Part shown: piece after piece, positions 1 to 64,000 of the stretch
How the letters are laid out: every line of letters starts with the position of its first letter
Numbering within the stretch: position 1 is the stretch's first letter
Assembly: GCA_002269645.1 (NCBI GenBank)
Contig: NIVC01000293.1
Location: 186,001-250,000, forward strand
Direction: 5' to 3'
DNA length: 64,000 nt
From: Macrostomum lignano
Lineage: Eukaryota
Made by a program: the position numbers and the translations under genes
The notes under the pieces: generated by a model
What the model saw: only the letters and a program-made list of their open reading frames with translations
What the model was told of the DNA's origin: nothing
The model's database searches: none

Positions 1-149
1 TCTAGTATGGGATACATTTTAGCAAACTAGCAAACATTTTAGCATCTTATGACCTTTGTGAGGGCTTTTAAGAGGTTGTGGATGCATTATCAAGTTTAAT
101 ATTTATATGCATTCCGGTCTTGATGTGCATCTTTTGCTGAGGTTATTTG

Positions 150-3100
150 GGGGCTTTAGCACCAGGGGCTTTAGCACCAGGGACTTTAGCACCAGGGGCT
201 TTAGCACCAGGGACTTTAGCACCAGGGGCGCGAGCACCAGGGGCGCCAGCACCAGGGGCGCCAGCACCAGGGGCGCCAGCACCAGGGGCTTTAGCACCAG
301 GGACTTTAGCACCAGGGACTTTAGCACCAGGGGCTTTAGCACAAGGGGCTTTAGCACCAGGGACTTTAGCACCAGGGGCTTTAGCACCAGGGACTTTAGC
401 ACCAGGGACTTTAGCACCAGGGGCTTTAGCACCAGGGGCTTCAGCACCAGGGACTTTAGCACCAGGGGCTTTAGCACCAGGGGCTTTAGCACCAGAGACT
501 TTAGCACCAGGGACTTTAGCACCAGGGACTTTAGCACCAGGGACTTTAGCACCAGGGACTTTAGCACCAGGGGCTTTAGCACCAGGGACTTTAGCACCAG
601 GGGCTTTAGCACCAGGGGCTTTAGCACCAGGGACTTTAGCACCAGGGACTTTAGCACCAGGGGCTTTAGCACCAGGGACTTTAGCACCAGGGGCTTTAGC
701 ACCAGGGGCTTTAGCACCAGGGACTTTAGCACCAGGGGCTTTAGCACCAGGGACTTTAGCACCAGGGACTTTAGCACCAGGGGCTTTAGCACCAGGGGCT
801 TTAGCACCAGGGACTTTAGCACCAGGGGCTTTAGCACCAGGGACTTTAGCACCAGGGACTTTAGCACCAGGGCTTTAGCACCAGGGGCTTTAGCACCAGG
901 GACTTTAGCACCAGGGACTTTAGCACCAGGGGCTTTAGCACCAGGGACTTTAGCACCAGGGACTTTAGCACCAGGGGCTTTAGCACCAGGGACTTTAGCA
1001 CCAGGGACTTTAGCACCAGGGGCTTTAGCACCAGGGGCTTTAGCACCAGGGACTTTAGCACCAGGGGCTTTAGCACCAGGGACTTTAGCACCAGGGGCTT
1101 TAGCACCAGGGGCTTTAGCACCAGGGGCTTTAGCACCAGGGACTTTAGCACCAGGGACTTTAGCACCAGGGACTTTAGCACCAGGGGCTTTAGCACCAGG
1201 GGCTTTAGCACCAGGGGCTTTAGCACCAGGGACTTTAGCACCAGGGACTTTAGCACCAGGGGCTTTAGCACCAGGGACTTTAGCACCAGGGGCGCGAGCA
1301 CCAGGGGCGCCAGCACCAGGGGCGCCAGCACCAGGGGCGCCAGCACCAGGGGCGCCAGCACCAGGGGCGCCAGCACCAGGGGCGCCAGCACCAGGGGCGC
1401 CAGCACCAGGGGCGCCAGCACCAGGGGCGCCAGCACCAGGGGCGCCAGCACCAGGGGCGCCAGCACCAGGGGCGCCAGCACCAGGGGCGCCAGCACCAGG
1501 GGCGCCAGCACCAGGGGCGCCAGCACCAGGGGCGCCAGCACCAGGGGCGCCAGCACCAGGGGCGCCAGCACCAGGGGCGCCAGCACCAGGGGCGCCAGCA
1601 CCAGGGGCGCCAGCACCAGGGACTTTAGCACCAGGGACTTTAGCACCAGGGGCTTTAGCACCAGGGGCTTCAGCACCAGGGACTTTAGCACCAGGGGCTT
1701 TAGCACCAGGGGCTTTAGCACCAGAGACTTTAGCACCAGGGACTTTAGCACCAGGGACTTTAGCACCAGGGACTTTAGCACCAGGGACTTTAGCACCAGG
1801 GGCTTTAGCACCAGGGACTTTAGCACCAGGGGCTTTAGCACCAGGGGCTTTAGCACCAGGGACTTTAGCACCAGGGACTTTAGCACCAGGGGCTTTAGCA
1901 CCAGGGACTTTAGCACCAGGGGCTTTAGCACCAGGGGCTTTAGCACCAGGGACTTTAGCACCAGGGGCTTTAGCACCAGGGACTTTAGCACCAGGGACTT
2001 TAGCACCAGGGGCTTTAGCACCAGGGGCTTTAGCACCAGGGACTTTAGCACCAGGGGCTTTAGCACCAGGGACTTTAGCACCAGGGACTTTAGCACCAGG
2101 GGCTTTAGCACCAGGGGCTTTAGCACCAGGGACTTTAGCACCAGGGACTTTAGCACCAGGGGCTTTAGCACCAGGGACTTTAGCACCAGGGACTTTAGCA
2201 CCAGGGGCTTTAGCACCAGGGACTTTAGCACCAGGGACTTTAGCACCAGGGGCTTTAGCACCAGGGGCTTTAGCACCAGGGACTTTAGCACCAGGGGCTT
2301 TAGCACCAGGGACTTTAGCACCAGGGGCTTTAGCACCAGGGGCTTTAGCACCAGGGGCTTTAGCACCAGGGACTTTAGCACCAGGGACTTTAGCACCAGG
2401 GACTTTAGCACCAGGGGCTTTAGCACCAGGGGCTTTAGCACCAGGGGCTTTAGCACCAGGGACTTTAGCACCAGGGGCTTTAGCACCAGGGGCTTTAGCA
2501 CCAGGGACTTTAGCACCAGGGGCGCGAGCACCAGGGGCGCCAGCACCAGGGGCGCCAGCACCAGGGGCGCCAGCACCAGGGGCGCCAGCACCAGGGGCGC
2601 CAGCACCAGGGGCGCCAGCACCAGGGGCGCCAGCACCAGGGGCGCCAGCACCAGGGGCGCCAGCACCAGGGGCGCCAGCACCAGGGGCGCCAGCACCAGG
2701 GGCGCCAGCACCAGGGGCGCCAGCACCAGGGGCGCCAGCACCAGGGGCGCCAGCACCAGGGGCGCCAGCACCAGGGGCGCCAGCACCAGGGGCGCCAGCA
2801 CCAGGGGCGCCAGCACCAGGGGCGCCAGCACCAGGGGCGCCAGCACCAGGGGCGCCAGCACCAGGGGCGCCAGCACCAGGGGCGCCAGCACCAGGGGCGC
2901 CAGCACCAGGGGCGCCAGCACCAGGGGCGCCAGCACCAGGGGCTTTAGCACCAGGGGCGCCAGCACCAGGGGCGCCAGCACCAGGGGCGCCAGCACCAGG
3001 GGCGCCAGCACCAGGGGCGCCAGCACCAGGGGCGCCAGCACCAGGGGCGCCAGCACCAAGGACGCCAGCACCAGGGGCGCCAGCACCAGGGGCGCCAGCA

Positions 3101-3548
3101 CCAAGGACGCCAGCACCAGGGGCGCCAGCACCAGGGGCGCCAGCACCAGGGGCGCCAGCACCAGGGGCGCCAGCACCAGGGGCGCCAGCACCAGGGGCGC
3201 CAGCACCAGGGGCGCCAGCACCAGGGGCGCCAGCACCAGGGGCGCCAGCACCAGGGGCGCCAGCACCAGGGGCGCCAGCACCAGGGGCGCCAGCACCAGG
3301 GGCGCCAGCACCAGGGGCGCCAGCACCAGGGGCGCCAGCACCAGGGGCGCCAGCACCAGGGGCGCCAGCACCAGGGGCGCCAGCACCAGGGGCGCCAGCA
3401 CCAGGGGCGCCAGCACCAGGGGCGCCAGCACCAGGGGCGCCAGCACCAGGGGCGCCAGCACCAGGGGCGCCAGCACCAGGGGCGCCAGCACCAAGGACGC
3501 CAGCACCAGGGGCGCCAGCACCAGGGGCGCCAGCACCAGGGGCTTTAG
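150..3548. repeat. 15-bp minisatellite array (GGGGCTTTAGCACCA / GGGACTTTAGCACCA / GGGGCGCCAGCACCA) in an intron of the CNBD gene
   Basis: Directly visible 15-bp period with three unit variants in blocks. Accounts for ORFs 103..3552, 107..3592, 147..878 and 861..3581. Confidence 0.99.
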
Positions 3549-3588
3549 CCAACCTACTTCAAACCACACGCTTACACTCACTACTCAC

Positions 3589-6500
3589 CTAAAGTAGGCA
3601 AACATGCACACTTTCGGATTGTCGTATGGCAGCTGGTCAATCGGCCAGCCATTTAGGGTTGGTATCTCGCGAAGGAAGCTGATATGCTCTGGCTCGTCCT
3701 CGGATTCCAGATTCATAAATATGTCGATAAAGTCTTCGCGACTCACGGCGAGCAGTTCCACCTCGTCTTTGCAATAAACGGTTGCGCTGCGTTTTCCGCC
3801 GTAGAGAAGCGCCAGCTCCTGGTTGATTTGCGTCAGGTTTTACGTTGATGCAGCTGTCTGCGATCTAAGCTGAGAAATTTTTACATCTATCTGAGATCTA
3901 TCCAAGATCTATCTAAGATGTATATGGGATCGATCTACAATCTCTTTGAGAAATCTTGAAGATATATCGATTTTATGCTGGGGGGGGGACAAAGTACATG
4001 TACTTTCAACATGTACATGTACATGAGTAAGTTCCTAAATTCCTAAATTCCAGTATTTTGAGAATCGGTGTTGTCTGCGCTCATTTTGGCGTCGCAGGCA
4101 CTCATCTTAGCGCTGCAGGCACTCATTTTAGCGCCGCAGGCACTCATCATAGCGCCGCAGGCACTCATCATAGCGACACAGGCACTCATCTTAGCGCCGC
4201 AGGCACTCATTTTAGCGCCGCAGGTACTCATCTTAGCGCCGCAGCCACTCATCATAGCGCCGCAGCAGGAACTCATCATAGCGCCGCAGGCACTCATCTT
4301 AGCGCCGCAGGCACTCATTTTAGCGCCGCAGGCACTCATTTTAGCGCCGCAGGCACTCATCTTAGCGCCGCAGGCACTCATCTTAGCGCCGCAGGCACTC
4401 ATCTTAGCGCCGCAGCCACTCATCATAGCGCCGCAGCAGGAACTCATCATAGCGCCGCAGGCACTCATCTTAGCGCCGCAGGCACTCATCTTAGCGCCGC
4501 AGCCACTCATCATAGCGCCGCAGCAGGAACTCATCATAGCGCCGCAGGCACTCATCTTAGCGCCGCAGGCACTCATTTTAGCGCCGCAGGCACTCATCTT
4601 AGCGCCGCAGGCACTCATTTTAGCGCCGCAGGCACTCATTTTAGCGCCACAGGCACTCATTTTAGCGCCGCAGGCACTCATTTTAGCGCCACAGGCACTC
4701 ATTTTAGCGCCGCAGGCACTCATTTTAGCGCCACAGGCACTCATCTTAGCGCCGCAGGCACTCATCTTAGCGCCGCAGCCACTTTTTTGGCGCCCTGAAG
4801 ATAAATCATTGATTTTCATAACGGGTCACAAGGTGGAATGGGGTGGACAAAGCATAGGCATGTCCCCCATAGCTTTTACTGGGGGGACACTTGTCCCCTG
4901 TCCTCCCGGTGGCAACACGCCCCGGCTAAAATCTATTTAAATGTATGAAAATCTATCTAAGATCTATCCTAAATCTATTTACGATGCATGTAAGATGTGT
5001 CCAAAAACTAGCAAAAACGACTTACGCCGAAACTTTCGCCTTTTCTAAGAAATGCCACAGTTTTATTGAACGGTTCGCCTGTTGGCTTCTTGAGAGCGAC
5101 AGACACCGCGGCTGAAATATTTTATTTATTAATATCGGTTGCTGTGGAAACACAAAACATTAAATTCGAGCTTATTATCAAATAAACTTACTCGTTCCGG
5201 ATATTATGAAATAAAAGTTAAGAGCGTTGTGTCCTTGACGAATGATGACCTGATTTGCGTTGAACCTGCAAGTAGGGGAAGTTCGAATTTTTTGTGCAAC
5301 CGACAGCTCAGCCGCAGCTATTGCCCGGTGCATCTGAAGGCTGCGTACGGCTGTTCAGTCCAAGGACTGGGGAGGGGGGGGGGTCGCCACACGCACCCTC
5401 AATTACCCCAGCTAATGCTGGCACCCATTTTACAACTGGGTGAACTGAAGCAGTGCAGAGTTAAGTGACCTGCTTGAGGACACAAATTTGTTGTGGATGT
5501 ACATGTAATGTAACTCCGGTCTTAATGCGCATTTTTTGCTAGGTTCTTCACATGGGCTTTAGCACCAGAGGCTTTAGCACCAGGGGAGCCAGCAGCCCAG
5601 CACTAGGGGCTTTAGCACCAAGGGCTTTAGCACCAGGGGCTTTAGCACCAGGGGCTTTAGCACCAGGGGCTTTAGCACCAGGGGCTTTAGCACCAGGGGC
5701 TTTAGCACCAGGGGCTTTAGCACCAGGGGCTTTAGCACCAGGGGCTTTAGCACCAGGGACTTCAGCACCAGGGGCTTGTTCCAGGGATATTGTTCCAGTG
5801 GGGTTGGGAGTCCGACGCTCTAACCACTTGGCTGCAACCCCCTAGGCTTCTGAAGCACTAATAAAAATGAACGAAAATGAAACTCACTTCTCATACCAGC
5901 CCACCTTGACTAGGGACTGCTTCATATTGGTTGGAAACTCCGAGAATGCTTCAACTGCAGTCTGCAGACTGACCATGGCGGTGTGCAGCATCTCCTTGGT
6001 GCGCAGGAACGGATGCAGACGGAGAATCTCCTGAGCCTCGGGGCTGAGCGTCATCTCTTTCTTGGCCTTGTAGTAGGACAGCTGGAAGTTCAGCTCATCG
6101 CTTTGGGAGTCTTGGGCCAAGCTGCTGGCGATGTCTGAGAATGTCATCATGCGCTGTTGGTTCTTGCGAGTCTGCTCTCTGCAAAGATGTTTAGTTCCAA
6201 TTGAAATTCGCCCTATTTATGAGTGCCTAGCAACCAGTTTTGTCTGATCAGTTCTATATTCGCCAAATTTTTTTCACGGAAAGTCAAGACAAGGTTGAGA
6301 CGAATTAACAAATAGGCAGATACAACATGTAGGTAAAATTTACTGATTCATATCCAGGGGCGTCGCCATGGATTTTATGGTGGGGGACTAAGCCAAGAAT
6401 TCTACATGTACATGACTAAATTTCTACATGTACATTATTTTCTGAATCGGTGTTGTCGGCGATCATTTTAGCGCCGCAGGAACTCATTTTAGCGCCGCAG

Positions 6501-8500
6501 GTACTCATTTTAGCGCCGCAGGCACTCATTTTAGCGCCGCAGGCACTCATTTTAGCTCCGCAGGCACTCATTTTGGCTCCGCAGGCACTCATTTTAGCAC
6601 CGCAGGCACTCATTTTAGCGCCGCAGGTACTCATTTTAGCGCCGCAGGCACTCATTTTAGCACCGCAGGCACTCATTTTGGCTCCGCAGGCACTCATTTT
6701 AGCACCGCAGGCACTCATTTTAGCGCTGCAGGCACTCATTTTAGCGCCGCAGGCACTCATTTTAGCGCCGCAGGCACTCATTTTAGCACCGCAGGCACTC
6801 ATTTTAGCGCCGCTGGCACTCATTTTAGCACCGCAGGCACTCATTTTAGCACCGCAGGCACCCATTTTAGCGCCGCTGGCACTCATTTTAGCACCGCAGG
6901 CACTCATTTTAGCACCGCAGGCACTCATTTTAGCGCCGCAGGCACTCATTTTAGCACCGCAGGCACTCATTTTAGCACCGCAGGCACCCATTTTAGCGCC
7001 GCTGGCACTCATTTTAGCACCGCAGGCACCCATTTTAGCGCCGCTGGCACTCATTTTAGCACCGCAGGCACTCATTTTAGCACCGCAGGCACTCATTTTA
7101 GCACCGCAGGCACCCATTTTAGCGCCGCTGGCACTCATTTTAGCACCGCAGGCACTCATTTTAGCGCCGCAGGCACTCATAAGAGAATACCATCATGGTC
7201 ACTGATCTACTCACTCCTTTGTTGTGCAAGCCTTGATGAGAAGGTTCACCGTCTTCACTGCTCGTCGCATCCGGTTCAGCGGCTGCAGAAAAGAGCAAAT
7301 GCCGAATTTCAAACTGCTACGCGGATTCAGAATCGCTGTGCAACAAAAACTTACCGTCATGTTTTTGTACTTCTTCTTGTGCTGGTGCAGCTGCTTGGCC
7401 GCCTGTCGGAGCGACTCGCGCGACAAGTCGATTGGCGCGCCGAAGGCAGGAGCTCCAACATCGGCAGCGGAGTCTTGCCCGACTTCCTCTTCCTCATCTG
7501 GAGCCGGTTTGTCTTTCTCGCCCAGGAAGGAGAAAGTGGAAATCTCCGTGCCCTCATTGTCCTCGATTTTCCTTGTGAAATCCGCCATCGCCATCTTCAG
7601 CCCCGGCTTCTTGCCGCCGGCCGGACCTGCCGCCGCCTGCGGCTTCTCAACGCCCGCTCGCTGCGCGGTGACCATCTCTAAGCAGCTGCGGCAGCTGGAG
7701 CCGGAGTCCGAGTCTTCGGCGCCTTCATCCGTTGCCGCTGGTTTGCTCTCGGCTGCTTCAGCAGTGGGGGATGCCGCACTCGACTGCGGCTGGTCGGAGT
7801 TTCTGCGAGCTGCCGCTTTCTCGCTGGCGCTGACTTCGTCGCCGCTGTCAAGATCCTCGTCGCCGAATGAGGACCCGGAGATGTTGCCGCCGACGCCGCC
7901 ACCTGTCACCGTCAGCAGCTGCATGCCGGTCGCGGAGCCCCTGGCTGCCGATGCGTTCGCCGTCTGCATTCTCAGTCGAGCTCTGGCGCTCTTGGCCTGG
8001 AAGTTTCGCGCTGCCCGGGCCGCCAGGATGCGCTGAAACTCCAGAGCCGACTGCGGACGCTGCTGCTGCAGAGGTCGCTGGAAGAACGGAGCCTCGGCCT
8101 CGGCTGTGGCCGCTCGCACCCGCTCGAGGCGTTGCAGCGTCTCCGAGCTGGTGACGAGTCGCGAGAACAGGCGTCCCTCGACGACACGCGCGCTCTGAGC
8201 CCGCTCGCGCGGGTCGCTCGGCTTGCCGTCTTCGTTGTAGAAAATGGCCGGCGTCTCAGTTCTCGCAGCAGATGATGACGGCAGAAGAGGCGACTCTGCT
8301 CCGGACAATGTCGTGCGATGAACCAAAGCGGTGCGCGGCCGCCTCCTGCGAGTCTCGCCAGCTCCAACCAGATGATAGTCTTCATTGCCGCTGTCGTCGC
8401 TGCTAGAAACTCTGTTTGGTTTTGCTTGGCGGCGTTTCACAAACAGGCGTCGTTCGACGTGTCTTGGCCGACGAGTGGCCCGCGTTGCGATGGCGCTCAT
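3589..8500 (-). CDS. Cyclic nucleotide-binding domain protein (CNBD2-like), 3' end outside the window. Exons: 7355..8500, 7215..7282, 5888..6178, 5192..5265, 5026..5111, 3589..3818
   Basis: All junctions are GT-AG with matching phases. The spliced peptide reads WYEK|FNANQVIIRQGHNALNFYFIISGT|TAVSVALKKPTGEPFNKTVAFLRKGESFG|ELALLYGGKRSATV, a canonical cNMP-binding barrel (IIRQG, GESFGELALL, RSATV). Long low-complexity N-terminal exon; the start codon at 8500 is tentative. Confidence 0.88.
4076..4792. repeat. 21-bp minisatellite (GCGCCGCAGGCACTCATTTTA) in CNBD intron
   Basis: Visible 21-bp period with occasional 24-bp variants. Same family as 6458..7177. Confidence 0.97.
5289..5843 (-). mobile_element. 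Probable CORE-type tRNA-derived SINE interrupted by a 15-bp minisatellite element
   Basis: Minus strand: tRNA-like head GGGGGTTGCAGCCAAGTGGTTAGAGCGTCGGACTCC from about 5843; segment TGTGTCCTCAAGCAGGTCACTTAACTCTGCACTGCTTCAGTTCACCCAGTTGTAAAATGGG (about 5490-5420) resembling the MIR/CORE consensus as I recall it; A6 run at 5289-5294. No clear B box. Confidence 0.6.
5553..5777. repeat. 15-bp minisatellite (GGGGCTTTAGCACCA), second copy of the family
   Basis: Same unit as 150..3548, preceded by a similar unique flank. Confidence 0.95.
6458..7177. repeat. 21-bp minisatellite (GC[G/A]CCGCAGGCACTCATTTTA) in CNBD intron
   Basis: Visible 21-bp period. The flank GAATCGGTGTTGTC is shared with the 4076 array. 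Confidence 0.97.
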
Positions 8501-9420
8501 TGCGGCTTGTTGTTGCTAGAGAGAGCAGAGCCAGGTATTGTAGACAACAGCTCCTAAAAAGCTCGTTGCCTGACCATCTTTTTATTAATCTCTCTATACG
8601 TTGCCTACTCATGCCCCAACCCTTCCCTCTCCATCGCTTCGGTCTCAATTGCTTGTGCTGCTGTCTGTGGCTGTCTAAAATGCAACAAATGTTTTTCTGT
8701 TATTGTCTCTTTTCTTCTCTCCGGTAATTTTCTTGTGCGCAAGTAAGCGATCTAAATACTCGTAGCTTTGCTCCTTTAGACTGTGCCGGCAAGCCCGGGT
8801 TTACCTCAATTTCCAACCCCTCTCTGCTCGGTGCTTTTTTCTAAATAGAAATTAACCAACTCAACCCGTACTCAACTTCGAAGCACCGGCGGCGGAGTGA
8901 TGTGGCGCTCACTATTCTAGCATTCCTAAAGCGTAGCAACGAGATGAATATGTTAGTATGAGCCTATATTGTCTCACTATTGCCATGCATTTGCTGAAAA
9001 ACATCTCCATTTTACTACTTCAATAACCCTTTGAAAAGTAGTATAATGAAAAAACGTTTTTAGCTACGATTCTACTAAAACTAATTATAACTGCATGCGT
9101 TGTCAATGGCAATCGCTGCACCTGCTTTCAATTTAATTGCTGCTGGCTTCCAGAAGCAGAGGGGACAGAGACAGCAATGTCACTTCAGCTGGCCTGACTC
9201 ATGAGAGTTTCTCAGAGAATTTTATTTTACTCATAGTAAATGTCATAGGAACTCACTCATAGGAAAAGTTCCTTATTGAGCTGGGCCAGAAATGTCTGTC
9301 TAATCTATAGATTGACAGGTGCAAAATTCAGGAAATTAGTCTGACCCTTCTGATAATTCTTACACGTACCTTAAATGTCAGTGAACACATAATGCTACAT
9401 GTTATTCCTGTCCCATCCAT

Positions 9421-9708
9421 CAGTGGGTACCTGACTCCCCAACACTCAGTGGGTACCTGACTCCCCAACACTCAGTGGGTACCTGACTCCCCAACACTCA
9501 GTGGGTACCTGACTCCCCAACACTCAGTGGGTACCTGACTCCACAACACTCAGTGGGTACCTGACTCCCCAACACTCAGTGGGTACCTGCTGACTCCCAA
9601 CTCTCAGTGGGTACCTGCTGACTCCCAACTCTCAGTGGGTACCTGACTCTCAACTCTCAGTGGGTACCTGACTCTCAACCCTCAGTGCGTACCTGACTTC
9701 CAGTGACA
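9421..9708. repeat. 26-bp minisatellite (CAGTGGGTACCTGACTCCCCAACACT)
   Basis: About 11 visible tandem copies, intergenic. Confidence 0.95.
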
Positions 9709-10084
9709 CCTCTACAGTAACCTTCCTTGCTCACCAAAGAAGGTTGCAATGCATTTGAAAATTTATTAACCTCAATATAAAATCATGGGATTTAGCTCAC
9801 TCTATATCTTTCTGTCTATGTGTAACCCTGAAACTCAAAAAAATCAAAATAGACTTTGTAAATCAAACACACAGATAGCTGTCCATTAAGCGTTCCCCAG
9901 GGGCTTAAAGGGCTTGACTTTTTCACCATTCTGTAGTTGGGCATTTCCGCATTAACCACTCACTACAACTAAGTAATTTTAGACTCAATTATATATATAG
10001 CTAGACATAGTCTTGATCTGTAGCTTGAATCGGTTCTCAAAGACAGTCTAACCTGGCAGATTTTACAGGTCTCTCTAAACAGAC

Positions 10085-11799
10085 ATGACACTTCCTCGAA
10101 GGCGATGCAGCAGGGCCTCTCGAGCCAGTCTTCGCAGCGCCGCAAAGGCCGCGGCAATGGCGCTGAACACCACTGCGGCGTTCTTTGCCGTGGTGGTTCT
10201 GTCAGCTGGTGCCCTGGTTGGCAGCTCGGATCCCAGCACAGTGACGGCGCACATCTGGACGAAGGTGAAGCAGCTGCCGAAGTGAGTTGACTGGGAGTGA
10301 GCACAGGTGACAACTCGGGTTTAAGAAGCTCCAGAGAGTGACAACTCGGGTTTAAGAAGCTCCGGAGAGTGACAACTTGGGTTTAAGAAGCTCCGGAGAG
10401 TGACAACTCTGGTTTAAGAAGCTCCAGAGTGTGACAACTCTGGTTTAAGAAGCTCCAGAGAGTGACAACTCGGTTTGAGAAGCTTCAGAGAGTGACAACT
10501 CGGGTTTAAGAAGCTCCGGAGAGTGACAACTCGGTTTAAGAAGCTTCAGAGAGTGACAACTCGGGTTTAAGAAGCTCCGGAGAGTGACAACTCGGGTTTA
10601 AGAAGCTTCAGAGAGTGACAACTCGGTTTAAGAAGCTTCAGAGAGTGCCAACTTGGGTTTAAGAGGCTCCAGAGTGTTTCAACTCGGGTTTAAGAGGCTC
10701 CAGAGAGTGACAACTCTGGTTTAAGAAGCTCCAGAGTGTGACAACTCTGGTTTAAGAAGCTCCAGAGAGTGACAACTCGGTTTGAGAAGCTTCAGAGAGT
10801 GACAACTCGGGTTTAAGAAGCTCCGGAGAGTGACAACTCGGTTTAAGAAGCTTCAGAGAGTGACAACTCGGGTTTAAGAAGCTCCGGAGAGTGACAACTC
10901 GGGTTCAAGAAGCTTCAGAGAGTGACAACTCGGTTTAAGAAGCTTCAGAGAGTGAAAACTCGGTTTGAGAAGCTGAGGAAGTGACTAAGCAAGGGTTCAA
11001 GACTCTGGGAGTACCGATTTGGGTTTTAAAAACTCAGTTGGATGAGTTATTAAAATGTTCAAAAATTTCCGCTAAAAGCCTCCATTAAACGAATCCCTTC
11101 ATCACACCAAGATACTCGGTCTACAGCGGACTGCACTTCACCGCCGACACAGCCTATCACACCTGCTTCTCCCTGCCGGCCAACAGCCTCGCCCTATTGG
11201 GCTTTGGCGGCCTCGTGCTGTCCTGCTCGGCGGTGACCGCGGCCGCTTGCGGAAGTCGTCGAGCTCTGCAAGCTCACTCGCTGGCCTCAGCTGTCTGCCT
11301 ACTGGCTCTGCTGGGCCTTCTCGTTGCTTTATTCGCCACAGACTTGCAGAGTCGAGCTCGGAGCAGCTTGCAAATCGAGGTGCTCAGTTGGACAGCCGCT
11401 TACACGGCTGGCGGATCGTCTGCAGTCGTCAACTCCACGACCGCGCCATTCGGCAGCGCCCTGCTGGACTATCTGCAGATGACTCAGAAGTGCTGCGGGT
11501 GGACCAACCATTCAGACTATCCAGCTAGCGTTGTTGTGCCCGTTACCTGCTGCCAGCTCGATCCGGACCTGATGATACCTACTACGGTTGCCTGTCAGCT
11601 CGGCACCAATTCTACTCACGGCTGGTACAATACCGGCTGCAGTAAGCTGTTTGACGATCTGCTGGTTCGGTACCTACCGCAGGCGGTCGCCGCTGCCGCC
11701 ATGCTGCTGATATCCTCGTTGCTGGTGGGCCTCATGGCCTGCCTGACGGTGGCTAGTCGGGACTTTGTGCGAGAGCTTCGCGAGGCGGCACTGGAGTGA
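10085..11799 (+). CDS. Tetraspanin-family protein. Exons 10085 (or ATG 10157)..10281 and 11112..11799
   Basis: GTGAGT donor after 10281 and AAG acceptor before 11112 join in frame. Four hydrophobic segments; large extracellular loop with CCG (QKCCGW), PVTCC and a terminal GC before TM4. Confidence 0.88.
10305..10975. repeat. ~31-bp minisatellite (GTGACAACTCGGGTTTAAGAAGCTCCAGAGA) in tetraspanin intron
   Basis: Visible tandem period of 30-31 bp filling most of the intron. Confidence 0.96.
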
Positions 11800-11989
11800 A
11801 AAGGACTGTCCAGTTACAGACACAGATGCTGCAGATGGAGACGGAGCATCCACTTGGTGCGAGTAGCGGAACCCAGACTTATGTAAATGCTGAACTGCAG
11901 TGAACGACTCATTGTAGATTTATAGGTGATAGCGTCACTGCGTGACTAATTGTTGATGACCAGGTAATCATGTGTCTTATTATAGATCA

Positions 11990-12575
11990 CATGTGATCGT
12001 GCACATTGTGAATCACATGTGATCACGTGACTCATCGTGGATCACATAGGATCGTGCGTGACTCATTGTGGATCACATAGGATCGTGCATGACTCATTGT
12101 GGATCACATAGGATCGTGCGTGACTCATTGTGGATCACATAGGATCGTGCGTGACTCATTGTGGATCACATAGGATCGTGCGTGACTCATTGTAGATCAC
12201 ATAGGATCGTGCGTGACTCATTGTGGATCACATAGGATCGTGCGTGACTCATTGTGGATCACATAGGATCGTGCGTGACTCATTGTGGATCACATAGGAT
12301 CGTGCGTGACTCATTGTGGATCACATAGGATCGTGCATGACTCATTGTGGATCACATAGGATCGTGCGTGACTCATTGTGGATCACATAGGATCGTTGTG
12401 GCTCATTGTGGATCACATAGGATCGTGCGTGACTCATTGTAAATCACAGGTGATCATGTGACTCATTATTGGTCACAGCTAGAGGATCGTGACAAATTGT
12501 GAATCATAGGTGATCATATGGCTCATTGTGGATCACATGTGATCGTGTGTGACTCATTGTGGATCACATGTGGAT
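11990..12575. repeat. 31-bp minisatellite (GACTCATTGTGGATCACATAGGATCGTGCGT)
   Basis: Visible tandem copies with degenerate ends, between the tetraspanin and BHMT 3' ends. Confidence 0.96.
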
Positions 12576-13321
12576 CATGCGACTGATGATAGATGACAGT
12601 CTATAACAAATCGGGCTCGCGAAAATTTATAGAAAACGTGTTAAATTTGATGTGTCACAAAATTTGATATTTTTTGTTTCTAATTTTAATTTTATTACTT
12701 TGTATGAAATTTGTAAATCGCTGGCCCACAAATTCAAGCTAAACTTTCTGACGATGCTACTGATACTAAATATAATAGTAGCATTGTAAATACATTCAAA
12801 ACTGTATTCCTCATAAAAAATCTTGCAAAACTATCGGCTTTGCTCGCCCAGCCTTTTCAAACCTTTATCTTCGAGTTTGAAACAAAACGCAAGTGCCAAC
12901 GGAGTACTATCTAAGTTTGAGTATACTAAACCAAAGTTCTCCACAATCTTACTCAAAATACGCGGCCACTAGCTTGAGCATTGCTCAAGTAAAAAAATAG
13001 AAAGTCAAATCGAAGCGAGTGTGTGCTTCTATTAAATTAATGCAATTCCAACCAACTATATGCGACATTTATCGAGCAAAAGAACTGCAGAATTTCCAAA
13101 CACCAATATTTTCACAAATAAGAAATAATTCATTGCGCCATTCAGCATTGAAGCGAATAGATAGATTGGTTATAATGTGATAAAACAATGAAAAAAGGTA
13201 TTATGAAGCGAAATAGACTTGATCAGTTACTCGGGAGAACTACAATACAGATAGTATGAAGGCCACGGTTAATGTGCGGTCAAGATATTGAATTCGCAAT
13301 CCGTAAAGATTGATTACTGAC

Positions 13322-14707
13322 TCAAGCGGTCTCAGTAACGGCCTGAGCAGCAGCAACTAGATCAGCCTCCTTCTTGGTTTCCTGATGATGCTGACAGCAG
13401 GCCATCTTCAGCTTGCCTTTTATACCACGGACCAGATCCTCCTCCTCAGTGGTGGTCTCGTGCGCGTGCTGCACCAGCATCTCGTTGCCGCGGGTGACGC
13501 CCCAGTTGTCCGGCTTGCTCATGGCGGACGAGTACGGCCGACCGCTGGCCGGGTTGAGGTTCTCCCAGTACTCGCGGTTGGCCCGGGCTCGAACCCACGG
13601 CTTCGTGTGCATCTTGAGGCCGCCGCCCCAGACAACGTGCTTCTCAGAGCCGGCTGGGAATCGCCCCCGCTCGGCGGCGAGCTCCTCTGCGACGGCGCGG
13701 ATGTGGTAGGGCTCGAAGCCGCAGCAGCCGCCGATGAAGCGGACGCCAAGGTCGTAGGCCTCCCTGGCGTAGCGGTGCATGTCCCAGCGGTTGCAGATCC
13801 TACTCTCCAGAGCGAATGGGAACTCGGGCAGGTCGATGAAGCCCTGCTTCCCAGCATCCGGAGTCATGTAGGCCAACGGCTGGCACATCAGGTAGGCCTT
13901 GAGATTCTCGCGTTCCAGAGCTTCTTTCATCAGCTTGATCGCTTCCAGGCTGACGAACGGATCGTAGTGGCAGTTGACGCCAACGATTTTGGCTCCAGCG
14001 CGAGCCATACGGATGGCGCAGTCGCCCGCGGAGTTGCCGTGCATGTCGCCCTGCGGCCCGATGCACATGCTGCAGGCCACGGGCAGTCCGGTCTCCAGCC
14101 CGACCTCAATGGCCCACTCCGCCTCTTCGACGTGCTCAAAGTACTCACACAGAATGAAGTCGACACCTTCGTCTTTGAAAGCGCCCATCTGGCCTCGGAA
14201 AATCTCCTTGGTGTCCTCCTTGCTGGCGCCGCTCAGGTAAGTCGGGGTCTGGCAGACACCGCCGAGGAACAGGGCACCGCCCTCCTGGGCCACCTCGCGG
14301 GCCACCCGACAAGCGGCAGCGTTGATGTTTGTGCACTGGCAAAATTAAAAATGAAATTTCGGTATTCCAACGCTCACGAGAGGATTGCTGAGATGCCAAG
14401 GTTCAAGTGGGATGCTGGTGTCTTCTGCACTTACCCCGTACTTCTGCGATGCAGTGTTGCCCCGATTAGAAAGCTTGTCATCGCTGGCGTAGAAGGTGAA
14501 CGCCTGCATCACATCAGAGCCGGCTCTGAGAAACTCGCGATGAAGCTGACGCACAGCTTCCGGATGCTCGACAACCGCTTCCGGTGTCCACGGCCCCGCT
14601 TTGACGTAGCCGCGCTTCTCCAGGGCGAACACGAAGCCGCCGTCTCCGATGACAACCTCGCCGTTGTCAAGCCGCTCCATAATGCCGCGTCGCTCGATGG
14701 TGCCCAT
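13322..14707 (-). CDS. BHMT: Betaine-homocysteine S-methyltransferase, copy 1 (428 aa). Exons 14435..14707 and 13322..14335
   Basis: Motifs [46 protein letters not shown] and [11 protein letters not shown] (Zn-binding Cys triad), WENL.PASGRP. One 99-nt GT-AG phase-0 intron. Confidence 0.97.
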
Positions 14708-14815
14708 GGCTGCCGTTGGTAGAATTCCGCTAGAGAATGCTTCGTGGAAATGGGAAATTGCTTCTTCTTTCCAAGTTTTTGGTTATGGAATTTTTAGAGC
14801 GCGTTGGAATTTTCC

Positions 14816-14823
14816 TATTTATA
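14816..14823 (-). promoter_or_regulatory. TATA box (TATAAATA) upstream of BHMT copy 1
   Basis: Exact TATAAATA on the minus strand about 110 bp upstream of the ATG. An equivalent element precedes the other two BHMT starts. Confidence 0.6.
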
Positions 14824-14879
14824 GACGCGGTCATTTCCGGTGACCTTGGCGGCTGGGGGTGGGGAAACCCCCGATTAAA

Positions 14880-14931
14880 AGCCGGTTTTTGCCGAAACCG
14901 GTCCTGTGACTTTCCAGACCGGCAACCGGTT
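14880..14931. promoter_or_regulatory. Cluster of Grainyhead/CP2-like motifs (AGCCGGTT, AACCGGTC, AACCGGTT)
   Basis: Three matches or near matches to AACCGGTT within 52 bp, just upstream of the BHMT1 TATA box. Confidence 0.45.
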
Positions 14932-15090
14932 TTGCCTTTCCAGGACGATCTGATAATTATTGCGAAATCGCGTGCACCAAGGTCGCAGATGCGTTTCTGT
15001 TTTTGTCACACCGCCCGGTTGGGTTGGGCAGGCGTTCTGGATTGGCCAGCTATTTCTATTGAGAAAAGGCTCAGGCGGAGAGGTCACGAG

Positions 15091-15211
15091 AGTCACGTGA
15101 CTGCAAGAGGCAGCTAAAATCGAGGGGTGGAGCTCGGAAGAGGCAAAACTTGAAGTTGCAAATAAAGTTCTGTCGGATTGTTAATTCAGACAGTAGAAAA
15201 TGTCACGTGAC
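15091..15211. promoter_or_regulatory. Two perfect GTCACGTGAC palindromes (CLEAR/E-box type) at 15092-15101 and 15202-15211
   Basis: Seen directly. GTCACGTGAC is the established TFEB/MITF/USF-class bHLH-ZIP consensus. Confidence 0.45.
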
Positions 15212-15705
15212 TTAATGTACGTTGAAATAGGCTACGCCCTTATCAGCATTTTCTTGTCTCTCGAACAGTAATTTAGTTTATTTGTCAACAAAGATAGTTA
15301 AACCTGGTTAGAACCAGTTAAAGCCACTTGTGTTCTCGCAATTACGAAACTTTTGCTAAGTTGGAATTTTCCTTAAAACATAAAATATCATTTTCATTCA
15401 ACTGGAAAATGTACCGAGGTTAGAAAATTCCGCTTCAATTGCTTTCTTCTATAGGAATTTTCTGCAGCCTTCATCTGAGCCTGTCCTGCAGCCAAGAGCC
15501 AAGAGGTCAAGATGCTTAATTGTTCGAAGATTAACAAATCTTTAGCTTGTGCGACTAAGGCTGGAAGATTAACATCTTCTTGGCCTGCATCTGTCAGGTG
15601 AGCATATTGAGAATTGTGAATTTCGATTTTATGCCTCTCTTTTAAAGTTTGTGTCATAAATTTGTAGTTAGGGTAGTGTGCAGCAGTGTGTTTCAGAGCC
15701 ACTCA

Positions 15706-16455
15706 TCACGGTGACCCCGTGATGGTGATCCGTCACGTTGACTCCCTCGCGGTGACTCAATCACAGTGGTTTTATCACGGGGACTCCCATCATGTTGACT
15801 CAATCACGGTGAGTCTATGATGTTGACCCATTCACGGTGACTCCATCACGGTGACTCCATCACGATGACTCCATCACGGTGACTCCATCACGATGACTCC
15901 ATCACGGTGACTCCATCACGGTGACTCCATCACGGTGACTCCATCACGGTGACTCCATCACGGTGACTCCATCACGGTGACTCCATCACGGTGACTCCAT
16001 CGCGGTGACTCCATCACGGTGACTCCATCACGGTGACTCCATCACGGTAACTCAATCAGGGTGACTTAATCACGGTGATTCCATCACGGGGACTCCCATC
16101 ACGTTGACTCAATCATGGTGATTCCATCACGGGGACTTCCGTCACGTTGACCCATTCACGGTGACTCCATCACCTTGACTCAATCACGGTGACTCATTCA
16201 CGGTGACTCCATCACCTTGACTCAATCACGGTGACTCATTCACGGTGACTCCATCACCTTGACTCAATCACGGTGACTCATTCACGGTGACTCCATCACC
16301 TTGACTCAATCACGGTGACTCAATCTCGGTGTTTCAATCACAGTGACTCAAAGATGTTGACCCATCACGGTGACTTCATCACGGTGACTCCATCACGGTG
16401 ACTTCATCACGGTGACTTCCATCACGGCGACTCCATCATTTTGACCCAATCACGG
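15706..16455. repeat. 14-bp minisatellite (CCATCACGGTGACT)
   Basis: Homogeneous core with degenerate flanks. Confidence 0.95.
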
Positions 16456-16739
16456 CACCTCAGCACTACTACATGAACCTGTAGTTTGAGATGAGAACCA
16501 TACACAATTCATTGAAATTTCTTTGCCTATCAATTTTAAGAACAGAAATTGAAAATGATTACAGGTGAAATATTCTTTTCAAAAGGTGAATTAGGTAAAC
16601 AGAGACGCCACCTCATTCTGTTTGGCGCCTTCCATTTCAGCCTGTTTACAATGCATTGAGTCATTCGGTGCCCCTTGAGTCATTTGGCGCTTTTAGGGGT
16701 TGGCGTCCCCAATGAATCCGCCATTTGGCGCCCCCCATC

Positions 16740-17845
16740 GAATATATTTGGCGCCGATATTACGTCTATTTGGCGCCCCATTGAATCAATTTGGTGCTCC
16801 CATTGAATCTATTTGACGCCCCCATTGAGTCAATTTGGCGCCCCCATTGAATCTATTTGGCGCCCCCATTGAGTCAATTTGGCGCCCCCATTGAATCTAT
16901 TTGGCGCCCCCATTGAGTCAATTTGGCGCCCCTATTGGATCTATTTGACACCCCATTGGATCAATCTGGTGCCCCTATTCTATTTGACGCCCCCATTGGA
17001 TCTATTTGGCGCCCCCATTGGATCTATTTGGCGCCCCTATTGGATCTATTTGGCGCCCCTATTGGATCTATTTGGCGCCCCTATTGGATCTATTTGGCGC
17101 CCCCATTGAGTCAATTTGGCGCCCCTATTGGATCTATTTGGCGCCCCCATTGGATCTATTTGGCGCCCCCATTGGATCTATTTGGCGCCCCTATTGGATC
17201 TACTTGGCGCCCCCATTGGATCTATTTGGCGCCCCCATTGGATCTATTTGGCGCCCCCATTGAGTCAATTTGGCGCCCCTATTGGATCTGTTTATTGGCG
17301 CCCCTATTGGATCTATTTGGCGCCCCTATTGGATCTGTTTATTGGCGCCCCTATTGGATCTATTTGGCGCCCCTATTGGATCTACTTGGCGCCCCCATTG
17401 GATCTATTTGGCGCCACCATTTGATCTATTTGGCGCCCCCATTGGATCTATTTGGCGCCCCTATTGAATTTATTTGGCGCCCCTATTGGATCTATTTGGC
17501 GCCCCTATTGGATCTTTTTGGCGCCCCTATCGGATCTATTTGGCGCCCCTATTGGATCTATTTGGCGCCCCTATTGGATCTATTTGGCGCCCCTATTGGA
17601 TCTTTTTGGCGCCCCTATTGGATCTGTTTATTGGCGCCCCTATTGGATCTATTTGGCGCCCCTATCGGATCTATTTGGCGCCCCCATTGGATCTATTTGG
17701 CGCCCCTATTGGATCTATTTGACGCCCCCATTGGATCTATTTGGCGCCCCTATTGGATCAATTTGGCGCCCCTATTGGATCAATTTGGTGCCCCTATTGG
17801 ATCTATTTTGGCGCCCCCATTGAATCAATTTGGCGCCCCCATTAA
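16740..17845. repeat. 22-bp minisatellite (ATTTGGCGCCCC[C/T]ATTGGATCT)
   Basis: Visible period of about 22 bp. Accounts for the ORFs at 16879-17885. Confidence 0.96.
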
Positions 17846-18323
17846 ATCTATTTTAAGCGCGCAAATTTCGGTTATTGCATGCTGATTCAGGTCTGAACTT
17901 CACATAAACATAAACTTGGTCACCGTCACAATCTTGAATATGCTTGAAATTATAAAAGCGATATTTTTCCAGGCACATATGTTAGTGTTTACACCCAGCT
18001 GTGCAACAGGCTGTGCGTGTGCGTCTGTTGACAAAGCCCGCGCATGAGCTGCGCTTGTTATGAACTTTTCGGGTGCAATCCGTATTTTCCCTTGTTTCTA
18101 TTTTTAAGTTCTAATAGAAAAATGGCATATACTGTTTTCTCAAGTATGGTTAGTCTCACTTTCCTAGAGTGACTCACATTTAACCTTGGCGAGCAACTTC
18201 ATTTAAACAAGATTTAATAACTTTGCCATCACGGCTATAATTTTTGTTTTGGTTCTATCAAGTTCTGTCCAGTTTGTTCAAGTTTACTTGAACCGAAATG
18301 ACTGAATGAGTAAACACACGGAA

Positions 18324-18341
18324 AACCGGTTTAAACCGGTT
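18324..18341. promoter_or_regulatory. 18-bp palindrome AACCGGTTTAAACCGGTT (double Grainyhead-like site) upstream of DMGDH
   Basis: Identical to the palindrome at 35342-35359. Confidence 0.5.
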
Positions 18342-18679
18342 CTTCTGCTGTCTGCCGCAGCCAACTCTTGCCCCCGTCTAGTGGGCTGCTGACTTGTACA
18401 GGTTTGAGATTAGTCAGAGTGGCCTTGAAGTTCTGGGGGGTGTGAACGCGCAGGTCATGTGATCTGTCGTTTTTTGCTTTCTTCAGAATACTACTGTGTA
18501 ATCTAGGTAAAAGTAGTATAGTGCTTGAAATCCAAATATTTTAAGCTATTTTTTATTTCTTCTCTTAGTTTCTCCTGTAGCTCAATTTGGCATACCTACT
18601 CAAGGCTGCAAGTGTTGAGTAAAAAATTTGTGTTGAGTAGTGTTAAGTAAAAATAATAAGTGTAAAATTTATAGCCTGT

Positions 18680-19530
18680 GCTCAGTCTCAGTCATAGATT
18701 GTTTACAGTCTCAGTCATAGACTGTGTACAGTCTCAGTCATAGATTGTGTACAGTCTCAGTCATAGACTGTGTACAGTCTCAGTCATAGATTGTGTACAG
18801 TCTGAGTCATAGATTGTGTACAGTCTCAGTCATAGATTGTGTACATTCTCAGTCATAGATTGTGTACATTCTCAGTCATAGATTGTGTACATTCTCAGTC
18901 ATAGATTGTGTACATTCTCAGTCATAGATTGTGTACATTCTCAGTCATAGATTGTGTACAACAGTCTCAGTCATAGATTGTGTACAACACTCTCAGTCAT
19001 AGATTGTGTACAACAGTCTCAGTCATAGATTTTGTACATTCTCAGTCATAGATTGTGTACAACAGTCTCAGTCATAGATTGTGTACATTCTCAGTCATGG
19101 ATTGTGTACAACAGTCTCAGTCATAGATTGTGTACATTCTGAGTCATAGATTGTTTACAGTCTCAGTCATAGATTTTGTACATTCTGAGTCATAGATTGT
19201 TTACAGTCTCAGTCATAGATTGTGTACATTCTGAGTCATAGATTGTTTACAGTCTCAGTCATAGATTGTGTACATTCTCAGTCATAGATTGTGTACAACA
19301 GTCTCAGTCATAGATTGTGTACAACACTCTCAGTCATAGATTGTGTACAACAGTCTCAGTCATAGATTTTGTACATTCTCAGTCATAGATTGTGTACATT
19401 CTCAGTCATAGATTGTGTACATTCTCAGTCATAGATTGTGTACAACAGTCTCAGTCATAGATTGTGTACAACAGTCTCAGTCATAGATTGATTGTGTACA
19501 ACAGTCTCATTCATAGATTGTGTACAATCT
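18680..19530. repeat. 23/26-bp minisatellite (CAGTCTCAGTCATAGATTGTGTA)
   Basis: Visible tandem array upstream of the DMGDH coding start, possibly inside a 5'-UTR intron. Confidence 0.96.
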
Positions 19531-19588
19531 CAGCAGCCCATTCAGACGTATTGCAATTGAAACACCCATAAAAGAACCAACTCCCATA

Positions 19589-19740
19589 GTCAGGTCCGCA
19601 GTTCACCCTGTGTGAGCGTGTGTGTATGAGTGCGTACCTGCGTACAGTACTGATGCTTGTCTGTGATCAGGAGTCATAGCGGAATGTACAGAATTGCAGT
19701 CAGCACTGGTCGTGGGACGATGTCACGGCAGGGTGTAAAG
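19589..19740 (+). mobile_element. Diverged 3' fragment of the SINE family seen at 24126 and 62966
   Basis: Shares CAGG(T/G)CCGC..CAC.C.TGTGTGAG, GGAGTC..GCGGAATG and CAGGGTG blocks in the same order, aligned by eye only. Confidence 0.4.
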
Positions 19741-19748
19741 AATATTTA

Positions 19749-22700
19749 ATGGAAATGTTCATTCTCAGTAGTGTCAAAAGCATCAGTTGTTCTACATTAT
19801 CCTACCCTCGCAGGGCTGTCTCGTCTTCCACAGAGCAGCAGCGCCAGCATCCTCTGTCCAAGCGATCGAGCAATGAAGCCGAAGTTGTAATCATTGGCGG
19901 TGGCATTGTGGGCGTCAGCACTGCTTACCATTTGGCTAAGGCCGGAGTTAAGGATGTTGTTCTGTTGGAGAAATCTGAACTTACCGCCGGTTCTACTTGG
20001 CACGCTGTGAGTAGCGTGTTTAGCGTATCGTCGATAAAATTGCTGACAAAATGTTAAATAAAATATTGAATTTTTGTTACTTTTATCTCTGTGAATTATT
20101 TTACTTCAAAAAACGACAGTTATGTTGATTTTATCTCGCAGTTAAGTGTTCCATTCCTTTGTAACAGTTCAGTGCCATTCCTTTGTAACAGTTCAGTGCC
20201 ATTCCTGTGTAACAGTTCAGTGCCATTCCTGTGTAACAGTTCAGTGCCATTCCTGTGTAACAGTTCAGTGCCATTCCTGTCTGACAGTTCAGTGCCATTC
20301 CTGTGTAACAGTTCAGTGCCATTCCTGTGTAACAGTTCAATGCCATTCCTGTGTAACAGTTCAGTGCCATTCCTGTGTAACAGTACAGTGCCATTCCTGT
20401 CTGACAGTTCAGTGCCATTCCTGTGTAACAGTTCAGTGCCATTCCTGTGTAACAGTTCAGTGCCATTTCTGTGTAACAGTTCAGTGCCATTCCTTTGTAA
20501 CAGTTCATTGCCATTCCTGTGTAACAGTTCAGTGCCATTCCTGTGTAACAGTTCAGTGCCATTCCTGTGTAACAGTTCAGTGCCATTCCTGTGTAACAGT
20601 TCAGTGCCATTCCTGTCTGACAGTTCAGTGCCATTCCTGTGTAACAGTTCAGTGCCATTCCTGTCTGACAGTTCAGTGCCATTCCTGTGTAACAGTTCAG
20701 TGCCATTCCTGTGTAACAGTTCAGTGCTATTCCTGTGTAACAGTTCAGTGACATTCCTGTCTAACAGTTCAGTGCCATTCCTTTGTAACAGTTCAGTGCC
20801 ATTCCTGTGTAACAGTTCAGTGCCATTCCTTTGTAACAGTTCAGTGCCATTCCTGTGTAACAGTTCAGTGCCATTCCTTTGTAACAGTTCAGTGCCATTC
20901 CTTTGTAACAGTTCAGTGCCATTTCTGTGTAACAGTTCAGTGCCATTCCTTTGTAACAGTTCAGTGCCATTCCTGTGTAACAGTTCAGTGCCATTCCTTT
21001 GTAACAGTTCAGTGCCATTCCTGTGTAACAGTTCAGTGCCATTCCTGTGTAACAGTTCAGTGCCATTCCTGTGTAACAGTTCAGTGACATTCCTGTCTAA
21101 CAGTTCAGTGCCATTCCTGTGTAACAGTTCAGTGCCATTTCTGTGTAACAGTTCAGTGCCATTCCTGTGTAACAGTTCAGTGCCATTCCTGTGTAACAGT
21201 TCAGTGCCATTCCTGTGTAACAGTTCAGTGCCATTCCTGTGTAACAGTTCAGTGACATTCCTGTCTGACAGTTCAGTGCCATTCCTGTGTAACAGTTCAG
21301 TGCCATTCCTGTGTAACAGTTCAGTGCCATTCCTGTGTAACAGTTCAGTGCCATTCCTGTGTAACAGTTCAGTGCCATTCCTGTCTGACAGTTCAGTGCC
21401 ATTCCTGTCTGACAGTTCAGTGCCATTCCTGTGTAACAGTTCAGTGCCATTCCTGTCTGACAGTTCAGTGCCATTCCTGTGTAACAGTTCAGTGCCATTC
21501 CTGTCTGACAGTTCAGTGCCATTCCTGTGTAACAGTTCAGTGCCATTCCTGTCTGACAGTTCAGTGCCATTTCTGTGTAACAGTTCAGTGCCATTCCTGT
21601 CTGACAGTTCAGTGCCATTCCTGTCTAACACACAGAAAATGTTCTATAAAAACTGTGTCCCCACACGCAGGCCGGCCTCACCACATTCTTCCACCCGGGC
21701 ATTAACGTGCGCCGCGTCCATTACTACAGCATGCAACTGTACTCTCAGCTCGAGGCGGAGACTGACCAACCAGTGGGTCTGCACACTCCAGGCTCCCTGC
21801 GCCTCATCACTACACCGACTCGCATGGACGAGGCCCGATATCAGATGTCCAGGGCAGCCTGGTGCCAAGCCGAACAGCACCTAGTTGGACCGGAGAAATG
21901 CTTGGAATTGTGTCCACTGCTCAACATGAGCACAGTGCTGGGTGGGATCTACAACCCTGGAGATGGTCACATCGATCCCTACTCGGTCACAATGGCGCTA
22001 GCCGCCGGGGCGCGTAAGTATGGCGCCGAGCTGTACCAGAACAGCCAGGTACGCGCCACAAGTCAGGACTCAAAAGGTATCTGGACAATAGTGACTGATC
22101 ACGGCGAACTCAAATCCAAGCATCTGGTCAACGCGGCTGGATTTCACGCTCGTGACGTTGGAAAACTGTCGGGATTGGACCTGCCAATCATTCCGGTGCA
22201 TCATCAGTACGTCATCACCAAAGCTGTGCCTGAGGTGGTCGAACTGAAGCGAGAGCTTCCTGTACTGCGTGACTTGGAAGCCTCCTACTATCTTCGCCAG
22301 GAGAAGCAGGGCCTCTTAGTTGGGCCGTACGAGTCTGCGGAGAACATGATGCTCTGCACTGACTGGTACGATAACGGGGTGCCGGACTCGTTCGGTAGGG
22401 AGCTGTTTGAGCCGGACCTTGGCCGAATCATGCCTCACCTGGAGCGCGCCATGGAGATGGTGCCGGCGATGCAGAACGCCGAGATTCAATCCGTCATATC
22501 CGGGCCGATCACCTACAATGCGGAGAATGCCGGACTGATTGGCCCGGTGGAGGGGCCGCTGAATTATTGGTTGCTAGGCGGCCTTGGTTACGGCATAATC
22601 CACGGTGGCGGCGTTGGCAAATACGTGGCGGACTGGATTCGTACTGGCGAACCGCCGTACGATTTGATTGAGCTGGACGCTAACAGGTATGGCAGAGTTT

Positions 22701-25700
22701 GGGGTCGGCAATTGCATGTTTAGACTGGGGAAACTGTGTGTTGAGATTGGGCAACCGTATCTTTGGAGTGTGGGTCAACCGTGTGTTTAAATTGGGCAAC
22801 CGTGTCTTTGGAGTGTGGGTCAACCGTGTGTTTAAATTGGGCAACCGTGTCTTTGAATTTTGGGTCAACCGTGTCTTTGAATTTTGGGTCAACCGTGTCT
22901 TTGGACTGGGGCAACCGTGTCTTTGGACTGGGGCAATCGTGTGTTTAGAATGGGGCAATCGTGTGTTTAGACTGGGGAACCGTGTCTTTGGAGTGTGGGT
23001 CAACCGTGTCTTTGGAGTGGGGCAACCGTGTGTTTAAATTGGGCAACCGTATCTTTGGAGTAGGGCAACCGTATCTTTGGATTTTGGGTCAACCGTGTCT
23101 TTAGACTGGGAAACCGTGTGTTTAGACTGGGAAACCGTGTGTTTAGACTGGGGAACCATGTGTTTAGACTGGGAAACCGTGTGTTTAGATTGGGGCAACC
23201 GTTTCTTTGGAGTGGGACAATTTAAAAGTCAGGGCCGCTATACGTACACCTTGTGTGACCGCTTACCTTTATACGCATCCGTGTGCGTGCTCCGGGATGA
23301 GCGGATCGATCGTCGAGCTGCTTGACTTTTCGCTTTTGCCCCAAAGCGAGCCAACTACCCATCCGACAGGTACGGCTGGTGGGCCGACCGGAGCTACACG
23401 CACGCGAAGAGCCGCGAGACCTACGGGCTGAATAACGCTGTCGGCTATCCCAAGGAGGAGCGATTCGCCGGCAGGCCAACGAAACGCGCTGCTCAGACCA
23501 GCGCCCTGTACGACGAGTTGAAATCGGCCGGTGCCGAGTTTGGCTTTCACAACGGCTGGGAGCAGCCGCACTGGTTCGGCTTGACCGAGGAGGAGCGACG
23601 CTACGAGCCTTCTTTCCGACGAGGGAACTGGTTCCCAGCGATGCAGCGGGAATGCGAAGGAGTGCTGAACCGGGCTGGCGTTATGGATATTACGCCATTT
23701 TCAAAGTTCGAGATTTCTGGTATGTGGCGTTAGGGTTTGAACTAGTGACACTCTGAATCTGCTAATGTGTCACTCTGAATCTGCCAATGTGTCACTCTGA
23801 ATCTGCCAATGTGTCACTCTGAATCAGCCAATGTGTCACTCTGAATCTGCCAATGTGTCACTCTGAATCAGCCAATGTGTCACTCTGAATCAGCCAATGT
23901 GTCACTCTGAATCTGCCAATGTGTCACTTTGAATCAGCCAATGTGTCACTCTGAATCAGCCAATGTGTCACTCTGAATCAGCCAATGTGTCACTCTGAAT
24001 CAGCCAATGTGTGACTCTGAATCAGCCAATGCGTCACTCTGCATCTGTCAATGTGTCACTCTGAATCAGCCAATGTGTCACTCTAAATCTATCATTGTCA
24101 CTCTGAATGTCTGAATGTCACTCGTTAGATGCAGGAGGCCGTGTGCACCCTGGCGCACCTTAAGCGACATTGTCACACAACCGGCCAGAGACATTGCTGC
24201 CCGTTTCGCCGACTCCCCTAAGCAGACACACAAGCGCGCGGATACGTACGCAGTCATACGCACAGGCACACACTCACACAGGAGTTTACAGCGGCCCTTT
24301 TATCGTTAGGCATGTACACTTCACCGTGCCTTGGGGGTTGGCCCTCAAAGGCGTTAATTGCACGAGCAGAGCCAAGCCGAGATTCCAATTCAGCCCTAAA
24401 TTAATTTGACTGCACTTGGAATCGAGCCTGGGCCGCTGGCACATCAGAGCGCCACGCTGGACCACTGGGCTCCGGCCTCAGTTCTGAATCTGACAGTTGT
24501 CCAATGGCCAGTCATTAGAATCCATAACCATAATCCAAGAAATATTGTTTTTCACTGGGTTTTCTCATTGCATTCAAAATATCAAGGTTTCCAAGCAGAA
24601 TGCATCCAACAAGACCAACCCTCAAAAATTCTCAACAAGGCCCTCGAGCCGGAGAATTCCTGGACCTGGTGACTGCAAACCGACTGCCCAAAGTGAACCG
24701 CACCTGCATCACGCACATGCTCACGCCAAGGGGCCGAGTGTTCTCTGAGATGACTCTGACTTGCTTGCCAGCCGATGATGGCCAACAGAAGTTCCGGGCC
24801 CTGACCGGTTCCGGCTCTGAGATGCACGACCTCATCTGGCTGAAGGACTGGCGACACAAACTCCGCTTCCAGGACGGCGTCAAGATCGACAACGTCACGG
24901 ATTCGATCGGCTGCCTGTCTGTAGCCGGTCCGCTGTCCCGTGAAATTCTTCAGTCGTTGACCTCGGAGAGCCTCGATGCGGGGTCTTATCCGTTTCTGCA
25001 GGCTAAGCAGCTGCAAATTGATGGAGTTGACTGCTTGGCCATCAGAATATCCTACACAGGAGAGCTGGGCTGGGAGCTCTACTGCGGGATCGGAGAGCTG
25101 CCCAGGCTGTACAAATCCATCTGGCGGTCTGGACAGCCGCTCGGTCTGGTGAACTTCGGCTCGTACGCGATGAACTCGCTCCGGCTGGAGAAAGGGTTCG
25201 CCATGTGGGGAGCCGAGATGAACTGCGACACTGGCCCATTGGAGGCTGGCCTCGGCGGCTTCATCAGGCTGGGAAAGTCTGCAGATTTTGTTGGGAAAGC
25301 TGCCGTGGCGGAGGCGAAGCTGAAACTGCAACAGGATGGAGCCCGCCAGTTGAGGATGCTGCGAGTTGACAGTGTTGACGTGGATCCTGAAGGCAACGAA
25401 TCCGTCTGGTTGGACGGCAAGGTGAGCAAACCGTACCTGGTTTTACTTATTTCATAGATTATCGAACAGTTTATAGTAAAATATGAAAGCGAGTTAACCT
25501 ACTCGCTTATAAAATTATTTTATAAAATCAAATAAAATCAAAATCATTATCCCTAAACAAACAAACAAGTATAATAGTTACAAAGAGATAAAAAGTAGGG
25601 TTTCCTGGGATGCTCAGAATCGTACGTTCGTTTGATGTGGCAATGATACAGTGGCATTGTTATTAACAGAGTACAGTGGTCTATTGTTCCATAGCTAACT

Positions 25701-27218
25701 AATTTCCGGGCATTAATCAAATCATTTAATTGATTGGTTGGAACAGAGCAACTAAACAAACTGCTATTGTACCAGTATTCCATTCTTCATGCGGTACAAT
25801 GCAGAATTCCCTAAGCTAGTCTATTCTTCCTACTTTAGTAAAGATTATTAAAAGCTGCTCCAATTCATCTGACTTCCTCATAGAGACATTAATCTTGTAT
25901 TTGCATCATATATACCGGTAGATTTGTACTTTAGTGTACGGTAATATAGAGATATATATATATAATCGTTCAACCTTAGCAAAGGCCTTGATACATGAAT
26001 GATGTGTAACTTTTACATGTACGTTTAAATCGTGAAACTTTTTGTGCAAAACTTTGAGTTTAAATCTCACCAAATCTCTATTATTCTGCCTAAATCAACC
26101 TAAATCTAGATTCATCTACCTAAATCTAGATTCATCTACCTAAATCTAGATTCATCTACCTAAATCTAGATTCATCTACCTAAATCTAGATTCATCTATC
26201 TAAATCTCGATTCATCTACCTAAATCTGGATTCATCTACCTAAATCTAGATTCATCTACCTAAAGCTAGATTCATCTACCTAAATCTAGACCTATCTACC
26301 TGAATTTAGATTCATCTAACTAAATCTAGATTCATCTACCTAAATCTAGATTCATCTACCTAAATCTAGATTCATCTACCTAAATCTAGATTCATCTACC
26401 TAAATCTGGATTCATCTACCTAAATCTAGATTCATCTACCTAAATCTAGACCTATCTACCTGAATTTAGATTCATATAACTAAATCTAGATTCATCTACC
26501 TAAATCTAGATTCATCTACCTAAATCTAGACCTATCTACCTGAATCTAGATTCATCTAACTAAATCTAGATTCATCTACCTAAATCTAGACCCATTAACC
26601 TAAATCTAGACCCATCAACCTAAATCTAGACCCTTCAAACTAAATCTAGACCCATCAACCTAAATCTAGACCCATCAAACTAAATCTAGATTCATCTACC
26701 TAAATCTAGACCCATTAACCTAAATCTAGACCCATCAACCTAAATCTAGACCCTTCAAACTAAATCTAGACCCATCAAACTAAATCTAGACCCATCAAAC
26801 TAAATCTAGACCCATCAAACTAAATCTAGACCCATCAAACTAAATCTAGACCCATCAAACTAAATCTAGACCCATCAAACTAAATCTAGACCCATCAAAC
26901 TAAATCTAGACCCTTCAAACTAAATCTAGACCCATCAAACTAAATCTAGATATATCTACCTAAACCTTCGCAATAAACCACCACTCAAACCCCTAAAAGG
27001 TGGTCGGCAACACGACATCCGGTAGCTACAGTTTCAGCCGCGGTCACGGACTCGCCTTTGCATACGTGCCCGCCAGCCTGGGCGCCAGCACCCAGCTGGA
27101 GGTGGATCTTCTCGGTCGTCGCGTCCCGGCAGTGGTGCTGTCGAAACCACCGTTGCTGCCGGAGCAGGCGAGAAAGAAGACACCCGAAGTGGCATCCGTT
27201 GGTTCGGGTCAGCAATGA
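19749..27218 (+). CDS. DMGDH: Dimethylglycine dehydrogenase, mitochondrial. Exons 19749 (or ATG 19755)..20006, 21671..22686, 23370..23719, 24640..25421, 27000..27218
   Basis: FAD motif [10 protein letters not shown]; STWHA|[12 protein letters not shown] is DMGDH-type (covalent-FAD His) rather than SARDH-type; DGHIDPYS; [16 protein letters not shown]; GcvT-like [12 protein letters not shown] and SLRLEKG. All four introns are GT-AG with matching phases. Ser/Arg-rich N-terminus resembles a mitochondrial presequence. Confidence 0.96.
20149..21630. repeat. 24-bp minisatellite (CAGTTCAGTGCCATTCCTGTGTAA) in DMGDH intron 1
   Basis: Visible 24-bp period. Accounts for the SSVPFLCN / HRNGTELL ORFs. Confidence 0.98.
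22705..23215. repeat. Degenerate ~20-21-bp minisatellite (GGGCAACCGTGTCTTTGGAGT) in DMGDH intron 2
   Basis: Repeated CAACCGTGT core at about 20-bp spacing. Confidence 0.9.
23745..24120. repeat. 22-bp minisatellite (AATGTGTCACTCTGAATC[A/T]GCC) in DMGDH intron 3
   Basis: Visible tandem copies. Confidence 0.95.
24126..24479 (-). mobile_element. tRNA-derived SINE (full length, about 350 bp)
   Basis: Minus strand begins GGCCGGAGCCCAGTGGTCCAGC (A box) and has GGCTCGATTCC (B box). The body aligns along its length with the plus-strand copy at 62966..63327. Confidence 0.8.
26095..26965. repeat. 20-bp minisatellite (TAAATCTAGATTCATCTACC / TAAATCTAGACCCATCAAAC) in DMGDH intron 4
   Basis: Visible 20-bp period with two variant blocks. 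Confidence 0.96.
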
Positions 27219-28619
27219 TCTGGATCACGATAGTCAGTTGTGGTTCATGATGACGATTTGAAAATTGATTGTGTACAGATAGAGATAGATTCGTGATTAG
27301 ATTGGAATACAATCGTGATTATATTGGGATAATTTGGATTTATTGATTTATTTTGGGATAATCGTTATTAGATTTGGATATAATCGTGATTGGATTGGGA
27401 TATTATCGTGATTAGATTGAGATAGAATCGCGATTAGTTTCAGAAAGAACCGTCATTAGTTCGCTGTTATTAGGATTCATTGTAGATATTGACAGGGACA
27501 TGTTATAATGTCACTTCGTTAAGTACGACCTTTTTGATTGATTTATTTCCTGCATCCTTTAACAAATGTTTGTTTCCTAATTATAATGTAAATCTTCCAT
27601 CGGACTCAGTCCGGAAATTCTCGTCGCAAAATATGTTCGTTCAATAGTTTATCTATAAGATCTATAGATAAAAATAGATTAGTGGGTTAATTTATTTATT
27701 AGGGTAAAATTCTGTCATTAAATGCCCTTGACAGAAACTGGTGCAGATTTGATTTATTTTTTGTTTAATTTATTATACTTCTAAAATTGTTTATAGAATT
27801 TGAATATTGCTTAATCTTGTGTTAATTTTTCAGATCTCTCATTAATTTCGGTTGCTGCCACGTATGTGCGATAAATCATTGATTTAGTAAATTTTTATGC
27901 TGTCTTTATTAATTAATAAATTTATAGGTTTATAAATTTATAAATTTATAAGTTTATAAATTTATATCATTATGTTATAAGCAATCTTTTGTAAAATGAT
28001 CCTGATTAGTAATGCGCATTCTAATAAATTAAATTTACATACCAATAGCTACAGTTCTCGTCGTAAATACCTTTATTTTTTTAAATACATCCTTATTTAT
28101 TGCCTGTGTGTTTTCGTAAAACTGTGCTTTTTCCGGCTTGAGAATAATTTAGCACATTTTCTAATGTTAGTTAAAGGTTAGAAAAAATGAAATTTAAAAT
28201 AAGGATAAAGTTTTCAATGTGGACGAAACAAACAGGATTTTTTAAATTTCACTATATTTATTTTGCTATGGGGTGGCAGCCGTACAGTCTAAAATTCACT
28301 TTGCTTATACTAGACGTTTATAGACCTAGTAATGCTCGCTAAAACAATTTAATGTTGACTGGAGTAAATGAAAGCAATAATGAATAAGTTTTTTATAGCT
28401 AATGTCTAAGAAATGATGAAAAAATTAAAACTGTCAGAAACGTTTTAGCTTACTGCGTTTTAATTTGCAAAATTATTCTTGTAGAGTAGAATGACCTTTC
28501 TCGACACTTTTTATCATCGATTTACTAAGACTTCGTGTATGAATTTCGCAGCAGCCATAATTATCAATGAGGAAGATGACAATGAAACAAATAAAAAGCA
28601 AATTGTTGATTTATTTTTT

Positions 28620-31600
28620 CTATTTCTTCCTCATCTGCTGGCCCAGCTGCTTGACTCGATTGTCTTCTTCTTCGGTGGTCTCGTGCGCGTGCTGCACCAG
28701 CATCTCGCTGCCGCGGGTGACGCCCCAGTTGTCCGGCCTGCTCATGGCGGCCGAGTATGGCCGACCGCTGGCCGGGTTCAGGTTCTCCCAGTAGTCCCGG
28801 CCAGACCGGGCTCGAATCCACGGTTTAGTGCTCATCTTCATGCCGCCGCCCCAGGCGATGTGCTTCTCGGAGCCGGCTGGGAATCGGCCTCTCTCGGCGG
28901 CGAGCTCCTCAGCGATGGCGCGGATGTGATAGGCCTCGAAGCCGCAGCAGCCGCCAATGTAGCGGACGCCAAGGTCGTAGGCAGCCCTGCCAGATTTAAA
29001 ATATACAGATTTTACTACTTATTATACTACTGCTGATTCTAATATAGACTTGCGAAATCGCTTCTGTTGCACTGCATGCTGGTTAAAACAATTGACAATT
29101 TTAATTCAACAATTCGAAGCTTCAAAAAGTATGAATTAGACTAATGGTGAATTGATTAGACTAATGGTGAATTGATTCGACTAATGGTGAATTGATTAGA
29201 CTAATGGTGAATTGATTAGACTAATGGTGAATTGATTAGACTAATGGTGAATTGATTAGACTAATGGTGAATTGATTAGACTAATGGTGAATTGATTAGA
29301 CTAATGGTAAATTGATTAGACTAATGGTGAATTGATTAGACTAATGGTGAATTGATTAGACTATTGGGGCATGGATTAGACTTTTAAAGCATGGATTAGA
29401 CTAATAAGGCATGGATTAGACTAATAAGGCATGGATTAGACTTTTAAAGCATGGATTAGACTAATAAGGCATGGATTAGACTAATAAGGCATGGATTAGA
29501 CTAATAAGGCATGGATTAGACTAATAAGGCATGGATTAGACTAATAAGGCATGGATTAGACTAATAAGGCATGGATTAGACTAATAAGGCATGGATTAGA
29601 CTAATAAGGCATGGATTAGACTAATAAGGCATGGATTAGACTAATAAGGCATGGATTAGACTAATAAGGCATGGATTAGACTAATAAGGCATGGATTAGA
29701 CTAATAAGGCATGGATTAGACTAATAAGGCATGGATTAGACTAATAAGGCATGGATTAGACTAATAAGGCATGGATTAGACTAATAAGGCATGGATTAGA
29801 CTAATAAGGCATGGATTAGACTAATAAGGCATGGATTAGACTAATAAGGCATGGATTAGACTAATAAGGCATGGATTAGACTAATAAGGCATGGATTAGA
29901 CTAACAAGGCATGGATTAGACTAATAAGGCATGGATTAGACTAATAAAGCATGGATTAGACTAATAAAGCATGTATTAGACTAATAAAGCATGGATTAGA
30001 CTAATAAGGCATGGATTAGACTAATAAGGCATGAATTAGACTAATAAGGCATGGATTAGACTAATAAGGCATGGATTAGACCAAAGGACAATAAATGTAG
30101 ATTCAACCTGTCTCACCTAGCGAAGCGGTGCATGTCCCAGCGGGTGCACAATCGACTCTCCATGGCCAAAGGAAACTCGGGCAGGTCGATGCAGCCCTGC
30201 TTCTCAGCATCCGGAGTCATATAGGCCACGGGCTGGCACATCAGGTAGGCCTTGAGATTCTCGCGCTCCAAACCAGCCTTCATCAGCTTGATCGCTTCCA
30301 GGGTGACAAACGGATCGAAGTGGCAGTTGACGCCCACGAGTTTCGCACCAGCGCGAGCCATACGGACGGCGCAGTCGCCCGCGGAGTTGCCGTGCATGTC
30401 GCCTTGCGGTCCGATGCACATCGTGCAGGCCACGGGCAGCCCGGTCTCCAGCCCGACCTGCGGCGGGGGGGCGTTGTTGGTTGGCTAGATTAGCAATCCA
30501 TTATCACGTACTTTAATTTCCTGATTTGGCTAGATTAGCAATCCATCATCGTGTACTTTAATTTCCTGATTTGGCTAGATTAGCAATCCATCATCGTGTA
30601 CTTTAATTTCCTGATTTGGCTAGATTAGCAATCCATCATCGTGTACTTTAATTTCCTGATTTGCCTAGATTAGCAATCCATCGTGTACTTTTATTCCTTA
30701 TTTGGCTAAATTAGCTATATATCGTGTACTTTTATTTTCTGATTTGGCTAGATTAGCAATCCATCATCGTGTACTTTAATTTCCTGATTTGGCTAGATTA
30801 GCAATCCATCATCGTGTACTTTTATTCTCTGATTTGGCTAGATTAGCAATCCATCGTGTACTTTTATTTCTTATTTGGCTAAATTAGCTATATATCGTGT
30901 ACTTTTATTTCTTATTTGGCTAAATTAGCTATATATCGTGTACTTTTATTTTCTGATTTGGCTAGATTAGCAATCCAATACAGCCTGCAATTTTATTAAT
31001 AATTTGGATCAGTTTGTGGATAATTTGAAAATGCTAGTCCATGGTCGAAACCAATGCCAAAAATGAGGTCTGTTCGAACTGTTTCGATCATAGACTAACA
31101 TATTCTTCGCAATTTTTTTAACACCGAGTAGAGTATCTTACCTCAATGGCCCACTCTGCCTCCTCAACATGCTCAAAGTACTCGCACAGCACCAAGTCGG
31201 CTCCTTCGGCCTTGAAAGTCTGCATCTGGCCACGGAAGATGGCCTGGATTGAAGCTTTGTCACCGCCGCTCAGGTAGGTCGGAGTCTGGCACACTCCGCC
31301 TAGAAACAGGGCGTCACCTTCTTGAGCGACCTCACGAGCAATGCGACACGCGGCGGTGTTGATGGCGGTGCACTGAAATTCAAGGGGGGTTGACTATATA
31401 TTAGCAATCCATTCTATGGGTTTGATAGATTAGCAATCCATTCTATGGGTTTGATAGATTAGCAATCCATTCTATAGGTTTGGCTATAGATTAGCAATCC
31501 ATTCTATAGGTTTGCTAGATTAGCAATCCATTCTATAGGTTTGATAGATTAGCAATCCATTTTATAGGTTTGATAGATTAGCAATCCATTCTATAGGTTT

Positions 31601-32340
31601 GATAGATTAGCAATCCATTCTATAGGTTTGCTAGATTAGCAATCCATTCTATGGGTTTGATAGATTAGCAATCCATTCTATGGGTTTGATAGATTAGCAA
31701 TCCATTCTATGGGTTTGATAGATTAGCAATCCATTCTATAGGTTTGATAGATTAGCAATCCATTCTATAGGTTTGATAGATTAGCAATCCATTTGGGTCA
31801 CTTGGGTCACTTAATATAAGAAGGATCATACAGAATTTTCAGCGTTGTGAAATTTCGATCTTATGAATCCCCTCCCATCCATTTTATTAATATGAACGCC
31901 AGTTTGAGCTAAATTACTAACGATCTGAAAAAAGTTTTACAAACAGTTTAGTAGAAAGAGTCGAATCAAAAAGTGTGAGGCGAAATCAAAGAGCTGTTTT
32001 TGTATCTCTCCAGATGAAGCGTTAAAGCAGATTGCTCAAGCGTTCTCATGTGCTCAAACTCTAAGTCTCACCCCATACTTTTCCTGAGCCGTGTTGCCTC
32101 TATTGGAAAGCTTGTCCTCGCTGGCATAGTAAGTGAACGCCTGCATCACATCAGAGCCGGCTCTGAGAAACTCGCGATGAAGCTGCTTTACAGCTTCCGG
32201 GTATTCGACCACCGCTTCCGGTGTCCACGGCCCCGCCTTGACGTAGCCGCGCTTCTCCAGGGCGAACACGAAGCCGCCGTCTCCAATGACAACCTCGCCG
32301 TTGTCAAGCCGCTCCAGAATGCCGCCTCTTTTGTTTGACA

Positions 32341-32341
<1 letters not shown>
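28620..32341 (-). CDS. BHMT: Betaine-homocysteine S-methyltransferase, copy 2 (402 aa). Exons 32072..32341, 31142..31372, 30117..30457, 28620..28986
   Basis: Spliced ORF is uninterrupted with GT-AG introns of phase 0, 0 and 2. [28 protein letters not shown] and GGCCGF motifs are intact. Confidence 0.95.
29140..30082. repeat. 20-bp minisatellite, two sub-arrays (ATTGATTAGACTAATGGTGA then ATGGATTAGACTAATAAGGC), in BHMT2 intron 3
   Basis: Visible 20-bp period. Confidence 0.97.
30480..30975. repeat. ~45-bp minisatellite (TTGGCTAGATTAGCAATCCATCATCGTGTACTTTAATTTCCTGAT) in BHMT2 intron 2
   Basis: Visible tandem copies of 40-45 bp. Confidence 0.93.
31400..31793. repeat. 29-bp minisatellite (GATAGATTAGCAATCCATTCTATAGGTTT) in BHMT2 intron 1
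   Basis: Visible tandem copies sharing AGATTAGCAATCCAT with the intron 2 array. Confidence 0.95.
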
Positions 32342-32342
<1 letters not shown>

Positions 32343-32422
<80 letters not shown>

Positions 32423-32435
32423 GTCTGTCTGTCTG
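32343..32435. repeat. (TGTC)n microsatellite abutting the BHMT2 start codon
   Basis: Tetranucleotide run directly 5' of ATG 32341 on the minus strand. Confidence 0.97.
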
Positions 32436-32462
32436 CTGATTTTCTGCACTACCAGTCGCAGC

Positions 32463-32515
32463 TATATATACCCATAGCTACTCCGTCAAAATGAAAACCA
32501 GTTCCAGCTGGTTTT
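32463..32515 (-). promoter_or_regulatory. TATA-like box (TATATATA, 32463-32470) plus inverted AAAACCAG...CTGGTTTT Grainyhead-like sites upstream of BHMT2
   Basis: Same order of elements as upstream of the other two BHMT starts. Confidence 0.45.
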
Positions 32516-33127
32516 ACAATCAAACTTATCGATTCGAAACTTTTTCTTAAGTTGACCCAAGAAGTCTGAGCATTGGAAAAGATTCGAGATTTCTGAGAGC
32601 AGCTTATCGTGAAACCTAGTAAACATGGCTTCCTACCCTCGTCAAACCCGCAATTCAGGTTCCACATTTCTCTAGTCCAAGGAGTTCCGAAATTTTGCAT
32701 CGGAATCAAATTAACTTTTTCATAGAAAATAAAACAACTCTTTGTTTTAATAAGCTGTATTCAAACTCACTGTCTCTTTACATCGCGAGATTTTAAATTA
32801 ATCAATCGAATTTTCAAATCTATTTCTGTAGATTAACATTCCAGATCTGTTAGTTAACGCAGTCCTTGTTCAGCTTTAGTCTAGATTGTAAAACAATTTT
32901 GAGACTTGGTCATTATCTGCGAGTAAGCTGCTAGGGGGTAAACTAGGGGGGGGGGTACGTATTAAACACCTGAGGAATTCTCACGCAGTTCCTCAGCTCA
33001 CGCTTTCGATACGTTGCGCCACGAAACTCGCTTTGGCTCAGTTTGGGGCGTTCACAGACAATTTCTGTGTTTGTGTTATATGAATTGAGGGCAGATTTAA
33101 TGATACAGTAGTTTATAACACTGCTTT

Positions 33128-34828
33128 CTGGGTGCTGAGGTCACTGGGTGCTGAGGACACTGGGTGCTGAGGACACTGGGTGCTGAGGACACTGGGTGCT
33201 GAAGACACTGGGTGCTGAAGACACTGGGTGCTGAGGACACTGGGTGCTGAGGACACTGGGTGCTGAAGACACTGGGTGCTGAAGACACTGGGTGCTGAGG
33301 ACACTGGGTGCTGAGGACACTGGGTGCTGAGGACACTGGGTGCTGAGGACACTGGGTGCTGAGGACACTGGGTGCTGAGGACACTGGGTGCTGAAGACAC
33401 TGGGTGCTGAAGACACTGGGTGCTGAGGACACTGGGTGCTGAGGACACTGGGTGCTGAGGACACTGGGTGCTGAGGACACTGGGTGCTGAGGACACTGGG
33501 TGCTGAGGACACTGGGTGCTGAGGACACTGGGTGCTGAGGTCACTGGGTGCTGAGGACACTGGGTGCTGAGGACACTGGGTGCTGAAGTCACTGGGTGCT
33601 GAGGATACTGGGTGCTGAAGTCACTGGGTGCTGAGGACACTGGGTGCTGAAGTCACTGGGTGCTGAGGACACTGGGTGCTGAAGTCACTGGGTGCTGAGG
33701 ACACTGGGTGCTGAGGACACTGGGTGCTGAGGACACTGGGTGCTGAGGACACTGGGTGCTGAGGACACTGGGTGCTGAGGACACTGGGTGCTGAGGACAC
33801 TGGGTGCTGAGGACACTGGGTGCTGAGGACACTGGGTGCTGAGGACACTGGGTGCTGAGGACACTGGGTGCTGAGGACACTGGGTGCTGAGGACACTGGG
33901 TGCTGAGGACACTGGGTGCTGAGGACACTGGGTGCTGAAGTCACTGGGTGCTGAGGACACTGGGTGCTGAAGTCACTGGGTGCTGAGGACACTGGGTGCT
34001 GAAGTCACTGGGTGCTGAGGACACTGGGTGCTGAGGACACTGGGTGCTGAGGACACTGGGTGCTGAGGACACTGGGTGCTGAGGACACTGGGTGCTGAGG
34101 ACACTGGGTGCTGAGGACACTGGGTGCTGAGGACACTGGGTGCTGAGGACACTGGGTGCTGAGGACACTGGGTGCTGAGGACACTGGGTGCTGAGGACAC
34201 TGGGTGCTGAGGACACTGGGTGCTGAAGACACTGGGTGCTGAGGACACTGGGTGCTGAGGACACTGGGTGCTGAGGACACTGGGTGCTGAGGACACTGGG
34301 TGCTGAGGACACTGGGTGCTGAGGACACTGGGTGCTGAGGACACTGGGTGCTGAGGACACTGGGTGCTGAGGACACTGGGTGCTGAGGACACTGGGTGCT
34401 GAGGACACTGGGTGCTGAGGACACTGGGTGCTGAGGACACTGGGTGCTGAGGACACTGGGTGCTGAGGACACTGGGTGCTGAGGACACTGGGTGCTGAGG
34501 ACACTGGGTGCTGAGGTCACTGGCTGCTGAGGACACTGGGTGCTGAGGACACTGGGTGCTGAGGACACTGGGTGCTGAGGTCACTGGCTGCTGAGGTCAC
34601 TGGGTGCTGAGGTCACTGGGTGCTGAGGTCACTGGGTGCTGAGGACACTGGGTGCTGAGGACACTGGGTGCTGAGGACACTGGGTGCTGAGGACACTGGG
34701 TGCTGAGGACACTGGGTGCTGAGGTCACTGGGTGCTGAGGACACTGGGTGCTGAGGTCCCTGGGTGCTGAGGTCACTGGGTGCTGAGGACACTGGGTGCT
34801 GAGGACACTGGGTGCTGAGGTCACTGGT
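33128..34828. repeat. 16-bp minisatellite (GACACTGGGTGCTGAG)
   Basis: More than 100 visible copies. Accounts for the SSAPSVLSTQCPQHPV ORFs. Confidence 0.98.
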
Positions 34829-34930
34829 TGCTAAGGAGCTCCATTTTGAGGATATTCTGCAGCTGAAGGTTTAAGGAGAAAGACAGAAAACCAAAATAAT
34901 TTCAAAAGCCACTATCAGCCACAAACTCAC

Positions 34931-35200
34931 CCCGAATTTCTGCGATGCAGTGTTGCCCCGGTTGGAAAGCTTGTCCTCGCTGGCATAGTAAGTGAACGCC
35001 TGCATCACATCAGAGCCGGCTCTGAGAAACTCGCGATGAAGCTGCTTCACAGCTTCTGGGTACTCGACCACCGCTTCCGGTGTCCACGGCCCCGCCTTGA
35101 CGTAGCCGCGCTTCTCCAGGGCGAACACGAAGCCGCCGTCTCCAATGACAACGTCGCCATTGTCGAGCCGCTCCATAATGCCTCCTCGTTTGTTCGACAT
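34931..35200 (-). CDS. BHMT: Second intact BHMT first exon (90 codons): alternative first exon of BHMT2 or a truncated third copy
   Basis: [23 protein letters not shown]...ASQKFG followed by a GTGAGT donor, phase 0, same length as exon 32072..32341. No BHMT exon 2 lies between it and 32341. Confidence 0.85.
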
Positions 35201-35279
35201 GGTAAATGATGAGGCTGGTGCTGGGACTCTCTGGTGGATTCTGAACTTTTCGAGTGGCGCGGATTGTTTGAAATCGGGC

Positions 35280-35360
35280 TATTTATATCCACTTACAGCC
35301 GAGTTTTGCGCCTGTCTCTCTCTCTCACCCCTCGGTCTCGGAACCGGTTTAAACCGGTTC
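35280..35360 (-). promoter_or_regulatory. TATA box (TATAAATA, 35280-35287) and 20-bp palindrome GAACCGGTTTAAACCGGTTC (35341-35360)
   Basis: Seen directly, 80-160 bp upstream of ATG 35200. Confidence 0.6.
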
Positions 35361-35727
35361 TGTTTAACTATTTTATTGACCGATAAAGTCAAACGCTCCT
35401 GACCTAGATAGTGCCACGTACCACCGACTCAGTTGGCCATGGAGATCTGCAAGAATTGGCAATATATGAGACTGCAACACAGCATCGATTGGTTAAATAA
35501 AGCTTGATTTTCAGCAAACCAATTGCTAGACTCAGACCTCCATGATGACTCTCTCTGGAGACTTTGACATGCCGCTAGACTTGCTGCAATATTTATGTTG
35601 TCAATGGAAAATACCTGGCGAGGTAACTCGCCGCTAAAAATGTAACTCAGGAAATGGAAAATTCTAAAAATTGCAACCGTAAACATAAAGGTCAAATCTT
35701 AGATTCCGTTCTTTAATAAGAAATAAT

Positions 35728-35902
35728 TAGCACCAGGGGCTTTAGCACCAGAGACTTTAGCACTAGGGGCGCCAGCACCAGGGACTTTAGCACCAGGGAC
35801 TTTAGCACCAGGGGCTTTAGCACCAGGAGCGCCAGCACCAAGGACGCCAGCACCAGGGGCGCCAGCACCAGGGGCGCCAGCACCAGGGGCGCCAGCACCA
35901 GG
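35728..35902. repeat. 15-bp minisatellite, third copy of the AGCACCAGGGG family
   Basis: Contains all three unit variants seen at 150..3548. Confidence 0.93.
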
Positions 35903-36423
35903 GTTGCCATTGCTTAGTCCAGCCTATTATGGAAGTCCGCTGCCGGCACTGGAAAAAACAATGAAGAGGAGAGATGAGAGGGCAGAGGAACACGGCTGAG
36001 GGAACGGGAGTGAGGGCTGCAGGACCGAGAAAGATAAAAGAGGGAAAAAGTGCATGAAGAAAGAAAACTTTGCGATAAAAGCGATGCCGGCTGCACCAAT
36101 TTATAGGAAATCAGTTTGGTGAGAATTTCAGGCTATCAAGACAGTCAGCACACAGTATACTTCAAAAAGTACAACACTGGCATCAGAACGGTATAATGAA
36201 AATTTCATTTTTTAGTTCTAGTCTATCAGGTACTCAGCTGTTTTAGCACTCTGCCACAACTGCATTAAAGGGAATGGAATTTTAATGCATTACCTGTGAC
36301 CAAAGTCCAAATTTTTATGTGCTCCTGTGCATGTATGCTCGTATGATGATAACATCTCTCTCAAGCATCTTGACAAATGAGGGACTAGTAAAAGTATATG
36401 GCTTCCACTTCTGCTGGCCATTC

Positions 36424-37117
36424 TGGTGCTGGCGCCCCTTGGTGCTGGCGCCCCTTGGTGCTGGCGCCCCTTGGTGCTGGCGCCCCTTGGTGCTGGCGCC
36501 CCTTGGTGCTGGCGCCCCTTGGTGCTGGCGCCCCTTGGTGCTGGCGCCCCTTGGTGCTGGCGCCCCTTGGTGCTGGCGCCCCTTGGTGCTGGCGCCCCTT
36601 GGTGCTGGCGCCCCTTGGTGCTGGCGCCCCTTGGTGCTGGCGCCCCTTGGTGCTGGCGCCCCTTGGTGCTGGCGCCCCTTGGTGCTGGCGCCCCTTGGTG
36701 CTGGCGCCCCTTGGTGCTGGCGCCCCTTGGTGCTGGCGCCCCTTGGTGCTGGCGCCCCTTGGTGCTGGCGCCCCTTGGTGCTGGCGCCCCTTGGTGCTGG
36801 CGCCCCTTGGTGCTGGCGCCCCTTGGTGCTGGCGCCCCTTGGTGCTGGCGCCCCTTGGTGCTGGCGCCCCTTGGTGCTGGCGCCCCTTGGTGCTGGCGCC
36901 CCTTGGTGCTGGCGCCCCTTGGTGCTGGCGCCCCTTGGTGCTGGCGCCCCTTGGTGCTGGCGCCCCTTGGTGCTGGCGCCCCTTGGTGCTGGCGCCCCTT
37001 GGTGCTGGCGCCCCTTGGTGCTGGCGCCCCTTGGTGCTGGCGCCCCTTGGTGCTGGCGCCCCTTGGTGCTGGCGCCCCTTGGTGCTGGCGCCCCTTGGTG
37101 CTGGCGCCCCTTGGTGT
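36424..37117. repeat. 16-bp minisatellite (GGTGCTGGCGCCCCTT), an inverted one-base-longer variant of the 15-bp family
   Basis: Perfectly homogeneous period 16; its reverse complement is AAGGGGCGCCAGCACC. Confidence 0.98.
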
Positions 37118-37531
37118 TAAAACCTCTTTTTGCTGGTGTCCTATAGGCTCACAATCGCACTTGAAGTGGCGCCCTACCGCTGGCACTCTTAACCGTGATA
37201 AAATCGTGTCTTCGAATTTGCAACTGAATAAGAAACCACGTATATTTGAGCACACTGCCGTCGCAAGGTGAAGCCTTGGCGGTTCTGAATTCCGCAAAAA
37301 TGAGTTGGCTGCTATAGACAGAACTCAGTTCCAGCTTGCAGTCAGGCAGGTAGAAAGATGAGACTTCCTGACAGTATCGATCCAATTTTTTTATGGCGAG
37401 TAGACACTGCAAGCTTGCGTACCGGCTGCAAGATACCTTGGCTCTCATTAAAAGCTGTGGTGAGATGAGATACTTGATACCTGTCAGTCATAGTCACGCA
37501 ATCCGCTTCGGTAGCACTTTTAGCTTGTTTA

Positions 37532-37970
<439 letters not shown>

Positions 37971-38282
37971 AACAAAGCATGTGAATAAGCACACGCCTTT
38001 TTTATAATAAATTATGCAGATAGTCAGCATTCTCATTGCACTTTTATTTCTAGCAAGAAACTTCTATTTCGAGAGCAAAATTCTATGAATTATTTCAATT
38101 TGCAGCAATTGTGCACAACGACATCATAATTAGGAAGGTGCTAGAAGAATGCAGCAAAAGTACAATGCAAGCTGACTAACTTTTATTAAAGTATCATTTT
38201 ACGAAACAAAGAAAAGCAAGTAACTATAGAGCGAAATAGTAAGATGGAGTCCTTGTTCGATGCCTGATAGTCTTTGTCTTAT

Positions 38283-38891
38283 TCACTGGTCACCCACGCT
38301 GGAGCCAAACAGCTGCCCGAAGACGCTGTCCCGGTCCTCTGTAAAGAAATAGTCGTTCATGCTGGCTATGTAAGATCGCCTGTCCAGGGTTTCCTCAAAC
38401 TCATCGCAGAGCAGCTCAAACAGAGGCTCGGAGAACTCCAAGGGCACATTGAAAGCCAGCAGAAGAGTCTGAGCTTCATCCAAAACCAAGCGATTGTCCC
38501 TGTTCGAGTCGCAGGCGGTGAACATGTCAGACCAACAGGACAGCCAGTCTTTCCTCAATTGAGCCGCAGAGGCTTCGTCTTTGAGTTTGGCTTCAAATTC
38601 TGACACGAAAACTTCCGGAACAATTTTCCCGTCACGCTGCATCATGCCGAGCAATCTCGTCAGGGCGTCTTTGAACAGCGCCTTGCTCTCCTCACTCAGC
38701 TTGTCTCGCATGAACTTCAGCCAGCCGTTGAAGGTGGCCAAAATCTTCTCCTGATCGCTCTTTGTTCCATTGTGCGTCAGTTTCTTCACGAACTCAACAC
38801 ACTTGGCTTTCTGCAGCGGCCCGACAGCCGGCTTTGGAAGGCTGTTGAGTATGGAGTCAAAGTCTTGCTGCTGCGGCTTCTGAGCGTCCAT
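38283..38891 (-). CDS. Intronless EF-hand protein, sarcoplasmic calcium-binding protein/calexcitin-like (202 aa)
   Basis: Complete ORF with GC-rich coding-like codons. EF loop DSNRDNRLVLDE preceded by WSDMFTAC. The C-terminal YFFTEDRDSVFGQLFG resembles the SCP/calexcitin tail. Confidence 0.75.
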   Translation of the reverse strand: MDAQKPQQQDFDSILNSLPKPAVGPLQKAKCVEFVKKLTHNGTKSDQEKILATFNGWLKFMRDKLSEESKALFKDALTRLLGMMQRDGKIVPEVFVSEFEAKLKDEASAAQLRKDWLSCWSDMFTACDSNRDNRLVLDEAQTLLLAFNVPLEFSEPLFELLCDEFEETLDRRSYIASMNDYFFTEDRDSVFGQLFGSSVGDQ

Positions 38892-39674
38892 CTGCTTAGA
38901 ATTGGCTCAGTCGCGGGTTTGGCGGTGAATTTTAGCAACTTGGCATCGCCGTTAACTGCAGAGCCTGTGTACTATAAGAACAGCATGACGGGGTTGCTGC
39001 ACTGGGTTGGGCTGAAATGATCTACCCCCAGTTAATATGCTGCAGCCAACCATCAACCCTTTGCTTTCTTTCTCTCTCTCTCTGGGTGTCCCTCTTCTCT
39101 CCCTGACGCCTGAGACTCAACTGTACAGCAGGTGAGGCACAATACTAATAATCTGGACTCATGCGGCTACTGAGTTACATCTACATTGACGAAGATTTGT
39201 GTGAAAGAAAAGAATGAAAGATCAACTGCAACGTGCTGTCTCGTGTCAGGTCACTCAACCATCAACTGAACGAAGTGGACGAAAAGTTTTTCTTTTCTGT
39301 CCATTTATTTTATTTTAAAAAGTCATTGAGTACATGAAGGGTAGAGGTAGGGGCTTTGAGTGCTGGCTGGTCCAAGGGGGTTGAGTCGTTGCCCCTAGCA
39401 ACCAGATAGAGCGGATCGGTGAAGGGTGAGAGACAGCTCTGCGAACGCACTATGCCAACAATAGATAGACTCAGAGCTGTGACATGAGGCCTGAGAGACA
39501 CTGTGGGGAGGGAGGCAAGAGACCGCACGGAGAAGACAAACCCCAACCCTTTTTTACTCAGTCTGTACCCTCCCCCAAAAGGTGTACGTACACTTGCCTG
39601 TCAAATTGCAGAAAATTTGCAGAAAGACATTCATTTCTGGACGAATGTTAAGAACTGTTATTGCTTTTTGCAAG

Positions 39675-40505
39675 GCGAAATTGGCGTTGATACCGATGTA
39701 CACATCATGGAGAAAGTGGAAGAATTCTTCAGAGAAACATCAGCATAGCGAAAGCAGCAATCAGTGCAGCACGCTGATCGTCCCTGCAACGGTGCCTCGA
39801 TGGAGTTTCCCAGCCGAGCTCATTCAACAGCAGCCTGCAGTTTCTAAGGACTCTTCGACACCGAAATGCCGTCAAGTAAAGCCGGCTTGGCCAGATGCTG
39901 CGGCAGTTCAAAAGCGTCTCGCTGACGGATTTGAACGTCTACTGAACACCCTGCTGATGCTTTTGAAGCCAACATTACGCACCTGTGAGGCGCCTGCGGC
40001 GCTCACCCGAGACGATCTGCTGTCGGTTGCGGAGCTTTCGTCCACCCAACTCGGCCTGACGAGGATCCGACGACGTCAGCTGAGCCGCCTTGCCGACGAG
40101 CTGTGGAATCTGCTGGTGAGCCTCACTGACGTGTCGGACTTGCAGGCGTTGAAGAGACCGACTGCTCCACTGCCCATCACTGCTGCATCGTTGCGCTCCG
40201 GTCTGAGCAGGCGAGTTCAAACCCGATTGGACTTTTTCACTCTGCGACGAAGTCTGTTGCGTCTGGCCGCCGATCTGTTCGCGCTGCTGTCCGAGCCAGG
40301 CGTGCCCGCGAATTGGCCGGCAAGGCTGCTTGAGGCTGTGCAGTTCTCGGAGTCGGTAAGCCCAGCCAGCGGTCTGCAGTTCGTCGAAGTTCGAACGGCT
40401 CTGGTCGATGCTTCTCGGTCAGAGGGAAACAGAGCGGGCACTCAGTTTGACGGCAGGTGGCAACGGGACACCTGGATGAGACTGGTGCACGCTCAGTTCT
40501 TCTAA
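39675..40505 (+). CDS. Probable terminal coding exon of an unidentified gene
   Basis: About 830-nt open frame, GC- and CpG-rich like true exons here, Leu/Ala/Arg helical composition, candidate TTTTTGCAAG acceptor at 39674. No recognisable domain; upstream exons unresolved. Confidence 0.5.
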   Translation, partial: AKLALIPMYTSWRKWKNSSEKHQHSESSNQCSTLIVPATVPRWSFPAELIQQQPAVSKDSSTPKCRQVKPAWPDAAAVQKRLADGFERLLNTLLMLLKPTLRTCEAPAALTRDDLLSVAELSSTQLGLTRIRRRQLSRLADELWNLLVSLTDVSDLQALKRPTAPLPITAASLRSGLSRRVQTRLDFFTLRRSLLRLAADLFALLSEPGVPANWPARLLEAVQFSESVSPASGLQFVEVRTALVDASRSEGNRAGTQFDGRWQRDTWMRLVHAQFF

Positions 40506-41854
40506 CCCGTGACAAGAATCGCTAAAGGGTCATTGCAAACAACTTAGTAGTGACTCTAGCGGCTCTGGGGCGACTCTTCTGACTTTTTAACGACTCAAAA
40601 GATTTTTAATGCGACTGAGAGGTGACCTCTGAGTCAAGGTCGTATCCCGCAAGTTTCAGAATTGTAAGAGTCGAAAAAAAAGTCGTCTAAAAGTTGTTGT
40701 ATAAGCGCTTGACTTTCTACTCAAGTAGACTACATAGTAGAGGTGCTAAAACTGACTTTTAGATGACTTTTACCGTGAGATCTCGTCCTTTTAGTTAGAG
40801 TCAGTTAATTCGTTTTTTCCTATTTTACCTGTGTTACCTGCAACGACTCTGATAGCTACCGTTTTCATCGGGTACCTTCTGGACTAAGCAATCATAATCA
40901 AAGTTCTGTTTAAAAATCCAACGAGCTGATCAAACGGAGCCGGTCTTAGTATTAGTTTTAAATGTGCCTTTAAAATGCTTTCAGTTCCAACTCGTGGCTC
41001 TGTATTGGTCTGTATTTGCACCTGTAGCTCTGTCCTGTAACCGAGAACTGTGCATTTTATTGAAAGAAATATTGAATTTTATATACGCTAATAGGGTTGT
41101 GTTTCATCGCTGTTCATAGTAGATTGGTGTACAATTTTTTACTTGATAACTAAGTAAACTTATAAGCGTTCTATTATATGTACTTTGGTCTCTGAAAATT
41201 TTGTCAATTTCTTTGAATTTGTTATTATGACTAATTGATGCCATTGATTTATGACTTTAGCTTGTAGGAAAAAAACGTAAAGAGTGCGTTAAAATTGAGT
41301 TTAATAGAAACAAAAGCCAAAAAAGACCGAGAAAGTCAACAGCCCCAACTTTTTCAGGTAGATAAAAATGAAAGATACAGGTATAGAACACTTTTTTTGC
41401 ATTTCCGTTACTCTAGGAAGTCTAGCTGCATGTAACTACTTACTTCAGTAGCTAAAAAGGACTTTTTGTCACTTTTTCAAGATTTTTACCGTAAAAACTA
41501 TAAGGCTAAGTTAAAAGTTACACAAAACGTAAAAAAAACTTCTGACCTGCCTATAAAAAATTTTGAGCTCTCATTTTGAATGGAAGCTGGCGAAGAAAAA
41601 GTCTAAAAACTGCATAGAAGTGACATCGATGGAAGCCAAAGCTTTAAAAAATTCACGATCCATAATCTGCTTTTCGTGTAAAGTGTACTTTGAATAAAAT
41701 TCACAAATGGCTACGTATCAAAGTAGCCATACAATAGCGTGAGCTTTCGTTTTACCGAGACTTCAGTTAGTTAACAAACAATGGAAATTTCCAAAAATTT
41801 AAATGAAGTAAGCAAATGATTTCCTAAACCGTAACTTTCTAAGAACTGTCCAGT

Positions 41855-42622
41855 TTGTGAAGGTTCTAGTTTGTGAAGGGTCTAGTTTGTGAAGGGTCTT
41901 GTTTAAGAAGGGTCTAGTTTTTAAAGGGTCTAGTGTGTGAAGGGTCTAGTTTTTAAAGGGTCTAGTTTGTGAATGGTCTATTTTGTGAAGGGTCTAGTTT
42001 GTGAATGGTCTAGTTTGTGAATGGTCTAGTTTGTGAAGGGTATAGTTTGTGAAGGGTCTAGTTTGTGAAGGGTCTAGTTTGTGAAGGGTCTAGTTGTGAA
42101 GGGTATAGTTTGTGAATGGTCTATTTTGTGAATGGCTAGTTTGTGAAGGGTCTATTTTGTGAATGGCTAGTTTGTGAAGGGTCTAGTTTGTGAAGGGTAT
42201 AGTTTGTGAATGGTCTATTTTGTGAAGGGTCTAGTTTGTGAATGGTCTAGTTTGTGAATGGTCTAGTTTGTGAAGGGTATAGTTTGTGAAGGGTCTATTT
42301 TGTGAATGGCTAGTTTGTGAAGGGTCTAGTTTGTGAAGGGTCTAGTTTGTGAAGGGTATAGTTTGTGAATGGTCTATTTTGTGAATGGCTAGTTTGTGAA
42401 GGGTCTAGTTTGTGAAGGGTCTAGTTTGTGAAGGGTCTAGTTTGTGAAGGGTCTAGTTTGTGAATGGCTAGTTTGTGAAGGGTATAGTTTGTGAAGGGTC
42501 TAGTTTGTGAATGGTCTATTTTGTGAATGGCTAGTTTGTGAAGGGTCTAGTTTGTGAAGGGTCTAGTTTGTGAAGGGTCTAGTTTGTAAATTGTTCATTT
42601 TGTGAACTGCATAGTTTGTGAA
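41855..42622. repeat. 16-bp minisatellite (GTTTGTGAAGGGTCTA)
   Basis: Visible tandem array just downstream of the synaptotagmin-like stop. Confidence 0.96.
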
Positions 42623-42647
42623 GCTCGAAAACAACAAAGAACAGTTC

Positions 42648-45600
42648 TCAATTGCTAGGCGGATTGAGCTTCAATTTCCACAACCTGCCGGTGCTTCTGC
42701 TGCCCTCGGACTCCAGCACGCCCCACACCTGCCGACAGTCCTCTCTCTGGCTTAGCCGGCTCAACTCCACCCAGCCAACCTGCCAACTCTTTCCCCGCCT
42801 GTTCACCAGCTTCACTATCACGCGAATAGCGGCGTCCTTGATGCTGGCGTCAGCTGGCAGGGAAAACGTGACCCTGTGCCGCCACTTTATCCGGATGGAG
42901 CCTCTGAGCTCCCCGGAGTGTCCTGAGTCTTGCTGGTCTCTCTACGTCTATCTCGAATCAGCAGCACAGCTTTGGCTCGAAATGTCAGCCGCTGTTTCGA
43001 ATGGCCGCCCTGGAAGACCGGCGGGACCGGCATCTTGCTGCAGTGGATTAGCCGGAGCCGGATTAGCCCGCGACCAGATCGGGCTAGCAGGTATCTGAGA
43101 CCGAACTTGATGCTGCCATGGGTTAGCTGCTTGGCTGGATCGAATACCTGGATTTGCGTGTTGGATAATCCTGTGTTATGTATACTGTTGGGGTGTATAT
43201 CCCTCGAAGAGAATCCCTGAAGATGAAAGCTGAGGAATCCTTTGCGAGAGTAGCTGGGGAATCCCTCGCGATATTAGTTTTGTGGAATCCCTTGCGATAG
43301 TAGTTGGGGAATCCCTTGCGATAGTAGTTGGGGAATCCCTTGCGATAGTAGTTGGGGAATCCCTTGCGATAGTAGTTGGGGAATCCCTTGCGATAGTAGT
43401 TGGGGAATCCCTCGCGATAGTAGTTAGGGAATCCCTTGCGATAGTAGTTGGGGAATCCCTTGCGATAGTACTTGGGGAATCCCTTGCGATAGTAGTTGGG
43501 GAATCCCTTGCGATAGTAGCTAGGGAATCCCTTGCGATAGTACTTGGGGAATCCCTTACGATAGTAGCTAGGGAATCCCTTGCGATAGTACTTGGGGAAT
43601 CCCTTGCGATAGTAGTTGGGGAATCCCTTGCGATAGTAGTTGGGGAATCCCTTACGATAGTAGTTAGGGAATCCCTTGCGATAGTAGTTAGAGAATCCCT
43701 CGCGATAGTAGTTGGGGAATCCCTCGCGATAGTAGTTAGGGAATCCCTTGCAATAGTAGTTAGGGAATCTCTCTCGATAGTAGATGGGAAATTCCTTGCG
43801 ATAGAAGTTCGGAAATCCCTCGCAATTTAAGCTGGAGAATCCCTCGCTGCAGTCGTTAGGGAATCCCTTGTTATAGTAGTTAGAGAATCCCTTGTTATAG
43901 TAGTTGGGGAATCCCTTGCGATAGTTGGGGAATCCCTCGCGATGGTAGACGACAAATCCATCGCAATAATAGTTAGGGAATTCCTCGAGATTGAAGTTGT
44001 GAAATCCCTCGCCATAGAAATTCGGAAATCCCTCATGATAGTAGTTGGGGATCCCCCAGCATAAGCTATTGGCACCTGCAAGCTTTTCCACATGGTCAGG
44101 CCGTACTGCAGCTCTCGCTGATCGAACTTGGACAGCAGCAAGACAGTCTCTCCCAGCGTGGACCGAAATCCGGTCGACTGCTCAACGTTGAGCACTCGAA
44201 AACGCAGTCGACTCGACCGGATATTGCCCGGCGGAAAGTTCTCAACTAGAAAGGTTTGCATCCACACTGGCTGGTTGCTACCCGGAACACAGCGAGTCTC
44301 AGCTGCCGGCAGGGCCTCTTCATTGTTGTCAGAGTTGAAGAAGATCTCACAGATCGGGTTGGACTCCACAGGGAAAGCGTCGGCGTGAGTCACCTGCTGT
44401 TGCGTCAGCAGCTGCTCCGCGCGCACCACGTGTAGGACCAGACGCTGGGCCGGCTCGTCGTATTGAACGCCCAGCAACAAACGCCCGTGCGAGCTGCTGC
44501 GCTCCTCTGCAAGATGGTGGCGTGGAGGATCACGCGTAAGCGCGCATGAAACAAGCGCGTAAGAAACAGACGCGCAAAAAATAGACGCGCAAAAAAACTG
44601 ACGCGCAAGAAACAGACGCGCAAGAAACAGATGCGCAAAAAACAGACGCGCAAAAAATAGACGCGCAAAAAAACTGACGCGCGAGAAACAGACGCGCAAG
44701 AAACAGGCGCAAAAAACAGACGCGCAAAAAACAGACGCGCAAAAAATAGACGCGCAAAAAAACTGACGCGCAAGAAACAGGCGCAAAAAACAGACGCGCA
44801 AAAAACAGACGCGCAAGAAACAGACGCGTAAGAAACAGACGCGCAAGAAACAGACGCGTAAGAAACAGACGCGCAAGAAACAGACGCGCAAGAAACAGAC
44901 GCGCAAGAAACAGACGCGCAAGAAACAGACGCGCAAGAAACAGACGCGCAAGAAACAGACGCGCAAGAAACAGACGCGCAAAAAATAGACGCGCAAAAAA
45001 ACTGACGCGCAAGAAACAGACGCGCAAGAAACAGATGCGCAAAAAACAGACGCGCAAAAAATAGACGCGCAAAAAAACTGACGCGCGAGAAACAGACGCG
45101 CAAGAAACAGGCGCAAAAAACAGACGCGCAAAAAACAGACGCGCAAAAAACAGACGCGCAAAAAAACTGACGCGCAAGAAACAGGCGCAAAAAACAGACG
45201 CGCAAAAAACAGACGCGCAAGAAACAGACGCGTAAGAAACAGACGCGCAAGAAACAGACGCGTAAGAAACAGACGCGCAAGAAACAGACGCGCAAGAAAC
45301 AGACGCGCAAGAAACAGACGCGCAAGAAACAGACGCGCAAGAAACAGACGCGCAAGAAACAGACGCGCAAGAAACAGACGCGCAAGAAACAGACGCGCAA
45401 GAAACAGACGCGCAAGAAACAGATGCGCAAGAAACAGACGCGCAAGAAACAGACGGGCAAGAAGCAGATGCGCAAAATACAAGCGCGCAAGGTACATGTA
45501 TGAGTACATAGTCTGCTTGTAGAAAGCTTCACACTGTCCTTCCAGTCGTACTGCAGCGATTAGTGATGCCATTACATCAATTATTGAAAGTATTATATCA

Positions 45601-46025
45601 GCCAGATAACCATTAGTAATCATTAGGCCAGAAACACATTTTAACTGTTCCCTGTGCAGTAGAAAAAAGCTTTTAACGTGCAAGCGACTCGATCCGTGGG
45701 CAACAAGTGGGACTTGACGCGTTTAGAAATTTTGCGAAGGATTGTAATCCACTTGTGAATGCATTGGCGATCAATAGATAGTTTTTATGCATTCCCATGC
45801 ACACATCCATTTGCTAAATGCTTTTCAGAAATTAACTCATCATTATTATTCTTGACTAACATAGGGGGTGTCAACATCAGTACCGGGATCGGAGCCCGGA
45901 GCGAAACACCAGACCAAACAGGCTCCGGTCGATCCAGCCGATGGCTAGAAACACTGAGACTGAGAACTAACTTACTAACTAACTGACTAACTAACGAACG
46001 AACTAACTAACTAACTAACTAACTG

Positions 46026-46056
<31 letters not shown>

Positions 46057-46057
46057 G

Positions 46058-46104
<47 letters not shown>

Positions 46105-46105
46105 G

Positions 46106-46201
<96 letters not shown>

Positions 46202-46217
46202 GCTAACTAACTAACTG

Positions 46218-46256
<39 letters not shown>

Positions 46257-46257
46257 G

Positions 46258-46292
<35 letters not shown>

Positions 46293-46329
46293 GACTAACT
46301 AACTAACTAACTAATTAACTAACTAACTG

Positions 46330-46360
<31 letters not shown>

Positions 46361-46361
46361 G

Positions 46362-46404
<43 letters not shown>

Positions 46405-46405
46405 G

Positions 46406-46468
<63 letters not shown>

Positions 46469-46469
46469 G

Positions 46470-46568
<99 letters not shown>

Positions 46569-46617
46569 GACTAACTAACTAACTAACCAAATAACTAACT
46601 AACTAACTAACTAACTG

Positions 46618-46680
<63 letters not shown>

Positions 46681-46681
46681 G

Positions 46682-46760
<79 letters not shown>

Positions 46761-46761
46761 G

Positions 46762-46828
<67 letters not shown>

Positions 46829-46833
46829 GACTG

Positions 46834-46904
<71 letters not shown>

Positions 46905-46905
46905 G

Positions 46906-46956
<51 letters not shown>

Positions 46957-47516
46957 GACTCACTAACTAACTAACTAACTAACTGACTAACTAACTATGT
47001 AAATAACTAACTAACTAACTAACTAACTAATTGACTCACTAACTAACTAACTAACTAGCTCTGTTAGTCAACCAGGTAAACCAAGGGTTATTCACCGTCG
47101 CAGGTCACCAGATGAAACTCTTCCATCACGGCCAGATGCAACGGTCTGCATGGGTTCAGTTTGGATCTGTCGAACTCAATGGTGAGAAACTCCGGCTGCT
47201 GGTGCTGATGGCAGAGTCGATGATGCAGCAGAGGCAGGGATGCTGCATCTGGTTGAACCAGTTCGACTTTGCTGTTCATAGCTGCCGCAGGAGATGGGAC
47301 CTGCCACTCAGGATAGATGAACACCAGATGTTCCTGGCCTGACTCTACTTGAGAAGATTCCGAGTTCCCCTTTGGGTGCCAGCCAGAGCAGCTGAAGTCC
47401 AGCCGAAACAGAGATGAGGCCAATAAAAGTGCAACAGAGGCGACGGTCAGGGCGCAGGCAAAAGCCAGCAGGGCAGCGGCCACCCCAGGCGACAGGAACA
47501 GCTGACTTGTTGGCAT
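42648..47516 (-). CDS. Synaptotagmin-like protein (N-terminal TM + two C2 domains). Exons 47096..47516, 44076..44506, 42648..43147; the last exon has an apparent 1-nt frameshift near 42911-42914
   Basis: Hydrophobic AAALLAFACALTVASVALLLASSLF. C2A: GRLLLGVQYD...LVLHVVRAEQL...NQPVWMQTF...LRFRV...LGE. C2B: GSIKFGLRY...IRLRLIHCSKM then, in a shifted frame, KWRHRVTFSLP...IRVIVKL...QVGWVEL...W. GT-AG phases are consistent. Confidence 0.75.
43250..44060. repeat. 24-bp minisatellite (GGGGAATCCCTTGCGATAGTAGTT) in synaptotagmin-like intron 2
   Basis: Visible period 24. Accounts for the KGFPNYYR / ESLAIVVG ORFs. Confidence 0.96.
44545..45490. repeat. 15-bp minisatellite (AAGAAACAGACGCGC) in synaptotagmin-like intron 1
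   Basis: Visible period of 14-16 bp. Confidence 0.96.
45965..47056. repeat. (ACTA)n microsatellite with CTGA interruptions
   Basis: About 1.1-kb tetranucleotide run. Confidence 0.99.
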
Positions 47517-48282
47517 GTCTGACTAAACAGAATTTCATTATTTGCACTCCCATAATGCATGAAAATGATCATTTATGCAACTCAAAATGAGCCCTATATC
47601 TCGGACTCAAAATCCCCCCGCAAATGCAGCAATAACAGTATGATTCCCGGATTTTTTACAAGGAGTTGGTCTTTAATGACAGGTAGTTATTAAAGGCTTC
47701 TACTCAAGTCTGTGTTGAATTAAGAACTGAGGTGAGAGAAGAATGCAGCAGACCAGGCAAAACATTGGGGTGCCATTGTTCATTGTCTTCATGGACTAAC
47801 AAACAATACCGCCACAGAGCTGACTCGCCCATGCTGAGTGACAGCTCTCAGTGAGGCTTGCAAACAAATTCTTTCTGACATGCGACAAGCTTTGAGAAAT
47901 TTATTTGACAACAACAGCTGCAGGTGCATATCAGAGAAAACATTTTGCTCATAGAAAAAGCTTTTAATTGTGGCAAATTTACTGATTGAAAAACATCGAA
48001 CTGAGTTTAGAATTCTAGTTAGATTTAACAAGAAAAGTTAGGCAGCTGTAGAAAAGTCTCAGAAGAAGTAAATGGAGTTCTCCGGCTTGCAGAAAATGAA
48101 AAAAATATTTCTTCATAACTAAAAGTTCTGCACGAACGAATGCAGCTAAGAGAGTCATGTTACGCTCGTTGATAATCAAATTTTGTTTGAACTCGTTGCC
48201 TGGGGCTCGTAGTTCGGCTCTAGTCGTAGTTTGTGTGTACACTACCCGAATATGGGTAATTAGGGGCTGAACTCTAACAAGC

Positions 48283-49114
<832 letters not shown>

Positions 49115-49119
49115 AGCAG

Positions 49120-50987
49120 TCAGAACGGCGAGAAGCACTGGCACAGAACGGCTGTAACCGTTGTATAATCTTCTGCCAGATCGTTCAGCATGCCGTCGAT
49201 AAGTGCCATCGAGTTCTGATTGCCGCCAAGGACATTGTTGGGCTGTCCGGAGCCCCAGAGGGAACCGTCCAAAGACCGGTTGCATGCGATCCACTGCCAG
49301 CCTCCAGACGGCTCGGGGCTTCCTGGCAGCTGAGATCCGCCCAGCCAGAAGTCCATCTTCAGGTTGATGTTGCTGATATTTTGCACCCGAGCGAGCTGGA
49401 CAGAGTCCAGAGCTTCGGCCATGTCGGTCATGTCACCCGGCTCGGCCGCGCATCTTCGCCTGCTTGCCGTCCAGCCTCCCGTGCCAACGTAAACTCGGTA
49501 CTTCATTCCGCACAAGTCGTTGGAGTAGCCAGGCGGACACAGGGAACCGAGGACCAGGCCTGGTCGGTGACGGACCATCACTCGACCGCGGCGGGTGCAG
49601 CTGCAGTCAAGAACTGACGGACTGCATCTGCAGGGACATGGTTTGAGTACTTTGCCACTCAAGTGCCAGGTTCCCCTAAATACTGACGGTTCATGGCGCA
49701 GATCAGCTCAGCAGTAAACGAATCTGACTCTCGCGCCACGACCCCTGGGGCCTGTCGTGCGATTCAGCACCCATGAGAGCCAATCCTGAAGGCTCAGGAG
49801 ATTGTACATGCCTGACGATTAGGAGTGCTTCAGCAGAGTGAAGCTCAGAATTGTTAGAGCAGGGTGACTCTCGGGAATGCTTTAGATCAGCAAAGTGACT
49901 CTCAGAAACGATTCACTCTGCAAAGTGAATCTCAGAAATCATTTAGCAGAGTGAATCTCAGGAATGATTCAGCAGGGTGACTCAGGAATGATTCAGCAGA
50001 GTGACTCTCAGGAATGATTCAGCAGGGTGACTCAGGAATGATTCAGCAGAGTGACTCTCAGGAATGATTCAGCAGGGTGATTCTCAGGAATGATTCAGCA
50101 GAGTGACTCTCAGGAATGATTCAGCAGGGTGACTCTCAGGAATGATTCAGCAGAGTGACTCTCAGGAATGATTCAGCAGGGTGACTCTCAGGAATGATTC
50201 AGCAGGGTGATTCTCAGGAATGATTCAGCAGAGTGACTCTCAGGAATGATTCAGCAGAGTGACTCTCAGGAATGATTCAGCAGAGTGACTCTCAGGAATG
50301 ATTCAGCAGGGTGACTCTCAGGAATGATTCAGCAGGGTGACTCTCAGGAATGATTCACCAGAGTGACTCTCAGGAATGATTCAGCAGAGTGACTCTCAGG
50401 AATGATTCAGCAGGGTGATTCTCAGGAATGATTCAGCAGAGTGACTCTCAGGAATGATTCAGCAGGGTGACTCTCAGGAATGATTCAGCAGGGTGACTCT
50501 CAGGAATGATTCAGCAGAGTGATTCTCAGGAATGATTCAGCAGAGTGATTCTCAGGAATGATTCAGCAGAGTGACTCTCAGGAATGCTTCTGAGCGACTC
50601 TCAGAAATGTTTTCAGAACATTTCTCAGGCCCAATGCATGTGCATGTATTTAAGAGTAGACTCTAAAAACCGTTATTAAAGTTCCCAACTGGTTGAATAA
50701 ACGACAAACCTGTCAAAGACGAACAGCTGATAGAACCCCTCAGCCATGGTGAACGCTTGACACAGAGACTCCTGGCTGCACAACAGAGCGCAGTGCATCT
50801 CGGCCTCTGAGCTGGCAGCCCCGATGTGCACAATGTCACGGGTGTACATTTGCCGGACACACAGCAGACTCAGCGGCCTTGGCTCGTACACTGTCCGGCA
50901 CTGGTGTGCAGCCGGATTCGAAATCAAACTGGCAACTAACAGCACTATCAGAACAATAGCAGCGGCTTTAACTGATGCGTTTCTCAT
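49120..50987 (-). CDS. Secreted PAN/Apple-like + C-type lectin domain protein (about 277 aa). Exons 50710..50987 and 49120..49675
   Basis: Signal-like MRNASVKAAAIVLIVLLVASLIS; CALLCSQESLCQAF (PAN/Apple pattern); CTLD motifs WTASRRRC, FWLGGS, GWQW, WGSGQPNN, LND, LCQ. A phase-2 GT-AG intron joins the two ORFs in frame. Confidence 0.78.
49880..50600. repeat. 26-bp minisatellite (CAGGAATGATTCAGCAG[A/G]GTGACTCT) in lectin intron
   Basis: Visible tandem array. Confidence 0.96.
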
Positions 50988-51644
50988 AGCGATGCTGTAT
51001 GAAATCATGAGTCTAAACTCCTGCCTGCTCTCGTTGATGCACTGGCTGTATAAATACAGATTCCTTTGATTGCACAAGGGACAGCTATAGGGGATCAGAT
51101 GCATCTGCGTCTGATCCAATTAAAAATGAGTCAACAAAGGATGAGCTCAAATGATAATCCTTTGGAAATTCATGCCTTTTTTCCGGAGTAATACGTAGTG
51201 GTCTGCTTTGACACGACTCGTTGAGCAGTGAGTCAATTCGCGAGCAGGCAGTGTGTACTGAGTAGGGAGTCAATGTGTACTGAGCAGTGAGTCTGTGTAC
51301 TGAGCAGGGAGCCGAGATGTACAGAGCAGGGAGCCAAGGTGTACACGTATGTACTGAGCAGGGAGCCAAGTGTTGTGTCGTGGCAAGAAACCCGTAAAAG
51401 GGCCGTTTTACTAACTAAAAAAGGGGTATTTTTTACTACTCTACTGTAAGTAGACGTCATCGTAAATGTAATGCTAAATGTGATGCAATAAATGTTGCCA
51501 AAATTATCGATCGAGTAATAATTTATTGTTGGATGTCAAATATAAGCGCGGGTTGTCCTTAGTGGAACGTACTCTGTTTTTTTGGCTAAAGTCTCACGTG
51601 CCTAATTACTCGCGTTTTTCCGTGTTAGTCTATTGAGACACCAC

Positions 51645-52122
51645 ACCAAGGTGTACATGTACTGAGCCGGGAGTCAAGGTGTACATGTACTGAGCCGGGA
51701 GTCAAAGTGTACATGTACTGAGTAGGGAGCCAAAGTGTACATGTACTGAGCAGGGAGCCAAGGTGTACATGTACTGAGCAGGGAGCCAATTAGGTGTACA
51801 TGTACTGAGTAGGGAGCCAAGGTGTGCATGTACTGAGTAGGGAGCCAAGGTGTGCATGTACTGAGTAGGGAGCCAAGGTGTACATGTACTGAGTAGGGAG
51901 CCAAGGTGTACATGTACTGAGTAGGGAGCCAAGGTGTGCATGTACTGAGTAGGGAGCCAAGGTGTACATGTACTGAGTAGGGAGCCAAGGTGTGCATGTA
52001 CTGAATAGGGAGTCAAGGTGTGCATGTACTGAGCAGGGAGCCAAGGTGTACATGTACTGAGTAGGGAGCCAAGGTGTACATGTACTGAGCCGGGAGTCAA
52101 GGTGTGCATGTACTGAGTAGGG
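51645..52122. repeat. 28-bp minisatellite (GTACTGAGTAGGGAGCCAAGGTGTACAT), with a short related patch at about 51250-51368
   Basis: Visible period 28. Confidence 0.95.
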
Positions 52123-52744
52123 ACTTAATCATCAAAAGAACACATTTAAAATGAATTAAGGTGCATATTTGCACAGACATACAAGGCCGCCATGCACACC
52201 ATTTTCAAAAAGTAAGTTGAGCAAATTTAAAACAATTTCAGTTTCTCGCTAAAATTCTTTACACAAAATATTTGACCCCAGATAGATATCGCGAATGAAA
52301 ATAGGTAGGCACCCTTTAATTCTTAACCTATGCATTACGTAGTTGAGATTAAAAGTGGGTTTTAGAATTTTTTCAACAGAGCTCGTACACCTACATAGCT
52401 AAGCTAATACTTCGAGCACAAATTCAACGGCAGCGCAGTTGAGGTGAGGACAGAGATAAAGAGAGCCCTGCCGTTCTTGTCTCCACCCGAGCATAAGCGA
52501 GCTAACTCAAAGACCAAAACGTGCACTCTTGGCGCAATTTTCTAGATTAGAAAAGAAAACCTACTCAAAACTAGGTGAACGAAGAGCTGGGTACGAATAG
52601 ACCGATGTGCTGAGAACCCAACGAGATGAAGCATAATAAACTGTCCATTGTATGTTGACCTTTTTCCACATTGAGACTGCGCTTTGGTGTGCACTTTTGA
52701 AATTTTTGTTTGCTTGCAGTCGACACTTTTAGGGCGCATTTAGA

Positions 52745-53465
52745 AGTGACTCTTAGGAGTGTGTTTAGGAGTGACTCTTAGGGGTGTGGTTAGGAGTGAC
52801 TCTTAGGAGGCGCGTTTAGGAGTGACTCTTGGGATGTGTTTAGGAGTGACTTTTTAGGGTGTGTTTAGGAGACTTTAGGGGCGTTTAGGGGTGACTCTTA
52901 GGGTGTGTATATGACTGACTTAGGGGTGTGTTTAAGAGTGACTCTTAGGGTGTGTTTAGGAGTGACTCTTTTGGGAGTTGTTTAGGAGTGACTCTTAGGG
53001 GTGTGGTTAGGAGTGACTCTTAGGGTGTGTTTAGGAGTGACTCTTAGGGGTGTGTTTAGGAGTGGAGTGAATCTTAGGGGTGTGTTTAGGAGTGGAGTGA
53101 ATCTTAGGGGTGTGTTTAGGAGTGGAGCGAATCTTAGGGGTGTGTTTAGGATTGGAGTGAATCTTAGGGGTGTGTTTAGGAGTGGAGTGAATCTTAGGGG
53201 TGTGTTTAGGAGTGACTCTTAGGGGTGTGGTTAGGAGTGAATCTTAGTGGTCTGGTTAGGAGTGACTCATAGGGGTGTGGTTAGGAGTGACTCTTAGGGG
53301 TGTGTTTAGGAGTGAATCTTAGGGGATGTGTTTAGGAGTGACTCTTAGGGGTTTAGTTAGGAGTGACTCTTAGGGGATGTGTTTAGAAGTGACTGTTTAG
53401 GGTGTGTTTAGGAGTGACTGTTAGGGAATATGTTTAGTAGTGACTCTCAGTTGTGTTTAGGAGTG
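52745..53465. repeat. ~25-28-bp degenerate minisatellite (TAGGAGTGACTCTTAGGGGTGTGTT)
   Basis: Visible tandem array with variable units. Confidence 0.93.
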
Positions 53466-54391
53466 ACTTTTGATTTGCGTTTTGAGAGTGACTTATGCGT
53501 ATGTACTACATCTGACAAGTCCACTAAATAACAAAAAACTCAATAAGTGACACAATATAATCATTTATACTTTTTTGAAATCATTCTAACAACATGAGTC
53601 AAAGAAATTCGGACTCAATCTTGGAGAACTGTAAAATATTTATTTATTCATATTCTTGTGCTTTTTTATAGTTGCTCGCAATTGGATAGTAACTATGGCC
53701 TCTAAATATTAGTATTAGTATATGCATTATAGTTTAATCAATGCACTAGCCTCGCATACTGTGCACAGATACATACAAGACTGAGTTGTATTGTAATAAG
53801 GGTAATGGTGTTCATTTTCACTGGTGTTCACTAGCTAAGTTAACAACCGCAAACATGACTATTATGATTTGCTGGCAGTATTCGCATTGAAAATTGTACT
53901 TAACAAACCTAATATTATATTGTTATCCTACAAGAGTACAATGAGTTCCATATTGAAATGTAGTGCGCAAAGAAAATGGTTTGGTGATTTTCTTCGAAAA
54001 AGGAGAAACGAAAAAACAGACCAACTATTTATATTCTAACTAATAATAGCAATGATATAATTAATGACATACTCTACAGGCTTTAGTTGGAAACTAATAC
54101 AATAAAAAACATTGCCAATAACTAATTAGCAGAAGGTTACATTAGGCTACTTACATAGTTAGGAAAGGATTAAATTAATATTCAGTAACAGCTTCTTGTC
54201 GAGTACGAAACCCCCTCCAAAAGTACGAAACGGGATAAGAACCGTTTTTGTTATAATAAACTTCGGTTAATGCATAGAACACACACACAAAGGTCTTCGT
54301 GCACCAGATTATCAGCTAAATTAGACAAATTATAACACAAGCTTCACTATCAGTTCACTGTTAAACCCTGGATTTCTTTACTAACTTGTGT

Positions 54392-57175
54392 TCACTTTTT
54401 AGCCGCCGCAACCATCTCCATGAGCTTGTCGGTTGAGAAACTCTTGGGCCGCTCGATTGGCAGACCGAGGGCTCGGTCCCACACTAGGGAGGCCAACACT
54501 CCCAGAGCTCTGCTGACTCCGAACAGCACAGTGTAATAATTCATCTCCTTCATGCCGTAGAACTGCAGCAGCACGCCAGAGTGCGCGTCCACATTGGGCC
54601 AGGGATTCTTCACTTTGCCCTGCTCAAGCAGGATCTCCGGTACGATCTTGAAGATCTGGCTGACAACCTGGCGGATTTTGAGGTGAATAGACAGATGTTT
54701 AACCTTGCGATCTCACAATTCTCAACCCCAGAATCTCACGATTCTTACCCCGCCCAGAATCTCACGATTCTTACCCCCCAGAATCTCACGATTCTTACCC
54801 CGCCCAGAATCTCACGATTCTTACCCCGCCCAGAATCTCACGATTCTTACCCCGCCCAGAATCTCACGATTCTTACCCCGCCCAGAATCTCACGATTCTT
54901 ACCCCCCAGAATCTCACGATTCTTACCCCGCCCAGAATCTCACGATTCTTACCCCGCCCAGAATCTCACGATTCTTACCCCGCCCAGAATCTCACGATTC
55001 TTACCCCGCCCAGAATCTCACGATTCTTACCCCGCCCAGAATCTCACGATTCTTACCCCGCCCAGAATCTCACGATTCTTACCCCGCCCAGAATCTCACG
55101 ATTCTTACCTCTCCCCAGAATCTCACGATTCTTACCCCTCCCCAGAATCTCACGATTCTTACCCCTTCCCAGAATCTCACGATTCTTACCCCTCCCCAGA
55201 ATCTCACGATTCTTACCCCTCCCCAGAATCTCACGATTCTTACCCCTCCCCAGAATCTCACGATTCTTACCCCTCCCCAGAATCTCACGATTCTTACCCC
55301 TCCCCAGAATCTCACGATTCTTACCCCTCCCCAGAATCTCACGATTCTTACCCCTCCCCAGAATCTCACGATTCTTACCCCTCCCCAGAATCTCACGATT
55401 CTTACCCCTCCCCAGAATCTCACGATTCTTACCCCTCCACAGAATCTCACGATTCTTACCCCTCCCCAGAATCTCACGATTCTTACCCCTCCCCAGAATC
55501 TCACGATTCTTACCCCTCCCCAGAATCTCACGATTCTTACCCCTCCCCAGAATCTCACGATTCTTACCCTTCCCCAGAATCTCACGATTCTTACCCTTCC
55601 CCAGAATCTCACGATTCTTACCCCCCAGAATCTCACGATTCTTACCACTAGAATTTCTTATTAATTAGCTACCTTTATTACGGATAATTTTTATTTCTAA
55701 AATACCTTATTAATCTACTCTTTCCCTAATATAAAATCAAATTAATCTACCATAATAAACTAGTGGATCACCCAAACCCACCTTGAACATTGGATCGTTG
55801 GGCAGATGCTTGAGCGCAAACTCTCTCTGGCACATGTAGCGCGGGTCAGTCTTGCGCAGTACAGCGTGCCCGAACCCGGGCACCACCTGGCCGCTCTGCA
55901 GAGTTTTCCAAACGTACTCTTTCACTTTGTCGTCGCTAGGCGAGTTTCCAATTTCGGCTACCATGCGAGTCAGCCAGACCAGCACTTCTTGATTGGCGAG
56001 GCCGTGCAGCGGGCCGGCCAGACCGCACATTCCAGCGGCGAAGGACAGGTAAGGGTCGCTGAGTGCGCTGCCAACCAAGTGGGTGGCGTGGGCGCTTACG
56101 TTGCCGCCCTCGTGATCGGAGTGGATGGTCAGGTAGAGGCGCATGAGCTCGGTGAAGTCCTCGCTCTGGATTTGGCAGGTAGGATGTCAATTGTCACATT
56201 TGGTGGCTTGTTAAATAGAGATCTTAGATGAGGGGGCTGGCGGCTGATCAAAGGGTGTTTAATAAGGGAGGCTGGCGGCTGATCAAAGGGTGTTTAATAA
56301 GGGAGGCTGGCGGCTGATCAAAGGGTTTTTAATAAGGGAGGCTGGCGGCTGATCAAAGGGTGTTTAATAAGGGGGGCTGGCGGCTGATCAAAGGGTGTTT
56401 AATAAGGGAGGCTGGCGGCTGATCAAAGGGTGTTTAATAAGGGGGGCTGGCGGCTGATCAAAGGGTTTTTAATAAGGGGGGCTGGCGGCTGATCAAAGGG
56501 TGTTTAATAAGGGGGGCTGGCGGCTGATCAAAGGGTGTTTAATGAGGGGGCTGGCGGCTGATCAAAGGGTGTTTAATAAGGGAGGCTGGCGGCTGATCAA
56601 AGGGTGTTTAATAAGGGGGGCTGGCGGCTGATCAAAGGGTGTTTAATGTGGGGGCTGGCGGCTGATCAAAGGGTGTTTAATGAGGGGGGGGGGGGTTGGC
56701 GGCTGATCAAAGGGTGTTTAATGAGGGGGTTGGCAGCTGATCAAAGGGTGTTTAATGAGAGGGGGGTTGGCGGCTGATCAAAGGGTGTTTAATGAGGGGG
56801 GGGGGTTGGCGGCTGATCAAATGGTGTCTTTGATGACGGGGTGGCTAATCTCTACATCCGGCATCTCACCTCAAATCCCATCATGCGAACGAAGTTAGCA
56901 GACCAATCCAGTTTGGGGTCGATGGCTCCAATGGATGCGCCGTCCCTGTACAGATTCTTGTAGATGATGGCCGCCACTGTGGGCAGTTTGGCGATGAGGT
57001 CCATGCTGTCCTCGAACACCAGCTCCCAGTACTTGGTCTTGGGCACGCCCTCAGCGTAGGCCTGCAATAGGGATTGATGAGGATTAATCGATGAGACAGG
57101 TGGATGGAAATGATAGGCAGACAGACAGACACTAAGACAGAGACAGACAGACACTAAGATAGAGACAGACAGAAC

Positions 57176-57213
<38 letters not shown>

Positions 57214-57218
57214 TAGAA

Positions 57219-57251
<33 letters not shown>

Positions 57252-57403
57252 CTAAGACAGAGACAGACAGACACTAAGATAGAGACAGACAGAACGACAG
57301 ACAGACAGACAGACAGACAGACAGATAGAAAGACAGACAGACAGACAGACAGACAGACACTAAGACAGAGACAGACAGACACTAAGATAGAGACAGACAG
57401 AAC

Positions 57404-57435
<32 letters not shown>

Positions 57436-57473
57436 CTAAGACAGACAGACAATAAGACAGAGACAGACAGAAC

Positions 57474-57529
<56 letters not shown>

Positions 57530-57573
57530 CTAAGACAGAGACAGACAGACAATAAGACAGAGACAGACAGAAC

Positions 57574-57621
<48 letters not shown>

Positions 57622-57670
57622 CGCAGACAGACAGACAGACACACAGACAGACAGACAGACAGACAGACAC

Positions 57671-57717
<47 letters not shown>

Positions 57718-59725
57718 CACAGACACAGACAGACAGACAGACAGACAGACAGAAAGACACAGACAGACAGACACAGACACTAAGACAGAGACACAGACAG
57801 CTTACCTTAGCGAAGCGGCTCTCAGTGTTCATGGCGGCAATGGCGCAGGCGAACTGGCTCATGGGGTGCAGGCGGTTGGGGAAATTGTTCAGCATGCTGA
57901 CCACGTGACCGGGCACGGCCGCCCGCTTGGCCCACTCGTCGCTGATCCACTGCACGTGGCGCTGCTCGGGCACCTGCAAGGGAGGCAGATGCGACGGTTC
58001 TGGGGTTAGGATTTTCTTAAACAGTTCAGGCTGCTTCTCTGATGAACGAGCTTAGGGCGATTCTCCCAATGAGTTTAGGGCGATTGTCTCAATGAGTTTA
58101 GGGCGATTGTCTCAATGAGTTTAGGGCGATTCTCTCAATGAGTTTAGGGCGATTCTCCCAATGAGTTTAGGGCGATTGTCTCAATGAGTTTAGGGCGATT
58201 CTCTCAATGAGTTTAGGGCGATTGTCTCAATGAGCTTAGGGCGATTCTCTCAATGAGTTTAGGGCGATTGTCTCAATGAGCTTAGGGCGATACTCCCAAT
58301 GAGTATAGGACGATTGTCTCAATGAGTTTAGGGCGATTGTCTCAATGAGCTTAGGGCGATACTCCCAATGAGTATAGGACGATTGTCTCAATGAGCTTAG
58401 GACGATTGTCTCAATGAGTTTAGGGCGATTCTCCCAATGAGTTTAGGGCGATTCTCTGAATGAGCTTAGGGCGATTGTCTCAATGAGTTTAGGGCGATTC
58501 TCTCAATGAGTTTAGGGCGATTCTCTCAATGAGTTTAGGGCGATTGTCTTAATGAGCTTAGGGCGATTGTCTCAATAAGTTTAGGGCGATTGTCTCAATG
58601 AGCGTAGGGAGATTCTATTAATGAGTTTAGGGCGATTTTAACGGGTTTCTAAAGTAATGGTAGCACCGTCAGAGGCACGCTAAACTTACCTGTCCTGTCA
58701 GGAGCAGGTAGAACAGGCCCTCAGGCAGTGGCTCATTCCCGCCGGCAGCCTTGGGCAAAATTTCTTGACAATCAGGAATCGAATGCCCACGAAATCGGAT
58801 GCCCTCCTCGGGGTCCAGAACGGAAGTCTCGGTCACCAGGCCACGAACGCCGCGCATACCGCCGTACATCATGTCGATGGTGACTTCGCCGAGCTTGAAA
58901 TCTCCGTGGGTTTTTCGAAAATTGGCCACCCGCCGTTGTTCGACTGGCACCAGTTCCGACATGATGTCGCGGAGATTCTGCGAGGGCGGCGAGAGTAGCA
59001 CTAGGAAGTTTCTATAAAACAGCTCAGATGGATTTAAGCAAAGTGATGAAACAAGCGATACCGATTCCTATATATTGTGAACCCAATAATATCGCAAAAT
59101 CTCTTTCAAACTGACAAAACTCTCACTAGAACAACTTTTTCCAAAAATATTAGGGCCAAAAATTTGAGCATTTTAAATCTCACCCATAGGAGACTGAATC
59201 TCAAAATCATCAAATCTCAAAATCTCACTTATAGTAGAGTCCATCTTTAAATCTCACCCATAGTAAGGTGAAGCTCAAAATCTCACCTATAGTGGAGTCC
59301 ATCTCAAAATCTCACATACAGGAGAGTGAATCTCAAAATCTCACCTATAGGAGTGAATATCAAAATCATCAAATCTCACCTATAGTGGAGTCCATCTCAA
59401 AATCTTACCTATACAGTAGTAAGTTTATCTCAAAATCTCACCTATAGGAGAGTGAATCTCAAAATCTCACCCATAGAAGAGATTATCTCCAAATTTTATC
59501 TATAGTAAAAAAATATCCTAGACATGCTATTAAACTTAAAATCTAATTTATAACCACAGTATTGTTTTTATTAAAAATATAAAAAAGCACAATATGAAAC
59601 CATGATACTACACTTATACTATTAAATTCTAGAAAACATAAGCTTACAGCAGTTGACGATGCCCTGATACCAGTCTTGGCCAAGGCAGACAAATTGCGCA
59701 ACATTCCAGCTGAGTATAAGGCCAT
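54392..59725 (-). CDS. CS: Citrate synthase, mitochondrial (461 aa). Exons 59648..59725, 58690..58977, 57806..57973, 56870..57061, 55782..56165, 54392..54667
   Basis: [77 protein letters not shown] (catalytic His/His/Asp). Five phase-0 GT-AG introns give one uninterrupted ORF with a presequence-like N-terminus. Confidence 0.97.
54725..55647. repeat. 23-24-bp minisatellite (CCCAGAATCTCACGATTCTTACCC) in CS intron 5
   Basis: Visible tandem array. Confidence 0.97.
56232..56820. repeat. 35-bp minisatellite (GGCTGGCGGCTGATCAAAGGGTGTTTAATAAGGGA) in CS intron 4
   Basis: Visible tandem array. Confidence 0.96.
57116..57800. repeat. (GACA)n-based compound repeat in CS intron 3
   Basis: GACA runs with recurring CACTAAGA/AGAACGAC interruptions. 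Confidence 0.97.
58052..58637. repeat. 23-bp minisatellite (AGGGCGATTGTCTCAATGAGTTT) in CS intron 2
   Basis: Visible period 23. Confidence 0.96.
59165..59500. repeat. Degenerate tandem repeat (ATCTCAAAATCTCACCTATAG core) in CS intron 1
   Basis: Repeated AATCTCA motif at irregular ~30-bp spacing. Confidence 0.8.
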
Positions 59726-60429
59726 TTCTATGTTAATTATTAAAATAGTTTTATCTGCAATGCAAGAACAGGAAAATTAAATACATGCATGTTTAAAAAA
59801 ATGATGTACATTTCTAAAATTCAAAAAGTATATCACTGCCCTAATAGTTTCTTTTATAACTGAACTATTTTTGGTTTCAAGTATCTTTCTAAAACAAAAT
59901 AGCTTATGTAGACAATATTAAAATTGCAATGATACTTAGGATTAAAAGTTAAAATATGCCTATGCATATAAATATAACTTACTAGAGAATGTTTGAAAGT
60001 ATTTTATATAAAAAGCATAAAATACCCTATGATTGCTATTTATTTTGTCCTAGAACTATTTTTAATGTCATATAGCACTAAGCCTAGGGCTATTATTGGC
60101 TTAATTATTATACTATAGCATTAGCAACCAGTGTGACCACTGGACAAAATCGGATTTGTGGCACAGTCATAAAAATTGCACAGAAAAAATATAATACTAT
60201 AACAATAAATTTGTATATCACACATCAAATTTTGTAACACCAATCTCTAAATAAAAGTTCACTGTTAAAAGGTGTTGCATGTTATTACTTTAATAAGAAT
60301 TCAGAGATAAAAAACAGATAATTTTCAGAGAACAGATACATGTGATGTAATGTAACTCAACTCAAGTCTCAGACAGTGTCACCATGTCACTAATCATCTC
60401 ACATTACATTGCTTATTTGCTTTGCTTCT

Positions 60430-60722
60430 TCTTTTTGTTTATTAGTGCAGCAGTGGCCTGGAAATGGAAAGGTGCTGGCCAGATCTTTTGTGAAGCTCCA
60501 CCTCAGCCTTGTTGGCCTTAGCAAGAAATTCTTAAGTGGACTTGCGCATTAGATCCATCTTCTCTAGTTGCTTTACTATGCCTTCATTTTTGAGATGCAG
60601 TCATTTAGTAGCATTACTTTTTTCTTGGGTGAGGTGCTTCTCCTAAAGCTGCCACTCTATATTGGCCATTGCCTGTCTGTTATTTTCGACTTTGTGCTTC
60701 AGCATTTGTGCTTGCTTGGAAC
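60430..60722 (-). pseudogene. Decayed coiled-coil-like coding exon with three in-frame stops
   Basis: After a CTAG acceptor-like site: SKQAQMLKHKVENNRQAMANIEWQL*EKHLTQEKSNATK*LHLKNEGIVKQLEKMDLMRKST*EFLAKANKAEVELHKRSG. Identity unknown. Confidence 0.45.
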
Positions 60723-61832
60723 CTAGCATCTAGAAGAGTTAGGGTGGTGGCAAATGCTTACCATTACCAATATTGCATTTACCTTTATCACCTATTTCAA
60801 TGGCTTACATACATAAATGTAATCTGTAGTGAGTCAACATGAAGATGATAAATCAGAATAATCATTTTAGCAATCTTTTAAAAAAGCACTGGCCTGTAGT
60901 GCAATTTCTAAAATAGTGTAGCAGCAGTCATACTGCTAGCAACATAAAATAAATAGTGTTTATTGTATAATACTAGTTAGATAAATTTGTTAGTATGGTA
61001 TTTAGCTAGTGGTTTTATGACTCTTATTAGGCCTACCAATCAAATAAGTTTATTATTACCATACTTATAATTAAAAAATATTATTTAAAAATTTAATAAA
61101 TAGTTTCTTTATCAGCTTTCTATTTTATCATGAATTTTTATGCTAAAATTTTTTGTGCAATAAATTATATTTGCCTATTCTTTTAATTCTTAGACTGATT
61201 CTATATAAGCATGGTTGTAACATGGCAGGCTATTTTTACTTATAAAATGAAATCTAATAATAGAATATACTAAACCAATATTTCTAGTAAAATATTATTT
61301 TGTCAAGAATATGTTTATATAGTTTTATATAGATATCATTAATAGTATAGATGCTATTAAACCTTGAATGACACCTACTAGTTGTAACAACAGGATTTTT
61401 GACAGAGAAACTAAAAGGTAAAAGTCTTGTTATAACATTTTTCATTTTTTATATTTTGCAATACATTTTAAAAAAGTTGACTAAGAACATCTTCAGAAAT
61501 CATACTCTTTTATTAGAATATGTAAACTCATAAAGGCAACAAAGATACAAAACAAAAGGTAGCTATATGGTTGCAACATATTTTTTCTGTCAATTCAGTA
61601 ACTTTGAGGTACCAATTATAAAAATAGAATAGATTATATGGTGGCTAATGTTTTTATCTGGTTATACAAGTACTATAATTTTATCTATAGTTTGTTTCAA
61701 CCTTTTAAAGCCTTCCATTTGCTTTTAAAGGTACACAAAGTTTAGGTACACAAGGCTTAATAAGATTTTAATAAATTATTATTTTTTTTAAATAAATCTT
61801 ATTAAAATATATTTGAAGGGAGCACAAGAATT

Positions 61833-62139
61833 GCTTGCAGATAAATTGCCTACCAAGCTTTTCTGATCAAGATTTTCCCACAGTGCATTGTGTCTGTGAG
61901 CAAATTGCTTATCAAGATTTGCCTACAAAGAATTGCCCATTGAGATTTGCCCATAGTGCAAATTGCTTGCAAGTGAACTGCCTGCAAACCAGTTGCTATT
62001 AAGTTTTTTCCTGCCAAGGTTTGCTAGCAATGCTTTTATCTTGCAGTGCATTTAGCCATGTAGCAAATCTTGATAGGCAATTTGCTCATGGGCAATATGT
62101 ATTGTAGGCAAATCTTAGTAGGCAATTTTGTTTGCAGGC
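61833..62139. mobile_element. Degenerate foldback/MITE-like element with imperfect inverted repeats
   Basis: Left GCTTGCAGATAAATTGCCTAC...GAGCAAATTGCTTATCAAGATTTGC is mirrored by right GCAAATCTTGATAGGCAATTTGCTC...GTAGGCAATTTTGTTTGCAGGC. Confidence 0.55.
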
Positions 62140-62370
62140 TATTCTCAATTTCTCATGGACCCATATTTGAAAACAAAGAGGCTCTAGCTATATAAGAATG
62201 CACTTTTTGACCTAATCTTTCCTGGCTTGACTAAAATTTTCTAGATAATAAAAAAGTAAAACTTAGAAGGAAAATTCTTCATACCTTAACTAGAAATATA
62301 GCAGTCTTTGTCTAGTAGTCTTGGACCTATCACACTCACATGTGCTTGGTTGATTGGCTTTGTAAGATAC

Positions 62371-63714
62371 TAGGGATGTCAATTCCCTAGACTTTCTACT
62401 CCCTAGGGTCCCCGGGGAATTTGAACCCTTTCCCCGGGGTTTCCCTGGGGAGGGAGTTAAATAGTAATTTGTTAATATCTATTAAAAAAATGATATTTTA
62501 TACCTTTCAATGTGCTTTTACAATACTTTACTTTGTTTTCATGCTCATTCACACAATCATACTGTCATAGGAGTCAGGGCCAGGGGCAAACCAACTTCAC
62601 CCAAGCCTCCGGCCAAAAGATTTCAAGGTTTTGCATCTCCCTCTAGCAGATAGTGCAAAATAATAATTTTGAACACAATGAACACAATAATTAAGTATTG
62701 AAAATAGTTTTTATTTTGTAAATACTAAAAATGAAAACTTTTTTTATTATTTGTTAGTACAGTTAGGGGACTATTAGTATTAGCAGCATATATGGCTGAG
62801 CAGCTATATGCCTGTAAGACCTGGACATTTAACTAGGCTAGGAATCCTTTTGTTTTATGATTACTAAGATGCATAAACTGATGCTCTGATTATATATTTA
62901 TTGCGTGTAGCAGGTTGTGATATACAGCTGAAATCTACATCCAAGTCCAAGGCTGCCATACACAAGGGGGCCATAGCCCAGTGGTAGAGCAGCTGCTCTG
63001 GTATGCCAGCAACCCAGGCTTAGTTACAAGTGCAGTCACATTACTTTGGGGCTGAATTGGAATCTCAACTTGGCTCTGCTTGTGCAATTAATGGCCTTGA
63101 GAGCCAACCCCCCAAGGCGCAGTGAAGTGTACATGCCTAACGATAATATAAAGTTAGGGCCGCTGTACACTCCTTTGTGAGTGTGTGCCTGCGTACGTAT
63201 CCACGCGCTTGTATGCCTGCTCAGGGGAGTCGGCGGAATGGGCAGTAATGCCTCTCGCCGGTTGTGTGCCAATGTCGCTTAAAGTGTGCCAGGGTGCACA
63301 CAACCCCCCTGCCTCTAATAAAAAAAAGGCTGCCACACGCTTATAGAAAAATACTATAAGTTGCATGCTTAAATATGAGTCTTATTTTTTAGAAATGAAA
63401 TCTACTTAGACAAAATATTAAAACATATTATTAGTTAGAACCCTAGAATAAATTGATACTGAGTGTGACTACTTACTATAAATAGTATAATATGAAGAAT
63501 TGCTCACTCTAGAGCATTATGGACAAGCATACAAACAAATAAACCTTAGAGATTTAGTATATTTGGACTATAATATATAAATACTATAATAGTACTTTTT
63601 CTTTAATTGTTTTTTTGTCCAGGGACAGGGATCCCTGGTGGACCTCCCTAGGGTGCCTTTCTAGTGATACACCCCGGGGAGGCCAAGGAGTGCTCCCTGG
63701 GGATGATATCCCTA
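62371..63714. mobile_element. Putative non-autonomous DNA element with TAGGGATGTC...GATATCCCTA termini, containing a nested SINE
   Basis: 10-bp terminal inverted repeat with 1 mismatch and CCCCGGGG-type subterminal motifs at both ends. No clear target-site duplication. Confidence 0.55.
62966..63327 (+). mobile_element. tRNA-derived SINE, same family as 24126..24479
   Basis: A box TAGCCCAGTGG, decayed B box (GGCTTAGTTAC), colinear body and A-rich tail AATAAAAAAAA. Confidence 0.8.
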
Positions 63715-64000
63715 CAAGATACATGAGTTGGCTTATCAGAGGGTCAGTGTTATTTATGAACAGATTAAAGTCTTTTTAGTATATAAAATTTAATAGTGTT
63801 ATTTATTTTATTATTTTATACTTTTTAATATGACTAGGCTTTTCTTATAGAATAATGAATGGGAATTAATTTATATAAAAATGAGAATATAGTTGCCAAA
63901 CCTGTTAGGCCCATAAAATTCTATGCTGTTATAAAAGAAACAGATCCTTGGCCAATTTTTTTGTTTTGCTACAACTGCAATCTTCAATTTTGTGCTAAAT

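Follow-up and report, generated by a model that had tools for sequence, protein, structure and literature searches.

The genes for two enzymes of betaine catabolism, BHMT and DMGDH, lie next to each other in the flatworm Macrostomum lignano, as they do in human, which raises the question of whether this linkage was inherited from a distant animal ancestor or arose separately in the two lineages. We analysed a 64-kb stretch of contig NIVC01000293.1 (the window; coordinates below are counted from its first base), modelling the genes by hand splicing and then comparing the models with deposited M. lignano proteins. The gene order is BHMT-a (- strand), DMGDH (+) and BHMT-b (-), after which comes another BHMT first exon, also intact; translated, our spliced models match the deposited proteins P0001, P0003, P0126 and P0132 exactly. 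The gene elements listed in the original prediction for this DNA all lie where it had placed them, and the host, claimed there to be a protostome, is indeed one. No other BHMT or DMGDH relics are found in the window, nor is SARDH, the next enzyme. Minisatellites are abundant across the region.

BHMT-a comprises two exons on the - strand separated by a phase-0 intron of 99 bp. Exon 1 (14435..14707) begins with an ATG at 14707 and ends in a GTAAGT donor, and exon 2 (13322..14335), the last, contains the stop codon and spans sequence that in BHMT-b is divided among exons 2-4. Together they translate exactly to P0001 (BOX15_Mlig031806g1), a protein of 428 aa. A PDB search with this protein returned rat BHMT (1umy) at 624 bits over rat residues 9-394, with the next family, MetH, at 56 bits, and its best homologues are animal BHMTs at 67-74% identity. 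The Pfam homocysteine S-methyltransferase domain (S-methyl_trans, PF02574) is recognized in both copies, at 163 bits in BHMT-a (residues 19-309) and 155 bits in BHMT-b (residues 18-309). Both also carry the zinc cysteine motifs VNCH and GGCCG and the substrate-site motif EYFEH at equivalent positions, and those of BHMT-a align to 1umy. With a fitting barrel and motifs, and in BHMT-a the BHMT-specific C-terminal oligomerisation region, BHMT-a and BHMT-b are predicted betaine-homocysteine S-methyltransferases (EC 2.1.1.5).

DMGDH, on the + strand, has six coding exons. The first and most distal (15512..15597) encodes MLNCSKINKSLACATKAGRLTSSWPASV- and ends in a GTGAGC donor; the deposited protein P0132 (881 aa) is matched only when this exon is included, and the exon is also found in the paralogous contig L010. 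Within intron 1 (15598..19813, 4216 bp) are three minisatellite arrays that are unrelated to one another (15704-16438, 16723-17853 and 18683-19533), as well as an ATG in frame at 19749. Exon 2 (19814..20006) encodes the Rossmann motif GGGIVG and the covalent-FAD histidine motif STWHA|AG, and is followed by exons 3 (21671..22686), 4 (23370..23719), 5 (24640..25421) and 6 (27000..27218, with the stop codon). The protein contains the Pfam domains DAO, FAO_M, GCV_T and GCV_T_C in order, all above cut-offs, and matches human DMGDH (5l46) at 1050 bits over residues 30-863 in a PDB search. The histidine of STWHAAG carries covalent FAD in mammalian DMGDH; in the flatworm protein this motif is at residue 89 and aligns to the same motif in 5l46. 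DMGDH proteins of vertebrates, echinoderms, brachiopods and annelids are 54-58% identical to it, and among the best 120 homologues every functionally named one is DMGDH, with none named SARDH or PDPR. Judged from these scores and names, the dehydrogenase is an orthologue of DMGDH (EC 1.5.8.4), as had been proposed, rather than of SARDH or PDPR.

BHMT-b was predicted to converge on the 3′ end of DMGDH, and the two genes are indeed tail-to-tail, 1.4 kb apart. Its exons 2 (31142..31372), 3 (30117..30457) and 4 (28620..28986, with the stop codon), all on the - strand, can be joined to either of two first exons on the same strand, each with an ATG: the proximal exon 1b (32072..32341, GTGAGA donor), which gives the UniRef model P0126, or the distal exon 1x (34931..35200, GTGAGT donor), which gives the NCBI model P0003. 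With exon 1b the protein is 402 aa long and aligns with BHMT-a end to end. Exon 1x had been described as an extra first exon; it is intact at 35200-34931 but not extra, being the annotated first exon of BHMT-b and an alternative to 1b. A (CAGA)n microsatellite lies directly upstream of exon 1b. The first coding exon of BHMT-b would have been duplicated in the Macrostomum lineage to yield mutually exclusive versions whose 90 encoded residues are almost the same, presumably from different promoters.

The two BHMT proteins are 81% identical to each other, whereas neither exceeds 74% identity to the BHMT of another animal, and a neighbour-joining tree groups the two. By these comparisons the BHMT duplication is lineage-specific, in agreement with the original prediction, and merely mimics the mammalian BHMT/BHMT2 pair.

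The many minisatellites of this very repeat-rich genome are typical sites of assembly error, and the genes could in principle have been joined by one. A second M. lignano contig, NIVC01000254.1, is however colinear with NIVC01000293.1 over ~40 kb at ~94% identity and has the same elements in the same succession (exons 1x and 1b, BHMT-b, DMGDH, BHMT-a and a cNMP-binding gene). Because this contig repeats the whole layout we exclude misassembly, the chance of which is next to nil given also that other phyla show the same arrangement. It is likewise quite improbable that we are looking at a functionless duplicate in decay, be it BHMT-b, one of its alternative first exons, or both. The likeness of 1x to 1b and to the first exon of BHMT-a stops at the exon borders, with dissimilar flanks, and a 1.7-kb satellite sits between 1x and 1b, both of which would fit such decay. 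Against this, frames, splice sites and catalytic and zinc-binding motifs are all intact; 1x and 1b keep their open frames and GT donors on both homeologous contigs; and each is used by a deposited gene model. Identity between 1x and 1b is 83% at third codon positions and 94-98% at first and second positions (differences of 17% and just 2-6%), a pattern that resembles purifying selection.

One deposited model from the sister contig, P0121, splices exon 1x across the antisense DMGDH gene to exon 2 of BHMT-a. Taken at face value, it would make the three genes one interleaved regulatory unit in which 1x serves both BHMT genes, with exon 2 of BHMT-b (3.6 kb away) and exon 2 of BHMT-a (20 kb away) as its alternative splice partners, and methyltransferase transcription running antisense through DMGDH could tune the latter. 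We regard such a unit as distinctly unlikely; if real, and combined with a divergent promoter between BHMT-a and DMGDH, it would mean that a co-regulated pair older than the bilaterians had been elaborated in a way specific to flatworms.

The age of the linkage was addressed by surveying adjacency and orientation in nine species, with mixed annotations that make the gap sizes approximate. In six of them DMGDH (-) and BHMT (+) are divergent and immediately adjacent: the brachiopod Lingula (gap of 0.57 kb), the frog Spea (0.73 kb), the priapulid Priapulus (0.93 kb), the scyphozoan Rhopilema (2.3 kb), the annelid Capitella (3.8 kb) and the sea urchin Lytechinus (4.4 kb). The genes beside BHMT in these other species share 46-60% identity with flatworm DMGDH. 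The chiton Liolophura has a DMGDH-like gene in tandem orientation, 9.4 kb upstream of BHMT, and in two sea anemones DMGDH is not within 10 kb of BHMT. Including the flatworm, no called gene separates the pair in Cnidaria (Scyphozoa), Brachiopoda, Annelida, Platyhelminthes, Priapulida, Echinodermata and Vertebrata, and Mollusca is an eighth phylum with the linkage, re-oriented. Within this sample the pair occurs in cnidarian, lophotrochozoan, ecdysozoan and deuterostome genomes, the groups for which the original prediction had called for a survey. Since the divergent pair occurs in both cnidarian and bilaterian species, the linkage is older than the divergence of cnidarians from bilaterians, and it is not a product of convergence.

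Together, these findings favour retained ancestral microsynteny: with a probability of roughly 0.78, we consider the locus to be, in M. lignano, an old and conserved head-to-head pair that shared regulation has kept from being parted, plus a lineage-specific BHMT-b with a doubled first exon. Divergent transcription of BHMT-a and DMGDH would then have been inherited from at least the cnidarian-bilaterian ancestor, and the Macrostomum lineage would have added BHMT-b on the far side of DMGDH. The products would act consecutively, BHMT turning betaine plus homocysteine into dimethylglycine and DMGDH oxidising the dimethylglycine in the mitochondrion.

The mammalian DMGDH-BHMT2-BHMT locus resembles that of the flatworm in having orthologous DMGDH and BHMT genes and two BHMT-family genes beside one DMGDH. 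At human 5q14.1, DMGDH is divergent from its nearest BHMT-family gene, and the orientation is the same for flatworm and Spea. Both mammalian BHMT copies are in tandem on one side of DMGDH, whereas the flatworm copies flank it; and mammalian BHMT2 is shortened internally and at its C-terminus, in contrast, by description, to BHMT-b, which is full length when judged against BHMT-a. Alternative first coding exons also set BHMT-b apart from the mammalian locus. The proposed three-gene echo of the human locus therefore divides in two: the DMGDH/BHMT pair is homologous, while the second BHMT is of independent origin and on the other side of DMGDH. Because the second copies are independent, part of the resemblance is convergent. 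Beyond these genes, Lingula keeps JMY downstream of BHMT, and in pig ARSB, DMGDH, BHMT2 and BHMT fall within one window on SSC2 (PMC10034349), whereas homologues of JMY and ARSB were not detected in the 64-kb flatworm window.

The start codons of BHMT-a and DMGDH are separated by a divergent intergenic region of 804 bp (14708..15511), a putative bidirectional promoter. A head-to-head distance of about 5 kb had been predicted from the ATG at 19749, which falls at the end of the 4.2-kb first intron; from the annotated ATG at 15512 the start-to-start distance is 804 bp, an upper bound for the distance between the transcription start sites, and this fits the spacing of <~1 kb used as a criterion for bidirectional promoters. 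Between the homeologous contigs the gap is 97.1% identical, compared with an overall figure of 94.3% and one of 90.9% for the 3′ flank of BHMT-a, a contrast resting on ~23 differences in a single comparison. Shared 7- to 11-mers show no excess among the four upstream regions, which does not bear out the shared promoter motifs claimed earlier. From its position and conservation we infer that this interval may act as a shared bidirectional promoter for co-expression of BHMT-a and DMGDH.

What has kept the two genes together can be asked separately from how they met. That they were joined independently in flatworms and vertebrates, consecutive enzymes gaining from being clustered, is very improbable, even though a second BHMT beside DMGDH did arise separately in Macrostomum and mammals. 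A single origin is far more parsimonious for immediate divergent adjacency in seven phyla across Cnidaria, Spiralia, Ecdysozoa and Deuterostomia, and, in Irimia 2012, randomised gene order yields an expectation of ~0.015 conserved pairs per genome (PMC3514665). A convergent origin of the DMGDH-BHMT pair is thus effectively refuted. Passive retention is a weightier alternative, though we still find it doubtful: the ancestral pair would survive because a sub-kilobase gap is a tiny target for breakpoints, with no selection for co-regulation. Most species have a short gap (0.57-4.4 kb), two sea anemones and the chiton show the pair separated or re-oriented, and the missing excess of shared motifs would also be in keeping with it. 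Such passivity accords poorly, however, with retention in eight phyla, among them a genus reported to have lost all ancestral linkage groups (PMC11410931). It also sits uneasily with 2.7 kb of minisatellite that has built up just inside DMGDH intron 1 and not in the gap, with the better conservation of the gap than of flanking DNA between homeologs, and with the excess of co-expression described for conserved 5′-5′ pairs as a class (PMC3514665). For an ancient pair held together by selection, the most likely cause of persistence would be regulatory sequence in the short divergent interval on which both genes draw, such that a breakpoint within this interval would uncouple two enzymes needing joint expression.

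Metabolic gene clusters had been called rare in animals, which overstates the case. Passages of Irimia 2012 (PMC3514665) describe ~600 (595) conserved ancestral microsyntenic pairs (CAMPs), including HSPD1-HSPE1 and the metabolic pair HADHA-HADHB, and propose shared cis-regulation as the cause of their retention; flatworms are not among the species named in those passages. Like CAMPs as characterized there, BHMT and DMGDH are non-paralogous, adjacent in many phyla, 5′-5′ across a short interval and functionally coupled, and the pair, adjacent in seven phyla and linked in Mollusca, falls within the definition given. According to the same source just 19 of the 595 CAMPs are kept in at least seven lineages, so conservation in eight phyla would place BHMT-DMGDH among the best-kept. 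Our literature search returned no paper discussing the pair, which may already figure in published supplementary lists. The locus is, then, an old conserved gene pair of a described class and not a new type of metabolic cluster.

Fungal, plant and bacterial metabolic clusters, operons included, likewise place consecutive enzymatic steps side by side. The flatworm locus differs in comprising only two enzyme families, in lacking any transporter or pathway-specific regulator within the block, and in that BHMT-a and DMGDH are divergent, separate units instead of one operon. The two enzymes also work in different compartments, BHMT in the cytosol and DMGDH in the mitochondrial matrix.

As consecutive betaine and one-carbon enzymes encoded head-to-head since before the cnidarian-bilaterian split, the pair is a clear example of animal metabolic microsynteny. 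M. lignano has working transgenesis. The pair's persistence is all the more notable in Macrostomum, where, according to PMC11410931, ancestral linkage groups are otherwise no longer detectable at all, and this contrast recommends the 804-bp gap for asking whether shared regulation holds conserved 5′-5′ pairs together. The independent BHMT duplications of mammals and Macrostomum, together with the duplicated first exon, are of minor interest for one-carbon metabolism and the evolution of gene structure.

We built gene models by hand from open reading frames, tblastn matches and splice sites, and every model matched the translation of a deposited Macrostomum lignano protein exactly, with GT-AG ends at all introns of BHMT-a, DMGDH and BHMT-b. 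BHMT-a lies on the minus strand in two exons (14707-14435 and 14335-13322) that encode the 428-aa deposited protein P0001, and its product (13322-14707) is 100% identical to M. lignano BOX15_Mlig031806g1. DMGDH is a six-exon gene on the plus strand (coding exons 15512-15597, 19814-20006, 21671-22686, 23370-23719, 24640-25421 and 27000-27218) corresponding to the 881-aa protein P0132. Exons 2-4 of BHMT-b, on the minus strand (31372-31142, 30457-30117 and 28986-28620), are preceded either by exon 1b (32341-32072), giving the deposited protein P0126, or by exon 1x (35200-34931), giving the NCBI model P0003. The original prediction of two BHMT genes, DMGDH and a further BHMT first exon in a protostome invertebrate is therefore confirmed with two corrections, M. 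lignano being a free-living flatworm. The first concerns the spacing of BHMT-a and DMGDH, which had been put at about 5 kb from a presumed DMGDH start at the ATG at 19749. Because the deposited model starts at 15512, the two genes are only 804 bp apart, start-to-start; most of the claimed 5 kb is DMGDH intron 1, 2.7 kb of which consists of three minisatellite arrays (15704-16438, 16723-17853 and 18683-19533). The second concerns the additional first exon, which is present as described but is no leftover, being the first exon of an annotated BHMT-b transcript.

The ATG at 19749, closely preceded by a stop codon, is in frame and opens the 65 bases 5′ of the DMGDH exon 2 acceptor (19749-19813). 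It could mark an alternative 874-aa DMGDH product from an internal promoter, or these bases could simply be intronic. We rejected an exon duplication linking the peptide that follows this ATG to that of the distal DMGDH exon, as the similarity is too weak (~7/21 matches, gapped).

Pfam assigns S-methyl_trans to both BHMT-a and BHMT-b, and in both the zinc cysteines (VNCH and GGCCG) and the EYFEH motif are present; BHMT-a aligns with rat BHMT over residues 9-394 (624 bits). The dehydrogenase has the Pfam domain order DAO, FAO_M, GCV_T, GCV_T_C and aligns with human DMGDH at 1050 bits; the 834 aligned residues take in the STWHAAG histidine motif. Its best 120 database homologues, from vertebrates to Lingula, Capitella and Owenia, are 54-58% identical to it. 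All functionally named proteins among these 120 are dimethylglycine dehydrogenases and none is SARDH or PDPR, so the best homologues group the enzyme with DMGDH, as originally proposed, rather than with either relative.

The layout is also found on a sister M. lignano contig, NIVC01000254.1, in the order 1x, 1b, BHMT-b exons 2-4, opposite-strand DMGDH, BHMT-a and a cNMP-binding gene. This contig is colinear with the window over ~40 kb, at ~94% identity outside satellites. The arrangement is thus present twice in the genome, which rules out a local misjoin of these genes. The two copies are homeologs or divergent haplotypes.

We examined the genomic context of BHMT, 10 kb to either side, in nine other species. 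DMGDH and BHMT are head-to-head in Lingula anatina (Brachiopoda, gap 0.57 kb), Capitella teleta (Annelida, 3.8 kb), Priapulus caudatus (Priapulida, 0.93 kb), Lytechinus variegatus (Echinodermata, 4.4 kb), the scyphozoan cnidarian Rhopilema esculentum (2.3 kb) and the frog Spea bombifrons (Vertebrata, 0.73 kb). In human, DMGDH and BHMT2 are likewise divergent. In these six species the direct upstream neighbor of BHMT is an 817-882-aa gene with DAO/FAO_M/GCV_T/GCV_T_C architecture, whose exons within the examined loci are 46-60% identical to flatworm DMGDH; the Lingula, Capitella and Spea neighbors are themselves among the proteins named DMGDH in the 120 best homologues. In the chiton Liolophura sinensis (Mollusca) the two genes are in tandem, 9.4 kb apart, and the chiton gene's C-terminus has an 87-bit match to human DMGDH residues 729-817. 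DMGDH was not found within 10 kb of BHMT in two anthozoan cnidarians, Actinia tenebrosa and Exaiptasia diaphana.

Direct divergent adjacency of DMGDH and BHMT is therefore common to seven phyla. The original prediction had left open whether such linkage reflects microsynteny kept from an ancestor or convergent clustering, in which the genes would have come together separately in different lineages, and this distribution supports the former. For the pair itself, convergence is hardly a credible rival: the same adjacency recurs in all seven phyla, whereas gene-order randomization yields only ~0.015 chance-conserved pairs per genome, a figure given by Irimia et al. 2012 (PMC3514665). Most parsimoniously, the DMGDH/BHMT pair arose once, before cnidarians and bilaterians diverged, and was later lost in Actiniaria and rearranged by an inversion on the branch leading to the chiton.

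The conserved block may have been larger. In Lingula BHMT is followed directly downstream by a JMY/WHAMM-family gene (L001, the Lingula locus, 17146-20832), as it is in human, and because of this shared position the ancestral block may have been DMGDH-BHMT-JMY. A tblastx search for JMY and KxDL, both neighbors in Lingula, found neither in the window, and none of the neighboring genes in the window corresponds to the vertebrate neighbors ARSB and JMY.

The dimethylglycine that BHMT produces in the cytosol is removed by DMGDH in mitochondria, and this product is commonly described as inhibiting BHMT. The conserved 5′-5′ orientation of the pair and its short gaps would be a signature of shared regulation. 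Irimia et al. (PMC3514665) tie such orientation with sub-kb to few-kb gaps to shared regulation and excess co-expression, and HADHA-HADHB is a metabolic example among their conserved 5′-5′ pairs. Between the two M. lignano contigs, the 804-bp gap is 97.1% identical, close to the 98.3% of coding sequence and higher than the BHMT-a 3′ flank (90.9%) and the regional mean (94.3%), which is mild evidence of constraint. The gap is also free of the satellite expansion seen in DMGDH intron 1. Passive retention, in which the pair survives as a small target for breakpoints, is a live rival to shared regulation. The shared promoter motifs originally proposed in favor of co-regulation are unsupported at the level of shared words: the 800-bp regions upstream of BHMT-a, DMGDH, 1b and 1x have no 11-mer in common, and 7- to 9-mers shared among the four 500-bp upstream regions show no excess over Markov shuffles.

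The second BHMT gene is a more recent addition. BHMT-a and BHMT-b share 81% identity, neither exceeds 74% with the BHMT of any other animal, and in a neighbor-joining tree they cluster, together with a database relative (P0002). The anticipated lineage-specific duplication is borne out by these comparisons, and is independent of the one that produced mammalian BHMT and BHMT2. In mammals the BHMT copies are in tandem on one side of DMGDH, whereas in the flatworm they flank it: BHMT-a keeps the ancestral head-to-head placement, and BHMT-b is tail-to-tail with DMGDH. A relaxed tblastn search of the whole window found no further BHMT or DMGDH pseudo-exons, nor is there a DMGDH relic beyond BHMT-b, so nothing in the window points to a lost second DMGDH of the kind that would favor an origin of BHMT-b by block duplication.

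Two 3′ introns of BHMT-b, after its residues 167 and 281, are absent from BHMT-a, a difference that is either loss in BHMT-a or gain in BHMT-b. Both positions are off the exon breaks of other animals (about 155, 205, 265 and 342). By tblastn, the only breaks matching other phyla are the BHMT intron after residue 91 and the DMGDH intron at STWHA|AG, a pattern that fits extensive intron turnover in the Macrostomum lineage.

Exons 1x, 1b and 1a (the BHMT-a first exon) share 87-92% DNA identity that breaks off only a few bases from the exon boundaries, with no similarity among their flanks. When 1x is compared with 1b, identity is 83% at third codon positions and 94-98% at first and second positions; across the remainder of the gene, third positions of BHMT-a and BHMT-b are 73% identical. 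The ATG and GT donor of both exons are intact on both contigs, and each exon is employed by a deposited model. These features are best read as mutually exclusive first exons under purifying selection. Since 1x and 1b code for almost identical 90 residues, any difference between them would lie in the promoter. A (CAGA)n microsatellite (32342-32400, minus strand) abuts the exon 1b ATG in frame, creating an upstream open frame that codes for RQTD repeats.

A further deposited protein, P0121 (427 aa; NIVC01000254.1 locus, L010 10001-31541), joins 1x′, the sister-contig counterpart of 1x, to the large exon of BHMT-a′. Its 21.5-kb span, equivalent to 35200-13322 in the window, crosses BHMT-b and the entire antisense DMGDH. 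P0121 could reflect genuine splicing over this distance, or a chimera of paralogues created during transcript assembly. A BHMT-a allele ending in QKFG exists (deposited protein P0123), and would have ~35 bases spanning the junction in common with transcripts that contain 1x.

Together, our findings support ancient microsynteny, a BHMT duplication specific to this lineage and a sound assembly. In the literature searched, the DMGDH-BHMT pair is not discussed, whether as microsynteny, as head-to-head or as a bidirectional promoter; the sole match for BHMT, DMGDH and synteny concerns a bacterium, and Ganu 2015 analyzes neither synteny nor protostomes. As a class, conserved ancestral microsyntenic pairs have been described by Irimia et al. 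(PMC3514665), who count 595, mostly 5′-5′, and that study's species sampling makes it likely that DMGDH-BHMT is already in its supplementary list. The locus is thus a well-documented further case of an already described class. In Macrostomum hystrix, metazoan ancestral linkage groups are reported to have left no trace (Ivankovic et al. 2024, PMC11410931), and a pre-bilaterian gene pair persisting against such a background is a useful exception.

Among neighboring open reading frames, Pfam recognized only a tetraspanin (11089-11796, plus), a cNMP-binding-domain gene (3588-8515, minus) and a multi-exon citrate synthase (54395-59067, minus); two annotated single-exon genes (38286-38906, minus; 39495-40502, plus) have no Pfam match. 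Staggered BLAST hits mark a long tandem array of 15-bp period at the window's left end (~150-3550), which overlaps the cNMP-binding gene region and is also on the sister contig.

Each DMGDH and BHMT-b intron, as well as the 1x-1b interval, has its own minisatellite array; the 99-bp BHMT-a intron has none. Units are 14-45 bp, in up to 107 copies, and the arrays are mostly unrelated. Beyond those of DMGDH intron 1, arrays lie at 20151-21630, 22719-23220, 23745-24108, 26094-26964, 29131-30081, 30481-30977, 31396-31793, 33128-34837 and 36424-37116, the last two having 16-bp units and being ~69% alike. A dispersed ~350-bp repeat occurs at 24125-24477 (plus) and 62969-63318 (minus), the copies 81% identical and one of them within DMGDH intron 4 (23720-24639, between coding exons 4 and 5). 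ARAGORN called no tRNA at its tRNA-like end; the repeat may be a SINE-like element.

Follow-up and report, generated by a model that had tools for sequence, protein, structure and literature searches.

Two nearly identical first exons in front of a single gene body raise the question of whether both serve as alternative starts of one gene. We studied such a pair at a betaine-homocysteine S-methyltransferase (BHMT) locus of the flatworm Macrostomum lignano, on the minus strand of contig NIVC01000293.1, within a window of 64,000 nt (positions 186,001 to 250,000 of the contig; coordinates below are those of the window). An earlier note on this DNA had described two 270-nt segments, each starting with MSNKRGGI and ending in phase 0 at a donor, and both were found exactly so. 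The two ATG-to-GT exons stand in tandem and are followed by a single BHMT body:

35200..34931, minus strand: distal first exon, coding part (270 nt, 90 codons, MSNKRGGIM...NTASQKFG, phase 0)
34930..34925, minus strand: distal donor GTGAGT
33128..34837, no strand: 16-bp minisatellite (CTGGGTGCTGAGGACA; period 16, 106.9 copies, 96% matches)
32341..32072, minus strand: proximal first exon, coding part (270 nt, 90 codons, MSNKRGGIL...NTAQEKYG, phase 0, donor GTGAGA)
31372..31142, minus strand: common exon 2 (231 nt, acceptor TTTCAG)
30457..30117, minus strand: common exon 3 (341 nt)
28986..28620, minus strand: common exon 4 (367 nt, including the TAG stop)

With either first exon, the product of this gene (gene A) has 402 aa. 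The minisatellite is located within the intron of the distal isoform, and the space between the two first exons contains this array and unique DNA only. A tblastn search between them (word size 2, E up to 100) for remnants of exons 2-4 or other BHMT-like coding sequence returned nothing beyond low-complexity noise from the array, in agreement with the earlier view that no second exon 2 lies there. The same arrangement, a tandem pair of homologous first exons before a single common exon set with no coding sequence in between, was also found in a second contig, NIVC01000254.1 (L002), which is colinear with the window and 95-100% identical by segment (about 97% overall). The order of exon, array, promoter and exon is the same there, the array being about 1.0 kb compared with 1.7 kb in the window, and both first exons are intact in both contigs, including the ATG, the final 31 nt and the donor.

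Judged by its sequence, the product is a clear BHMT orthologue. The homocysteine S-methyltransferase domain PF02574 was matched over the full profile length (E = 3.5e-45, residues 18-309), and the similarity to rat BHMT (1UMY, E = 1e-176) and human BHMT (1LT7/4M3P, about 1e-174 to 1e-176, residues 5-393) was far stronger than that to HMT and MetH (1e-10 or worse). The cysteine motifs GVNCH and GGCCGF and the Hcy-binding strand align identically to rat BHMT; in BHMT structures, the motifs bind Zn and the strand binds Hcy. Both the distal and the proximal exon encode the DGGFVF strand in intact form.

The window contains a second BHMT paralog, gene B, with its own copy of exon 1:

13322..14707, minus strand: gene B (428 aa, PAA86091.1)
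14707..14435, minus strand: gene B exon 1, the third exon-1 copy in the window, followed by a 99-nt intron
14335..13322, minus strand: gene B fused exon, equivalent to exons 2-4 of gene A

A DMGDH-like gene lies antisense between the distal exon and gene B. The two BHMT genes and the DMGDH-like gene make up a small betaine-catabolism cluster with a common, distinctive palindromic promoter element.

Both predicted 402-aa proteins of gene A are identical, residue for residue, to public entries, in line with the two isoforms proposed earlier. The proximal form is UniProt A0A1I8JSD9, which carries the proximal exon first and which, from its accession series, we take to belong to the earlier ML2 annotation. 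The distal form is GenBank PAA86093.1, and its gene extends precisely over 35200..28620 of the window; the deposited model therefore splices the distal donor past the proximal exon to the acceptor at 31372, the very junction that had been suggested from the letters. The annotation behind PAA86093.1 was built from RNA evidence only, using STAR/StringTie/TACO and BLAT-mapped Trinity transcripts (PMC5730564). The proximal isoform is missing from this RNA-based annotation and is known from the one UniProt model only, and the proximal exon is presumably used in vivo. ML2 model P0003, from another assembly, has the two first exons adjacent and fused in one model. Among M. lignano entries of the protein collection (Logan/ENA), we found no cDNA-like contigs with either junction; the short ENA members of the protein cluster have sequences distinct from the M. 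lignano exons. Literature and supplements searched for Mlig026652, Mlig024130, Mlig031806 or BHMT in Macrostomum returned nothing.

A comparison of the two first exons revealed differences at 22 of 270 nt, comprising 13 synonymous codon changes and five amino-acid changes (L9M, E16D, Q86S, E87Q and Y89F), which bears out the description of few replacements alongside many synonymous changes. The resulting dN/dS was about 0.10 (dS 0.30, dN 0.031). Similarity between the exons is far above chance (tblastn E about 1e-57) and ends at the exon edges: a blastn-short search of the promoters and introns of the three exon-1 copies for alignable homology gave chance matches of 8-14 nt only, and the boundaries of the duplication are therefore undefinable. 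Twelve of the differing sites fall within the final 31 nt, so junction reads or contigs of either exon cannot be confused with one another. These final 31 nt and two 5' sites hold all the fixed distal/proximal differences.

In a six-way comparison, gene conversion between the distal and proximal exons was evident as a four-gamete pattern at nt 138/144/153, and the dist_2 copy has the proximal sequence at nt 13-48. Because of this conversion, an intact frame may in part have been copied from the partner exon, and conversion could make a dead exon look alive. The step taken earlier from synonymous changes to selection on both exons is confounded by it and carries less weight than it seems to. 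Neither exon has a broken frame, a missing ATG or donor, or a neutral pattern of substitution, both being intact in the two contigs with a dN/dS of about 0.10, a value for which conversion can mimic constraint. Lineage-specific changes are mostly synonymous in both copies, and those confined to the distal lineage (five synonymous changes and two conservative replacements, counted by hand from the site table) are not explicable by conversion from the known copies. A test of constraint from the comparison of the two contigs was set aside as having too little power at the divergence of 1.4-3% found throughout: the distal exon, with 8/270 differences, was no better conserved than its flanks, with about 8/590, and is if anything more diverged because of conversion.

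The sequences upstream of the first exons contain the following elements:

35342..35359, minus strand: perfect 18-bp palindrome AACCGGTTTAAACCGGTT of the distal promoter, with two AACCGGTT half-sites 10 bp apart
35287..35280, minus strand: distal TATA-like box TATAAATA(G), at -87 from the distal ATG and identical in L002
32496..32513, minus strand: degenerate dimeric element AACCAGCTGGAACTGGTT of the proximal promoter, with three mismatches over the two half-sites and kept in L002
32470..32463, minus strand: proximal TATA-like box TATATATA(G), at -129 from the proximal ATG
32342..32435, minus strand: (CAGA)n microsatellite of 94 nt that abuts the proximal ATG and would make up most of the proximal 5'UTR

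The TATA-like box that the earlier note had assigned to each first exon was thus located in both cases. Gene B has one at -116, such that a TATA box lies about 90-130 nt upstream of every one of the three BHMT first exons, and the boxes of the distal exon and gene B are the same TATAAATAG. In L002, the proximal box has a 7-bp insertion immediately 3'. The Grainyhead-like sites proposed for both promoters held for the distal one, with two perfect copies of AACCGGTT, whereas the proximal promoter has a degenerate pair only. The window contains five exact copies of AACCGGTT, where 0.59 would be expected. The palindrome AACCGGTTTAAACCGGTT is kept in L002, at 9838, and the region -300..-1 of the distal promoter has three substitutions only between the contigs. 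When the perfect 18-mer was searched with up to three mismatches, the proximal copy was not recovered, and it was detected only with the 2-nt spacer left free. Such dimeric AACCGGTT elements number four in the window, compared with an expectation of 0.16, and all four are at promoter-like positions of BHMT or DMGDH, including both first-exon promoters. Over about 230 nt upstream of the proximal TATA the contigs do not differ, and the (CAGA)n tract measures 94 nt in the window versus about 270 nt in L002. From these sequences, the distal promoter looks the better preserved of the two.

Each first exon has an ATG, phase 0 and a GTGAG donor that fits the M. lignano donor consensus GT[G/A]AG (PMC8629364), and neither is preceded by a pyrimidine-tract acceptor. 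The AG dinucleotides of the proximal (CAGA)n also lack a pyrimidine tract, although they served as acceptor in the fused ML2 model P0003, which is ab initio-like.

We consider it probable, if well short of certain, that the locus is one BHMT gene whose coding first exon has been duplicated in tandem, the two copies being used in a mutually exclusive way and each preceded by a TATA-type promoter-like region of its own. From the distal promoter, transcription would start exon 1d, the GTGAGT donor of which would join the acceptor at 31372 across a 3.56-kb intron containing the 16-bp array, the proximal promoter and exon 1p. From the proximal promoter, exon 1p would be transcribed with a (CAGA)n 5'UTR and joined to the same acceptor. 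Both promoters would be expected to fire, and gene conversion between the copies would keep the exon cores alike. The five differing residues are found in the N-terminal tail and in a poorly conserved stretch right after the Hcy-binding strand, and for that reason the difference between the isoforms is probably mainly regulatory, through the choice of promoter and 5'UTR, and not catalytic.

Other explanations share parts of the same evidence. It is rather unlikely that only one exon is functional and the other is the relic of a truncated duplicate, its frame, ATG and donor being maintained by conversion from the working partner. The conversion between the exons would allow this, as would the lack of excess conservation of the exon between contigs, and the distal form alone is present in the RNA-derived GenBank annotation; at the proximal promoter, the dimeric element is degenerate and neither the TATA flank nor the 5'UTR repeat is stable. 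Of the two exons, the proximal one would be the likelier relic in view of the RNA-based annotation and the promoter motifs, and it would be spliced out within intron 1. However, the ATG, the final 31 nt and the donor, intact for both exons in both contigs, are outside the recently converted core, most lineage-specific changes in either copy are synonymous, the sequence upstream of the proximal TATA is the same in the two contigs, and the UniProt model employs the proximal exon. That the distal exon instead belongs to a full third BHMT gene, the body of which has been collapsed in the array by an assembly artefact, is very unlikely: the array is 1.7 kb long and 96% uniform, and the assembly of M. 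lignano is rich in repeats and prone to errors, but the second contig repeats the layout with an array of different length, ML2 also places the exons next to each other in another assembly, and the protein collection contains no third type of M. lignano BHMT body. Equally improbable is a single, distal promoter with the proximal isoform produced by SL trans-splicing of the primary transcript at an AG of (CAGA)n immediately 5' of the proximal ATG. SL trans-splicing affects about 30-39% of M. lignano genes (PMC5730564, PMC8629364) and the repeat provides many AGs adjoining the ATG, yet the SL acceptors of the species are [T/C]TNCAG (PMC8629364), a context lacking in the purine-rich (CAGA)n; the upstream cis donor of the distal exon would favor cis-splicing, and the TATA box at -129 of the proximal ATG is conserved.

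The paralog introduces a further option, distinctly unlikely in our assessment, in which the distal exon is a 5' coding exon common to both BHMT genes and its donor pairs either with exon 2 of gene A, at a distance of 3.6 kb, or with the gene B fused exon, 20 kb away beyond gene A and the antisense DMGDH-like gene. The RNA-derived GenBank model PAA86995.1 in L002 spans 21.5 kb and joins a distal-type exon 1 in frame with the body of gene B', and the junction appears to lack any common 24-nt stretch from which a k-mer assembly chimera could have arisen. The model means either that the distal exon is spliced to more than one partner or that exon-1 paralogs are mis-linked by the annotation pipeline. 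PAA86995.1 is a single model in one annotation, and on the contig of the window the annotation gives gene B an exon 1 of its own (PAA86091.1). The assembly of M. lignano is both redundant and incomplete (PMC5730564), and an unassembled copy of gene B with an exon 1 converted to the distal type would give the same model through BLAT mapping. It is similarly doubtful, on the same scale, that the distal exon acts as a promoter-bearing leader for either BHMT body, kept compatible by conversion restricted to the exon, in a co-regulated betaine-catabolism cluster marked by AACCGGTT dimers.

Understood as one gene with two mutually exclusive first exons, the locus is an unremarkable instance of alternative first exons arising from tandem exon duplication, of a known kind and of modest interest. 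In UGT1A and the clustered protocadherins, tandem homologous first exons, each with its own promoter and donor and without an acceptor, are joined in a mutually exclusive manner to common exons, and the intron of an upstream exon holds the downstream first exons, as is proposed for the BHMT locus. Unlike them, the BHMT locus has just two first exons, which encode nearly the same peptide (5/90 residues differ), not distinct domains for substrate or recognition, and are undergoing homogenization by gene conversion. Surveys by Kondrashov and Koonin in 2001 and by Letunic, Copley and Bork in 2002 reportedly linked tandem exon duplication to alternative splicing, mostly of internal exons; the duplicated exons resemble those of BHMT in their equal length and phase and, as proposed for BHMT, in their mutually exclusive use, but they are chosen by splicing, whereas the choice of the BHMT first exon would be made by promoter use. 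Vertebrates also have a tandem duplication at the BHMT locus, but there BHMT and BHMT2 are complete separate genes, whereas in M. lignano a lone extra first exon is found on one of two tandem paralogs. Drosophila hydra has nine duplicated alternative first exons, which originated when its first exon was duplicated in tandem together with the upstream region (PMC1904467), and is described as a young, fast-evolving testis gene, in contrast to BHMT, a metabolic enzyme that is deeply conserved and subject to strong purifying selection.

The general understanding of alternative first exons is unchanged by the BHMT locus. What it offers is a compact duplicated cassette of promoter and first exon on a highly conserved metabolic enzyme, with the conversion visible. 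Its practical value is in annotation, as BHMT of M. lignano has been modeled inconsistently, with the distal exon assigned to gene A, to gene B' in L002, or fused with the proximal exon in the older model. M. lignano is tractable to transgenesis, and both promoters are therefore open to direct reporter assay.

The unit formed by two first exons upstream of a single BHMT body, here called gene A, contains the following features.

Features of gene A (window coordinates)
35200..34931, minus strand, distal first exon: 270 nt, ATG start (MSNKRGGI...), phase 0 end followed by GTGAGT
33128-34837, 16-bp minisatellite of 107 copies between the distal and proximal exons
32341..32072, minus strand, proximal first exon: 270 nt, ATG start (MSNKRGGI...), phase 0 end followed by GTGAGA
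31372..31142, minus strand, exon 2, with a TTTCAG acceptor
30457..30117, minus strand, exon 3
28986..28620, minus strand, exon 4

The earlier note had described two 270-nt, ATG-initiated first exons ending in phase 0 at strong donors, and the coordinates, the MSNKRGGI start and both donors were all recovered. The exons differ at 22 nucleotides, amounting to 13 synonymous codon changes and five replacements (L9M, E16D, Q86S, E87Q and Y89F), in agreement with the few residue changes and many synonymous ones claimed for them. Their upstream regions and introns do not align, and the likeness ends at the exon edges. The intervening DNA consists of 93 nt of unique sequence, the minisatellite and ~790 nt of unique sequence including the proximal promoter region; very permissive tblastn found no traces of BHMT exons 2–4 there, as expected if only the array and noncoding DNA separate the exons and no second exon 2 is present.

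Joined to exons 2–4, either first exon yields a product of 402 aa that is, judged by its sequence, clearly a BHMT: the PF02574 match runs the full length of the profile, rat BHMT 1UMY is matched with E = 1e-176, and its GVNCH and GGCCGF cysteine motifs and Hcy-binding strand align with the rat protein. The reverse complement of the locus occurs without mismatch within the window, which is part of contig NIVC01000293.1 of assembly GCA_002269645.1 (Mlig_3_7). Using exact-sequence look-up, which places the sequence in the flatworm Macrostomum lignano, we found both predicted 402-aa isoforms verbatim in public protein sets, the distal exon plus body as GenBank PAA86093.1 (BOX15_Mlig026652g1) and UniRef100_A0A1I8G173, and the proximal exon plus body as UniRef100_A0A1I8JSD9. 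The GenBank gene range of PAA86093.1 corresponds to window 35200..28620, so the deposited model begins at the distal ATG and omits the proximal exon; this is the structure proposed earlier, with the distal exon splicing over the proximal one to the acceptor at 31372. The GenBank annotation of the assembly used RNA evidence only, with RNA-seq mapped by STAR and assembled with StringTie, Trinity transcripts placed via BLAT and the results merged with TACO (PMC5730564). Since 12 of the last 31 nucleotides differ between the exons, a junction read or contig of one is not mistakable for the other, and an RNA-based deposited model with an exon-specific junction is the strongest available support for the distal-over-proximal splice. 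Public gene models already exist for both isoforms; the arrangement itself is otherwise undescribed, as the literature searched gave no mention of the gene ids of the locus or of BHMT in Macrostomum.

Neighbouring genes (window coordinates)
14707..14435, minus strand, third exon-1 copy, belonging to gene B
14335..13322, minus strand, fused exon of gene B, equivalent to exons 2–4
about 15512-27218, plus strand, DMGDH/sarcosine-dehydrogenase-like gene, 881 aa, with DAO, FAO_M and GCV_T domains

Gene B is a second BHMT paralog of 428 aa (PAA86091.1), spanning window 13322-14707 on the minus strand. The 99-nt intron after exon 1 is the sole one left and the two 3' introns have been lost, which fits the classic 3'-biased pattern of cDNA-mediated intron loss. 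The DMGDH-like gene is located between the two BHMT genes and is head-to-head with gene B, with 804 bp between the start codons (window 14707-15512), an arrangement also present in the sister contig. Dimethylglycine is made by BHMT and consumed by DMGDH, and because the product of one enzyme is the substrate of the other, the locus resembles a small gene cluster for betaine catabolism.

Blocks sharing 95% identity or more make up 180 Mb of the assembly, owing to extra large chromosomes in the sequenced DV1 line (PMC5730564). The window has a colinear sister contig, NIVC01000254.1 (L002), with 95–100% identity per segment and about 97% overall.

First exons in L002
10001-10270, distal exon
12304-12573, proximal exon

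The order in L002 is distal exon, a shorter 16-bp array, proximal exon, exons 2–4, the antisense DMGDH-like gene and gene B', the copy of gene B. An older fused ML2 model, P0003, similarly has a distal-type exon, a proximal-type exon immediately after it and then the body. With the same layout recurring across contigs and assemblies at different array lengths, a third BHMT body hidden by assembly collapse is unlikely.

Putative promoter features (window coordinates)
35342-35359, perfect 18-bp palindrome AACCGGTTTAAACCGGTT, distal promoter, 54 nt upstream of the distal TATA
35287..35280, distal TATA box TATAAATA, -87 from the ATG
32496-32513, degenerate dimer, proximal promoter, 25 nt upstream of the proximal TATA
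32470..32463, proximal TATA box TATATATA, -129 from the ATG
18324-18341, second perfect copy of the 18-bp palindrome AACCGGTTTAAACCGGTT, inside the DMGDH-like gene
15302-15319, degenerate dimer, 804-bp spacer between gene B and the DMGDH-like gene
14823..14816, gene B TATA box TATAAATA, -116 from the ATG

A TATA box is found 5' of the ATG in all three BHMT first exons, including the separate boxes previously assigned to the distal and proximal exons. The motif AACCGGTT has five exact occurrences in the window (0.59 expected), all within the BHMT/DMGDH cluster. Allowing a free 2-nt spacer and at most three mismatches, we detected four dimers in the window against 0.16 expected, placed in the distal promoter, the proximal promoter, the gene B/DMGDH-like spacer and the DMGDH-like gene itself; both AACCGGTTTAAACCGGTT copies are conserved in L002. 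The dimeric element is a candidate for a regulatory element that the genes of the cluster share. We take the motif to resemble the Grainyhead/CP2 consensus, a resemblance that does not say which factor binds, and the Grainyhead-like sites claimed for both promoters are real as sequence features, perfect at the distal and degenerate at the proximal one. Between the contigs, the distal promoter shows three substitutions in 300 nt, while about 230 nt 5' of the proximal TATA are identical and a 7-bp indel directly follows that box. The (CAGA)n 5'UTR tract adjoining the proximal ATG is 94 nt long in the window (32342-32435) and about 270 nt in L002 (~12030-12303). SL trans-splicing at this tract is unlikely, as SL acceptors in M. 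lignano show YTNCAG (PMC8629364).

Minisatellites largely occupy every intron of gene A (window 29131-30081, 30481-30977 and 31396-31793; periods 20, 45/173 and 29 bp), their lengths differing between the window and L002; the 29- and 45-bp arrays have a common GGATTGCTAATCTA-like core, and the 20-bp unit is only loosely related in appearance. Interrelated GC-rich 15/16-bp arrays (TGGTGCTGGCGCCCCT-like) flank the locus at 1-2000, about 5600-5780, 35727-35903 and 36424-37000, and in older fused gene models they appear in translation as LVLKPLVLK repeats. Contig colinearity is lost in a GC-rich array ~0.5–0.7 kb upstream of the distal ATG, and the distance to a neighbouring 202-aa gene is 3.1 kb or 8.9 kb, depending on the contig. 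An AG of the (CAGA)n tract serves as an acceptor in P0003, so that the 90-residue N-terminus is repeated in tandem and in frame; the gag-protease-like segment of the same model suggests a retroelement insertion.

An alignment of the distal, proximal and gene B first exons of both contigs (suffixed _1 and _2), six sequences in all, has 44 variable sites. At nt 138/144/153, G-A-G in dist_1 and prox_2 and A-G-A in dist_2 and prox_1 form a four-gamete pattern; dist_2 has the proximal states over nt 13-48, where dist_1 retains its own; and fixed distal-versus-proximal differences are limited to nt 6, nt 25 and 12 sites within the last 31 nt. Together, these patterns show that gene conversion exchanges the exon cores, which explains exons 92–95% identical with unalignable flanks. 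The 3' end of the distal exon is mostly gene B-like, and P0014, a protein of the gene B type encoded by a Logan contig of transcript length (presumably another Macrostomum), ends in ...SQKFG, indicating that the proximal QEKYG end is derived.

Gene conversion bears on the earlier claim that both exons are under selection. The synonymous excess behind it stands, but the inference is weakened: conversion from a working partner is possible, and a ratio of 0.10 (dS 0.30, dN 0.031; Nei-Gojobori) thus does not cleanly demonstrate translation of both copies. Character states found in the distal lineage alone could not be copied from known partners and provide a cleaner, though small, signal of constraint, with five synonymous changes and two conservative replacements in a hand count of the six-copy site table; our binomial estimate gives this split odds of roughly 1 in 80 under neutrality. 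Divergence between the window and L002 is 1.4–3% everywhere, the distal exon (8/270) being not better conserved than its flanks, and the contig comparison is therefore without power for constraint.

The main rival explanation treats one of the exons as a relic that is removed by splicing and preserved intact through gene conversion; it appears unlikely, and would concern the proximal exon more probably than the distal one. Of the two units, the distal one seems to be the main one: its promoter elements are perfect, and the RNA-based annotation uses it. A further RNA-derived GenBank model, PAA86995.1, spans 21.5 kb of L002 (10001-31541) and places a distal-type exon in frame with the gene B' body, crossing 20 kb by skipping gene A' (the sister copy of gene A, which has no GenBank model of its own in L002) and traversing the DMGDH-like gene in antisense. 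That junction appears to lack any long shared k-mer from which a de novo assembly could have made a chimera. Taken literally, the model would have the distal exon also splicing to gene B, which we regard as improbable; possibly, a gene-B copy missing from the assembly, its exon 1 converted, produced transcripts that were then placed on the closest exon that matched.

We consider two alternative first exons with putative promoters, sharing one BHMT body, to be the probable arrangement. Two TATA-type promoters would each drive a first exon equipped with a start codon and a donor, splicing from either donor would lead to the TTTCAG acceptor of exon 2, and distal transcripts would have the array, proximal promoter and proximal exon spliced out as one 3.56-kb intron. 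The arrangement works like the variable-first-exon loci of UGT1A, the clustered protocadherins and Drosophila hydra (PMC1904467). The locus has the structure of tandemly duplicated alternative first exons, with promoter activity and proximal-exon use putative, and is an instance of alternative splicing from tandem exon duplication. The isoforms are distinguished by five residues, none of which falls in the invariant Hcy-binding strand; they occupy segments variable among animal BHMTs. Having two isoforms is likely to allow differential regulation, via the choice of promoter and 5'UTR, rather than a difference in catalysis.
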